This document shows positions 1 through 64,000 of a stretch of DNA of 64,000 nucleotides, piece by piece. The stretch comes from Dicyema japonicum. Taxonomy: Eukaryota; Animalia; Dicyemida. Under the pieces are notes generated by a model, which was not told where the DNA came from, searched no databases, and was given only the letters and a program-made list of their open reading frames with translations. Where the stretch lies: contig RDEW01000022.1 of assembly GCA_011109175.1 (NCBI GenBank), positions 814,624 through 878,623 of the forward strand, in the 5' to 3' direction. Made by a program: the position numbers and the translations under genes. Position 1 is the stretch's first letter, and each line of letters begins with the position of its first letter.

Positions 1-182
1 ATTTTAAAAATAAATTCTCTTAAAAAAATTAATTAAATTATTAAACCTAAAAATTAATGAAAATTTTATGAAAACGAGTACTTATTTTTAAAGTTATTAA
101 TTTATTGTTGATTAAAATAATAATAATAAATAATCAAAATCAATAATTTTTTGAAATTATTGACGACGTGAGGATTAACTAA

Positions 183-1414
183 ATGGAGATTAACGAAAAG
201 AACGTAGTTAATCTAATAAATAAATCATTGGAAAATCCTTTAATAAGTCGTTATTTTTCAGGTAAGTCTTGTGGATTCATTAGGCACTCATAAATTGCTT
301 GAATAAGTACAATCTAAAAGTAGACCTCGTAGGCACAGAAATCGACAAAAAAGTCAATACCTTGGACCCCAACAAAATCCTAAAAGCCCTCTTTGTCTGG
401 CATAGTATCATCATCAACTGCAGAAACAAAGTATTCCCCCTTTTATATTTGAGGATTTTCTAAACCGCTTCTATGCAAATAGAACTGCCAAGATTCGGCA
501 ACTCAGGTCCTCCTGTGAACTCATAGCCAATTCTTCTATCTGTGAGAACAGTGATGACCTTATTCTGCACTATTTGAAGTTTCTGGAACTCAGATCAAGC
601 CACGTTTATGAGGAAGTTGTTAACAATTTTATGACTATTCAGGTTCCCCCCATTTCATTAATTCAGGGGAAACTTGAAAAGATTACCACGATTGGAGAGA
701 TAATGACGTGTTTACTGGAATTGGTTGTTTTTCTGGTTAATCCAGATCAAATACTCGAATAGAGACTCATCACTCGCGACCATTGCACTCAAGGAACTGA
801 ACCAAGTTACCCACGTGTATTCCAGGGAGATTAAGCTCCTGCATAGTTGTGGTACGAACTAAGGTGTAGAAAATCTCGAGTCTGTCCCCAATTTGTCCCT
901 TAGACCAATTTTTTCGGCTATCCTCACATATGAAGAGCATGTGGTATCACTAAACCACCTCAGGGGTAGAAACACGCGGGTAGAATGTAGGCTGGAGTCC
1001 TGTTTCGCTGTATTTAGGGGGTAGTCAATCCTAGAACAAGGATGAGGTCAAGAGGACGGCTCAATTGGTCACCAAGAATGAGACTTTGCTGTTTGTTTGT
1101 GAATTTAGTAATTTAGACGCAACAGTTCTCTCCTTTTTAATCTGAGGACTTCGAATGGGCAAGTTCTGGTTGACCATCAACTTGGTTTGCTACGAAAGAT
1201 GGTATTTTTGTAGTTATTTTGTCAGACTCGAGGTTTTTCCAATACCGGTTGTGGTGTGTAATGACTCGTAGGTCCAACCTTATTCAGTTTGTCATTCTCA
1301 GAGCGATCTGTTGAATGTGGAGACCTTGATACTCTGTTTGGTTGTGGTTGGCAAATATTTGTAGGGACTATTAATGATGGGAGAAGAAATGATGATTTAA
1401 TCTATTTTGATTGA
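183..1414 (+). CDS. Multi-exon protein-coding gene, possibly an ANTH/ENTH-like (HIP1/PICALM-type) N-terminal domain protein
   Basis: ATG at 183 after an AT tract. The frame is kept by removing short GT-AG introns (e.g. 431-453, 23 nt; 643-666, 24 nt). Translation ...KILKALFVWHSIIINC...DDLILHYLKFLELRSSH... weakly resembles ANTH helices. Inferred TGA at 1412-1414. The family call is weak. Confidence 0.5.
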
Positions 1415-1789
1415 CTTATTAAAATAATATTGACATTAACTAGCTTTCTGTTCTTACCAACTTGTACGAGACCAGCAGTTATTAATAAACATGCTAATAC
1501 GAGGTAATTGTCTATGTGGCGACAATTGGATGTTAGTTTTACTCGAACAGCTAAGAATCACAAATATTCGTCTATCAATTGGTTCTAACATCAGGGAAGT
1601 AGCACTGGGTGATGGAGACTACTGAGCGAGCACAAAACTTGATTGGCTCCTTTTAATACTCACAGGGGATTCCGAACATAACCTCGGGTCTTATAAAAAC
1701 GGTATATTCCTGAACATAAACAAATCCACTGAATTATTGATTTTCAATGGCATTTTGAGTCAACACAGCGAGTGGAATAAACTGCATTT

Positions 1790-3300
1790 GCTAAGTCAGC
1801 ATATTTCTCGACAATATTTAGAATTTCATAGCGGCCGAGCAGGCTCTATAGTTACTCTTTAGTAGGTTGCTAGGAGCGGATGTGTCAATGCAAGTGACGC
1901 ACCGAATCAGAGGTATCACGGCTTTAAATGAGAAGAGCATAGAAAAGTGTCCGGCAGTTAGTCTGAAAACTTCGTTCAGGGCCTTGTGTCTGTGAGATTT
2001 GCTCACACTCTTCTTACAGGCGAGTGGATGCAAGACAAAGGATTCAATTTTCTCGACATCGGCATGGATGCGGCAGATAGATTTTCAATCTGGATCTTAA
2101 TGAGATCCCAAAATGAACGAATTCATTATCCAGAAAGGTACTTAAAACTCCACTTGAAATGGCGTTGAGCCAAGTTCTACATTCGGAAGATGCTCCCGAC
2201 AACAAAAGAGCTCAGCGGTGTTGGTTAGATGACTCCAGTAAATCCTTTGTAGAGCTTTCCCAATCGCACATTGATTGGTCCGATATAATGCTTCTCAGAA
2301 GAAATGCTTATTGTAAGTGAAATTTTTAAAGATGTCATAACGTCTGAAAACTTGTTTCAAAGTGGAATCAACACCTTCGAATCACGGGTAATAATATCTT
2401 GGGGTCATCCATGAACTCACTTTCGAATTACGAAAGACAATATCTAGGGACGGGTGGCTAAGTTTGGTGACTCGATTGCAGAGGTCCGTGAAGGTCTCCT
2501 TGTTACGCTCCAGAAGAAAAAGGGATTAAGTAGTCTCCGAAGAGTAAGAATGATAGTAGACTACTGGTTCACCATTTGGAAGATATTTGGGGATCTTTCC
2601 ATACACGCTTCCGTAGAATGTTGAATACGTTCTTTATGTCCAAATTGAAAAGTCCTTGGGAATCTGCCGCGGTTTTGGAATATTAGACTTCTCATCCGAG
2701 ACGTAATCCGACTCCTACTTGAAGAAAGCTTAAGAATTGTTTTACAAGAAGAATAAAATATCGGGGGGCAATCTTGGCAGCCTCCAGAAAACAAAGTCGA
2801 CCTCAATTGAACTCACTTCAAATCTCCTTTTATCGAAGGCAATCAGGTTGGCAAAAACAGTGGCTGAACATTTCAGGATGTTTTCCAGACAAATCTGGTT
2901 CATAAGTAAGGTAATTGATTCTATAAGGTTAAGTTCTGAATCTCCAAAGGACAAAAAAGTCAGGTCTTTTAAATCACCAAATCTCATTCCGTCAAGGACT
3001 CAGAGTTAGTTTGTGAAATATCCAATAAGCAATAGAAAAAATCGTTGGCAAGTATCTAGTCCCCCAATCTTGTTAATTGACAACTCATTGAAAGCGGCAG
3101 TCATATCAGGCAGTTCCTTGAACAAAATCCTTCTCAAATACGTTAAAATCTGCTCAAAATATGAGATGGTGCCATGCCAAACGAAAGGCTAATGCAGAAT
3201 CCCCATCCGTCTTGTCCATCCCCTTGTCGGTTAGTGATCACATAGTTAAGACTCTCTTTCCCTCCCTTTAACTCGGTGATCCTGGGGCGATAAATAAGAC
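1790..3300 (-). mobile_element. Degenerate CRE-clade non-LTR retrotransposon (RT plus restriction-like endonuclease)
   Basis: Frameshifted fragments EACMERSPNIFQMVN, HPLACKKS..RHKALNEVF and VTCIDTSAPSN..ACSAA match the CRE copies at 24.3-25.9 kb and 16.7-17.9 kb. Confidence 0.75.
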
Positions 3301-3436
3301 TGCACTACAATAGTTTTTGCTATACATGATGACCACTTAAGGGTAAATACGGCAACACTACTAAGCACAGCCACGTGGATGGAATTCTCCAAAAAGATAC
3401 AGCCACACGGAAGAAGTGATCAAATCACCATTAAAA

Positions 3437-4024
3437 TTATATAATTAAATAACTTTCGGCGGTTAAAAATAAAATAATCATAACAGTTATGAGCAAACAG
3501 CCACCACCCAATGAGGCACCACCAGAACAACCAACAACGTTGTAGTACTTACTTTTCACGCGGTATTTATTTCCATAGACTCCGTAGATTTTGTGTTCCA
3601 GACGAGCAGGTCTAGCCCATGTGTTAGATTTATTGTATGAATAACTCTGATAATATTCTCCAGGCCTTGTCCACGTGTTCGGTCTACAGTATGGAGAATA
3701 TTCTCTGCGACGGACAAATTTTGAGGTTCCGTTACTCCTTCGATAAGGAGGGTGAACTGCTGAAAGATGTGAGTCGTACTCGTGCCTGGTCTCCTCGTAT
3801 ATGAGTGTGTCGTAGGCAGCTTTCAATTTAATGAATTTACCAGAGTCCGTTGAGAGCCCTGATTGAATATCTGGATGATAGAGCTTGCTCTTCCTTATGT
3901 AGGCCATTCTTATTTCCTCCTTTTTGGCGGATCTTTCCACCCCCAACACTTTATAATGACAACAAAATGTTCTTTCGATTGTTATTGAAAGTTGAATTAA
4001 ATTTTCAAAAATCATCAAACACAT
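3437..4024 (-). CDS. DnaJ/J-domain co-chaperone with C-terminal hydrophobic segment (type III J protein)
   Basis: Uninterrupted 195-aa ORF: HYKVLGV..A..EEIR.AY....K.YHPD...KF..L..AY..L (J-domain with HPD motif), and a hydrophobic tail. Confidence 0.9.
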   Translation of the reverse strand: MCLMIFENLIQLSITIERTFCCHYKVLGVERSAKKEEIRMAYIRKSKLYHPDIQSGLSTDSGKFIKLKAAYDTLIYEETRHEYDSHLSAVHPPYRRSNGTSKFVRRREYSPYCRPNTWTRPGEYYQSYSYNKSNTWARPARLEHKIYGVYGNKYRVKSKYYNVVGCSGGASLGGGCLLITVMIILFLTAESYLII

Positions 4025-4129
4025 AAACTTTTAATTTAAATTAAATATATAATTTTTTTAATTAAATATTAATTCATAATTCATATTTTAATAAGCCGCA
4101 TGGCGCCATGTTGTGCTTCGTGGCTAATT

Positions 4130-4420
4130 GGTTGAAGTTCTGTATGATCGTCTGTTCCTCCTCTCTCTTCCTATTAGAGTGCCGTCATGTGTACCACCTG
4201 TCTAGGTGACGCCCAGTGCCAGGCCGGCACGAAAAAGGATCATTTGCTCTCCCCCAATCCACTGGAGGGGTTTCCATAACTGCATGTAATGGACGTCCTA
4301 CCTTTTATGCTGATTCCGGATGGACTCTGTTTCTGTAGAAGTGGAAACTGGATACACTTAATTAGTTGTTTACTTTAACTTCTCTCTCAGTGTATCCGGG
4401 GTTAATAAATAATTAAATAT
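4130..4420 (+). mobile_element. 5'-truncated LINE 3' end (ORF2 ends VETGYT*)
   Basis: GGA TAC ACT TAA at 4350-4361, then TTAGTTGTT...GGGGTT and an A/T tail, matching the LINE 3' signature seen elsewhere in the window. Confidence 0.5.
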
Positions 4421-4689
4421 AAAAGTCCGTTTCTCTAGATCAGCGGTGAAACCACCTTAACCTTTAAACATCATCTCAGTAGTATGGAAGGCAGGAAACC
4501 ATTTAGTCTTGAACTCTATCTACAAGCATTTCGTCGAAGCATGCATATATGTGTGCTTCCTGGGGTTCGTTTATCTCTTGACAAATTCCATGAAAATCGA
4601 AGCTAGCCAAAAAGGGCTTCTAAGATTACTTTGAGGAGTGTCTGAGATTCTTGTGGATTTTATGATCCTTTAATAGGATTTTACTTTCT

Positions 4690-4890
4690 TGCAACGAGTG
4701 CCGGGAAAGAGTCCTGATGGATCCTAGTTAGAATCCAGCTGCTGTACATTTCGGTTGAAGGTTCCACGAATATGCGATGCTTTGGCTTGACGGGTGACGC
4801 CTTCATCAGTGAATATTTCACTGGGGATCGTCTATAAAGGACATACATGCAATAAAAAGAAGTGAAGAGTTCTTGGATCTTAAGTTGAGT
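4690..4890 (+). mobile_element. tRNA-headed SINE-like repeat, copy 1
   Basis: Shares GAAGGTTCCACG, TTGACG(A/G)GTGACGCC (4787-4801) and AAAAAGAAGTGAAGAG blocks with copies at 7.0, 34.3 and 46.1 kb. Confidence 0.55.
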
Positions 4891-4894
4891 TATT

Positions 4895-5400
4895 ATAAAG
4901 TAAAAACTGCAAATTAAGTGATGGAAACCGACTTCTATCCAAACAGTCTCCCAAAAAATCAGTAGACACAGGGTCATCTCTGAAGATAAGCATCAGATAC
5001 TTTAGTGCGAGTTTTGAATTCTCGAATAAGATTTCCGATAGTTCCGCCAACCTTGCACGTTTTTCCTTCCAACCAAAGGGAATTGGCATACGAGGATTTA
5101 TCTCGTAAGCAAGCTTTAGAGCGAAATTACGTTTTCTCAAATTTNCACAGGGTCATCTCTGAAGATAAGCAAGCATCAGATACTTTAGTGCGTTTTTGAA
5201 TTCTCGAATAAGATTTCCGATAGTTCTGCCAACCTTGCACGTTTTTCCTTCCAACCAAAGGGAATTGGCATACGAAGATTTATCTCGTAAGCAAGCTTTA
5301 GAGCGAAATTACGTTTTCTCAAATTTTTTGAGGAGCGTTCATAGCTTTTTTCTATCGTATTTTAGTATATCCCATAAAATTACCCCCCTCGTCAATTAGG
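4895..5400 (-). mobile_element. Possible pogo/Tigger-like transposase fragment (partly duplicated around N at 5146)
   Basis: KLAYEINPRMPIPFGWKEKRA resembles the CENP-B-type HTH region of pogo transposases. Similarity is weak. Confidence 0.3.
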
Positions 5401-5879
5401 AGGCCAAGATATTTTATAGTATTCTTCCGTTTTCTTGTAGCGTGTTTTTAAGTTAGCCAGCGTACACTTTCAGTTATCCTCACCAGACCATACTTCTCAT
5501 ATGCAACTGAAAGTTTTCATTACATTACTCTTCGATATGGTACATGTACGTATTCAATCGTTTTCAGATACCAAAGGGTTTAAAGAGACATCATAAAATA
5601 TGACGTCGGTAAGCCACCCTTCTGAAGATCGCAGAAAAATAGGGAAAGTCAAACGGTTCTCTTACATGCAGAACATGCACTGAGCGCCACTACAACACCA
5701 GGTGAACCTCATGACGGCACGCTACATGTGGACAATTGTCTCCTTGACCTTACTATGATTAATTGCACAGTAGAGGAGACGGCCAAGATTCTGTCCGCTA
5801 TCATTCTGAAAGTTGATAAACTATTTATACCTGTCGCCTCTTACAAGAAGTTCAATTCAAGATTATTATCACAAATTGN

Positions 5880-5945
5880 TTAATTAGTTAGATTTGACCT
5901 ATCTTTCCTGGTGGGCTTGGGGTTAAATAAATAAAATTAAAAAAA
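5880..5945 (+). mobile_element. LINE 3' tail remnant
   Basis: TAATTAGTTAG.TTTGACCTATCTTTCCTGGTGG.CTTGGGGTTAAATAAATAAAA is near-identical to the reverse complement of 49130-49185. Confidence 0.7.
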
Positions 5946-6500
5946 TATGACGTCATAAGCGTATATTTTGTATGTGGCTTTTCTGGGGATGGCAGTTCAC
6001 TCATTACAATGTTGAAAAATAAAGGACTGAGCACTGAACCATGAGTGACATAGTATTAAAAATAACAATTGACTGTCTGTCCGAGAACAAACTTCGTATC
6101 CAAAATGAAGTTCCTTTTCAACATCTACTTTCTCAAGACATATAAAAAGTCATAGATACCACACAGTGTCGAAAGCTTTGGCTATATCAAAGCAGNCTTT
6201 CCTGGTGGGCTTGGGGTTAAATAAATAAAATTAAAAAAATATGACGTCATAAGCGTATATTCTGTATGTGGCTTTTCTGGGGATGGCAGTTCACTCATTA
6301 CAATGTTGAAAAATAGAGGACTGAGCACTGAACCATGAGTGACATAGTATTAAAAGTAACAATTGACTGTCTGTCCGAGAACAAACTTCGTATCCAAAAT
6401 GAAGTTCCTTTTCAACATCAAATTTCTCAAGACATATAAGAAGTCATAGATACCACACAGTGTCGAAAGCTTTGGCTATATCAAAGCAGACCGTGGTCAA
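5946..6500 (-). mobile_element. LINE reverse transcriptase fragment (duplicated around N at 6196)
   Basis: Minus-strand translation DIAKAFDTVW...HGSVLSPLFFNIVMSELP (RT motifs). Confidence 0.7.
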
Positions 6501-6899
6501 GCATCCTTTAGTTTACAAAGCCTTCATAATCTACGCGTAACACAAACAATCTCCCCAAGAGTGATTTTTGCGAAAACCCCACTGAAAGTTTTTTTAATAT
6601 ATCACTATTTTCTATGTGTTCAGTGTCTGCTAAACACAATTTTTTTTATAATTTTTGAGATTGTTGGTATAAGGATTATGGGAGACATCCCAAATATTCA
6701 TAGAGTGCTTCCTTGACCAAACGCATAGCCGTCATGTCCTTTCGATGAGCATTGTCCGCATTTTCAACTTTAGTGACGTAGAGGTAAAGAACTAATTACT
6801 TTTTCCAGCTTTTTTTAGAGAACAAATGGTAGACAGACAGTCAACAGCGGATAGTAACTTGAACGAAAAGAGCCATTAACCTTTCCCCACCACTTGGGG

Positions 6900-7190
6900 G
6901 TTCCCGTAAAAAACAATGGCGTAATTCGCACATTCCGAAAAGCCATATCAGTTATCGCTCCCCACAGGCAGAAAGCACACCTTATTTTAAGCAAAAAACA
7001 GTTATAATAGCTAATCAAGGAATGCTCTTCACTTTTTTGTTTTCTTTTTCTTGGCTGTATGTCCTATATAGTCGATACGGCGTCACTCGTCAAGCCAAAG
7101 CATATTGATGCGTGAAACCTTCAACCGAAATGTTTAGTATCGTGATTCGAACTAGCGTCCCACTGCTCCACCAAATGGTGTAATTTGCCT
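6900..7190 (-). mobile_element. tRNA-headed SINE-like repeat, copy 2
   Basis: Reverse complement has B-box-like AGTTCGAATC, core TTGACGAGTGACGCCG (7078-7093), AAAAAAGTGAAGAGCATTCC and GATTAGCTATTATAACTG. Confidence 0.6.
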
Positions 7191-7265
7191 TCATAATTAA
7201 AAAAGACTGATTTTAATAATAATTATTAGTTGTGTTAGTTAACCTTAATAATTTATAGATAAATG

Positions 7266-7787
7266 TCAGATTCTGGTGGATAATTTCTTTGTATCGAGTC
7301 CCTTTCCCACTGAGTGTGCCTAATCTTTCATTATGTCTCTCACTTTTCGTCCTATGGTTTCCATAGAGGTCAATACGCTAATAATTCCTTGTTTTTCGAA
7401 AAGGTCAACAGCCTGGAATCGTTCCTGATTGGCCAAACTGATTGGGGACTTAGATAACTCCAGAAATGCCGTATTATAGTTCTCACCAGCCCCAAATATC
7501 GTTTTTCCGTTTTTGACTGGCAAACTCTTTCCAGTTATTTTTTCAGCAATTCTTGGTTCATAATGTGAGGACCAACTTTACTAAAACCGTTCCATCTTTG
7601 AAGACTGAGGTGAAATTATCCATGTCTCCATTCGTCGAGAAAGTCCCATCTACGAGGTTTTTTGCCCACTCAAGGACCAATTGAGCTATTCCCGCGTCAT
7701 ACTTCCCCAATTCCTACAAGTCATATAGATTCTCACCTTTTCGTACGATTCACGAGTCAAACCATGTTTTTCACTCCTATTCGCCAT
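7266..7787 (-). CDS. Myophilin / muscle protein 20 / transgelin-family calponin-homology protein
   Basis: Spliced translation MANRSEKHGLTRESYEK/ELGKYDAGIAQLVLEWAKNL...GDMDNFTSVFKDGTVLVK/IAEK...QERFQAVDLFEKQGIISVLTSMETIGRK/AHSVG...*. Introns of 23 nt (7714-7736), 25 nt and 24 nt. Confidence 0.9.
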
Positions 7788-7869
7788 TTGGTACCAATGT
7801 TACGTATTATTCTGTTTAAATATATTTTATGCACATTCATTAATTCCAATTTGACTATTCCACAATCTT

Positions 7870-8790
7870 CAATCAGTTATTATAATAGCCCTTTCAGTAT
7901 ATCTCCCAAGGCATTTTGTTATGTTATTCAATTAAGTCGTGTCCGACCCCTGGAGATCTCATGAACAAGTTTCCTCTACTCTCCCGATCCGTCGCAGTTT
8001 GGAGTAGCCTTTATATAGCATTCCCAAGACATTATAGTAACTAATCGTTGATAGAAGGGAATATTCTTTAACCTCTTTTTGTTGTGTGAGGCCTTGTTGA
8101 CGGTTAATGAGGTATTCACGGGGTCACTAGTCAATCCCAGTTTGTTATTTACATGGTTATTCCTTCTCTGGATTGCAAGGTAATACGCTCGAATAGTCTG
8201 CAGTATTTCGATAATGTTCTTTGAGTTGGCTGAAATAGATTTTGGGGGAATGTAGAATGAATTTCTGATGGCTCCAAAGGTTTCAAATAAAACTGAGAAG
8301 GTATTGAAACTCCCACACTTTTCTACTTTCTCAACGAGTGAACAGGCAGTTAGGGTTGAAGAAAGTTGTTCGAGAGAAAATGCACGTGACAAAACTGTCT
8401 TCCTGTAAGGTTTTATGCCCGAGAGCCCTGCCGGCACTTCTCCCGATGCTACCCGACCTATTTTCTACACAAACATACAGGGAAGAACACGTGGAGAATG
8501 TGAGAGTAACATTAAATACTGGAACACAATCACTCATAAATGTTATTCAAGTTTTTCCAATGCTAACCATCTTCATTAAAATCATCGTCGGAATCACTTA
8601 ACTAAGATTTGAACAAGAATTTTTTTGTATATTCGGCGATTCATGTTTCCTCCCCACACGTTAAAAGAAAAGAAGACGTTTCCATAATAAGGGATATACA
8701 GTTTCTAGGAGTAGATATAAAACTCGCCGTCTCCCTACTCTTCATTATCTTCAGAACGAGGGGCGAAGGGTCACATAAATCAAGAGGTGA
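7870..8790 (-). CDS. Uncharacterised multi-exon gene
   Basis: 153-aa open exon at 7976-8437, an upstream ATG near 8790, and plausible short GT-AG introns. No recognisable domain; boundaries approximate. Confidence 0.4.
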
Positions 8791-8869
8791 TAAAGACATT
8801 TCACAAATAGAGCTACGACGCCAACTCAGGGAGTTTTTTTCTTAGCTGAAATGAAAAAAATCCAAGAAA

Positions 8870-9100
8870 AACAGTGAAACTACACTAACTAATCATGTGA
8901 TCCCAACTCGTTTGAGTAAAGTCCTCATTTTGGTCCATTGTTCATCCCTCGAACCCACAAAAACCCTTACTGGATGAAGAATCGAATTAACATCATGTTG
9001 ACGACAGATACCACGGTTTTCACGAATCAAGGACTTATTAAGTGGCAATTCTTTTCAAAAGTCCACCACTCCGTCACTCTGAGCTAAATATGTGGATATC
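8870..9100 (-). mobile_element. LINE 3' end (ORF2 ends KRVGIT*)
   Basis: Reverse complement GGG ATC ACA TGA TTAGTTAG at 8893-8904. Confidence 0.6.
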
Positions 9101-9149
9101 CCATGCAAGAATCCCTTTATTTATTATAAGCAAAGACATAATCATATTA

Positions 9150-9600
9150 TCTATAATTCCATTCTTGCCGCGTTTGTATGATCCTCGATACTAGTCTCTC
9201 CCACTGTCTCCTATTTGATGCCAAACTCACCTTTCCTTAATGATCTGTTTACTGATCTCAAATCACCATTAAGGACTTCGGGAAGCGTTATACGCGGACG
9301 ACCTCTGAACTTTCCCCCAGATGTTTAAAAGAATTATTCCATGATGATGTTTGTTGGCGTATCTGGCTAGAATTAGAATTTGATCAAACAGTTTCCATTG
9401 CATCTTCATGACCAGGGTTCTCAGGGGTACAGAAGAGCATCTTTTGTAGAATGCTTTACTCCTCACACGCATTGGCCACTTTAGTCCCAAGAGAGAACGG
9501 AGTTGCTTTCTATGAGAGGAGTCGAGTCTTTCAAGATTAACCATATTCAAAGGTATACGTAAGGATCGATTTCACGCCACATACAACCTGAGCCAGAGTG
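9150..9600 (-). mobile_element. RTE-clade LINE C-terminal fragment
   Basis: ERLDSSHRKQLRSLLGLKWPMRV is typical of RTE ORF2 and matches 13226-13486. Confidence 0.75.
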
Positions 9601-9715
9601 ACGGGCAGGTTGAAGTGGTGACGTCCCTCTCTTGCATTTATGTCGAATACGTGTTTAAATGATTCTTATTGGTTTTCTACTCTCATCTTCAACACCAGGA
9701 GCCTTAATTATTATT

Positions 9716-11390
9716 ATTTTTATTTAACAACCCCGAAAAGGGAACACCGAAAAAGAAGGAGTAAACCAACTAATTAAGTGATCCCGGTACGCCTCAACAG
9801 AATCGAGAGGTTTTTCCTATGTTCCTCCAGAGAACTCACAGCTTTCCTGAATAGACGACGATCATCCTTCATTAGAGTTGAACACCGAAAAAGAAGGAGT
9901 AAACCAACTAATTAAGTGATCCCGGTACGCCTCAACAGAATCGAGAGGTTTTTCCTATGTTCCTCCAGAGAACTCACAGCTTTCCTGAATAGACGACGAT
10001 CATCCTTCATTAGAGTTTAAAAGAGGGGTGGGTTTTTTTTCCAAATTTCGTGTATTTGAGGCCTATAGCCTTTAATGGAAGAAACTACTTGTTTCTTGAC
10101 CACACAGACCGATGAAGCCTGAGCCATTATTTTTGAAGCGGCGTGGTCAAGCATTGGGGGAAAGATCGGGGGTAGATTCGTTAGACGTGCCAGTTTGCCA
10201 ATTAGGGAATTGATCTTGGTTGAATTTGATATCGAAGCTCCATAGTAGGCCCATGAGGCACAAGCATACTCTATCGTCGGTTTTATGAGTTGATTGAACA
10301 AGACGACAGCGCATTCCTATGACGGCCTGGACTTCAAGAGCGGTTTGATTATATTTAGTTTCCTGAGACCCTTTGTCATAACGTTCTTCACATGTTGAGA
10401 AAATGTCATCAAAGAGTCAAATGTCACTCCCAGGATAGTTGGACGAATCTGTAATGGTAAGGAGTCTCCATAAATGTTCAAATCCAATGTATGTTTTTCT
10501 TTTCTGTCCTTGGTGAAGATTGTATACGTTGATTTATCCCTGGATATGGAGAGACGATTCAACTTCAACCAGGCTCCCAGGTCGTCAATATGTGACTGAA
10601 GCTCTGATTTTGCTGTACCCACGTATTTGTTCCTGCTAGCGATGATTAGGTCGTCAGTATAAGTGAGAAGCATTGAATCTGGTCCTCCAGGGCAGGGTAA
10701 ATCGTTGAGGAATAAGTTGAATAACGCCGGAGAGAGGGGCGATCCTTGAGGGACGCCATTTGGTAGGAGACGGGACCTCGATCTTGCGTGGCCTATACAG
10801 ACACGTCCTCTTCTTCCGGAGAGAAAATTGGCTATCCATCTTTTCAAATCCGGCTGAATGGTGGTGTCAAAAACCTTTTTCGTGAGTAATGTTCTCGAGA
10901 CAGAATCAAACGCCTTATGGATATCCAGGGAAACCACTATTGTCCGTAGATGGCGTTTCAGTACGTTGAACCCTTTTGATATAAATCGAGACAGTGAAGT
11001 CAAATGTGTCGTAGTTGAACGCTCACATTTGAAACCATGTTGAAAGTGGCAGTCAGGCAAAAAGCGATAATGCGCACGTTAATGAAATTGGGAGATAGGA
11101 AGAAGGTAAGGTTTTCGGTTTTCCTGGTTTTAGGATTGGTATTATAAGTGAGTTCTTCCATTTGCATGAAATGATGTTCATGTTAGAAGACAAATTAAAA
11201 TTTGACGTAATCGAATTGATTGCAATTTTAGCAAAATTCCAGGAATGCCGTCAAAACCACACGTATAAGATTTCTTCATCGATCTTATAGCCTGTGTGAC
11301 CTCGGCATGCGTAAAAAAATTTAATGGTTCTTTTTGGTGTATTACTACACTGAGCGTCACCACAAAAGATGAACCACATGACGCCACGTT
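9716..11390 (-). mobile_element. I/Jockey-like LINE: RT and 3' end
   Basis: ORF 10317-11060 has LDIHKAFDSV, GVPQGSPLSPALFNLF, YTDD and LGVTFD. It ends ...RRTGIT* plus the conserved tail. The terminal 138 bp are duplicated. Confidence 0.9.
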
Positions 11391-11599
11391 CTACGTTCCA
11401 TTTAAATTAAAAAACCAAAAATCACCGACAAATTAAATAACTACATAGCCGTCAGGAGATTCCCTTTTTTGGAGNTCGGCATGCGTAAAAAAATTGAATG
11501 GTTTTTTTTTGGTGTATTACTACACTGAGCGCCACCACAAAAGGTGAACCACATGACGCCACGTTCTACGTTCCATTTAAATTAAAAAACTAAAAATCA

Positions 11600-13225
11600 C
11601 CGACAAATTAAATAACTACATAGCCGTCAGGAGATTCCCTTTTTTGGAGGGTAGTAAGGCTCCAGTTTTCCTCAATAATTTCCACAAAAGGTGTAGGGAT
11701 TAGAGGTTTCCAAGAAAACCTTTTCAAAGCCTTACTGGCCATTTTTTGGAAGGTATTGATTTTTCTATATTCCCGTTTGATAGGTTGGTTCCCCATCCAG
11801 CACACCCGTAAGTTAGAGACGGTTGAATTTACTGAACGTAGAGCGAGTCCAAATTTGAGTTGAAACACCCATTATATTGTCCATGGAGTGTTTTAACTAA
11901 ATTTAGCTTTCGTTGTGCCGAAGAGATGACGTTGTCGATGTGTTTGCTGAAGGTCAAGAGTGGGTCGTAAGTTACGCCCAGTATTTTGACCGAGTTGGTC
12001 GTGGGGATTGAGTTTCAATTTATGGTTACACATGGAGCGGAGTTTGTCAATCTTCTGTTTGTTGTGAAAATTGTTGTATAAGACTTTTCGGGACTCCTAT
12101 GTGGAATGTTCCTAACGAGCCAACAGTTCAGATCGTCCAATGAAGCTTGTATCCGGTAAAGAGCAGTATTAACGCACTGGCTTTTGACTGCGACGATTAT
12201 ATCATCCGCATATGTCAGAATCAGAGTATCGTCACTGGTAAGGGAGGACATATCATTTAAGAATAGGTTGAACAGGTGTGGTGACAGTGGAGATCCTTGA
12301 GGGACCCCATTTGAAAGGAACTTGGTCACTGATCTATTTTTTCTAGCAGTTACTTTTCCTCTTCTTCCATTTAGGAAATTTGCGATCCAGATTTTCAGGT
12401 TGTTTGGATTTTTGACGTAAAGATCTTCCTTATCGAAAGCTTTCTTGGGACAGTGTCGAAAGCTTTTTCTATATCGATGGACATAACAAAGACTTCTGAT
12501 GAAGTTTGCGCTTTAGTCCATCATTGATGGAATTTGTAAGGCATGTAAGATGCGTTTCTGTGGAGTGTCCTTCTCTGAATCCGTGTTGAAAAGGTGGATC
12601 AGGAAGGTATGGTTTGATTAGTTCAAGAATCAGCTTTTCCAAAAGTTTTGATGTAACACATAGGGGAGATATTGGTCTGTATGAGGACTGATGATCCCAT
12701 TGGTCGCCCGGGTTTCAGAATAGGTCGTATGTTTGATAGCTTCCATATGGAAAGAATACAATTTTCGTTGATTGAAAAGTTAAAAATTTTTGTGAGGGCC
12801 ATGATAGCATAGGGGCCTAGGTTTTTCAGAACTATTGCAGAGATTCCGTCCGGACCACAGGAATAAGTCGACTTTAGACCCTTGACCATATTCTGTANGG
12901 GCCATGATAGCATAGGGGCCTAGGTTTTTCAGAACTATTGCAGAGATTCCGTCCGGATCATATGAATAAGTCGACTTTAGACCTTTGACCATATTCTGTA
13001 CGTTCTCCACAAAGAGAACAATTGGGGATGTGGCTCTTTTATGTTTGAGAGCTAGGATGGATGGACCTTCGAATTTCTTGTGTGGGATGAAACTCGTGGA
13101 GGAGTAGTACTTCATAAGTTTGTTTAGGAAGATCTTGTTTTCCATTTCATCACGTGTGGCCGGGTTGTCAGCGTCACTAAAGCTTCTAAGTGTTTTCCAC
13201 ATTTTTGTAAGGGAGTTCTGCTTGC
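11600..13225 (-). mobile_element. I/Jockey-like LINE ORF2 (degenerate)
   Basis: GPDGISAIVLKNL, WKLSNIRPILKPG and GVPQGSPLSPHLFNLF..YADD. Confidence 0.85.
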
Positions 13226-14345
13226 TTAAATTAGACATGAGGTTTTCCAAACTTTCTCTTGTTTCATTTTTAATACATGCTCAAATAGCCTCCACCGGGA
13301 ATCTACCACATCCTTGCTGATGTACGAACACATACACTTGTTGTAGATACCAGTAGTTGATATTCTACGTGGCCACTCCATTCCGAGTAAGCTTCTTAGT
13401 TGCCTTCTATGGAACGAATCCAGTTTCAATAGTTCGTTGAAGGAACTTCCCCATGTCCCAGCGTTGTACAGTAGTATCGGTTTCACAAACGCGTTGTAAA
13501 GCCTGCATCTGATGTCAATACCAAGTTTTTTGGCTCTTAGTCATCCTTTCCTCAGTTTAGCCATTGCCGCACTTGTCAGTGTTTTCCTCCTTAGTACATT
13601 TTCAGCTTCTCCTAGTAGAGAGCCGAGCTTATTAGTACATCTCCATCTTTCATGTCTATGTCTCCTATATAGCATTTACGGAGGCTGCGGAGTGCAGATT
13701 CAGAGTATATGGTGAATAGTAAAGGAGAGAAGGAATCACCCTGGAGTGTCCCAATCGTTGTTTTGAAAATGCGGGAAGTTGCTCCTCACAGATAGTTTTG
13801 TGTTCGCAAGTAGTAGTCTGATTATCCTAACCGACAATTCATCCAATATTTGCTCAAGCACATTCATCAGTTTCTGTCTGTTTATTGAGTCAAAAACTCT
13901 GGAGAGATCTATTCTCAACACGCTCGTTGTGCTCTTGAATCTTTGGTGAGTTGCACAACGCCATCTATGGCTCCATACAATGTCTGCCATAGACTTCCTT
14001 TCTCGGAACCCACTTTGACTTGCTGGTAGGTCAAAGTCGGCCACACCCTTTATCCGGCTTAGTGCAATGTTTACCAGCACCTTGCTTATCGAGTTCAGAA
14101 GTATGATCGGACGGAGATTTTATACTGGTCCTTTTTCTTTGTTCGGTTTTTGTATGAGGATTAATAATCCATTTCCAAGTCCTAGATCGGTATTAGTTTC
14201 AAAGATGGCATTTAGGGTTTTTGCAATTGTGTCGTTAAGTTTTTTGGCCCATATTTTAAGAGCTCAGGGCTTATGTTGTCTGGCCCAGCACTCTTGTTGT
14301 TCTTGAGTTTATTTAGCGCTAATTCCACTTCTTCCACTGTGATTT
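13226..14345 (-). mobile_element. RTE-clade LINE RT region
   Basis: KLKNNKSAGPDNI, LPASQSGFR, IDLSRVFDSINR and KLDSFHRRQLRSLLGMEWP. Confidence 0.85.
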
Positions 14346-14349
14346 TTTT

Positions 14350-15365
14350 ACCCCAAGATCTCCGGATTAGAAAAAGTTAAAAGTTAACTACTAACTAAGT
14401 GATCCCGGTTTTCCGGGTTCTGGCTCTCGTTCGTGGTCCTCGAAGATCCAACAGAATTGGTAGAAACGGAGACGGTCTTATTCACCATAGATTCCCCGCA
14501 TTTTCTAGATAGTCAGATATAGAGAGTGAAAGCGGACACCCGGTTTTCATTGCCCACTGTAGAAATGACTTCACTCTCCACCTTAGATGTTCTTTAACAT
14601 TCAATACGTTATTCACAGTTTTCTTATTAATTATTTTCAAGGCAGCAAGTTGTGCGGCTTCTAATTTTTGAGACGACGATTCAGAAATCATCGAGCTCCA
14701 GGAAGGACATGTGTATTCGATTACTGGCAGTATGTATTGTCTGTAAATTTTCTGTAGTAAGAAGGTGTTGCGCCCGATTGGTGATCGGGACAAAATTTTC
14801 AATATGTTGGCCCCCCTGACCTTGGTAATAACGTCATTGACGTGTTGGCCGAATGTCAGGAGAGTATCCAACTTTAATCCTAGTATTGTTGGAGACTTAT
14901 TCATAGGAATTTCATATCCAAACAATTTGATTTTAGGAGAGTATAATGATCTTCTATATGTAGAGAAAATTGTTATAAACGACTTTCCTGTAGAAACTCC
15001 CAGTCGATTTGAAATGAGCCAATGTTCCAACATGCCATTATAACTTTGAAGTTTCATCCCTTCTTACTCATAGTTAGAGTCTCTCGTCGCATGAGAGTAT
15101 CAATGTATCGGGATCGTCATTGATGGGAAGGTCATTGGTGTACAGGTTGAAGAGCAGGGGAGAGAGGTGAACCTTGAGGGACACCATTCGGCAATAAACG
15201 GGATTTAGATTTTCTGTTGTCTGACATCACTTGTCTTCTTCTTTCATTTAAAAAGTTCGACAGCCATCTTTTAATGTTTGGATTTATAAGAGTGTCAGAA
15301 ATTTTCTCTATAAGCAGCGTCCTGGACACGGAGTCGAATGCTTTCTTCAAGTCTATTGAAGTCAT
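14350..15365 (-). mobile_element. I/Jockey-like LINE 3' half (ends RKTGIT*)
   Basis: IDLKKAFDSV, GVPQGSPLSP and ILGLKLDTLLTF. GGG ATC ACT TAG at 14395-14406, then the conserved tail. Confidence 0.85.
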
Positions 15366-15374
15366 TATGGTCCT

Positions 15375-15690
15375 NTCCGAGATATACGACTATACAATGT
15401 GTGATGAATAGCAAATCCAAGTCCATAGTGACGACACGTTGTTGGAAGAATAATCAAATGATAATTTCCCACCCGCATGCATGTGTTGTCAGTTATTTTT
15501 GTTTCCTGTAGGCAGCATACTGTAACATTATAGTGATCCAAATCACGTGACAGCTGAAGCTTCTTGTATGTTGGATTGAGTCTTCTTACATTCAGGGTAC
15601 CCACAGAAAAAAGGCAGTTAGATATTAGACGTGAGAAAGACATATGTGCTATAGAGGCACGTCACCACCTCAACCAATAAGAAGTTTGGC
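15375..15690 (-). mobile_element. RTE-clade LINE 5' end / APE endonuclease start
   Basis: VGTLNVRRL...VCCLQETK...HYGLGFAI (APE motifs). Confidence 0.75.
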
Positions 15691-15699
15691 TTCCGAATT

Positions 15700-16620
15700 A
15701 GCAGAATTATGGATTTCTTTTATATAGAAGGTATCATTTTATTGTTCACAGATAGAATATAAACGAATGATAGGAATTGTGAGAAAGACATATGTGCTAT
15801 AGAGGGAAGTTTGGCTTCCGAATTAGCAGAATTATGGATTTCTTTTATATAGAAGGTATCATTTTATTGTTCACAGATAGAGTATAAACGAATGATAGGA
15901 ATTCGGTTGCTTTTACACCAAGGTGTTTCAGTTCCATCATCGAGACATTGTCAGCACTTTGGGAACGGGAGTTTTTGGCATCCATGATTCCGTTTCGAAC
16001 TTCTTGCGGAGTAAAGACTATCAAATCATATGATGGATATAACTTCTTCTTATAGACTTTGTGTTCCCTCGAGTATTTTTTATGACTGATTGCGACATAG
16101 TGCTTCATTAAAATATTTGGGTCAATGTAGCTATATCCCTGTCCGTAGAAAGCTTTCTCAGAGCCTTCATTGCAACGTCTCAAATATTTAATTTTCCTCC
16201 ATATCAGCGTCTCGGATGTATTTGGCAATAGAGAATCAATAAGTGATGTCCATCGCTTCTTGAGTCTAGATTGGGGTAACTTGTTTAATTTGTATATTTA
16301 AGGTTTTCATTTTTTGGAAATCGTCATTTGATAATTCCTTTTGCCTCTTTAATTTATTTCTTTCTCTGAAAGTGTTTTTGTATGCATATTATAATAGGTA
16401 TTCCTTGTTTGATGGCATTGGAATAAATAGTTTTATTGTTTGGATAATAATGTCCCTGAAAGTTTTGATCATGTGGTCAATTGACGAGAATACCAATGTG
16501 TAAAATACTTCCATATTGGTGTCGATGTAATTAGAGAAGTTGGACCAATCCGAGCTTTCAAAATTTAAAAATTGGAATTCTGTCTGATAAATTTATTTTC
16601 AGTGTTGATTTTCATCATAA
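15700..16620 (-). mobile_element. LINE ORF2 endonuclease-to-RT linker fragment
   Basis: LIWRKIK...FTPQEVRNGIMDAKNSRSQSADNVSMMELKHLG is homologous to the linker in 12623-13250. Confidence 0.6.
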
Positions 16621-16659
16621 TAGGGTTGTGATCACTTCTTAGTTAATATTTTACAGTCC

Positions 16660-17985
16660 AGTTGATGAGGGGAGACATTGATGGAGAACATAAGGAGAGG
16701 TCAGCTATGGAGGAAAATTAAATATTATTTTGCCTCAAAACTTTCATGCAAAAACCAAGTGGACTCAATTCTTTCAAAGCTTCCATCTCGGAAACTGTCC
16801 AATGACTTGGTTGAATACATGGACGTGTGGAGCAGTGAAGGGCTTAGCGAGCCGCGTAATCCAGACCAACAATCGTCTTGGATGATCCATAGATGGAATG
16901 CTCTGGCATCCAACCTAGTCAGCCGGCTCTCTGGACATCGCCTGGACTGTTTCCAAAATTCGAGGGAGGCGGTTGATAGATCTTGGCTTGGGGTTTACCC
17001 ATGTCAAGAAGTTGGTGGATTGTTGGATGATGACTCCCTTCGTACAGCTGTATGTCTACACCTCGGATTGCCTGTTTGCACCAAATCGAAGTGCAAATGT
17101 GGCTGTCTATCGGACGAACTTGGTCTTCACCTCCTCTCATGCCGGATGGAATTGGCAGATCTTCTAGACATTCGGCAATGAACGGCATCATTAAGAGGAN
17201 NNNNNNNNNNNNNNNNNNNNNNNNNNNNNNNNNNNNNNNNNNNNNNNNNNNNNNNNNNNNNNNNNNNNNNNNNNNNNNNNNNNNNNNNNNNNNNNNNNNN
17301 NNNNNNNNNNNNNNNNNNNNNNNNNNNNNNNNNNNNNNNNNNNTCGGATTGCCTGTTTGCACCAAATCGAAGTGCAAATGTGGCTGTCTATCGGACGAAC
17401 TTGGTCTCCACCTCCTCTCATGCCGGATGGAATTGGCAGATCTTCTCGACATTCGGCAATGAACGGCATCATTAAGATTACATTAGAATCGGCTGGATTC
17501 CGTTGCCGGATCGAACCGACTGGTCTATTTGACAACGGAAGACGCCCTGACGGCATGACCTCCTTTCCTTTCGAGCGAGGGCGAAACCTTGTATGGGATG
17601 TGACCTGTGTCTGCTCTTTCGCCCCAAGCAAAAAAAATAATTCACCGGGCAGACCTTCTTCTCAAGCAGAGGAAATGAAAAATGCTAAGTATTCGGATAT
17701 CAGCGACAGGTACATTTTCGCACCTGTCGCGATTGAAACTTCGGGGAACTTTGGCCCTAAAACGCTGAAGTTCCTGAATCATCTTGGAAAACTACTATCC
17801 GACAAAACTGGTGATTTTCGTGAGACGAGATGGCTCAAGGAGAGGCTCTCGTTGGCTGTTGTCCGTGGGAATAGCTTATGCATCTCCCAACAGCTGAATA
17901 ATTAAAATTAACTATTCTTTTTCCTTATAATAAAATAAATATTTCTTGTCAAAAAAATTAAAAAAAAATTAAAAAAAAAATATTT
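16660..17985 (+). mobile_element. CRE-clade non-LTR retrotransposon 3' part (zinc knuckle plus RLE), with N gap and duplication
   Basis: CKCGC..D..GLHLLSC, RH..MNGII...EPTGL.DNGRRPDGMT.FPF..GRNLVWDVTC, KY..F.PVAIETSG and ERLSLAVVRGN, followed by an A-rich tail. Confidence 0.85.
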
Positions 17986-18079
17986 ATGCCAATTAGTTCC
18001 AAAGGGTCATCTTCTGGATAGAGTTTTCGGATTTTGTTTGAAATATCTTCATATTGAATTCCATTTCTTATTAGTGTCA

Positions 18080-18400
18080 TTAGTCCTCCACCAAGCTTAA
18101 TCTTTCTGTTTTTACGGATAACGGAGTATCTGGGAAAGGTTGGGGTTCGTTTGTCTCTTGGACTAGAGGAATGTCAATTTCATTACTATTGAGTAAATGG
18201 CGGACTTCCAGCACCTTGTTTCGTACTCCGTTAATATTGATCTGAACCAGGTTGATTTCAGGGTCTGGGTCGGATTCGACGCACCACAAAAAATTAGAGC
18301 GTACCTGGAAAACCATCCCCCTTCATGGATAGGGAAAGTGTAATAACACCACCATACAGGTGAACCACGCGGCATTTTTTTCCACTGTGATTGGAATCTT
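18080..18400 (-). mobile_element. LINE APE endonuclease fragment
   Basis: INLVQININGVRNKVLE...DIPLVQET. Confidence 0.7.
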
Positions 18401-18839
18401 TAGTGCCCTTGATTCTCCCTGGAAAGGGGGAAGTCCTTATTTTCTGTATTCAACAGTATTTCAAAGTGTCGTGCAATCAATTCTGCTTTTTCTTCCAGGT
18501 TACCCACGGATTATCCATCTTTGTCTTTGATGTGAAGAGCGTTTTGTCCTTTCTTTGTCCACAGAAGTTGCAAACATCCTTGAATTNACCACGCGGCATT
18601 TTTTTCCACTGTGATTGGAATCTTTAGTGCCCTTGATTCTCCCTGAAAAGGGGGAAGTCCTTATTTTCTGTATTCAACAGTACTTCAAAGTGTCGTGCAA
18701 TCAATTCTGCTTTTTCTTCCAGGTTACCCACGGATTATCCATCTTTGTCTTTGATGTGAAGAGCGTTTTGTCCTTTCTTTGTCCACAGAAGTTGCAAACA
18801 TCCTTGAATTGTCCTTTAGGACCATTACACATCTTTTAA

Positions 18840-19330
18840 TAGGGATGTAATAATCTCACGTGAGTGTTTTCTGATCATTTATTTGATTTTCCATTTTAGT
18901 TCCATTTGTTGGATTTTGAGCTTTTTTTATACTCTTGTCTGACGTGTTTGCTTATTACTCGTCCACAGTGTGATGCATAGCCATTCATGACAGTTAATAG
19001 ACTCTTGGACTGGCATAAATAATTTAGTTTGACTTGTAGGACACATATTCGGTCGTTAACTCTTTAATAGCGATGTAGTTTTTTGAGGTAATCCACGTGT
19101 AGGGCAAATCCCATGCCGTAGTGCTTGCAATCAGTAGTGAAGAAAATCAGTCGGTAGTTGTTCCATGTCTCATCGCGTCCATTTTCGATTTTCGTCTATT
19201 GTAGGCAGCCAATAGATATTTTGTATTTCTCGAGATCGTCACAAAGTATTTTCCTTGTCCAATCTTTCGATATTCAACGTACGTTGAACGTCATTAGCCT
19301 GAGTTCTCGATTGTATAATGAGTGTTTTTT
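18840..19330 (-). mobile_element. RTE-type APE endonuclease fragment
   Basis: Minus-strand KHYGMGFALH...RVNDRICVLQV is homologous to 15375-15643. Confidence 0.6.
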
Positions 19331-19446
19331 AAACATTTTTCTCAACTGTTATCCAATTAAGTAACAAGGTTCGTCGCCAACTCACCAAAGAATGGTTAAT
19401 TTGTGAAATTAAAATAAAATTTAAAATAAAATAAAATTGAATTTAA

Positions 19447-20866
19447 ATGAACGTATGTGTTCGTTCCCAGAGATCACTACTTTGTCAGATCAGACGAATA
19501 TCGCTAAATATAAGTGATAGTGATGCCGAAGTTTTGAACAAGTATCCTTCAGTGAGATGCCCAATCGACAATCCTGTACTTTGTATGAATAATCAAAGGG
19601 TCAGCACTGCCAGGATCACCTCGGTATGTTCTACTCCATAACAAACCAAAATGCCCTCAAAATAATGCCCAGTGGGATTCACAAATATTATCTCGAATAT
19701 GTTTGACTTGTAAGTGACTAAAGGCTACTACCTTCAAGGAGTTGCCGATAATGATCAGGTCACCAGCTCTCGAAGTCATAGACCGTCTAAAGACTATTTC
19801 TCCACGTGCACCTCCAATAAAATTCATATTTTGTGATTGATACCTCTTTACATTAGACGGACAGAACGGATGTGGGAAGACAATGTCAATGACCCACGTG
19901 CTCCACTATTGTCTTCAAAATGACTGGATTGTAGTCCACGTGAATAAGCGTACTAAGTTTTCTCACTCTCAGCTCTCAGTTGGCTGTACACTTACAAGTC
20001 TCTGACTGCGATGGAATGTGACCCAACTACCATAGTTCAACCAACGGAGGCCTCAAAATGGCTGGAACACTTCAAAGCTCAGAATGAGGACACAATCCGT
20101 CGTTTGGATGTATTCTATTAACATTAACGCTCAGGTTCGTACAACGGAGACACACGTGTGGAGTAGAAGGGAAGAAACTCCAAAAGGTTCCTCACTCATG
20201 GATATTGTCGATCAGGTGGGAACTTTAACCACAAAGTAGGGAATCAATCGTTCTATACACGCATGCGACTCTGTTAAAGTCCTCCTGGGTGAACTGAGAG
20301 ATCAGGCTGGAGACAAGTTTGATTTGAGGATCATTGGTAGTCTCAAAGTACTGACTGCGATTGATGGGGTCAATGCCTTCTGGGATTGTAGAGATGGAAC
20401 TATTCACAGAAGGAAATACTGGAAGGTTAGGGGAGACTGACTATTTCAGAGGGATCCGAATCATTTTGTGCTGATCAAACACTTTAAAGAGTTTATAACA
20501 ACTCTTAAGGTTAACTTTTCATTGAGTTCAGTTTGGGATGACCTTCATTTTTACAGTGGACCCAATAACTCCCACTAGAATGACTAACTTCCTTCCAAAG
20601 TCTCTCCTTACAGATAAAGTTATCAATCATTAACTTTTAAGGGATTCTCTGACCTTGATCCCTTCATTCCAGTTGAGGTCCCGACATACTCTCGTCATGA
20701 GATCACAAATTGTTGGTTGTTTCTGGTAAGATCTGGTTGGATAATGAACACTGCCTGTTTGTGTGTGTTTTTACTTGTAGTTCATAGTACTGATGGTCTG
20801 GAGGAAATGATTTTTACGAGCGGTTCCAATCCCTTCCACTTCTTCATTAACAGCTGTTCTCTTTAA
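19447..20866 (+). CDS. DAP3: 28S ribosomal protein S29, mitochondrial (death-associated protein 3)
   Basis: Spliced translation YGQNGCGKTMSMTHVLHYCLQNDW (P-loop), QPTEASKWLEHFK, HVWSRREETPKGS, VLTAIDGVNAFW and GFSDLDPFIPVEV. About 10 introns of 22-25 nt (e.g. 19576-19598). TAA at 20864-20866. Confidence 0.95.
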
Positions 20867-21049
20867 CTTAACGATTTATATATTTGATTATATTTAGCCA
20901 TTAATAACCTTCGATAAGATTGCCTGTCTGAGTCTCCGATATGGCTGTGGATATGGGAATCCACTATATTCATATGTATTACGATGTGAAAATGAGCAAT
21001 CTTCTCATAGACACAAACGCTTCAGGGTTATGTAAATAAAAAATAAAGT

Positions 21050-21680
21050 ATTAAGTTTAGTTAGCTTACAAAGCCAAGATATAGTCGGCATTCTTTCCAT
21101 TCAATTACCACTATGAGGAATCGTCGGAGTTTCCGAATCACTAGCATTTTTGATATCAGGAGTGACTTTTTTACAGTTTCAACCATTTAACTTGAAATGG
21201 TAGAACCAATTTACTAATATTCCACGCTTATTAAATTCTAAAGATGACCCAAAAATATGTTTATGACTATATTATGATTTATATGCCAGTAATCTTCTGG
21301 GGGTAATTTATATTAGGACAAACCACCTCAACAAATGTAAAGGAATTTTTGATAGGCAACACCAAAAATATAATGATTCTTGAAGTTGTTAAAAAATAGA
21401 TCCTTTACCCACAAATATGAGAACCGTTTCAATAATATTATGAGCACCTTCATAATACTTTTCATTTGCTGTCAATCTTTTCTGGCCAGTGATCTCAATA
21501 ATTTTAGGTCATCCTCCAAATCTTTCTTCAGATAATTTTGTAAAAGGATCGGTGAAGCTTGGTTGTCCACAAAAACACACCTATTGCAAACATAACAGCC
21601 TTCAGTAATACTCAACGAAAAGTAAATCTCAAAACTACATATTTTGTCTTTATTTTAAGTAACTACGAGTATGAGAGAGG
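21050..21680 (-). CDS. Possible uncharacterised multi-exon gene
   Basis: Coding-like stretches (IIEITGQKRLTANEKYYEGAHNIIETV) separated by candidate tiny introns. Model not resolved. Confidence 0.25.
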
Positions 21681-21735
21681 ACCTATCACATAACAAATAA
21701 TAGTAAAAGCAAATAATATATTATTCTGCAAACAA

Positions 21736-22591
21736 TCACTCATTAAACCGTGGCATCTCCCCGGGAATGAACGAAAAGATAAAAAGGACAACCAAATCGA
21801 CAATTCTTCTATACAAAGGCACTGCCAATTCCTCCCTAACCTCTTCTTCCTGGTTCTGTTCCACTACCTCCTCTCTCCTCTGTTGAAATTCACGGTACTT
21901 TCCCAGTAAGCTACAATCAACATCCAACTCCAACTATGCAAACAAATAAAAGACGATGAGGGCACCGATCAACTCAATGGCCTTGTTGAAAGGCACAATC
22001 AACAAAATAATCAGAATCTTCAAAGCGAAGAGGCCGACCATCCTCACAAACTGATCCAACGTGAAGGGAAACATCCTTTGGATGATTCTCTTGATATCCC
22101 CCATCATTTTCTGAGTCTCAGAGTAATCCTTCAATCTGAAATCTCGTAATCAAAGAAAACATCTTTTTCTGATCTTTCACAAATTGCTGCCACAAAATGA
22201 CCTGTCCTAATCCATATTGAAGTTGGAGTCTGGCAAGTTTGAGGTAAAATTCGTCATTTGTTGGGTCACTGGGGAAGAAGACCAATGGAATACTTATTTT
22301 GATCCTCTGGAAAGAAGGGAGCCGCAAAATGATGGGAGGAGATAACCAAAAAGAGTCTAAGTTCCTCCGCTTGTGAGATTTGGTTGACTTTTTCGTCGTC
22401 TCTGAGGCATCTCCCATTATAAACGAGATTTTGTAATTTGTCAACCTGAAATTACTTATTCCTTTAAATACGGGTCTAAAGATGTGCTTGCATTGAATCT
22501 GTGATTTCAAATCGAGTACAGTGCAGTCTGAGACACAGTTGATCACTATTGAAGATTCAGAGTCAGAGACATCACTAACAACAACACGCAT
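21736..22591 (-). CDS. HERPUD: HERPUD-like ER membrane protein with N-terminal ubiquitin-like domain
   Basis: UBL DCTVLDLKSQI...RP/VDKLQNLVYNGRCLRDDEKV, central TM segments, an acidic stretch, and C-terminal VLFIFSFIPGEMP resembling the HERP tail. Confidence 0.75.
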
Positions 22592-22617
22592 ATACGTAAT
22601 ATATTATTTAAATATTT

Positions 22618-23400
22618 TTAAATTAGTGCTGATTTATTGATATTATTGTAAGGGATCATTAGAGATGCTGTGGGTTTGACATCCACATGACTACCTACGT
22701 GGTCGAAGGATTTTTCGGTCTTTGTCTTGCTCAATTCATAAGATCCACCTGACTTTGGAGGGTATTTAAAAGGATTCATCTCTTCCCTAAAAGTTTCCAC
22801 AATGGCGGATCTGGATGAATATGATGCTTTAAAGGATGCGTCCTAGTCCGACCATGAGAACTGAATATAAAAATCCTTCGACCAAATACCCTAATTGGAA
22901 ATTAATTAGCTCTTACCTCTTTATGGTATATCCGGGGTTATATCTTGTGGTCATACAAAGTAATTGTTGGACACTAAAAGAAGTCATTCAGCTTGACACT
23001 AAGCTCCCCTATACGCCAAATATACCAACTAGTTGGGGGACATCTGCTCTATTCGATCGTTTTAGACAATTTGGCTCGTCAATGAGATGCTACCTAGCCA
23101 TTGAGTCCATAACTCAGGAAGTTGAGCTTAGTAACCTTGTGGAGCATCTGAATTATGAGTAAATTAAATTAAAATTATTCCAAAGACTAAGGGTAACCAA
23201 ACTAACGAACTCCTTGATCCTGACTCGTTACAGCGTTCCAGAACTTGTCTCCAGGTAACGACATTGTCCCTGAGGAAAGAATAGTTGGATCCTCTTGATA
23301 CTGGCCACGCATTGGGAGTCTCTTCAGTAAGGTGGATCCAATGACGCCATCGAAAGGAAGAAAAATAATTTTTGATTAACCAGCCACATAGCACCACATG
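22618..23400 (-). CDS. Uncharacterised multi-exon gene, divergent from SERP1
   Basis: ATG at 23400, several open exons and clear tiny introns (e.g. gtaagagctaattaatttccaattag). Product not identified. Confidence 0.4.
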
Positions 23401-23523
23401 GCGCCAAACTGAAAATTTTAGTTTTTTATTTAATTTAATTATATCTAAACAGTTATTATCTTTTTTAATAATAAATTCGTTTTAAATTTCGTTGCGTGTA
23501 TTTTTTTTTGTTGGTTCTGATTA

Positions 23524-23741
23524 ATGGTTTCTAAAAAGTCAAGAAATTTCATTGCAAACGCAGTTAATAGGAAACTAAGCAAGGGCGATCAAAAGAAAAC
23601 TTTGAAGACATATAAAGGAAAGAAAAAAGAAGATAAACAAAACCCCTACCTAATCGCATTATTTTTATTCGTATTGGTCGGCTCAGGTACTGGTGTTTCT
23701 CATTCCTAGCTATCGTTGGAGCCCTTCAATATTTTCTTTAA
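23524..23741 (+). CDS. SERP1: Stress-associated ER protein / RAMP4
   Basis: MVSKKSRNFIANAV...NPYLIALFLFVLVGS/AIVGALQYFL*, with a 23-nt intron at 23687-23709. Confidence 0.9.
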
Positions 23742-24229
23742 CATTAATTATTAAATATTTATTGATTTATGCTTAGATGTGTTTATTGTATTTATTGATC
23801 TTTAATTAACTGTGTCCTCTTGCTGATTTAGTTGCTGTCATCTAGATGAATGAATTTAGTCTTAAGGACCATGTGTAAAATATCAGTGATCGATAAGTAC
23901 AGAATCTCGGAAACTGCCTGCAGTACCATCAGTTTGGCTCATGTTCCTTCCTCGAGCACTTCCTTGAGCACAGATGTGGACTGAGAACTGCTTCGTGTGA
24001 TGGAGGAATTCTTCTGTTTCTAGAAATTAGGGTTTCCTTGTTGGTGAGAGACATTTCGTGGATTCACCATTCCGTTAATTTGTACGCACTGGTTTGCCAT
24101 AATTTATTTATAAGATTAAGTTAAGTAAATAGTATGATGTCTATATTGGTTATTGTGGTATTTAGTCCTAAGAATATGATTTTATTTATTTAGAACTTCG
24201 GGATCAGCGAGAAAAACAAAAAAACGTCA

Positions 24230-25930
24230 GACAGTTAGGTATTTCCACTTTTCCCCAAAAAAACGAGCCATCCAACGGCTGTGGTCTCCCATCGTTCCCA
24301 CTACCGTGCGAAAGAGCCTTCTCTCATCCCTTCAGAGGAATCCAATTGGGAAGGGGAATTTCCTAATCAATATACTTTCTTTTGCCTTGGAAAAGGACAG
24401 GCTAAGCGAGTATCCTAGATTATATGTGGGAAGATTTGTAATGTCTAGTCGATTCACCTTCAGGAGACTAGCAGCCAAGACTGCTTCCAGATTTTCTACG
24501 TCAATCTTGTCAAAATCCTTACTTCAAGTTGGAGTCGGAGTTCGTCTTGGATGTGAGGCAGCCGTTCACTCCGTCAAAACATCAGGAACCGCAGCATTCA
24601 AGACTTTAAAAGGCACATTATGGTAAAGCTGGACATCAAGAGCGCTTTTAATAGTTTAAGAAGAGACTGCATTCTGGAGGCCTGCAAAGAAAGATGTCCA
24701 TACATATTTGAACTGGTCAATTATTCATACGGAAAGCCTACATTTCTATTGCACGGGGATTTCATGGTTCCATCGTCCTCGGGTGCTCAACAGGGCGACC
24801 CCTCGGACCACTGATGTCCTCTCTCGGAATTGAGAGGATTACGAAGCTCTCTCGATGCCCACTCAACATCTGGTACCTCGATGACGCTGTCCTAGGAGGT
24901 CTCCCAGAGATGGTCTTCCAGGAGTTGGAAGTACTCATCCCCGCGTTGTCCAAGGTGGGTCTTGAATTGAATACAACGAAATGTGAAATAACAAACTGTG
25001 GTCTTGCTGACGATGACTTCTCTTCAATTGTTCCAAAATTATACTCCTTGTTTCCTGCTAGGATTTCGACCCCTGAAAACGAATTGATTTTTCTTGGAAT
25101 GCCACCAACTTCCCCCTGCCTCTTTCACAATACTGCCAGCGAAACCTGGACAATTTATTGTGCTGGAAATCATTTGGACTTTTACTGGAATCGGCCAATT
25201 AGCACCGACGCGCTTGTTTGCTTTCGGGGGCTTCCCCTGAGAGCGGAGCTTGGCTAAACGCCATCCCAAATGAAGCTCTGGGCACCTTTCTGGATAATGA
25301 ATGCGTTAGAAGTGGTATCTCTCTGCGGCTGGGACTGAAAGTATGTGTACCTCACCCGTGCCGATGTGGCATCCTGATAGACTGCTATGGCCTGCACTTT
25401 CTCGCCTGCAAGAGGAGCGCTGGCAGATCTCCAAGGCATAAGGCTCTGAATGAGATTTTCTAGCGGCTCTGCATGCTGCTGGATACTCGGCCATTCTTGA
25501 ACAAGTCGGGTTATGCAGAAGTGATGGGAAACGACTGGACCATATTTCCCTTCGAGGCAGGGAAACAACTTGTTTGGGACGTGACATGTACAGACACGTT
25601 CGCCCCGAACAATCTTCACGAGTACACTCCAAGGGCCTGCTCTGCAGCCGTCAAGGCGGAGAAGGCCGAACTCGAAAAAACGGGGACCTTCCCGATAATG
25701 TCCAATTTGTTTTCCTTGCTATGGAGACTTCCAGATCCTACTCCCCCTCTACACTAGAGTTTTTCGGACGTCTTGGAAACCGGATCACCTCATGCACTGG
25801 AGATCTCCGCGAACGCCACTGGCTGTTTGAGCGAATTTCGCTCGCAATTCTGAGAAAGAGCAGCCACGCAGTGAGGGCGGCAGTTAACTAATGTTTTGTC
25901 CTTATTTTTTATATAATTAATTAATTTAAT
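24230..25930 (+). mobile_element. Degenerate CRE-clade non-LTR retrotransposon (RT plus RLE)
   Basis: QVGVGVRLGCEAAVH, LDIKSAFNSLRR, GAQQGDP, WYLDD, SGAWLNAIP, CRCG..ID.YGLH.LAC and LVWDVTCTDT. Confidence 0.85.
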
Positions 25931-26489
25931 AGTTCAATAAAGCTTACAGACGTTTAGAGAGTGAGACCTATCATAATCAATACATCATAAGAGATACTAA
26001 AATATACTAACTGTGAGTTCCTCAATACCCCACGTGCAAAAACTACCAACTTAAAAAAAATAAATTATTGACTATCAAATCCTACCCTATAAAGCTTTGA
26101 ATCACTGAATTGACATATTAATCCATATTTTTCATTCTCTCGTCGAAGCTGCATTAAAGTTTCATGTAGAGAGTCAATAGAAAATATCATATGTCGTCAC
26201 TAAGTATCTCCCTCGACCAGGTCCTTGATATACTTTTAGCATTACATGCATTGAGCTTTATACGGGTACAATTGAGCGATATTGCAAGGACTTTGCTTAT
26301 GGACTATTGGAACTGGTCCCCAATCTATAAATAATTCAGATCATAAAGAACAAACCATGTTCCAGTCAATAAAATATCACATGAATACTTAGATCTACTG
26401 TACTCATCTATAACCTTTAAGAGACATGATTTCCTAGTTTATGAAGGTCAATTAAATCAAAATTCAATGTACATTATGACAGAATGTTA

Positions 26490-29400
26490 ATAATTTATAC
26501 AATAATTATAGAGTTTTTTTAGACCGCTTCTCAGCCAATCTTGCTGAACGTCTAGTGGGCTCAACAGTCTTGACCACCTTAGGAGGCTTTTTTTCCCCAT
26601 CTACAAATAACAACCAAAACAACAAAATCTAATCAAAGCTGCCCTCGACATCTTCTTACTGAACTCTTCCTTCTTCTCACGAGGCCAGAATCGGTATATA
26701 GCACCTCTCTTGGTATCCACTCTCTTTCTTTTTCTGCCAGTAAGAACAATCACAACCTTTTCCGATTGAGTGTCGACTCTACCGGATTTCTTTCCACTGG
26801 TTTGCACGTGGTAAAAACGGCGGGCCATGCGAATAGGGCCATAAATATCCTCCTCAGCTCAAAAAACTTTTCATCCTTCACTAAGAAACACAATCACCTC
26901 CACATCTTCATCCAAGGTTCCACATGTGGTCTCCAATTCAACTCTATGATGTAGGAGACGGACAAACGCCTTCGTAGTATTAAAATTTGGCGGAAACAAG
27001 GTTACATCCCCACCAACCTACACTAAAACCGCCAAAAAAACCTGACCCTCAACAGTGAAGGAGTCACATGCCTTATCAAACAGCTCCCTTGTGTCCGATG
27101 ACTGTTCGTACTCTGAACCAACCATATAAGAAGGGTCCAAAATGTTGACTGCCCGGTAAAAGACTTCCACTGAGCTGGGCATCATAACAAACTCTGCCAT
27201 TAAAATGTACCCAACCTTTCAATTTCTGAGGATCGATTCCTCCTAAAACTGATTTCACGGACTCCAGCATCCCCAATTTCTAAAATATAACCAAAAATCA
27301 CCTTAATCACAATCCCTGCGGTGATATGAGGAGAGTCCACGTGTCTTGAGTACGAGGGAACATCAGAATTCAAGCCAACTAAAAGTAAAACGGTCATATA
27401 ACTGTAGTAGGTCCTGGGTCTCCCCAGAACTTTGCTCCCGCTGTGAATCACCTTATAGTGTTTCGTCAATGCTTCCCTGTAGTACAAAGAAACCACCGAA
27501 GGGGATGTAAACGGAGCCCTCTACCATTAAGTGAAACTTATACCAATATTGGTTTGTTTTCGGAGGTTATTTGTAGTTTAGCAGTCTTTCTGGAGCTGCA
27601 TCTCTCAATTTCATTCCACAGAGAGTTCATCTACATAAGGAAAGAAGTAAACCATTAAGTTGATCGCCTCTTCGTCTCCAATCCCCAGAGAAGTCAAATC
27701 GGGTAGTGGTTTAGCGAGGAACCGCTTAACTCCAGCTCTGAGAATCTTCCGTGACCAAAGAAAAGATGAAGAAATCCCACGAATTGGTCCAGACAATAGT
27801 AAACGCATTTCAAGAGAATATAAAGTATCAGAGAACTCCATCTCCAATATTTTCCGATTTTCTGCCAAATGAGCTTCCTCCTCTTCCAATTCCAAGGCAA
27901 TCTGTCTGAGAGAAGAATCTATGGTGAAGTCGGGCACATCAAAGGGACGAGCCACACTCAAGCTGCTCTGCTTCTTCTTCAGAATAATAGTCTTCTCCAG
28001 AAAGGATTTCTCAATCTCACACAACTTCCTGATTTGATTCTCAAGTTTGTCCGTTAATCTCAAATCTGCCGTTACTTCCGGGTCGTATCGTACCTAAACT
28101 TAGAAACTAACCTAACTCGTTGAAACGCTGATCTGATCACTCGTTTACTGTAAGTCCTCAGCATTCTGAATCTGTGTCGACACACAGAGACTGAGGATCC
28201 AACAACTTGGGAAACTACCTTCCAGTCTCTCCCATGCTCATCCACGGCTCTTAGCAGGGCATTGTCGTCTACGACTCCAGCCTTCCACAAAGTCATCATC
28301 CACCGTTGTCTANAAGCTGCTCTGCTTCTTCTTCAGAATAATAGTCTTCTCCAGAAAGGATTTCTCAATCTCACACAACCTCCTGATTTGATTCTCAAGT
28401 TTGTCCGTTAATCTCAAATCTGCCGTTACCTCCGGGTCGTATCGTACCTAAACTTAGAAACTAACCTAACTCGTTGAAACGCTGATCTGATCACTCGTTT
28501 ACTGTAGGTCCTCAGCATTCTGAATCTGTGTCGACACACAGAGACTGAGGATCCAACAACTTGGGAGACTACCTTCCAGTCTCTCCCATGCTCGTCCACG
28601 GCTCTTAGCAGGGCATTGTCGTCTACGACTCCAGCCTTCCACAACGTCATCATCCACCGTTGTCTACACTGCCATCTACTCCGAGTCCCCACGTGGAGTG
28701 ACACATCTTCCCAGCGATACCGAGTTAGTCCATTCGCCCGCATAGACTCAATTAGTCTCTGCCATTGATAACCCAGCGTACCTCGTCCTCCTCTATAGAC
28801 CACGTGCCTATTCTCCGATTGGGATAAAGAACATTATAACGGTTTTGACACTCCAGTCTGCTCCTGGTTCCCATGTACTGACTCACTGGAATAAAAGATC
28901 TCAAAGACCTTCCTTGAAAGATATTTTGTCCCCCAATCTTAAAGAGTCGCTGATTTCGAGCAGTAATTCGTCCTCCGAATGACTCCAAGGTCTACTGTGA
29001 CAAATCAGGGGTACCTGAGAGGATGACGGGAAGACTTTACGTTTTGGTATCTCTGCAAACAGAAGAACGGGGTCCTTCCCGTCTAAAATAAGCCAAAAGT
29101 CAACTCCAAGCTCTTCAGCTATTCGAGTCCAGTTTCTGTCCCCGAAATAAGCCACCAAGAACAGGATCCTATCATCCTCCTCCTTAGAGCAGGGACCGTT
29201 GAGCTATTCGAGTCCAGTTTCTGTCCCCGAAATAAGCCACCAAGAACAGGATCCTATCATCCTCCTCCTTAGAGCAGGGACCGTTGTTTATGGAAGGATG
29301 ATACTGGTTATCCCACATAGCCTTCAAATTGGCGGGCGAATAATGCGAAAACTGAATTTTATGAGAACGCAAACTTTGGACTTCTTTGCTAACATAAACC

Positions 29401-30098
29401 AGTCAATGGAGGATGAATTCCGTTCAGAATTAAATTCCTCCTCTGGGGCTCCCTTTATGTTCTCGATCTCCTGATTTACGCCTTTTATGAGCAGTCGAGA
29501 CTTGGTCTGGTGGTCTCTGTTCATGTTTTCTTTGCTAAAATTAGATTAAGGGTAACTAGGATAGTAGTCCAAGTATTTTCCGTTGTTTTACTTGACGTGA
29601 AATCACCTTCTCCAGTTCTTGGACCAATTTTGGCTTCACTAAAATTTAGGCAAAGCATTACATGTATAAACTGTCTTCGGAAAAACAGAAACCTCCCCGG
29701 AGGCTTGTTTGGCCAAGTAGTCAGCGTTATGCGGAGGGACCTGGAATATGGGGAATCATACCTTGCCATTAGGACTGCTGAAGTAACTGAGAAGAATGCG
29801 TGGTTCATACTTTGGAGACAAGGTGTAGGTTTTGGCTGTATTGTCTGTGATTTCAAACTTTATTTAGTCATTTTTTTACTAAATAGTTGTCACAGTTCTC
29901 CACGAGGTCGTCCAGGAGCATGAGATTCTCCAGAATTATCTGTCTGTATAAGCAGTTCCAGTGGAAAGCCCATTCAAGATTCTGAAAATATATGAAAATG
30001 ATTACCTCTCTAAAAAGATCATCAGGCTGCTTTTCGTTGGTTGAAACCATTGTCAGGTCTAAATCATCGCAAACGACTGATTGGCCAAACTCCATCAT
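26490..30098 (-). CDS. SNAPC4: snRNA-activating protein complex subunit 4 (SNAP190), multi-Myb-repeat protein
   Basis: IDWFMLA..MWDNQYHPSINNGPCSKEEDDRI..WTRIAEELG matches SNAPC4 Rh/Ra, and further Myb repeats follow. The frame continues through 22-24 nt introns to about 26490. Internal duplications are probably artefacts; the C-terminal boundary is approximate. Confidence 0.85.
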
Positions 30099-30199
30099 GT
30101 GAGATTTGGAAAAATATTTAAATTTAAAATTATTTTATTTATAAAATTATTTTAAACACAAAAAATATTAAAATAAAATAACTTTTAATGTCTTCATTG

Positions 30200-32335
30200 A
30201 CCTAAAATTTCAACATTTTTTACCTAGACGCGTTTATCATGTAACGAATCTTCAACATCCCCCTGCCTCAACCAATACATACGAGTCAGCTAACATGAAC
30301 AAAATTTAATCAACCTTGATCTCTCTGACATACGGTCGATTCTCTAACCAGGAAAAACCAAAAACTCTTCAGGGTCCTACAGGCCAATTTCTCTTCTATG
30401 TACTTATTCGAATGTCATATAAAAGCTCATCTTGATACAAATTCAACCATATCTCCCTCTGGTTTCCTTCCAATATAAATTTAAGGAAGGCCTCTTAACA
30501 ATAACTCACCTTATGTCTTTCAAAATTCATCTTAAAGGGTCTTCAATGTAAAGCCCACATATTTCATCCGGTCCTTGGTGATGTTTGACACCGATTTGAA
30601 TTTTTCGATGATTTTAAAAGTCGAAGACATGACTTGGAGCAGTTCACAGTTTTTATCCTGTTGCAACCTCGTACGTTAACAAAAATTACCAAGGAAAGTG
30701 TCATAACCGACAAACCTGGGTTAACGTAAAATATACTAACAAGAAGGAGGAATAAATGGAAATATAGAGACTTTGGGTTTGTGGGAGATTTTACAGTATT
30801 CATTACTTGATTTTCCACGCATCTCCCCAATTTGCTTAGAGGCATCAATTTGGGTTTACTGACGGTGGTAATATTTGCGACTTCCTGTTTTCCAAGTTGT
30901 CTTGAAAAAACGGGGACTCCTCTAAAGTATTTCCTCTTACTGCTTCGACTAAAATGAGTCACTACATTTACATTTGCTCAAATTGGAGATCTCTTCTTTG
31001 ACCTACTGAAAGTCCACGTTGTTTGACCTATTTATGAGGAATCGTGATGTCTCCAACTTGAGCTTAGAAAACTCCGTTATCGTGGGTTCCACGTCGGTTG
31101 ATGTCAGGTCCTCTGGACTTTGTGAGTCTCTAAAATGATGTAATGCTTCGAATGAGGATTATCTTTCCGTATTATAATCCATGAATTTCTCTAACTTACG
31201 AAAGTTTCGTATTAAAAGTAAAATGAGGCATATTTGTCCAAATTAAGATATTCACCAGTGGGATCCTGCCTAAAAGTTTGAAATTTAGATTCCATATTTC
31301 ATGGATCGGTGTGACAGGGAAATTAAAGAGGGTCAGGACAAGGGAGGAGGTCATCAAGAAGGCAGAACCTTAGTATTATTTAGTGGACAAAGACTATTTT
31401 TATAACAATAAAGTATTAAGGTTCTTTTGGCATCTTGTAAACCGTGAGTTTTTTGAATCTTTGAGTGGTCTAAGGACCCTCAAAAGTAAATAAGCTTAGG
31501 GTCTGTCTCCAAGTGTTTCTATAATTACATTGATGTTATCTATGGAAGCACGGAGGATCCACTCGTTCTGAGGAACTGGAGAGTATGGTTATTGGACACA
31601 AACGTAGAATAAGGTGATTAAGAGTTCATCTCTGCTTTCAACTAACCTATGGTAGTTTTGAGGACAGTTAATTGGATGCGGAAAAAGGGAGACGACTAAC
31701 TCGGATGTGGAGAGAGGGGATGAGTTTGTAGTTAATTCCTCTACGAGGAGAGTGATTCAATTGGAATGAATGAATTGCTTAATTTCTTGTGTTTTATCAA
31801 TTGGAGGATGAGGAAAAGATTGTAAGGATGTGCAAAGATCGAGAGGAGTAAAAGGAGGAAATCCATCCGTCAAAGGACAAATTCTTCATTTAGCTAATCT
31901 CGGTGATTTCCCTAGTGTTCAGTCCAACGCAAAATAATTTGTCGAAATGATCGTGCTTTTTGCAGGATTGCTGAAATGGGAGACTATAATTAAATGACGG
32001 CTCTTCATGTTGGCGATAATGAGGGGTAACTCTGCACCTCCAAGTTATAGTTAGTTTGAACCATTATTAACTTTGAAATACTATTTAATACTATTTAGTA
32101 GCCATTTCTGAGATCACACGTGGAACTTTTAAATAGATCTTTTAACCATCAAGGAAAATGGACAAGTAACAATATCAGCCTTTCTGTAAAGGAGTTTTCA
32201 TTACTTATCATCCTCTAACACACAAAGGAGAAAACTAATCGTAGGAAAAAGACAAAACGTTCTTAACCTGTTTCTTGAGAGTCCCTGAAGACAATCTGGT
32301 TCCGCATGTACAAATAAAGCAAGAATAATAAGCAT
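30200..32335 (-). CDS. Uncharacterised multi-exon gene with probable signal peptide and TM segment
   Basis: ATG at 32335 begins MLIILALFVHAEPDC (signal-like). Cys/Pro-rich exons follow, with a hydrophobic segment in ORF 30564-30962. Model not resolved. Confidence 0.4.
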
Positions 32336-32375
32336 TGATTGAAATAGAAAATTTTAGAAATAATAAAATTCTAAA

Positions 32376-32959
32376 TTAAACAACCAAGGAAATATATTCA
32401 GAAATAATTGAGTTCTACTTAATTAATGAAGCTGATTTTGACCATTTCAACGAAATGATACTCCGAGTCTCCACCTGATTTAGTGTAGAGATTATATATC
32501 TCATCTTCTGTTTTAATCAGATAATTTGCATTCCCAAATTTTCCAATTTCAGCCTTATTTTCTCCTATATTAAACATCTTTCTTGTTGCCCTGTCCACGT
32601 ATTGCAGCCATTCACCACCTAAGGACTTAACAAAGGCCAAATAGGCAGTCTGCTCGGATTCCATATAATTCAAGTAGGCAGTCTTGGGGATTGATTTCGA
32701 TGGTTGGCTTAGATAAATTGCTCCAGGAATTGTTGCAAGTAAAATAAGAAGACCTATAAGAATTAATTTCACCATAAAAACCAATAGCGATGTACATAGT
32801 ATTCTTGCTTTTCTTTATCGGATGAGAAAATCCCAGAATAGATGAAGATATTGCATCAATATCTACTGGTCCAAATGTCCATTGCTCCTCAGCATAGCCT
32901 CTTTCTCTTCTAAGTGTAAATTCTCCAAGTCTTCTCGTAGTAACTTGTAATTCAGACAT
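32376..32959 (-). CDS. Uncharacterised type II membrane protein
   Basis: MSELQVTTRR...MYIAI/GLLILLATIPGAIYL (TM segment joined across a 28-nt intron), followed by an ectodomain. Confidence 0.5.
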
Positions 32960-33828
32960 TTCAACTCAAATTGCTAAATTTAAATATTTGTTTTATTTAT
33001 TGAATTTAGGTTAGCCATTCTAAAACGTTTTATATATAATATATTCAATAAATTATAAATTATTATTAAAGTAAATTTAGTCATATTAATTTGTATCATA
33101 TGTATTTGGAATTCAAAGTTCAACAATACCTGACTACCAAAAAGTAGAGAAAATCACCAAATCATAGTTACTAAGAAAGCCGTACTACAATTACTTAGAA
33201 AACACCGAGTTAAAAGACAGAATTTGTTGCGAATACACATAAACGTTATCAACTGCAGACCTTTTCAAAAACCAAGTCTTTTTCGATCATGCTCAAAATT
33301 GAACCCTTAGCGGTCACAGATGTATGTTTTGTTCGAAGGGATTCTCATTGTATCGAAATTTTGGTATGAAGATAAATCTAATAATTATGTTGATTGAATT
33401 AATTCCTCTGAGTATCTATTAAACATTATGCCTTTATCTCTTGGAGGTTTGCATTCTCTCCGTGGTAGCTAAACAAACCAGCTTGTTACATGAGGAGGCT
33501 CTACATCTTTATGAAACGGAACAGACCCTACCATTGATTTCATTTTAGGAAAGGATGCAGATTTCTCAGATTCTATCAAGAACCATGGAATTCACTTTGT
33601 TCATCAGCGAGCGATAGGAAAATAGTCAGCCTTTTCTTAAACACCCTTCCCCCGTTAACTTCATTTGTAGACACAAGCGCAAACGCTTCCGGGAAGTTAG
33701 TGATCCCTCGATGAGCGCAGAATGAATATGGTTCAAAGATAAGGGGAACCGAAATAATTTTTACTATACCGTCCTTTTTGATGTTTCCCAGGATTGAGCA
33801 AATAAAACAGCTGAAAATTGGCCGTATA

Positions 33829-34240
33829 CAGTGCTTAGCATAGAAAATTGTACACACCAATTTTTAGACATTTTGATGGTTTTTGAAAGAAAATATTATT
33901 TTTGGAAATTAAGATGGTAATAGTTAGACATTAATTCAATTTGTAATATTTTTTATACGTCGATTTATTTCTTAATTTGAGTATAATTTTGCATCGTGAT
34001 GAATTTTGTTGCTCATAGAAAATTGTACACCACTTAAATTTCTCAATTTACCTAAAATTTTCGATAGTTTTTTTTTTTTTAGAAAAAATCACTTATCGGA
34101 AGTCTTAAAAAGTCAAATAATTGCACTTCACAACCAGAAAGTGTTTCTTAGACAAATTTCAAGAGAGACTGATGTTCCCTTTTCTACTGTCGGAAGTTTC
34201 ATCAGTAGATACAAAAAGACCAGAAGGATTGTATATTAAG
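33829..34240 (+). mobile_element. Tc1/mariner 5' fragment (TIR plus N-terminal HTH)
   Basis: TA|CAGTG... terminus at 33829, inner repeat CATAGAAAATTGTACAC near 34015, and LSEVLKSQIIALH...RQISRETDVPFSTV..FISRYK (paired-like HTH). Confidence 0.7.
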
Positions 34241-34297
34241 TGGAATTTTGGAATGCTTTATTTTTATTAGCTTAATCGTTTCGACATCTTAGTTTAC

Positions 34298-34600
34298 GCC
34301 GGGTGACTAGGTGTCGGGCTGAAAGTGGCTTAGGTTACAAGTTCGATTCTCGCTGCTGTTCACCTGGTGGAAGGTTCCACGCATCTACGATGCAGAGAAA
34401 GCTCGACGAGTGACGCCGTCATCAGTGGATACTCACTACGGAACTGGATTGTCTAAAAAGGACCCACACACAGAAAAAGAAAAAAAGAAGTGAAGATCAT
34501 TACTTGGTTCTACGATTAGTTAAAATTAACTGTTCTTTACTTAAATAAAATTTGTGTCTTGCCTATGCGGAGCTATAAATAACATGCTCTTGTGAAAAGG
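34298..34600 (+). mobile_element. tRNA-headed SINE-like repeat, copy 3 (most complete)
   Basis: A-box-like GGTGACTAGGTG, B-box-like AGTTCGATTC, core GACGAGTGACGCCG (34405-34418) and tail GATTAGTTAAAATTAACTGTTCTTT. Confidence 0.65.
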
Positions 34601-34789
34601 CCGTATTATTATTATCTTAGTTTTCATGGCAACGTCATACTAATTTTTTTTAAATCCTAAAACAAGTCGTTTAAAGAAACGCTCAACTCAAATGGTAAGA
34701 ATCTCTAAAAATTTCACCACTGTTTATCTTTTAGATGAATTTGTAAAGACATGGGCCTTGTAATTTAATTTATTACCATGAAAACACAA

Positions 34790-35840
34790 GAAAGAGCCCC
34801 TTATATATAATATTCCCAGAACAACAATGCTGCACTACAAGGTGCATGCTTTCATGTGTTAGGCGGAGAGTTGGCGCTTACTTCCATATGATGCACGTAG
34901 CTTACGTCTAACATAACTGTAACAAATTTTAATACAATAATATGGTCCCCCTCTGTCTCCTCTCTTATTTAACTTATTTCTACACGATTTACCTACTACC
35001 AATGAGCAGGACACCATGTTTTTATTTAATGTTGACGACCTGATTATCGCTGCAAGGGACAAATCTTTTTCCAGTGCTGTGGCGATGGTTCAGTCACACT
35101 TAATCAGGTGTGTGACTGGCAATCCATGAATTTGCTGCCTGAGTCTGCATCCAAGTCTCAGTTCACCCTATTTACAACGGACAGAAGATTTAAAGGTGGA
35201 CTTGAGATATTCCTCGGAAACATTCCCATCCATTATACACGAATTCAGAAGATCCTTTGAGTAACTTTTAACTCTGATGACGTTCGCCAGTTACACGGAA
35301 AAGGTGTTAACCAAAGGTCTTCGAAAATGGAAGTCCTAAAAGCTATCGTAAAGAATCCTCTGGACTTTCCTCCTATTGCTTGTATCAGCAATGTATATCT
35401 CCAAGTTATTGCGCCGACGATTGAATATACCTGTTCTGCCTGGAGATTCGCTATTCCTTCTACGAGGGTGGAGCGTATGAACTCTCTCAGACTAAAATCA
35501 TGAGGCATATACAATCAGACTCCACATCCGTCCTCAGTCTGCTTTCAGAGGAGACGACGGTGAGAAATGACCTGGGCTTCCTATGTATGTGCATTGAGCT
35601 AGGAAACCCATTCAGAGAGAGGGTGGTTCATGCGGAGGAATTCAGATCGGCATTAAAAAGTGCACTCCGATAGAATTCCTCTGCAGAAATAAAAGAAGAC
35701 ACTTCAGAAACGCTGTTGGTTCACTGGCGAGCATTCGAAGAGAATTCGAGAGATGTTGGAGGCTGGGATCACTTAATTTAGCAAGTTAATTCTTTCTTTC
35801 TTGGTGGTCTTGGGGTTTTAAAATAAAAAAATAAATAAAA
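34790..35840 (+). mobile_element. I/Jockey-like LINE 3' part (ends EAGIT*)
   Basis: RT remnant DDLIIAA. The C-terminus is homologous to 49222-49482. GGG ATC ACT TAA at 35765-35776 plus tail. Confidence 0.8.
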
Positions 35841-37003
35841 TAATAATATTGTGGAATCGTGACGGTTATTATATTGTCTTTATAAACCAAACTGACCCCA
35901 TTAGAATCACAACTTCACTTAAGAAGAAAAGGAAACTTCAGATATTAGAAATGGAGTCTGATTCTACACTCAGACCAAAATACTTCGAAGTGGGGATACC
36001 TTGCTTCTTGGATATCTTTCTTAAAAGTTAACAAACTTCAGAAAGTTTCATGAAATCAACATCTCAGAGAACAAGACTGAATACTTGCCATCACTCATCA
36101 AGGTCGGAACTTCTAATAGATTTTAGATAGAATATTGTCATGAAAAGATGCACCTCATGATAAAACAGAGACTAAAGAGTGATTTGATAATCTTTAAAAA
36201 ATGATTACAATTGTTATATTTGGCTTGTGGGACGTTATCGTTGTAGTAGACTTGCAAATTACTACACTTCAATGAGATACAGTGTATTTCATGTTTGTTA
36301 GTGCGGCCCGCTTGTGTACTCAAAATTATATTATGTGGCCCCTAAAGCTTTTTGAGTTTGAGATACCGGGTGTGACCAATGCTCACGGTTACGTCAATTA
36401 CGACCTGCGGTTTAAATATTTAAAATGAATGCATAATCCTTCAAACTAATTCATTTGGAAACAAGGATGCTAATAAAGATCACGCTACACCTGTCAAGGG
36501 AGGTGGGAATTTCGTGGACAATGGCCCAGACGCCGTCGAAACTAGTTCTGTTCGCAAGGGTCTCAGAGTCGTGCCACAATCATGTTCCTATTTTCATTGA
36601 TGACTCTTTTACCCGTTCCTTCTCTCCTTTTATATACACTTGGACATTTATCTCCAATCCCAGTAGTGTAAGACTGAGCAACTTGAACCACTAAGAGAAA
36701 GTTAGATTTCTTACACACGCCTTAATGAATATTTTCGCAGAGACCTCTAAATATCCCAAAAAATCACAAACATGGAACAAACTGAAGACAGGCCAAAAAA
36801 ATATTTACCAACCTAAAGAGTACTATTAAAGCATTTGTGCTTAAAAACTAATTAAGCTGCCTATTTCTAATTTTTACTAAAAAATATGATTAACTAAGTT
36901 AGTACCCCCTTAACAGTGTTTCTAATCATTTTCATACAGTTTATGTCTTCTTAGGTGGAAAGAACTAAAAAACAAAGAAAAAACGATAACCTTCACTCAT
37001 GTA

Positions 37004-37054
37004 GGTAACAGTGTGGTTCGAACCCACAACGACAACAGTGACCACCACGCTACC
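37004..37054 (-). other. Truncated tRNA-like sequence (acceptor stem plus T-arm); second copy at 37324-37374
   Basis: Reverse complement GGTAGCG-[20 nt]-GTGGG TTCGAAC CACAC-TGTTACC: a 7-bp acceptor stem in register with the T-arm. D and anticodon arms are missing or non-canonical. Confidence 0.4.
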
Positions 37055-37990
37055 TGAACGCATCTAGGTGTAAAAGTTGTAATGACCACATTTTTTAAAT
37101 CAAAAATCACGACAAAGAAAAAAAATTACTAGTTGATTCCAGCTACTTTTAGTGAACANCTTAAAAACTAATTAAGCTGCCTATTTCTAATTTTTACTAA
37201 AAAATATGATAAACTAAGTTAGTACCCCCTTAACAGTGTCTCTAATCATTTTCATACAGTTAATGTCTTCTTAGGTGGAAAGAACTAAAAAACAAAGAAA
37301 AAACGATAACCTTCACTCATGTAGGTAACAGTGTGGTTCGAACCCACAATGACAACAGTGACCACCACGCTACCTGAACGCATCTAGGTGTAAAAGTTGT
37401 AATGACCACATTTTTTAAATCAAAAATCACCACCAAAAAGAAAAATTACTAGTTGATCTCAGCTACTTTTAGTGAACAGCACATTTAGGGTTACGTCATT
37501 CACTTTGAAGCGGTAATTCGTATCAGAAGTTGTAAAAGTGCTAAATCAATGACAATAATTTCCGCTCCAAAATTGGTGGATGAAAAGTTTAGTTCTCTGT
37601 GAGCTAGTGTGTGCTTAATGGGGCAATAAATATTATCAAAACCGTCAGGGATTGACACCCAAATTCACTTAAACCGGTTATCACATGTTTATTACCTTGA
37701 GCAGTCAAAAATATGTCAACATATCAAATCGATTATCAAAAATGACAGTTGAATATCTTTCATCCCCTTTGAATGGACTAATCCCCCAATTTAATATTTG
37801 GGATAATTTACCAAAGCCACAAATTTCAAACAGGAGACAGTCCCTTATTTGGGATATCTTGTTTACTGTGGTTGACTATTAAAGCGTATAATTTTATTTT
37901 TGATATTAAAATTAACAAAGAGCGTAAATTACGTTAAAGACGCTGTTTTTAAATAACCGACTGATTTAAATAATAAATTTTGTCAATCGA

Positions 37991-39507
37991 ATGTCAGGAT
38001 TTGGTTTAGGAGATGGCAATTCCTCATCAATGTCATCAAATGATAAATGTACTTTGTCAAACTTACCCCTAGTTAATTCAACACGTGCTATGAATTACAA
38101 TCCCTCTTATGTCAAACAGATGATAAGAAGGTTTATTCCTATCACTTAACCCAGTCATCCTCTCTTCCCTCTGCTAAGTCTTATTTTCACTCGGTGTTTG
38201 AAATTGACCGACACTTCAGATGACTATGAGGGATTCAGCGTGGATCAGGAAATAAAGGACATGGCTACAAAAGTTGTAGGTTGTTTACAATTTAGCTTCT
38301 TCAGTCCACTGATCTCGTTTACAGGAAAGACTCACTCATCGATTCTCTAGTTTGAAATATTTTATCTACCAGATTGTGGATGGGATCGGAGCTCTGCGGG
38401 GGAACTTATTCGAGCTTCAAGAGGTACTGAAAACACCCATTAAATTGTCTTTGTCTTAAAATGACATTGATATATCATTTTTCCCATTTAACTTTTTCAG
38501 ATTAGGCGAACAATGAACGTGTTCTTGCACGACTCAATTACTCGAGTTAAGCAAATCTCTGCGGAGAACCTCAAAGTCCCCGAAAAAGTGGTCTCCAAGT
38601 CTTCTCATAATGAAGTCTGCCAGTTTCCAATGGTTAGTCTAATTATACAATCTCATGCTGTTTCTGTGGTTTTTAAAAGTGGACTGTATTATTTTATTGT
38701 CTCGGTTAAGTCAACCGAAAATCACAAAACAGTTCCAGACATGAATTTTTATTAATTATTTAGAACATTCAGGGACCCGACCCACTCACCGACTCCCGAA
38801 TGTACGAGTTTTGCTGACTGTAGGGCGGCCGAACAAGCGGAAAATGACTTTTACTTTGAAGACAGTCCAACCCACGTGGACTCGGATATTCACCCTTCTT
38901 TGAATCAAGGTAGGAATAATAAATCTGACATGTGCCCATTAAAATTATCTTTATTGCATTTTTATTTACTTATAGTTTTCCCAAGTGAGGATGGAAATGT
39001 TTTGAACAAAAAGAGGAGAAGCATGTTCTCAAAGCACGTGGTCAATATTCTCAGAGGATGGCTGAATGATAATATTAATGTGGTCCCTGATTTGACTTGT
39101 AGCATCCATATCCGACTGAGGACATGAAAAAAGAACTCTGCAAGAAGACTAGCCTCTCTGCAATCCAAGTCAACAACTGGTTCATCAATGCAAGACGTCG
39201 AATGGTACCCCGAATGCTGGATACTTCTCAATTGTCCAACAAAGTTCCCCAAACGACTCAAAACCTTAACTTTACAAGCAATGTTCAAGTCCCCCAAGAA
39301 TATCTCCAAGAAAGGGCATTTGTCCCCAACAATTATTTCAACGTGGGATTCCAAAACTTCCCTCCCAGTCCGTACCCCCAAATTATGCCCCAAACCTTCC
39401 AACCCCCATACAATCCATCAAACATAGGATATGTCCCCTATTCCTACAGTAAAGGTTATTTCCAGAGGGATTTCAACGGAAATAGTACATTCTACCCGAG
39501 ACAATAG
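37991..39507 (+). CDS. PKNOX: TALE-class homeobox protein with MEINOX domain (PKNOX/Prep-like; Meis possible)
   Basis: [14 protein letters not shown]...[20 protein letters not shown] (MEINOX). Homeodomain [19 protein letters not shown]...[22 protein letters not shown], with a 23-nt intron at 39080-39102. Confidence 0.88.
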
Positions 39508-39699
39508 TTTTTGTAACTTTAGCATGTCAAAACTTTCATATTATGTCTTTTAAACCACATCTTTAGTTTTTTTGTCAATGTCTGACCACAATAATTTTAG
39601 GTCTTTCCTGTTTTGGCATGATTTATCGATAAGTCTAAATATTGATTAACTCATAACCATGTGGAAACAACACGGGAAATACCTGATTATTCATAGNGA

Positions 39700-40770
39700 A
39701 ACATACAAATTTTCTTTTGACGAGGATTTTTCGATGATGTAGATAAATCGTTTGACAACATTTAGCAAACAAAAATTGAATGAATATGAAGTGGAAACTG
39801 GGATTTGAAAGGTGACTAAGGCTCTTATGAAATGTGACATTCCGCTTAACAAGTTATCAATTTTATATTTCAGAGAACAAACGATATGTCGCGGTTCTCA
39901 TTTAAACCAATTGAGTCTGCACCTACAAAAAATTGATAGCACAGATTGTTGATCCGAAATATAATGGTTGAACGGATAATTTTATGTTTCTTATTTCTGA
40001 TGCTGCAAGGTATATGACAGCCGGTAATGTTTAAATTCATTTATGATTTAGCTGGGAAAATTTAAAAATTTTATATCTTAATCTTTTTCATGTCAACTGC
40101 GTTGCCCATATTTTGCATAATTGTTCAATGGAGGCCAAAAAATTTTTTCCAGTAGATGATATAATAGCTAGCGTACAAGCTTCTACTAGGAAGAACCAAA
40201 AGCGAAAATTGTTGTTTTCCGAAATTGGAAATCCTCCCAAAGTCGTATTGACGAGATGGGGTATCTGGTTGAAGGCTGCATCTTTTATTCAAAAAATTTA
40301 ATCACAGTGATTACTAGTTAATTGAGGACGAAGGAATTTTTGTAACTTGTACGAAAAATGCATTAAAAAGTGAAAACTAGTACAAAGCTTATGCCCTATT
40401 TCGCATAACTATTTACATATTCCAGGTTTTTTTTATATAATAATTTATCACATACAAAAATATTACAATTTGAAAGTAACGAGTGTACAATAGAGTTCGC
40501 ATATCAGACTCTTAGTGTAATATAGTTTGGGAGCGATGAAAAAGGGTCAAACAATATTTGGAGAAGAGAATTTCGGAAAGGACCTAACTAAAAATATTAA
40601 TATGGAATGTAAAAATGTCTCTCCTAAAGATTATTCGCTCCTTCTAAATTGTCAGCCATCCTCGGCATTTGTCGAAAAATGTTTTTCGCAATTCAAGAGT
40701 TTTTTGAGGATAAACAGAAAATTTTGTAAACGAAATCTGGAAAATTACGTAATTTCCATTTTCAATAAAT
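39700..40770 (+). mobile_element. Degenerate hAT-superfamily (DUF659/CGGBP1-like) transposase
   Basis: HVNCVAHILHN, PPKVVLTRWGIWL and SAFVEKCFSQFK, with many stops and frameshifts. Confidence 0.65.
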
Positions 40771-40814
40771 AGTCTTTAAAACAACAGTTGTCTTTTTTAA
40801 CCTCTCTCGTGACT

Positions 40815-40910
40815 CACACCTTTTGAGGCGAGCTTGCTTCCAATGCTGGAGAGAAAAACGTCTGTCGTCGCTCCCACGGTTCCAGTTGTCTCCACAGCAA
40901 TGGGGGTAAA
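40815..40910 (+). mobile_element. Short CRE RLE remnant
   Basis: GELASNAGEKK... and VPVVSTAMG resemble the RLE motif G.AA..AE..K..VPVAVETMG. Confidence 0.35.
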
Positions 40911-41420
40911 ATGGTATTGGTGATTAATATTTTTTTAAATTGTTTAAATATTATAAAAATGTTATAAAATATCTTGGCGAATTTTATAACGACAGTTTTT
41001 ATTGTTTTTTTTCTAAGAAATATTTCAAACTAACACGTTTATTATTTTTACAAGTTAAAGGTGCAATTGTAAAAATATCTGATTTCCTTATTCCATGTAC
41101 CGATTCTGGGATCAACAAGAACACTAATGCTTAGTCGAATTTGATGTTCTTTGCATAAGTTATGATTTCCCTTTGCTCAATGATTCAAAGGGTCACCAAA
41201 ATTCCACGTCTTGAGAACGTATATAACTGTCGTCAGAAGAAACAGCATGGCCACTCAAGTTCCCTAAATTTTATTTTCTTAGAATTAACCTTTTATTAAT
41301 AAAAAGAACAAATGATCAAAAAATAAATTTGACAGAAGCTATTTTTGAGAGTAGAAATTTAATATTATCGTCGTGTGCTCCCATGTTCCGGAATTCACTC
41401 CTTAACAGGTATGGGGTCGT

Positions 41421-41820
41421 ATGTACGCACGTTCCGAAATTTGCTTCCATACTCCCCGTATACCTAATATAAAGTGGGGAAAAATAATATTTATCACATG
41501 TTTTCTAGGCGAGTTTTCTCTGACCGATTCAAAAGAGTATCGTGGTATTCCTGGATTCCACACAGTTGTGGTATCAGATGTTCAGAAAAATCCAAAAAGT
41601 TTTATTATGGAAGAATTAGAAGTTGTAGAAAATCCCTACATTTATTATCAAGGTTTTTTATTGTTATTTATTAGTAAAGATGATGAGTACCAGTTTAACT
41701 TTGAGAGGGTGAATTTGCAGTTTTCATATTATAGAAGAATGAATAGGAAGATGGGAGTGCATCGATCAAAATATGAGTTAGATGTTGGAGATTTGTATTC
41801 TATTTTTAATTGCTTAAAGC
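41421..41820 (+). CDS. Uncharacterised ORF running into an assembly gap
   Basis: About 133 open codons up to the N gap; no recognisable domain. Confidence 0.3.
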
Positions 41821-41962
41821 NNNNNNNNNNNNNNNNNNNNNNNNNNNNNNNNNNNNNNNNNNNNNNNNNNNNNNNNNNNNNNNNNNNNNNNNNNNNNNNN
41901 NNNNNNNNNNNNNNNNNNNNNNNNNNNNNNNNNNNNNNNNNNNNNNNNNNNNNNNNNNNNNN

Positions 41963-42140
41963 TGCAGCGTGGATTGCGAACGAGTTCTCTCGGAGTATGG
42001 CTATTACAATTTTTGTCTTAGCCATAACCCTTCTCGTTGATCCCTTTTCTTTCTGGCAAGCAATCCTCCGAGTTCTCACAAGAACTCAGCCGTCATTGGA
42101 CCAACGGCTCCCGATGGTTCAGTCGCAACAGGAGTAAATC
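41963..42140 (-). mobile_element. CRE 3' fragment
   Basis: KIVIAILRENSFAIHAA is near-identical to KIGIAILRGNSFAIHAA at 45.3 kb. Confidence 0.75.
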
Positions 42141-42199
42141 GGTAGCGATCCCCGAGGCAAGAATATTTCTTGTTTATAATAAATTAAAACCAAATATGC

Positions 42200-42643
42200 A
42201 ATTCTATGTAAACAAAGAATGTTTTTTTAATTTTTGTTAATTGGAAAATTTCGTTTCTCAAAATACACAACAAGGTCGTTTCGTAATTCGAACAAACGTT
42301 CCGATACCCTTCCACATGACAACCATCTTACTTCTGCACGGATGATCTTTTTTGAACATGGTTTTATAAGATTGTACTTGCTTCTTCAAAACGTGCTACA
42401 AGATAACTACTCACCTTCTTAATTAAAAATAATTAATACTTGATCATCTGGTCTATTTAAGTTGTCGTGTTTCGCAAAATTGGACATTTTTAAATTGCAC
42501 TTTGTAGATGCATTCAATATTTTTTGAATCTCTTATTCAATTATTGTTTCTCATTAGAAATCTTATAAAATTGATTAATTGACTAACTAACTAGAAACAA
42601 AAGGAACCCTGGGGTTTTCCGGAACCCAGATTGGGAACCACTG
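42200..42643 (-). mobile_element. hAT (Buster/Charlie-type) element 5' end with transposase remnant
   Basis: TIR CAGTGGTTCCCAA (reverse complement of 42631-42643) flanked by CTCTAGGC, a Buster-type target. Minus-strand AEVRWLSCGRVSERLFELRN. Confidence 0.75.
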
Positions 42644-42699
42644 CTCTAGGCGACCACAAAAAGTCCTGGTTTATTTTCAATTCATGTGCCACATCCGAT

Positions 42700-43330
42700 A
42701 TATCTTACCGATCTTTGGGAGTGTTCTAGTCCTGTTAGACAGAGTGTAAGTAAATATTGTTACTGCAGTTTTAGTTTGGTTGGTTTCCGAAATTTATTTG
42801 ATGACTGTCGTTTCCATCCGCCACAAAGTGCATTTTCTTTGGTTGAATTGGTGACGTGCTTCTGTTTTTCCCCGGAAAATCATGCTTAGATCAAACTCCT
42901 GTTCATCATCGCCACATACAACGTTCGAGGCCTCTCGTCTCTATTCAAGAGGAAACAACTATCCGAAAATCTGTCAAACGATCGAATAACCTCTGGCACA
43001 AATATTNTTTCCGCCACAAAGTGCATTTTCTTTGGTTGAAGTGGTGACGTGCTTCTGTTTTTCCCCGGAAAATCATGCTTAGATCAAACTCCTGTTCACA
43101 ATCGCCACATACAACGTTCGAGGCCTCTCGTCTCTATTCAAGAGGAAACAACTATCCGAAAATCTGTCAAACGATCGAATGACCTCTGGCACAAATATTT
43201 GGATGATAAGGCGACTGAAATTAAACTGTCACTATGGAAGACGAATGTGGGCGAGGATGGCGAGGAGGGTGGCTGTAAAGCATGACTCAAGCGAAACCCT
43301 TTTAGGGCTACGCAAAGGAGCTTTTAACTA
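42700..43330 (+). mobile_element. Internally deleted RTE-clade LINE (5' end plus APE start)
   Basis: IATYNVRGLSSLFKRKQLSENL; the 5' motif is shared with 15656-15677. Duplicated around N at 43007. Confidence 0.65.
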
Positions 43331-43869
43331 ACTAAATGCATCTAGCCATAAAGATTCGAGTTCTTCATGCAACCCATCTTATTTTCTTTATCCTTATTAA
43401 AAAAATTATTGGTTATCCTCAGTATCTCGAAGCCATTATGAATTTTATAAATTAAAATTTTAGTGTTTCGATGGTGAAATTTTAATATCAAATAGCAAAT
43501 CATCAAAGTGAAATACAGAACAATCATTCCTGGTAGGATCTCAGCACAAAGAAAGCAAAACAAATAGAGGAGTATTTAATAGTAAAATCTTTGGATAAAG
43601 GCATAATCCGATGTGTTTTACTGTAATTATTTTCTAGGTTCTTATATTGCGCAGTCTTTACATTAGCATTTCCCAAATTCGTCATTTGACACACGTTAGT
43701 TCACTATTTAGTCACGTAGGATGTCAGTAATGCCATGCAAGTATTTTTAAGAGGGTCATATCTCAAGTTTCACTAAGTGAAGGTGATCCATCAGAAAGGT
43801 ATATCCGCATTTATGCGGAAGACATAAAAAACTGCATTTTTTATTAGCTAGCTCAGTACAGTTTATTTG

Positions 43870-44164
43870 TTTAATTTTTTTATTTAATAACCTCGTAAAG
43901 GGAAGACCATGAAAAAAGGAGTAAACCAACTAATTAAGTAATCCCGGTACGCCTCAACAGGATCGAGAAGTTTTTCCTATGTTCCTCCAGAGTACCCACG
44001 GCTTTCCTGAATAGACGACGATCATCTTTCATTAGAGTTTGAAGAGGGGTGGGTTTTTTCCCCAAATTACGTGTATTTGAAACCTCTAGCTTTGAATGGA
44101 TGAAAAGACTTGTTTCTTGGCCACACAGAACGATGAAGCCGGAGCCATTATTTTTGATTGCGGC
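43870..44164 (-). mobile_element. LINE 3' end (ends RRTGIT*), same subfamily as 9716-11390
   Basis: DDRRLFRKAVGTLEEHRKNFSILLRRTGIT*; high nucleotide similarity to 9716-10150. Confidence 0.85.
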
Positions 44165-44222
44165 GACATACATAAAGAAGTGAAGAGCAGACATACACTT
44201 TATTTAATTAAAGAACAGTTAT

Positions 44223-46092
44223 TGTGCCGCTCCATGCAGGTTGCACCAATTTTAGACGTTACACTTTGACCTTGTGACATGACAGTTGATTTTGACAGGT
44301 GACGTTTCATTAAAAACGAAATCTCAATTTCAAATATCGTAATTAAGTAAGTGTGGAGGAATAAAACGCCACATAGTAATTGTTCAAAAATGAAACTATA
44401 ATTTATTATTTTATATAATAATAATGATAAATATTATAAAAATAGAAATTATTCATTAAAACCCCTATCTTGACCCTTATCCAACCATACCCCTAATTTA
44501 ACCAATTATATCATATCCCTGATCATTTTTTAACCCTACCACTATCTTAACCGTAATTCTATCTATTAAGCTTTATTAACATAGGAGTTTACAAAACAGA
44601 AAGGCTTAAAAATTTTAACTCTAGATTATTTTAATTTGTACTATCAACACATCTTTTCCGCATTCACAATTCTTCACTTTTATATACTCTTTTACTTCCA
44701 TGAAATAGATAAAACGGGATTTTCATCGTGGAAGAATGCAAGCTTTTATTATAATCACTACCAAATCCACACGTGAAATCCATTTTTTAATTTTTTTGTT
44801 GTATGAAAAGTTTTTTTGTAATCAACGAGTCAACGTTTGGTTACAACGTTCTACTTGGCCCTGGAATTGAGGATGCCTTGGACGATTAAACTTTTGCATT
44901 TTTAAACTCTTTCCCATTGTCAGATTGTAATATCTGAGGAGGTCCAAAACAATAAAAGATAGATCTATAATAAATTGGGTCTGATCGAGGAGATGGGAAG
45001 AGACCTGACGGGATGACCCTTTTCCCCTTCACGTCTGGAAGATCTTTGGTCTGGGACGCAACTTGCATAGACACGTTCTCAAGCACGAACATTTTTAAAT
45101 CTGTTCAGACACCTGGAGCAGCTGCTTCGACCGCGGAAAACCTAAAAATCAAGAAATATTCTTGCCTCGGGGATCGCTACCGATTTACTCCTGTTGCGAC
45201 CGAATCATCGGGAGCCGTTGGTCCAATGACGGCTGAATTCTTGCAAGAACTCGGAGGATTGCTTGCCAGAAAGAAAAGGGATCAACGAGAAGGGCTATGG
45301 CTAAGACAAAAGATTGGAATAGCCATACTCCGAGGGAACTCGTTCGCAATCCACGCAGCAGGCTTCCTCAACTGATATTTGTTTAATTGTTAAAAAAAAA
45401 AAAAAAAAAAAAAGATCTTAAAATAAACAAATAATAGTTGCTTCCTTAGAGACGATCGCTTTTGCAAAACAAAAGTTGTAATATACGTCAATAATATTAA
45501 ATATATATTTAAAGCCATCATTGGCCTGGGACCATCGACTTAAATTCACCAAGTCCATTTGAAATTTTTCTCGAGGAAACTTTGCTCTAATGTGAATCAT
45601 AGGAATTTGAGCTTTTAAAGTTGGCTTTGTACACATGCTGCGTATTCGGAACATACATCACGTACAATGGATCTTTGATGGTGAAATAATAACTATCGCA
45701 AAATTCTTTCAGTTTATTGATTCCATAATGAGTAATCAAATGCTGTTTTATGCGTTTTATCTTCATAGTTTGAATATCATTCTGAGCAATAACACTTTTA
45801 TGAGCCTCATCATTTATAAAGAGTTTAGAATCTTCCAACAAGAAAAAATTGGTTTTTTTAATAAACCGAAATTTTTGCATTCGTGTAAAATAATGGTGAT
45901 GATCTTGCATTGTAGATAAGAAACAATATCATTGTACTCTTGGCTAGTCCTGATCATACTTTTAATATGCATTTTTCTAACACGGATAATTCGATTTATG
46001 AATAAATAGTGAATTAATTATGGTTAATTAATTTTAGATGTCAATATCCAAAAAAATCCAAGGTCAAAGTGTAACCTGCATGGAGCGCTACA
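44223..46092 (-). mobile_element. Ginger2/TDD-type DNA transposon (retroviral-like DDE integrase), both ends present
   Basis: TIRs TGT(GC/AG)CGCTCCATGCAGGTT and 5-bp TSD GTTAT (44218-44222 / 46093-46097). HHCC-like finger, KFQMDLV, FNIIDVY, PQILQSDNGKEF and RPRHPQFQGQVER. Confidence 0.9.
44967..45412 (+). mobile_element. 5'-truncated CRE insertion with poly(A), nested in the Ginger integrase
   Basis: DGKRPDGMT...LVWDATC...RGNSFAIHAA*, a poly(A) run ending near 45412, and apparent TSD AGATCT (44961-44966 / 45413-45418). Confidence 0.9.
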
Positions 46093-46300
46093 GTTATTAT
46101 AACTAATCAGTGAGGGAGGACCAAGGAATGCTCCTCACTTCTTTTTGTTGCGTGTATGTCCCTTATATACGATCTGATAACGTCGTCACTCGTCAAGTAA
46201 AACATTCGTGGAACCTTAAACCAGAATGCAGCAGCGAGAATCGAACTAGGGGCCATCAGGTCTCTTTCCCAGTACTCATTACACTGCAGCAACGGGCAGC
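46093..46300 (-). mobile_element. tRNA-headed SINE-like repeat, copy 4 (tail continues at about 44190-44222 beyond the Ginger insertion)
   Basis: Reverse complement AGTTCGATTCTCGCTGCTG, AAGGTTCCACG, TTGACGAGTGACG and GATTAGTTATAATAAC. Confidence 0.65.
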
Positions 46301-46637
46301 AGGCATACATGGTTGATATCAATACTAAATTCTCTTTGATCTGAATGACACAATGACCAAAGACAACTACACCAAATGACCGGTGACCAGCTACGCACCA
46401 TGAGTCTTAGAAAAAAAACAGCCAATCGCAAAGAGAACCATATAGTTTTTAAATAAAAAATCAAAATTCACGCAGCAATAAGATGACCGAAACCTGGGGG
46501 ATCATTATGAGTGGTTCATCAACTCCTCTGATTTGCATCTGAATAGACATTGAAAAATGGATGAAGGTAGAGCATTTCCTTACAAATCGTGTTTAACAAG
46601 CATATAAATTGACAGGTTAAAATAAGTAATAAAATAA

Positions 46638-48010
46638 TTATAATTCATCCACCCCCACTATTTTACGACTATGCGCCCTGCAAACATCCAAGTCACACAC
46701 CTACGACATATCCACATACAAACCTTATCCTCCAAAGACCCTCGAAGTCCATTCAAAGTGAGACCAGTCACCTTCTTAAATAACCACTCTTCAGCCTCAG
46801 CCACATCTCCAGCTACAACATCATGCCCACGTGACACAAAAAACTAAATAAAACTCGATTACTACAGAAACAATGTTCTTGACATCTCCTAACAGAAACT
46901 GAAGAGCACACGGATGCGAGGTCAGCACAGCCTGAGCCACGTCGACCACCCAAACGTGTCCTTTATAGTACAACAGATTGAAGGCACTCAAGTCCGCGTG
47001 GACCAACTGACATTCTTTGAACAGCCTCTCCATAATATAGACAGTATCCTGGAAGGCAGAATCAAGCTGTTGACCGGTTAGGATAATATTCTGAAGAGTG
47101 GGCGCGCTTGTGAAGTCAGACCCGATAAGGGACATCACCAACACGTGTTTTTTGAGGTAGATTGGTCTAGGACAACATAATCCGCACTCAAATATTCTAA
47201 AATTAATAAAAATCCACTTTTTCAGATTAATGAACTCTTTGAAAGCCCAAAGGTTGATGAATTTGACGGTTTTTTTGACATTTATTTTACTGGAATAAAT
47301 GGAGGTGATACCACTTTAGGCGGGGGTCGAATTTTAGAAAGATTTCTCTGCCCTTGTAAATATTGAATGAGGACGACAAGTATATTTTAAGGGCCAAATT
47401 CGAGCCAGGGGGAGAAAGAGCGTGAAATATCGAGGCCTCCTTCCCACTGGAGAAACAGTTGAACACCCCACCCAAAATTCCCTCCTCCTCCAGTTTGAAT
47501 AATACCATATTTGTATTTTTGTTCAATACACGGTTCTAATACATTGTAAAACTCAAAAAGTAGAAAAAAGTAAATTTAACAACTTCAAGGCAAATTTCGA
47601 CCCTAATAAAATAGTTGGGCACACTACACAAAAGCACGTGTTTAAAATAAAAATAAGCCATGATATAATCTTACAGAGGTATGGTTTTCATTTTTGTCCT
47701 TTGAAGGTCTTTTAGTACGATTTACGGGAATTTTGAGCTGATATAAGCAAAACTACAACCAAGTATTCTTGTTTGACAAAGTAATCATCATCATCAGTTA
47801 CGTCATAATCTTCGATAAATCTATTACGTAATACCGGTTCGACAGCAGGTAGAAATCCTTTTGTCTAATATTATGCTAGTTTCGTTGTTGAATTCTTCCT
47901 GTAACATCATTGCCAGTTGAAAATCACTGCTTGTATCGAGTTCCTCACTGAATATTAGCCTTTATTGGTACTCGGAGTAAAACGATAAATTTGAATTTCC
48001 CTCTTTGGGA
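46638..48010 (-). CDS. RIOK3: RIO-family atypical Ser/Thr kinase, RIOK3-like
   Basis: SSDFQLAMMLQEEF (RIOK3-like N-terminal motif), SSGKEASIFHA, ALKIY, LKKHVLVMSLIG, LVHADLSAFNLLY and VVDVAQAV. TAA at 46638-46640; start approximate. Confidence 0.85.
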
Positions 48011-48119
48011 TTTATCATGAAAACTATCCCACAAGGATCGTTACAACGATTTCTTTTGAATTTATTTATATTTATTTAATAATTATTTAATAAATTATTT
48101 TTTTCATAACGAAAATCTT

Positions 48120-48270
48120 AAACATCCAATTATCCCTGTACGTTCATGCGCGGGCACGAAGGAAGAACGACGGTCAAAGATTAGGTCTGTTTGAATCTGT
48201 TAGAATGCATCGGGATCACGTGATAATTAGTTTTGTTTTACTGTGGTCTTGGGTTAAATAACTAAAAAAA
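48120..48270 (+). mobile_element. LINE 3' end (ends LECIGIT*)
   Basis: GGG ATC ACG TGA at 48212-48223, then TAATTAGTT...GTGGTCTTGGGTT and an A tail. Confidence 0.6.
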
Positions 48271-48299
48271 ATGTTGTGACGTACCTCTCTATTACTAAG

Positions 48300-48720
48300 T
48301 GCTGGTAATGTCTCAAAAACACTGTGGAAGAAAGAATTTCAGCTTAATGCTTTTAATGTTAGAACATTCAGTTCTGAAATACGAAAAAACCAGCTTTGCC
48401 AATATCCACATCATTACGGAATGGCTATGTATGTCTTTATGAAACTGAGCTATCCGTCGAATTGGATGGAGACTGTGGGAAATAGATTTCTGTTTCTGTG
48501 ACCGGACTGTAGGTACTATGGAATGGGCTTTGTGGTGCATTAGAGCATTAAAAAAGTATTGGAAATCAATGACAGGATTTTTATAATCCAGATTATCAAT
48601 AAATTATCAACAATAGTAAATTCTCCTACCATGGCCATAACTGCTAAAAATCAAAAAAAATTGACCTATTCTACACTGTTTTCGACTTTCCATTTACATT
48701 CCTTTCACATGTTCCAATCG
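48300..48720 (+). mobile_element. Degenerate RTE APE endonuclease fragment
   Basis: Remnants of AFNVRT..., YGMGFVVH and NDRIFI motifs, homologous to 15375-15643. Confidence 0.5.
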
Positions 48721-49124
48721 TTTCTTGTACCAATTATATTCCAATTATTTATTTAGGCCACCTAACCAGTTCATCAGATTAATTAGATGAATACACTAAT
48801 CAAACTAATCGGATGAATCTACTAAACCACTGAATCACAAAAAGATGATGAGAGCTACTGTCAAATCGTAGACTTCATTAAGGCTCGGTGGTAGATCTCC
48901 TGAAAGATCTAATCGTGTCCCAGACCTTTTTCATAGAAGGGTTTCCAATGAGGACTTTGAATAGCTTTGTCAAACGTTTCACGGAAGTATCTTTGAGATA
49001 TTTGCTTGATACTAAGTATTCTGATCTGAGCCTCCTCTTTTCGCTTAATCTCTCGAGAAAAGTTCAGAAGCGTTTATCCTAAAAGGTCTGAAGACCATTG
49101 TATTATTTTCTTTGAAGGCTTATT

Positions 49125-49545
49125 TATGTTTTATTTATTTAACCCCAAGACCACCAGGAAAGATAGGTCAAAACTAACTAATTAAGTGATCCCAGCCTCC
49201 AACAACATCCGAACTCTTCATTTAATCTTCTGATGATCCAACCGCATTCTGGAAGCGTCTTCTCTTCCTTCTGCGAAAGAATTCAATCGGAGTCCACTTT
49301 TTTATTACCGACCAAAATTCCTCTGCATGGGCCACCTTTTCCTTGAGTGAATTTCCCAGTTCCTTGCAGAAACTTAGGAAACCCTGGCCATTCTTCAACG
49401 TTGCCTCATCAGAAACGAGGTCGCCAATGGGGATGTCCGTGTAATGCATAATTTTCCGCCTGAGAGAGTTCAAACGGTCCAATCTCGAAGAGGGAATCGC
49501 AAATCTCCAGGCGGAGCAGGCATATTCACCTTTAAACCTTCGAGG
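49125..49545 (-). mobile_element. LINE 3' end (ends LEAGIT*), same subfamily as 34790-35840
   Basis: GFLSFCKELGNSLKEKVAHAEEF; GGG ATC ACT TAA at 49182-49193 plus tail. Confidence 0.8.
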
Positions 49546-49649
49546 GCTTGATGGGATTTTATTTAATTTATTTTATTATAAATAATATATAATTAAATTA
49601 TCAAATAGAAATATATTATTTGAAGTAGAACAAAAAAATTATTGACGTC

Positions 49650-51135
49650 ATGCTTGAAGGAATTCCTAAAGATCAGGTCTTAGCTCCAGATTTAATTTCA
49701 GGTTTTTTTGGTGATAACTCTCCTCACATTTATCCCAGTTGGACTGCTGTTTAGGATATTATTTTTTTACAAAATCAAAAATACCGGACTGAGGCACTAC
49801 CTCACTACAGTTATGGGGTTAATCGTCCTCTTCATTTTCTACGGAAGGTCTAATTTTTGGATAATCAAGGAGTTGCATGCACATGCTGGCTCAGTCTCTC
49901 ATCGTCTACTTCATCCTCTGGGTCTTCCCAAGGCGGTCCCGAACCTTGTGGGCAATCTCGGTCTCCTTCGCTTACTTGTTAATCCTTCACATCTGGCGAG
50001 CCTGGAAGGATTACGGGGGTTATAAGCTCGACATTACAGGGTTTGACGGTTTCCTCCATAATAGTCCAATAATGATCTCCACCCAAAAGCTCACTGCTCT
50101 CGCCGTGGCCTACAAAGATGGCCTAAAAACAAACAATGACGAGAAGAGTGAAAAATATTCTATAAAGTTACCCCTAGCTTAACGGCTAGGAAACTCCCTT
50201 CCCTATTAGAATTTTCCTCGTACATCCTCAACTACCATGGAGTGCTGATTGGACCATTCTTTCACTTTAAAGATTACATCGATTTTGTTGGGAACGAAAA
50301 AGTTTATTTTGTATATATTTTTAGAGACCAAAATATTATTTCAAAAATATTTTAATTAAATTATTTTATTCTATTTGTTGTTCCTTGTTGGTTGTCTACT
50401 TTGGGGGATACGTAGACCCCGAATGGATTTATAGTGACGATCCATTTATATTCTAGAAAAGTCTAGAAAGATCGACACATTTTCGGCTTTGATTGCTTTT
50501 CACTTTTATGCCTATTTGAGTAGTGTTAGTACTCGCTTCAGATATTATTTTGCGTGGATTATGTGTACTTTATGTGGTTTATTAAGCTGAACTGGCACAT
50601 AATGCTGTGGGATTCGGGTATAAAGAAGAGTCAGAGTCCTGGAGTGGGATGAATAACGTCTGCGTCCTCAAATTCGAGGTCGGGTCTTGAGTTATGACAG
50701 TTTCCTAGATCCTTCAAAGAGGCCGTGGCTAACTGGAATATAATGACCGTGGAGTGGCTCCGGTATATCGTGTACGAACGGGATCTTCCCTTCAAGAAGC
50801 TTTGCCTTTTCCTGGTCTCTGCTTTCTGGCACGGTGTCTATCCTGGGTACTACATTATGTTTGGTACTGCCTTCATTTTGACTCAGACAGCAATTAAGGT
50901 AGTATTTGGAATGATTTTGATTTATAAATTTACTGTTAGGAGGAATCTGTCCCCGTTGGCTGCCGGTATCCTTCAGAGGACATTTGGGATGATGGGGATC
51001 ACATATATGTACCTGCCGTTCGTGGTTTTGTCGTTTTATAGGAGTGTGCAAATCTACTGGTTTCTATGTCGCTTATTTTAGGTCGATTGGCTTTTGGTTG
51101 CATTTTCTGGCAGTTTCTATTATTTTAATGTGTTG
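49650..51135 (+). CDS. MBOAT2: Membrane-bound O-acyltransferase, MBOAT1/2 (lysophospholipid acyltransferase)
   Basis: DYGGYKLDITG/PIMISTQKLT, PSLLEFSSY...GPFF and NWNIMTVEWLRYIVYER...VSAFWHGVYPGYY (catalytic His motif). Tiny introns; 3' end approximate; MBOAT1 versus MBOAT2 not resolvable. Confidence 0.88.
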
Positions 51136-52492
51136 ATTTTTTGGTGTTTGGTTGATTATGTGCTGGTTATCTTAGGTTAGCAACGTATTCTATGATCATT
51201 TAGCCACGTGATGTAAGTATCATCGATTGATATAAATTTAATTATTGGTGAGAGACACATTTGGTGGTCTAAATTTTATTTATGCTCCATTTTTGGAAGT
51301 TAACTTTCAATTTTTCTGAGCAATGAACTGTCGCACGTGGTCATGAATGTAAATTTCGGCAAATTTGTCATTTACGTTTCATTATATTTTTCTGATTTTC
51401 GACGTCTTTTAGATGGGGCAATTCTAAAAAATACCAACAACAAAAATAGGAATTCGCTTTCAGTCGACTCTTACTGACCGTGGCTTCCAAATTTACTGAT
51501 GAATATACCGTTGAATTGACGATAGTCTAAAAACAACTTTGTTTATAATAAGTATTTTTCGACTATTCCGACTGACCATGTTGAACGTTGTAAAGTTAAG
51601 TACTCGGATGTCGCTTAAGTTTGATCGTAATTACGCTCAAAATCTCCGGAGCGGTTGAAATAACTGGTGAGTAATCAATGAAATTGGGACTAAATCGTAG
51701 GAAGGAGTATCAAAGATGTTCTTAATTTCTTTCTTTTGGATTATGTGCAAGTTTTTAGAGACAATCCAGTTGCCTAGTGAGATATCACAGATGACGGCTT
51801 GTCAAACCAGAAAGCATCATATATGCCTAGAACTTTGAACGGAATGGAAGTAGTAAGATTCAATTATGTCGAGCAGTGTACCACCTATGTTTATCCTTAC
51901 ATAATAATGTTGGATTACTGCTTTCTTTTATACTATAGCTAATATTCCATANNNNNNNNNNNNNNNNNNNNNNNNNNNNNNNNNNNNNNNNNNNNNNNNN
52001 NNNNNNNNNNNNNNNNNNNNNNNNNNNNNNNNNNNNNNNNNNNNNNNNNNNNNNNNNNNNNNNNNNNNNNNNNNNNNNNNNNNNNNNNNNNNNNNNNNNN
52101 NNNNNNNNNNNNNNNNNNNNNNNNNNNNNNNNNNNNNNNNNNNNNNNNNNNNNNNNNNNNNNNNNNNNNNNNNNNNNNNNNNNNNNNNNNNNNNNNNNNN
52201 NNNNNNNNNNNNNNNNNNNNNNNNNNNNNNNNNNNNNNNNNNNNNNNNNNNNNNNNNNNNNNNNNNNNNNNNNNNNNNNNNNACCTATGTTTATCCTTAC
52301 ATAATAATGTTGGATTACTGCTTTCTTTTATACTATAGCTAATATTCCATAACCTCTTTTTGAAGTAGAAATAAAAAATTCCAGCTTCTTGAGTAAACGA
52401 TTTCCCGCTTATTCGACCAGCTGTCTCAAAAACATAAATAAATGGCAAAAATCACCATTTAAAAACAAAAGTTAATATATTTACAGAATTCA

Positions 52493-55459
52493 CTAATTGA
52501 GGAATTTTCGACAATTATGAGCCCCACAGAAACAGGGAATCTTGTCCCCTTCTTCCGCACTGAACTTATAGTCGTAGGTAACTTCCTCCCCTCTATGAAT
52601 GTCCCTCTTGGAATAAATGCAAACCTTCTTGTTCCCATCGACCTCCACAACACGTGCACTGCAGTTAGGCTAAGATAATAAAAACAAACAACATTGCAGC
52701 TATGGTTGATAAATCTCGCGAAATTTCCCTCCATAGTCGCATCAATACACCAGAAATCGTCCACTTTGAACAAATACGAGGAATCCACACCACGTGCCAA
52801 ATATCTCTGCTCTCTGACCTCAGCCACACTCATTCGAATGTAACTCCCGACATATTCAATCACTAAATCATCTGCAGGGATGTGTTCATCAGCAAACAAC
52901 CCCCAACTGTGAATTCCACTCCTCCGAAACTTTAGCTGTTTCTTACGAAACTACAAAAATGATTTCCCAAACAAACATTCAGATTGTTGAATTTGAGTTT
53001 TTCCGACACCATGTCCCCACGTGCTGCGAAATAATTGCTCATTCGCTTGTGATCCGAGATGGTAGTCCTCACTGCCTGTGAATCAACCATTTCGTAGCCT
53101 CCCAATCTACTCCCCATCGACTAGATTATTCACAAATCCAACCTTCACAGTATTAACCGTCTTCTGAGACGACCACGTGTCCTTCTGGGCCTTGGACACC
53201 TTTTTCATGGTCTCAATGTCAAGGGTCCGACTACATTCCCCGATGGGTATCTGACTCGACCGCCTCGAAGTCCTCAACTTTTCATTATTCCATAGTTTAG
53301 TGGGGCAATGGTACTCCCAATGGGAATTAAAGACCCACGTGGGGGACTCTTCAGAAGACAACAACTGCTCATAGGCGATCTTCAAATATCTGGTGTCAAT
53401 TATACAAATACCCGATGTCCTCTTGAGAGATCCCCTTAGTGAGGTATTCAGTCACTATGTTCTCATCAGCAGCCTTAGAACGCTTCCTGAAAACACTTCG
53501 ACGTCTTGAGGACTCCTTGATCTCCGATGGGGATAAAAGTGGTTTAACAGTTTTGGCTGATTTAGCATCCACAAAAGGGAGGGCTTCATGTTTCTTATTA
53601 TTGATTTCACGAGGTTCAGAAGAGGAAGATATCATTAAGGGACCATCCTCTGTGGAAGGAACACGTGGGAAATACTCGGGAGATGACATGGGTTCCTTAA
53701 TTTTGATTTTGAGGTCTTCATAGTTTTCCGCCACATCATTTACATTGGATTTCACGGAATTTTCAGAAAAATCCACGAATAAATCGGCCAAATCAACAAC
53801 CACCAATTCACGAATTTCAGATGTCTCCTTTTCACCCTCATGCATCAACTCGGGTATCTTGAACTCTTCGTCAACCTCCTCAATCTTATGTTTTGGTGTC
53901 TCAGGCTTCTCCATGACCAAATTTTCCTTTCCAGAAACAGGATTTTTCTTCCGACTTTCAACTGACGATAGTCTCTGACTACTTCGACGCTTTCTGTCCG
54001 TTCTGGAACGACTCCTATCTCTTCTACGTTTCCTCTTTCGGTCTCTTCTTTCCTCCATCATCTTTTCAGTCTACAATAATATCTCCAGGACACCTTCCGT
54101 TCAAACCACGCGTCAATTCTAGGAAGGACAGTCTCCTTCAGCAGAATATTGGTGATATCTCTTCGTAGCGACGTCTTCAACTCATCCATCACCTTCTCGG
54201 TCACATTCTTCCTAAGACGGTCCTCACTTCGAAATTACTACACAAATACTCGATCTCTTTGACATCCTCGGAGGTATTCATTGACAACCCAAACCGTTTT
54301 ATCACAAAACAGATCTTTTTGCGGCCCCCTTCACCTTCGGGGATCTCATCACATTTATCGAGCCCTTTTTCAGCATAGTCTTTGTCAGATAACTCAAGTG
54401 AACAATTATTCCTCTCATATTTCGATGGTTCCGGACTTTCCCTTATCGAGCCCTTTTTCAGCATAGTCTTTGTCAGATAACTCAAGTGAACAATTATTCC
54501 TCTCATATTTCGATGGTTCCGGACTTTCCCTTAGAGACATGTGCCTCTTTCCACCATCAGCTGAACTTTTCCGACGGGAACTGTTTCGTTTACGGCTTCT
54601 TCTGTGCACTTCCCTTCTCCGGTTCCTTCTTCTGCTAGATTCCCTCTCAGAACTCCTCTTGTGGTCCCTTCGATCTTTTTCACCATGTTCCCTGACAATA
54701 TCTTCGGTTTTGTGGGAACCCGATCTTCCACAGACCTCTTCTGATCTTTCCTCTCCCTTATTGGGTAGACTTTGGTCATCAGTTTCAGAGACCATGTGGT
54801 TTGGCTGGTTTATAATATCCTTAATAATTTTAGCACGCTTCCTTCCTGAAGAATTAAAATACTCCTAACCAAAGGTATCTGGAACCACAGAGACAACGTT
54901 CCCCATCTTGGGTTTGTTGTGTAGACCCTCCACACATCTACCCACGGACTCACAGTCTTTGAAGATGATCTGCATTAGGCCAATGGGCACCTTTCCTACA
55001 CCCAGATGCTGCTTGGTGGTGGGATTCTCATAGATCTTGGCGATCTCGACCTCTCCAAAGGGGGAACATATATCTTTGAGGAACTTGAGGTCACAGTTAT
55101 TGTTCAGATTGCTCAGAGTCACTTCACGACACGGAACTGAGGCTATTTCACGTTTGAGGATAGAGTCTATCACCAGCTTCTGTTTCGTAAGAAAAATAAC
55201 AAACTCTAAATTTTGGGTGTTGAAAGTTCTTCGGGGGATGTATTTCCACCCATGCAGGCTTATTCTTGGTTCGGGGGTCCTCCACTAGTACAGGATAGGC
55301 CTGGGAATTCGACTGGGCTTATAACTCAAGCAATACTCCTTGAACGACTCCCTCCACCCTGAAGACCTTGTGAAGTCCCTGCTTCAAGGCGGGATCTACA
55401 ATGAGCTTGTAGCTCCTCCTTCGTTTAGCAGGAAAAATCTCAGTTGATCGATGATTCAT
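52493..55459 (-). CDS. SETD1: Histone H3K4 methyltransferase SET1 (RRM, N-SET, SET, post-SET)
   Basis: [23 protein letters not shown]...[48 protein letters not shown] and C.CG...CRKFLN* (TAG at 52493-52495). Confidence 0.95.
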
Positions 55460-56179
55460 CAAGTTAGGCCGATTTACTGTTCAGTTTCACAAAACATGTC
55501 ATATAACAATTTGAATATTTATTTATTTTAAAAATTATTTATTTAAATATTTAAATTTTACAAAACCGCAAGAGTTCTTTTAAATTCAAATTTTGACCAA
55601 AATTCACAGAAGGATTTAGTTTACCTGGTGATTTCTGGCTTATTAATAATAATAATTCACAGAGGCAATACAAAAACCCTGTTATAGCGTTCATCTTCCT
55701 GTCATCCGCAAGCACTCCGTGGTATCAAAGTGTTTGGATGAAGCACGTTGGATGAGCTTAGGATATTCAGTGCCTTCTAGGAAGGAAATAAAATTTACTA
55801 AGAACGAATTTTAAATTATGTTCAGTGATCAGGTCTACGTTTTTAAATTGAGTCAGATCAGTGATCAGGTCTACGTGGTGCTGGAATATGACAAATTAGA
55901 GACATTTTAAAGTGGAAAGTAATCTTTGGAATGTCAGGGTATCACCGGATGTGGTTATTTATCAAAGAGGAAATTCAAAGAAATCGTCAAGTGGTAGTCC
56001 TTTTTGAGTGGATAAAGATTTTAACCAAACTTTTAAGTTTATAAGTGATTTTTGTCAGTCTCTTAGTAATTAATAAATCATTGATTTACCCACAACACTA
56101 AGATTTAATTTAGTTTATTAAGTTTTTAAATTTATTAATTTTATAAATTTTAAATTAAATTTATCATTTTTTCCAGAAC

Positions 56180-56300
56180 TTAGGATCAACGTCATACTAT
56201 GACGCTTTTTCTCCAGTGATTCCGTGGATATCCCTGCTAAAACGTGCTGGGATCACGTGATTAGTTAGTTTGTGTAACAGTGGTCTCTCGTGTTATTATT
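56180..56300 (+). mobile_element. LINE 3' end (ends LKRAGIT*)
   Basis: GGG ATC ACG TGA at 56249-56260, then TTAGTTAGTT...GTGGTCT. Confidence 0.55.
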
Positions 56301-57719
56301 CCGTGGATATAGCTATTTTCTATGAGACAAATTTAATCCATTCCCACTTTTCCTGGATATTTGTTTTCCGACGGGACAGAAAATATGGAAGGGGTGGAAG
56401 CCTTTCATAATATTCAGGAAAACGTCTTTGTTAATGAGATCTCTGATAACACATCAGCTCTCTTCCCATCTGATAAACCCTTCGAACAACTCTGGAACAA
56501 GGGGATCTCTCATATCAGACAACATTGACGACTTGATTATCCTTAATAATCCAGGTAAACACTTAGGTACTCCCCTACCTTTTCTTACTGCTTATTCCCT
56601 TTTATCCCTTGGGGTATTATTATAGACTTAAGTACCTACCATAACCAATCATGCTGAGAATTTCACAAAAATGGGAGTTAATTCCTGCAACATTGACTAC
56701 TAGCAACTGCTCACCAAAGTCTGGCCCGTCTTCGGATCCTTTCTGAACAACACTAATAGAGGATTTCTCTTCAATCGCCACTGTTGTGTCTCTTAATGTA
56801 ATAATTTAATTCATTTCTATGGGTTGAGTCCAACACACTTCGCATCTCCTTGCATAGAATCACGGACACTCATACGATGGAGAAACAAACTAAAGGACTT
56901 TGACATACAGTCAACTACCATGAGTGAAACCTGTTCAGAGTCAAATAAAGATAACTACCTTAACATTGGGAGACAAAAAAAAAAAAGATTGGTAGACGTA
57001 CTGACAAAATTCACAAACAAACATGTCTTTCACAACTCTAAAAAGGCTCAAAAAGTCTTATCTATGAAAATGAAGTCTCCTAAGCATCCCTTGAGCCGTT
57101 AGTCCGATCATTTCAAGATTCTCCTCAAGATATAGAAACCTTTTTTATGTAGATTAATCCATGATTCGAAGACAAACCTTATGAGAATGCTAAGTATTTG
57201 TCTCCATCTATTTACAAAAGTTTTATATACGAGTCTCTAACATGACTGCTACATAAAAATAGCCATTTTGTCCTGAATCACCGTTTTCATTAGCTCTATC
57301 AAGTAGTTTTCAACAGTCCTGAAGTCAATATTAATCTTTATCTTCAACACAATTCATTAAGCTTTAACGAAAGCTTGATGCCTGCTCTTCTTGTCTTTTT
57401 TTACCTNATTCGAAAACAAACCGTATGAGAATGCTAAGTATCCGTCTCCATCTATTTACAAAAGTTTTATATACGAGTCTCTAACATGACTGCTACATAA
57501 AATGAGCTATTTTGTCCTGAATCACCGTTTTCATTAGCTCTATCAAGTAGTTTTCTACAGTCCTGAAGTCATCATTAATCTCTATTTTTAACACAATTCA
57601 TCTAGCTTTAACACAAGCTTGATGCCTGCTCTTCTTGTCTTTTTTTACCTGCCCTTAAAGTTTTAAAAATTATCATTAATGTGTAAATATGTTTTTTTTA
57701 ATTTTATTATTATTATTGT

Positions 57720-60700
57720 GTCCGGTTGACAACGACTCCAGGTTGAGAACGATCCGTTATATCGATTTAACCGTTAAAGCCGTTTAACCGTATGACCGAG
57801 AGTAACGATTACCGTTTGAGACGGTTAAATACGACCCATCAGCTTTTCTCGTCATCGAGGAAGTGCTACAGATGAGTCATTCTCTTTGGATAACAAGACG
57901 ACGTATAATACAGAACCTGCTAAACCTGCGAATGATCCTAGAAAACACGACCAAACGGAAGTGTCTAATTCTACGGACGAACCAATGAAAGCTGATCCTA
58001 TAGACAACATGACTCTATTACTCACAGTTCATTCTAATATGAGTGCGACAAAATTTGCGAATGTTCTACAATATTATGACCAATACGGATCTTTGAGGAT
58101 GAGCCACAAAGGACCGGGCTCGTTCCAACTAGATTTCCAGGACAGTTCTCACATGGCCATTTATATGGAGGCCATAAATGAGACCTGTCCTTTTGGAACT
58201 GACAACCACCAATTTAGAACACTCCTAACAAGACCGTGTGAGATTGTCCTTAAGAACTTCCCTTTCTGGGTGAGTGAGGACGACCTCTTGGATTACCTTC
58301 AAGAGATGGCTCCCTCAACTTTGAAGGTAACCCGAATGTCAAGAGGATTGCAGTCTATCCCAATGGCGAAGGCCTCGGTTAGTAGTAATTCGTAGGCCAC
58401 ATCGCTGATACGTTGTGGCTTCTACATTGGATAAAACAAGATCACGTGTTAGTGGATGAGAAGACCCCCTCCTATCTGCTACAATTGCGAACGAATTGGT
58501 CATATCGCCGCACATTGCAAGGAGAAGAAGAGGTGCCTCAAGTGTGGAGGGGAACACGACCTTGTTGTGTGTGAATTTTCNCTATGCCAATGCCGAAGGC
58601 CTCGGTTAGTAGTAATTCGGAGGCCAAATCGCTGATACGTTGTGGCTTCTACATTGGATCGAACAAGATCCCGTTGAGTGGATGAATAGGCCTCCTTTTA
58701 TCTGCTACAATTGCGAACGAATTGGTCATATCGCCGCACATTGCAAGGTGCTTCAAGTGTGGAGGGGAACACGACCTTGTGTGTGAATTTTCTCCAAACG
58801 TGGAGACAAATTGTATTAATTGTGGAGGACCAGGACATAATCTCCGTTACAGAACATGTTCTGCTATGAAAGAGGCATCCAAAAAATTGATTCCCATACA
58901 GACAGTCTAGAAAGGAGACTATCAAGCCAACACAAGAGATGAATTGGACCAATATATCACATATTCAGGATGGGCCGGTGGAGCGGAGTGCTACAAAAAA
59001 ACTTAAGCAGAGCAAGCCAGAAGTTTCCGAGACGGTATCTCGAGAGCTAAGTGAAATAATCGCTCGTCTGAACAACCTATGTACACTGCTGAAAGTGGAT
59101 TTACGGAATTTGGTGGATCTGGGTGTGGAAAGCGCAGGCCACCAACAAAATCTATGAAAAATTATTTAAAAATAGTGCTGGTGAATGCCCGCTCCTTGGT
59201 GAAAAGGCATGGTGAACTAGCGCTACTTGCGAGGAATGCTTAGGTTGATGTCTTAGTAGTCAACGAGACAAAACTTAAACACGGAAAATATTATATTATG
59301 GAAGGATATGACTAGGTAGACATCCAGTGGAAAGATGGAGCATTGGCTGGGACTTCGATCTTTTTCCGTAAAGAATTGCAAACACGGAACGACTCTTATA
59401 TTGACCGCCGATTTGGAATTCGTGTCCGTCGATGTAAAATGCGGAATGACATGGATAAACGTGGGAGGACTATACTCTAAGGACTTGGCCCGATCTTCTG
59501 CGAAAATTGTTGANNNNNNNNNNNNNNNNNNNNNNNNNNNNNNNNNNNNNNNNNNNNNNNNNNNNNNNNNNNNNNNNNNNNNNNNNNNNNNNNNNNNNNN
59601 NNNNNNNNNNNNNNNNNNNNNNNNNNNNNNNNNNNNNNNNNNNNNNNNNNNNNNNNNNNNNNNNNNNNNNNNNNNNNNNNNNNNNNNNNNNNNNNNNNNN
59701 NNNNNNNNNNNNNNNNNNNNNNNNNNNNNNNNNNNNNNNNNNNNNNNNNNNNNNNNNNNNNNNNNNNNNNNNNNNNNNNNNNNNNNNNNNNNNNNNNNNN
59801 NNNNNNNNNNNNNNNNNNNNNNNNNNNNNNNNNNNNNNNNNNNNNNNNNNNNNNNNNNNNNNNNNNNNNNNNNNNNNNNNNNNNNNNNNNNNNNNNNNNN
59901 NNNNNNNNNNNNNNNNNNNNNNNNNNNNNNNNNNNNNNNNNNNNNNNNNNNNNNNNNNNNNNNNNNNNNNNNNNNNNNNNNNNNNNNNNNNNNNNNNNNN
60001 NNNNNNNNNNNNNNNNNNNNNNNNNNNNNNNNNNNNNNNNNNNNNNNNNNNNNNNNNNNNNNNNNNNNNNNNNNNNNNNNNNNNNNNNNNNNNNNNNNNN
60101 NNNNNNNNNNNNNNNNNNNNNNNNNNNNNNNNNNNNNNNNNNNNNNNNNNNNNNNNNNNNNNNNNNNNNNNNNNNNNNNNNNNNNNNNNNNNNNNNNNNN
60201 NNNNNNNNNNNNNNNNNNNNNNNNNNNNNNNNNNNNNNNNNNNNNNNNNNNNNNNNNNNNNNNNNNNNNNNNNNNNNNNNNNNNNNNNNNNNNNNNNNNN
60301 NNNNNNNNNNNNNNNNNNNNNNNNNNNNNNNNNNNNNNNNNNNNNNNNNNNNNNNNNNNNNNNNNNNNNNNNNNNNNNNNNGTCTGAACAACCTATGTAC
60401 ACTGCTGAAAGTGGATTTACGGAATTTGGTGGACCTGGCTGTGGAAAGCGCAGGCCACCAGCAGAAACTTAAAAATATTTAAAATAGTACTGGTAAATGC
60501 CCGCTCCTTAGTGAATAGGCATTGTGAACTAGGGCTACTTGCGAGGAATGCCAAGGTTGATGTACTGGTATTCAACGAGACGAAAATTATCACGGAAGGT
60601 ATTATAGTATGGAAGGATATGACTCGGTGGACATCTCGTGGAAAGATGGAGCAGTGGCTGGGACTGTGACTTCGATCTTTTTCCGTAAAAAATTGCAAAC

Positions 60701-62300
60701 ACGAAACGACTCTATTTTATTGGCCGCCGATGTACATTGTGGAGGGACATGGATAAGCGTGGGAGGACTATACTCTAAGGACTTAGCGCGATCTTCTGCG
60801 AAAATTGTTGAGTTCTCCGGGAGAAACTCAATGTCGATTTTGGTAGAAGACCTGAATGCTAAGAATACGAGCTACGGATGTTGCAAAAACAACGGGGACG
60901 GGCGACTACTAGCAGATCTGGTTAGCGAAATTGGATTTGAAGTCTTGACGCCTGAGAAACCTAACCATTTCTCACACTATGGCGGTGATATGCTGAAATT
61001 GGTCCTAGTATCTCCACAACTTCTTGATCATTGGACAGACCAAGATTATTCTGGGATATAAGGAGTGATCACATCCCACAGGAGGTGACTATATACCTGG
61101 AACCGAATATTGTTGAAGATATTTTCTTGTATTATGATACCTCGTCGATAGACTGGGGACATTATCACTACTATTTGTCGAAGACCCTACGAATGAGGAC
61201 TAATTTTTTTCCCACATCAGAGGAGCTGGACGTTTTTAACTGGGAACTATTTAATATTATGCTGGTGTATCTGCGATTGTATGGAAAGAAGGTCTACTCC
61301 AAGAACTTTTCGAAGAACAACCAGTCTTGCCCACCTACAATACGGAATCTTATTCGTGAGAGGAATACTCTGAAGGCGAAGCACAGACGTTGTGTAGATT
61401 TGTGGAACAAGAGAACCCTGAAAAGCAAAAATTATTGGAAAGTAGCTGCGGAAAATAGATTGAAGAATGCAGTCTCAAAAGTTAACTGGAAGAACCCTTG
61501 TTTCTGGAAAATGTACAGAAGGCTTATCAATGGAGATTTAAAGGCGAAAAGTGTTGTGCTGGCCGATCCTAAGGGAAGGACAATTCCTTTGGAAAGAGTA
61601 CCTTCGGTGTTCAGGAAACAGCTAGAGAATATACAGGGAGTTGACCCTCTTAGTATTATACCTGAGAAGTTTTCAGAAGAGATATCTAATTTTATGGATT
61701 ACTCTATGGGCGAGCTGGAAAGTCTGGGAGTGCAAGAACAAGGCTCCTGGATTCGACAGCATTCCCATGATTATGTTTAAAGAAGGGTCCGATGTACTAT
61801 TATTTGTTCTACAAAAGATGCGTAACTCGAGTTTTAAGCTCAGACGTGTTCCTTCGCTATGGAAGCGTTCTATTGTGGAGATGATCCTCAAATCTGGAAA
61901 GTCGAGGAAGGATCCTCTTAGTTATAGACCAAAAAGCCTTATATGCTCTACATCAAAGATTATGGAACAAATCGTATTCAAGAGATTGAATCAGTATATA
62001 GAAGAAAGTATCTTTCTACGACCTTACCAATGGGGTTTTCGTCCATGGAAATCTTGCGGAAATTGTATTCACTAAATTACGAAATTACAAATGCATTTAA
62101 AAAGTCAGTTAAGCCTTGTTTGCCCTGACATCTCGAAGGCGTTCGACAGTGTATGGCACGAAGCCTTACTTTGTCAAAATGTACGATCAAAGATATTCAA
62201 ACAAATGTTCATATGGTTGAAAAACTATTTGACTGGGGATATCGTATGTGGTAGTCGGTGGAATATTCTGATGGTATATCGTTTTGGTTATTAAAATGTC
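57720..62300 (+). mobile_element. Near full-length I/Jockey-group LINE (gag-like ORF1 plus APE-RT ORF2), degenerate and gapped
   Basis: ORF1 has three CCHC-like knuckles (CYNCERIGH...C, CFKCGGEH...C, CINCGGPGH). ORF2 has VNARSL..VLVFNET, KAPGFDSI, SYRPKSL, YQWGFRP and DISKAFDSVWH. Confidence 0.9.
59514..60381. other. Assembly gap (other N runs at about 17.2-17.3, 41.8-42.0 and 52.0-52.3 kb)
   Basis: Runs of N; the flanks overlap each other. Confidence 1.
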
Positions 62301-62339
62301 TCCAACAAAACTTGGAGAATGAATCAAGTCCAACCAAAA

Positions 62340-62800
62340 GCCATGCATAATTCTCATTATCGTCAGCATAATGACACTAATCAATTATATCAAAAATATA
62401 TCTAATATTAGACTGAAATGTTACCTTTCTCTGACTGAATACGCTCAGATAAGTGTTATCGATGGTCTGGTATTCATAAGCTGTCTTGCTTGACATTGGG
62501 GACAGGATTTAATCACTGAATGACTTCATTTCTGTACGATCCATAAACAAGATCTTTCAGAAGAAAGATCAGTCCATCTCGACCAGGATGTCCATTTTTA
62601 AGGAGTATATTTTCAATAAAAAGTTTCTTTTGCTCTACTTCTTCTACAGAAATTGTATGCAATAGAATCCCGGATGTTTTTTTTCGAATCAGACAACCGA
62701 AATGATGACGCCGTCCTTCTAAAATTCGACATATTCTGTATCTTTCCTTTAGGTAAAATACCATCTTTGATAAAAGCAATAATTTCATTCTAACTCTCGA
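62340..62800 (-). mobile_element. Ginger2-like integrase N-terminal fragment
   Basis: GHPGRDGL...IKSCPQCQAR (HHCC finger), then the start of the integrase core. Confidence 0.65.
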
Positions 62801-63559
62801 GCGTCAAAACAAATACAGTCAAACCCCTCTAAACCGACTCCTTGGTATACCGGAATTCCCTTAAAACCGGACTAAATTTCTGGTCCCGATTCACCTCATA
62901 GGCCATCACTGCTATTTCATCTTCGATACACCGGATCTCCTCTATTTCGAATAATATATATTCAAATAACAAATGAATCGAACCAAACACCTAAGCCGAC
63001 ACAAAAATTTCTCAGCAAAAAGTATGGAGTTGGATGCAGCACTGTATCAGACATATTAAAAAGGCTGATATTTATTTGGAATTATTCAATTCAAGAAAAT
63101 TCTAAAATAAATCAGAATTAAATTTATCGTTTCTAAGTGAAAAATGGGAAGCCTTTTCTCGTACTCTCCGTTTCATTTGAGTACTTACAAAATTAAAAGA
63201 AATCAGGTTAGCCATTTAATAAATGTCGTATAGTATGAGAACCCGGGGCCATCTTCGTGTCCGGCCTGATAAATCAAACTTATTAGTCCAAAACATATGG
63301 TTACAGGAGTCTTAATGAAACCAAAGGAATCACAATATTATGAGAACCCGGGGCCATCTTCGTGTCCGGCCTGATAAATCAAACTTATTAGTCCAAAACA
63401 TATGGTTACAGGAGTCTTAATGAAACCAAAGGAATCTCAATATATTTCCATGATAACCACAAGTATTGAACAATTGGACATTATCCAAAGGATTGAAAGC
63501 GTACCAAAGGCAATAGTTCAAAAATCATTTGATAACAGATAACATAATTTATTCGCAAA

Positions 63560-64000
63560 ACCCCAACTAACTAAACAAGGTAAGAGCCATTAACTAAATA
63601 GGAAAGCCAAGATTTGGGGTCGTCTATATCGAGGCACTCTCATGAGACACCGTATGTCTCTTCTCCGTAAAAAGCCCCAATTACAATGCGAGTTTCCACA
63701 AGCAATGTAATAAATCACCGATTCTTCTCGTTTTTCATTCGTATTCGTCGTCAATTTCAGATGCTAAATCCAATCCATGTGCGAGTTTAATTGCATACCT
63801 TCTTGTCTTTTCTAATTTAGTTAGTAGGACTGATTCCTCCTCTGTTTTAAACCAACCTTGATATCCATATATTAGGAAAGGTTCAATACACGTTTTGTAG
63901 ACAAACATAAAAGTATCTGGAGACAAATGAAAGCGGAATAGGGACTTGAGCATTCCCGTAGCTTTCTCTCTTCGTATTTTGATGTGCTCTTTAAACGATC
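63560..64000 (-). mobile_element. LINE ORF2 C-terminal fragment
   Basis: FVYKTCIEPFLIYG..W...KLEKTRRYAIK is typical of the post-RT region. Confidence 0.6.

Follow-up and report, generated by a model that had tools for sequence, protein, structure and literature searches.

Why does one short palindrome, CACGTG, occur so often in a stretch of the genome of Dicyema japonicum, an octopus parasite with tiny introns, and why does it favour genes? We addressed this question in one 64-kb window, meaning the whole stretch of DNA that was analysed. The original prediction had listed 37 CACGTG sites, and every coordinate as well as the total proved exact, compared with 5.54 sites expected (sd 2.2; maximum of 12 in 100 dinucleotide shuffles of the window). 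The GC content, estimated earlier at about 36%, was measured at 38.5%. The comparison palindromes CAGCTG and GACGTC occurred 9 and 11 times, as had been estimated, and both were near expectation. When all hexamers in the window were compared with Markov backgrounds of orders 1, 2 and 3, CACGTG was the strongest outlier each time, with observed/expected ratios of 6.5, 4.3 and 3.4 and z scores of 13, 9.6 and 7.9, respectively. No comparable enrichment was found in the window among the other CANNTG E-boxes or the other hexamer palindromes. The excess of CACGTG in this window is real.

We considered whether composition, codon usage, repeats or the assembly could have produced this excess artefactually. 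The order-4 Markov ratio is merely 1.7, and the assembly does contain duplicated joins. However, the order-4 ratio drops only because the pentamers of CACGTG itself absorb the signal, and dinucleotide shuffles, Markov orders 1-3 and synonymous codon shuffles all fall short of the observed count. The contexts of the sites are unique, with unrelated flanks at 35 of the 37; a dispersed repeat carrying the word was rejected since extended flanks were common to only two sites, 48217 and 56254. Three of the four N-runs (the exception being 41821-41962) and nine of the 13 single Ns have the same 70-450 bp directly repeated on either side, indicating unmerged contig overlaps. None of the 37 sites lies within 300 bp of any N-run and none was duplicated by a contig join. 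The joins therefore do not inflate the count, which stands whether or not the sequence is continuous through the gaps. Several sites also encode, in frame, residues that are conserved among orthologues. An artefact is extremely improbable and is already refuted by these controls.

Twenty-one sites are located in six homology-supported host genes that together span 11.5 kb. Their density there is 1.8/kb, compared with 0.31/kb elsewhere (binomial p 2e-7), a strong concentration in host genes, as predicted. On the minus strand, a DnaJ gene (ORF 3440-4030; Pfam DnaJ, 2e-17) has one site within its ORF at 3672 (AAC ACG TGG, phase 2) and another at 3372, in exon or UTR 65 nt past the stop. DAP3/mS29, on the plus strand and identified by PDB mS29 matches with an alignment (E 6e-9), has four: 19803 (CCA CGT GCA, phase 1), 19895 and 19937, where CAC GTG encodes His-Val in the P-loop exon, and 20153. 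A Myb-domain gene chain on the minus strand (~26509-29203; Pfam Myb_DNA-binding, 2e-13; spliced-ORF path score 1341) carries His-Val sites at 28690 and 28801 in the Myb exon and two more, 27338 and 26805, in its downstream ORFs, with 26031 lying about 480 bp beyond its modelled end. In the minus-strand RIO kinase gene (RIOK3/RIOK1-like; Pfam RIO1, 2e-34; PDB RIOK3, 4e-31 with an alignment), the site at 47142 is CAC GTG for His-Val at the conserved 'KKH[VI]LVMS', while 46828 is at the end of the ORF and 47635 in an upstream ORF. Two plus-strand sites, 51205 and 51334, are just downstream of an MBOAT-domain ORF (50698-51078; Pfam MBOAT, 2e-12). The apparent stop of this ORF falls inside a predicted 22-nt GT..AG mini-intron (51060-81), and these sites are in exon or UTR. 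SETD1, on the minus strand (Pfam SET and RRM; orthologue alignment; tblastn exon frames), has six exonic sites at 52651, 52791, 53018, 53174, 53336 and 53662, in phases 1, 1, 1, 2, 2 and 1. The first reads GCA CGT GTT for Ala-Arg-Val where the orthologues have Ala-Lys-Ile/Val, and the second, GCA CGT GGT, covers two variable residues and a conserved Gly.

Among the remaining sites, five are in or near two ORF-bearing loci without a Pfam family and with low atlas recognition, defined from the ORF map: 8383 and 8488 at 7979-8598, and 38082, 38873 and 39035 at 38492-39424. Two others are no more than 600 bp away from a gene, and the predicted share, about 29 of the 37 sites inside or beside host genes, was approximately right. 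Ten of the 37 are unassigned, including isolated sites at 812..817 near the window start, 32117..32122 and 44770..44775, and 18857 upstream of DAP3.

The other six sites lie in retroelement-derived DNA. A decayed LINE on the minus strand (11802-16297), with RVT_1 and endonuclease ORFs (Pfam RVT_1 and Exo_endo_phos; protein self-similarity map), contains 13151 and 15544, and the site at 19094, upstream of DAP3, is part of a fragment of a LINE endonuclease (19070-19291; tblastn with a LINE endonuclease ORF, E 2e-14). Flank comparison of nine copies placed 48217..48222 and 56254..56259 in two 3'-tail copies of a retroelement subfamily that has CACGTGAT where the rest of the family has CACTTAAT; a further endonuclease fragment (48337-48540) adjoins the former. 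These two sites had been candidates for shared promoter elements, which was rejected as both are retroelement tails. The last site, 58443..58448, is about 55 bp upstream of a LINE ORF1 CCHC zinc knuckle, with LINE endonuclease/RT ORFs downstream (60561-62072), and alignment showed that the adjacent sister copy (58582-58792) reads CCCGT-TG in its place. An absence of the word from transposons is thus not absolute, but it is far rarer in LINE ORFs.

For this comparison we used a strict set of homology-supported host exons (4812 nt) and the LINE ORFs (6951 nt). At nearly the same GC content (43% and 42%), CACGTG occurs at 2.49/kb in the host exons and 0.29/kb in the LINE ORFs (rate difference p=0.0014). 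The strict exons contain 12 copies versus 0.62 expected from dinucleotides and 1.64 in synonymous shuffles, none of 3000 of which reached 12; a wider exon set contains 16 versus 2.33 in the synonymous shuffle. The excess over codon-shuffled coding sequence that had been proposed is therefore present, while the two copies in the LINE ORFs are near their codon-usage expectation. We then asked how often the word is used where the protein allows it, namely at His-Val, [S/P/T/A]-Arg-[V/A/D/E/G] and x-Thr-[Trp/Cys]. In host exons, 12 of the 15 such contexts in the strict set carry CACGTG (~80%), and the three unfilled ones are all a single change away. The LINE ORFs have 14 such contexts, of which two are filled, with distances spread over 0-3. 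The filled host contexts are divided 5/3/4 among phases 0/1/2 (6/5/5 in the wider set), as expected from the predicted independence of reading frame. No excess of CACGTG-compatible peptides was found at the protein level in this window, which indicates that the word is written synonymously. Hexamers one change away from CACGTG are depleted in host exons (15 versus 24.6 expected, p ~0.02) but not in LINEs (17 versus 17.5). By position, albeit with small counts, the host-exon deviants number 4 versus 9.6 at the outer, 5 versus 5.2 at the second and 6 versus 9.8 at the central positions. Of all ACGT tetramers, 59% lie inside CACGTG in host exons compared with 9% in LINEs. These results show that CACGTG near-saturates the synonymous positions of the native genes in this window.

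The cause may be either a pressure or mark targeted to genes, or a slow genome-wide drive that the transposons are too young to show; the contrast between genes and transposons by itself does not separate the two. In the latter case, a repair, gene-conversion or methylation-coupled process would turn near-cognate hexamers into CACGTG everywhere, with native genes and old unique DNA at equilibrium, retroelements too recent, and the word without a function of its own. Such a drive predicts both the near-saturation of synonymous opportunities and the depletion of all one-off neighbours. It is also consistent with the 16 sites outside the six gene spans (4.4 expected, a 3.6-fold excess) and with the slight shift towards CACGTG in LINE permissive contexts, 8 of 14 of which are at distance 0-1 versus 4.8 expected. 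Limited time is plausible, since the LINE ORFs are interrupted only about once in 130 codons and the divergence among family copies is 10-27%. On the other hand, part of the non-genic excess is probably due to unrecognised genes (five sites at the two ORF-bearing loci), and two of the six transposon-borne sites were not gained independently but reflect a trait of one subfamily. A footprint of Vsr-type repair was rejected because its T:G deamination neighbour, CATGTG/CACATG, is not depleted in the window (34 versus 24.7) or in host exons (3 versus 4.1). We know of no hexamer-specific drive in any eukaryote. Overall, we regard a neutral drive as possible but rather unlikely.

The form of the word bears on what may read it. 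The 37 copies exceed the 21.9 expected from the NACGTN margins, so the outer bases are cooperative. The only biased flanking position is -1 (C in 28/74, p 0.001), and on the sense strand C at -1 (7/16) is mirrored by G at +1 (8/16). Frame-independence together with these two-fold symmetric flanks indicates that the signal acts on DNA rather than on protein, and the cooperative outer bases and mirror symmetry suggest that a dimeric protein reads the word on double-stranded DNA. The sequence pattern thus points to CACGTG as a DNA-level recognition site for such a protein. An alternative is that CACGUG in pre-mRNA aids exon definition, given introns of 22-27 nt with signals reduced to GTa...AG, and that intron-less retroelements therefore lack the word. 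Splice signals in D. japonicum are indeed reduced (PMC13644364), the window contains mini-introns of 23 nt (52670-52692, in SETD1) and 22 nt, and the word is abundant in spliced host genes and scarce in LINE ORFs. However, an RNA signal gives no reason for a perfect palindrome (64/4096 hexamers) or for mirror-symmetric sense-strand flanks, and the sites occur in non-genic and transposon DNA as well. We consider this alternative very improbable.

CACGTG is the canonical class B E-box, the identical core recognised with two-fold symmetry by bHLH-ZIP dimers such as Myc/Max, USF, TFE and Mlx, and the preference for C at -1 and G at +1 is one we take to resemble a Myc/Max-type flank, a lead rather than a test. 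The sites could then be ordinary bHLH binding sites controlling neighbouring genes. Among the transcription-factor domains listed for D. japonicum (Table S5, PMC6736024), HLH, with 14 genes, ranks behind homeobox alone (16). Known E-boxes, however, are sparse in promoters and enhancers, whereas here coding exons are saturated at ~2.5 per kb. Most placed sites are within coding exons (12 in homology-supported ones) and not upstream, the two apparent promoter elements proved to be retroelement tails, and the 80% filling of permissive contexts is far above regulatory need. The SETD1 loci compared from three other animals had no excess (8 CACGTG versus 6.8 expected). Regulation by ordinary E-boxes is therefore highly doubtful and is largely refuted by the position of the sites.

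We tentatively favour, at slightly less than an even chance, the explanation that CACGTG is a two-fold symmetric DNA recognition word pushed to near-saturation in native genes as a gene-body tag. Its reader would most likely be an E-box bHLH(-ZIP) protein or, alternatively, a CACGTG-specific modification enzyme. Within a native transcription unit, every site would confer a small advantage, with a scaled value of perhaps ~3.4 (12:3 observed versus 1.7:13.3 expected). Such a per-site advantage would build up a dense tag distinguishing native genes from retroelements, which make up half of the genome. The tag might serve to keep genes active or to select DNA during the reported somatic rearrangements. 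Against a gene-body tag, the 3.6-fold non-genic excess and the six transposon-borne sites may mean that the pressure is not gene-specific, and the scarcity of the word in LINE copies may reflect no more than their young age. The sample, moreover, is a single 64-kb window containing 15 permissive contexts. Near-saturation also exceeds the normal needs of transcription-factor regulation, and dicyemid populations are probably small, which would make weak selection on each of thousands of sites hard to sustain.

A more specific use would be to label DNA that carries genes, so that it is retained, selectively amplified or formed into circles during somatic chromatin elimination. Native genes are enriched relative to retroelements, and Dicyema is reported to eliminate chromatin, to form extrachromosomal circles and to show selective amplification (Noto 2003 and Awata 2006, cited in PMC6543705). 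There is, however, no link between the sites and breakpoints or junctions within the window, and 49% repeats are still present in the assembly, whose DNA came from whole animals (PMC6736024). A retention tag is thus improbable.

The statistical pattern is known from bacteria, and in an animal it is apparently unreported: our literature search found no report of such a palindrome excess in an animal, in line with the original prediction. The proposed analogy with HIP1 (GCGATCGC), which with other highly iterated palindromes is found in cyanobacteria (PMC5861425; PMC4390886), holds at the level of statistics. Both are short palindromes far above codon-shuffled expectation, frame-independent in coding DNA, largely synonymous and still debated in function; in HIP1, the 1-nt deviants fall preferentially at the outer positions (Elhai 2015). 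In contrast to HIP1, CACGTG belongs to an animal nuclear genome, is a hexamer that has CpG at its centre, and is much scarcer in mobile elements than in native genes. The HIP model is defined by cognate methyltransferases, whereas the likeness of CACGTG is statistical. Chi and the Neisseria/Haemophilus DNA uptake sequences are likewise over-represented in native versus mobile DNA and tolerated in genes. They are read by dedicated protein machines (RecBCD, ComP) and are asymmetric and often orientation-biased, whereas CACGTG is a palindrome without known machinery. As with such self-words, native genes are richer in CACGTG than mobile DNA of similar composition (2.49/kb versus 0.29/kb). Dcm/Vsr very-short-patch repair in E. 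coli, with its CCWGG excess and CTWGG deficit, illustrates that a repair bias can raise a palindrome genome-wide, genes included. Among animals, the germline genes of C. elegans have periodic A/T clusters (PATCs), non-coding sequence content by which native genes differ from DNA that is foreign or silenced, a precedent for marking native genes by sequence content. PATCs are intronic A/T runs with a 10-bp period, whereas CACGTG is a discrete palindrome written into codons.

An exact search of the window recovered 37 CACGTG sites at every coordinate listed in the original prediction, which had proposed that a DNA-level system marks or generates this six-base palindrome. The window (G+C 38.5%, CpG O/E 0.79, 1498 N) would be expected to hold 5.54 (sd 2.2, maximum 12) according to 100 dinucleotide-preserving shuffles. 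When all hexamers were ranked with reverse complements pooled, CACGTG was the top outlier under Markov orders 1, 2 and 3, with O/E of 6.5, 4.3 and 3.4 and z of 13.2, 9.6 and 7.9, respectively. The O/E of 1.7 under order 4 is low because CACGT and ACGTG consist mostly of CACGTG itself. CAGCTG and GACGTC, with 9 and 11 occurrences, are close to expectation, as had been estimated by eye. There was no comparable enrichment among the other CANNTG E-boxes or other hexamer palindromes of the window. Since the flanks of the 37 sites are unrelated, except that 48217 and 56254 are copies of one element, the excess is not due to a repeat family. Regular spacing of the sites was not significant with the rate estimated from the window. 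The next most over-represented hexamer that is neither AT-rich nor overlapping with CACGTG is GGAGAC/GTCTCC, found window-wide at 56 places compared to 22 (Markov order 1) and 32 (order 3); its copies are dispersed in unique contexts and do not form a repeat.

Host genes were assigned by Pfam, PDB or orthologue evidence. They are a DnaJ gene (3440-4030, minus strand), DAP3/mS29 (about 19447-20863, plus), a Myb-domain gene (about 26509-29203, minus), a RIO kinase (46661-48075, minus), an MBOAT gene (49629-51474, plus) and SETD1 with its RRM, SET and post-SET regions (52284-55424, minus). A spliced-ORF dynamic programme, which yielded too many spurious paths of low score, was used only to support SETD1 and the Myb gene. 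The six gene spans total 11.5 kb and contain 21 of the sites (1.82/kb), while the remaining 51 kb contains 16 (0.31/kb; binomial p = 2e-7). The predicted concentration in host genes is therefore real, but to place the motif only in host genes would overstate it, since the non-genic remainder is also enriched (16 versus 4.4 expected, Poisson p = 1.5e-5). Ten sites are without assignment, five of them in or near two ORF-bearing loci that lack identification. Atlas searches of the ORFs at 7979-8464, 38965-39417 and 22121-22603 gave no identification, and the first two were for this reason left out of the strict set of homology-supported exons. The long open frame at 22121-22603 (minus strand; path 21475-22603) has protein-like atlas features with weak ubiquitin-like and CLU_N hints, and contains neither a Pfam family nor CACGTG; should this be a native gene, it would be an exception to the crowding.

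Two very short introns bear on the gene models. A T-rich 23-nt GT..AG intron (52670-52692, minus) interrupts the SET/post-SET junction and was fixed by orthologue alignment; among animals, such ultra-short introns are known only from myxobolids and Dicyema japonicum (PMC13644364). A second, predicted T-rich GT..AG mini-intron of 22 nt (51060-51081, plus) contains the stop codon at which the MBOAT ORF appears to end, and we consequently withdrew an earlier reading of sites 51205 and 51334 as 3'-UTR. A possible sister-species match to the SET exon, its closest relative in the database (P0001, 74%), was rejected because it lies on a contig of 53% GC from an unrelated organism.

LINE-derived DNA, recognized by RVT_1 and endonuclease ORFs and their relatives, covers at least 9272-11288, 11802-16297, 24180-25718, 34944-35434 and 60561-62072, with endonuclease fragments at 19070-19291 and 48337-48540. 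Six of the 37 sites are borne by retroelements. Sites 13151 and 15544 lie in a decayed LINE and 19094 in an endonuclease fragment, and 58443 is located about 55 bp upstream of the CCHC knuckle of a LINE ORF1 whose sister copy has CCCGT-TG at that position. The last two, 48217 and 56254, had been considered as a shared promoter element, which was rejected when copy comparison placed them in the 3' tails of two copies of one retroelement family. Copies of this tail are at 8892, 9773, 9911, 14394, 35765, 43933, 48212, 49181 and 56249; GGGATCACTTAAT is found in five, GGGATCACGTGAT in a subfamily and CACATGAT in a third member, at 8892. The family pattern is GGGATCACTTAAT TAGTT...GGTCTTGGGGTTAAATAAATAAAA with an A-rich end, the copies at 48212 and 56249 form the subfamily with CACGTGAT, and the CACATGAT of copy 8892 is the CpG-deamination product of CACGTG. 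At 58355-58792, two adjoining LINE ORF1 segments with a CCHC zinc knuckle, 87-93% identical, flank a single N at 58581; an 11-bp and a 3-bp indel distinguish them, more than would be expected of a simple overlap artefact.

The excess in coding sequence was examined by synonymous shuffling, which holds the amino-acid sequence and codon usage constant. The strict exon set (4812 nt, G+C about 43%) contains 12 CACGTG compared to 0.62 by dinucleotide expectation. Synonymous shuffles gave 1.64 ± 1.15 and reached 12 in none of 3000 trials, so the excess survives the codon-shuffled control that the original prediction had proposed. LINE frames of similar composition (6951 nt, G+C 42%) contain 2 versus 0.74 expected, and the rates in the two sets differ (p = 0.0014). 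The two sets also differ in permissive contexts, the places where the protein sequence allows CACGTG. In host exons, 12 of 15 such contexts spell the motif, in phases 0, 1 and 2 at 5, 3 and 4 sites, and the other three are each one letter off (CACATG, CACGTT and CTCGTG); from codon usage, 1.7 contexts would be at distance 0 and 7.5 two or more letters away. LINE frames have only 2 of 14 occupied, with distances spread from 0 to 3. A wider and less certain exon set has 16 of 22 contexts occupied versus 2.3 expected. Of all ACGT tetramers, 59% are inside CACGTG in host exons versus 9% in LINEs. The 18 one-letter neighbours are jointly depleted in host exons (15 versus 24.6, with about 2% of shuffles as low) but not in LINEs (17 versus 17.5).

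These results show that a pressure at the DNA level produces CACGTG in about 80% of the places where synonymous choice permits it in the native genes of this one window, our only sample, and that the pressure is much less evident in LINE frames of equal composition. Set against codon usage, the observed odds of 12:3 versus 1.7:13.3 would correspond to a scaled advantage per site of about ln 31 = 3.4. CpG methylation decay was rejected as the cause of the contrast between transposons and genes: CpG O/E is alike in exons (0.70), LINE ORFs (0.80) and the rest (0.80) and there is no TpG/CpA excess, so differential decay does not account for it.

A few conservative changes at the protein level complete the motif. 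DAP3 has His-Val at the His-Val position of human mS29 and also where the human protein has His-Ile, both being conserved positions. The RIO kinase reads KKHVLVMS, with His-Val where RIOK3 has His-Ile and RIOK1 His-Val, and the post-SET block NCYAK[I/V] of orthologues is NCSARV here with Arg encoded by CGT. Ile to Val and Lys to Arg are the commonest substitutions anyway. The idea that the motif overwrites proteins found no statistical support in the window, as compatible peptide contexts number 15 compared to 14.0 by residue shuffle in the strict set, and the Ile to Val and Lys to Arg (CGT) cases are anecdotal. Since compatible peptides are at the shuffle expectation, CACGTG in the window is written at the synonymous level.

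What directs this pressure can be considered in two ways. We regard it as not far short of an even chance that it is aimed at native transcription units, with CACGTG as a dense gene-body tag that would be maintained by selection or by a process coupled to chromatin or transcription. It is also possible, though on the unlikely side, that a neutral drive operates genome-wide and that the retroelement copies have not been present long enough to reveal it. The excess outside genes, which is 3.6-fold, is consistent with such a drive, as is the slight shift of LINE contexts toward the motif (8 of 14 at distance 0-1 versus 4.8). However, none of this kind is known in a eukaryote, and the signature of very-short-patch (Vsr-type) repair is absent, with CATGTG/CACATG at 34 versus 24.7 in the window and 3 versus 4.1 in exons. 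Ordinary E-box regulation seems a very improbable explanation.

The symmetry of the sites offers insights into what may read them. The outer bases are cooperative, as there are 37 CACGTG versus 21.9 predicted from NACGTN margins (contingency p = 8e-5). Among the 74 half-sites, pooled by two-fold symmetry, 28 have C at -1 (p = 0.001), the only position with a flank preference; in host exons read on the sense strand, C at -1 (7 of 16) is mirrored by G at +1 (8 of 16). Mirror-symmetric flanks around a palindrome, without preference for a codon phase, are what would be selected by a dimeric protein that reads double-stranded DNA, and we infer that a protein of two-fold symmetry reads CACGTG. The same symmetry argues against a signal at the RNA or translation level, and an RNA exon signal appears quite improbable. 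D. japonicum has 14 HLH genes, behind only the 16 homeobox genes in a very reduced repertoire (Table S5, PMC6736024), and 6.8 Gb of PacBio RS II subreads are available for the species (Table S1, PMC6736024).

Under the gene-body reading, we tentatively suggest, as a rather unlikely proposition, that the palindrome is a genome-wide tag for native genes in an animal, read by a dimeric DNA-binding or DNA-modifying protein. Written into synonymous positions, it would set genes apart from the retroelements that fill half the genome, and it may keep genes active or select them for retention or amplification as somatic nuclei rearrange DNA. The original prediction of a retention tag is a special case of gene-targeted pressure and seems improbable; published accounts of chromatin elimination, circles and selective amplification have been summarised, with data for two more Dicyema species (PMC6543705).

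An occupancy of about 80% in native genes points to a force on DNA that overrides codon choice across an animal's gene set, and we know of no such force described for animals. As a tag, CACGTG would give a eukaryote a new means of distinguishing its genes from transposons, and would offer a way into the chromatin elimination and amplification of dicyemids, which are unexplained. A drive would be the first case in an animal of a repair or conversion bias specific to a hexamer, and would provide a eukaryotic counterpart to the unsolved problem of HIP1, the highly iterated palindrome of cyanobacteria. The enrichment is not shared by the SETD1 neighbourhoods of three other animals: in a total of 55 kb from Trichoplax, Nematostella and the ostracod Cyprideis, CACGTG occurs 8 times versus 6.8 expected and is not the top palindrome. 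The main text of the dicyemid genomics papers makes no mention of CACGTG, methylation or bHLH factors, a literature search returned nothing linking CACGTG with dicyemids, and the literature found on iterated palindromes is cyanobacterial work only.

The assembly was inspected for effects on the count. Three of the four N-runs are bordered by direct duplicates of one sequence: 17063-17196 and 17344-17477 (98.5% identical) around 17200-17343, 51883-51951 and 52283-52351 (100%) around 51952-52282, and 59066-59513 and 60382-60811 (84%) around 59514-60381. The N-run at 41821-41962 has no flank duplicate. Nine of 13 single Ns have them as well (5145, 6196, 11475, 18587, 28313, 37159, 43007, 57407 and 58581), including one inside the Myb gene where 27960-28312 matches 28314-28666 at 98.3%. 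The duplicates at joins span 70-450 bp with 84-100% identity. They look like unmerged contig overlaps or haplotype ends, in which case the true gap lengths are probably zero or negative; gene models would be disrupted by the duplicated sequence. Every CACGTG is more than 300 bp away from the nearest N-run, and the joins have duplicated none of them; the count is therefore not inflated and is independent of continuity across gaps. An artefact of composition, codon usage, repeats or assembly is extremely improbable. A 214-bp inverted duplicate with 95% identity was also observed. Its arm at 45147-45360 is within a 133-aa ORF without identification, and the other arm, at 41963-42175, begins directly at the end of the N-run at 41821-41962.
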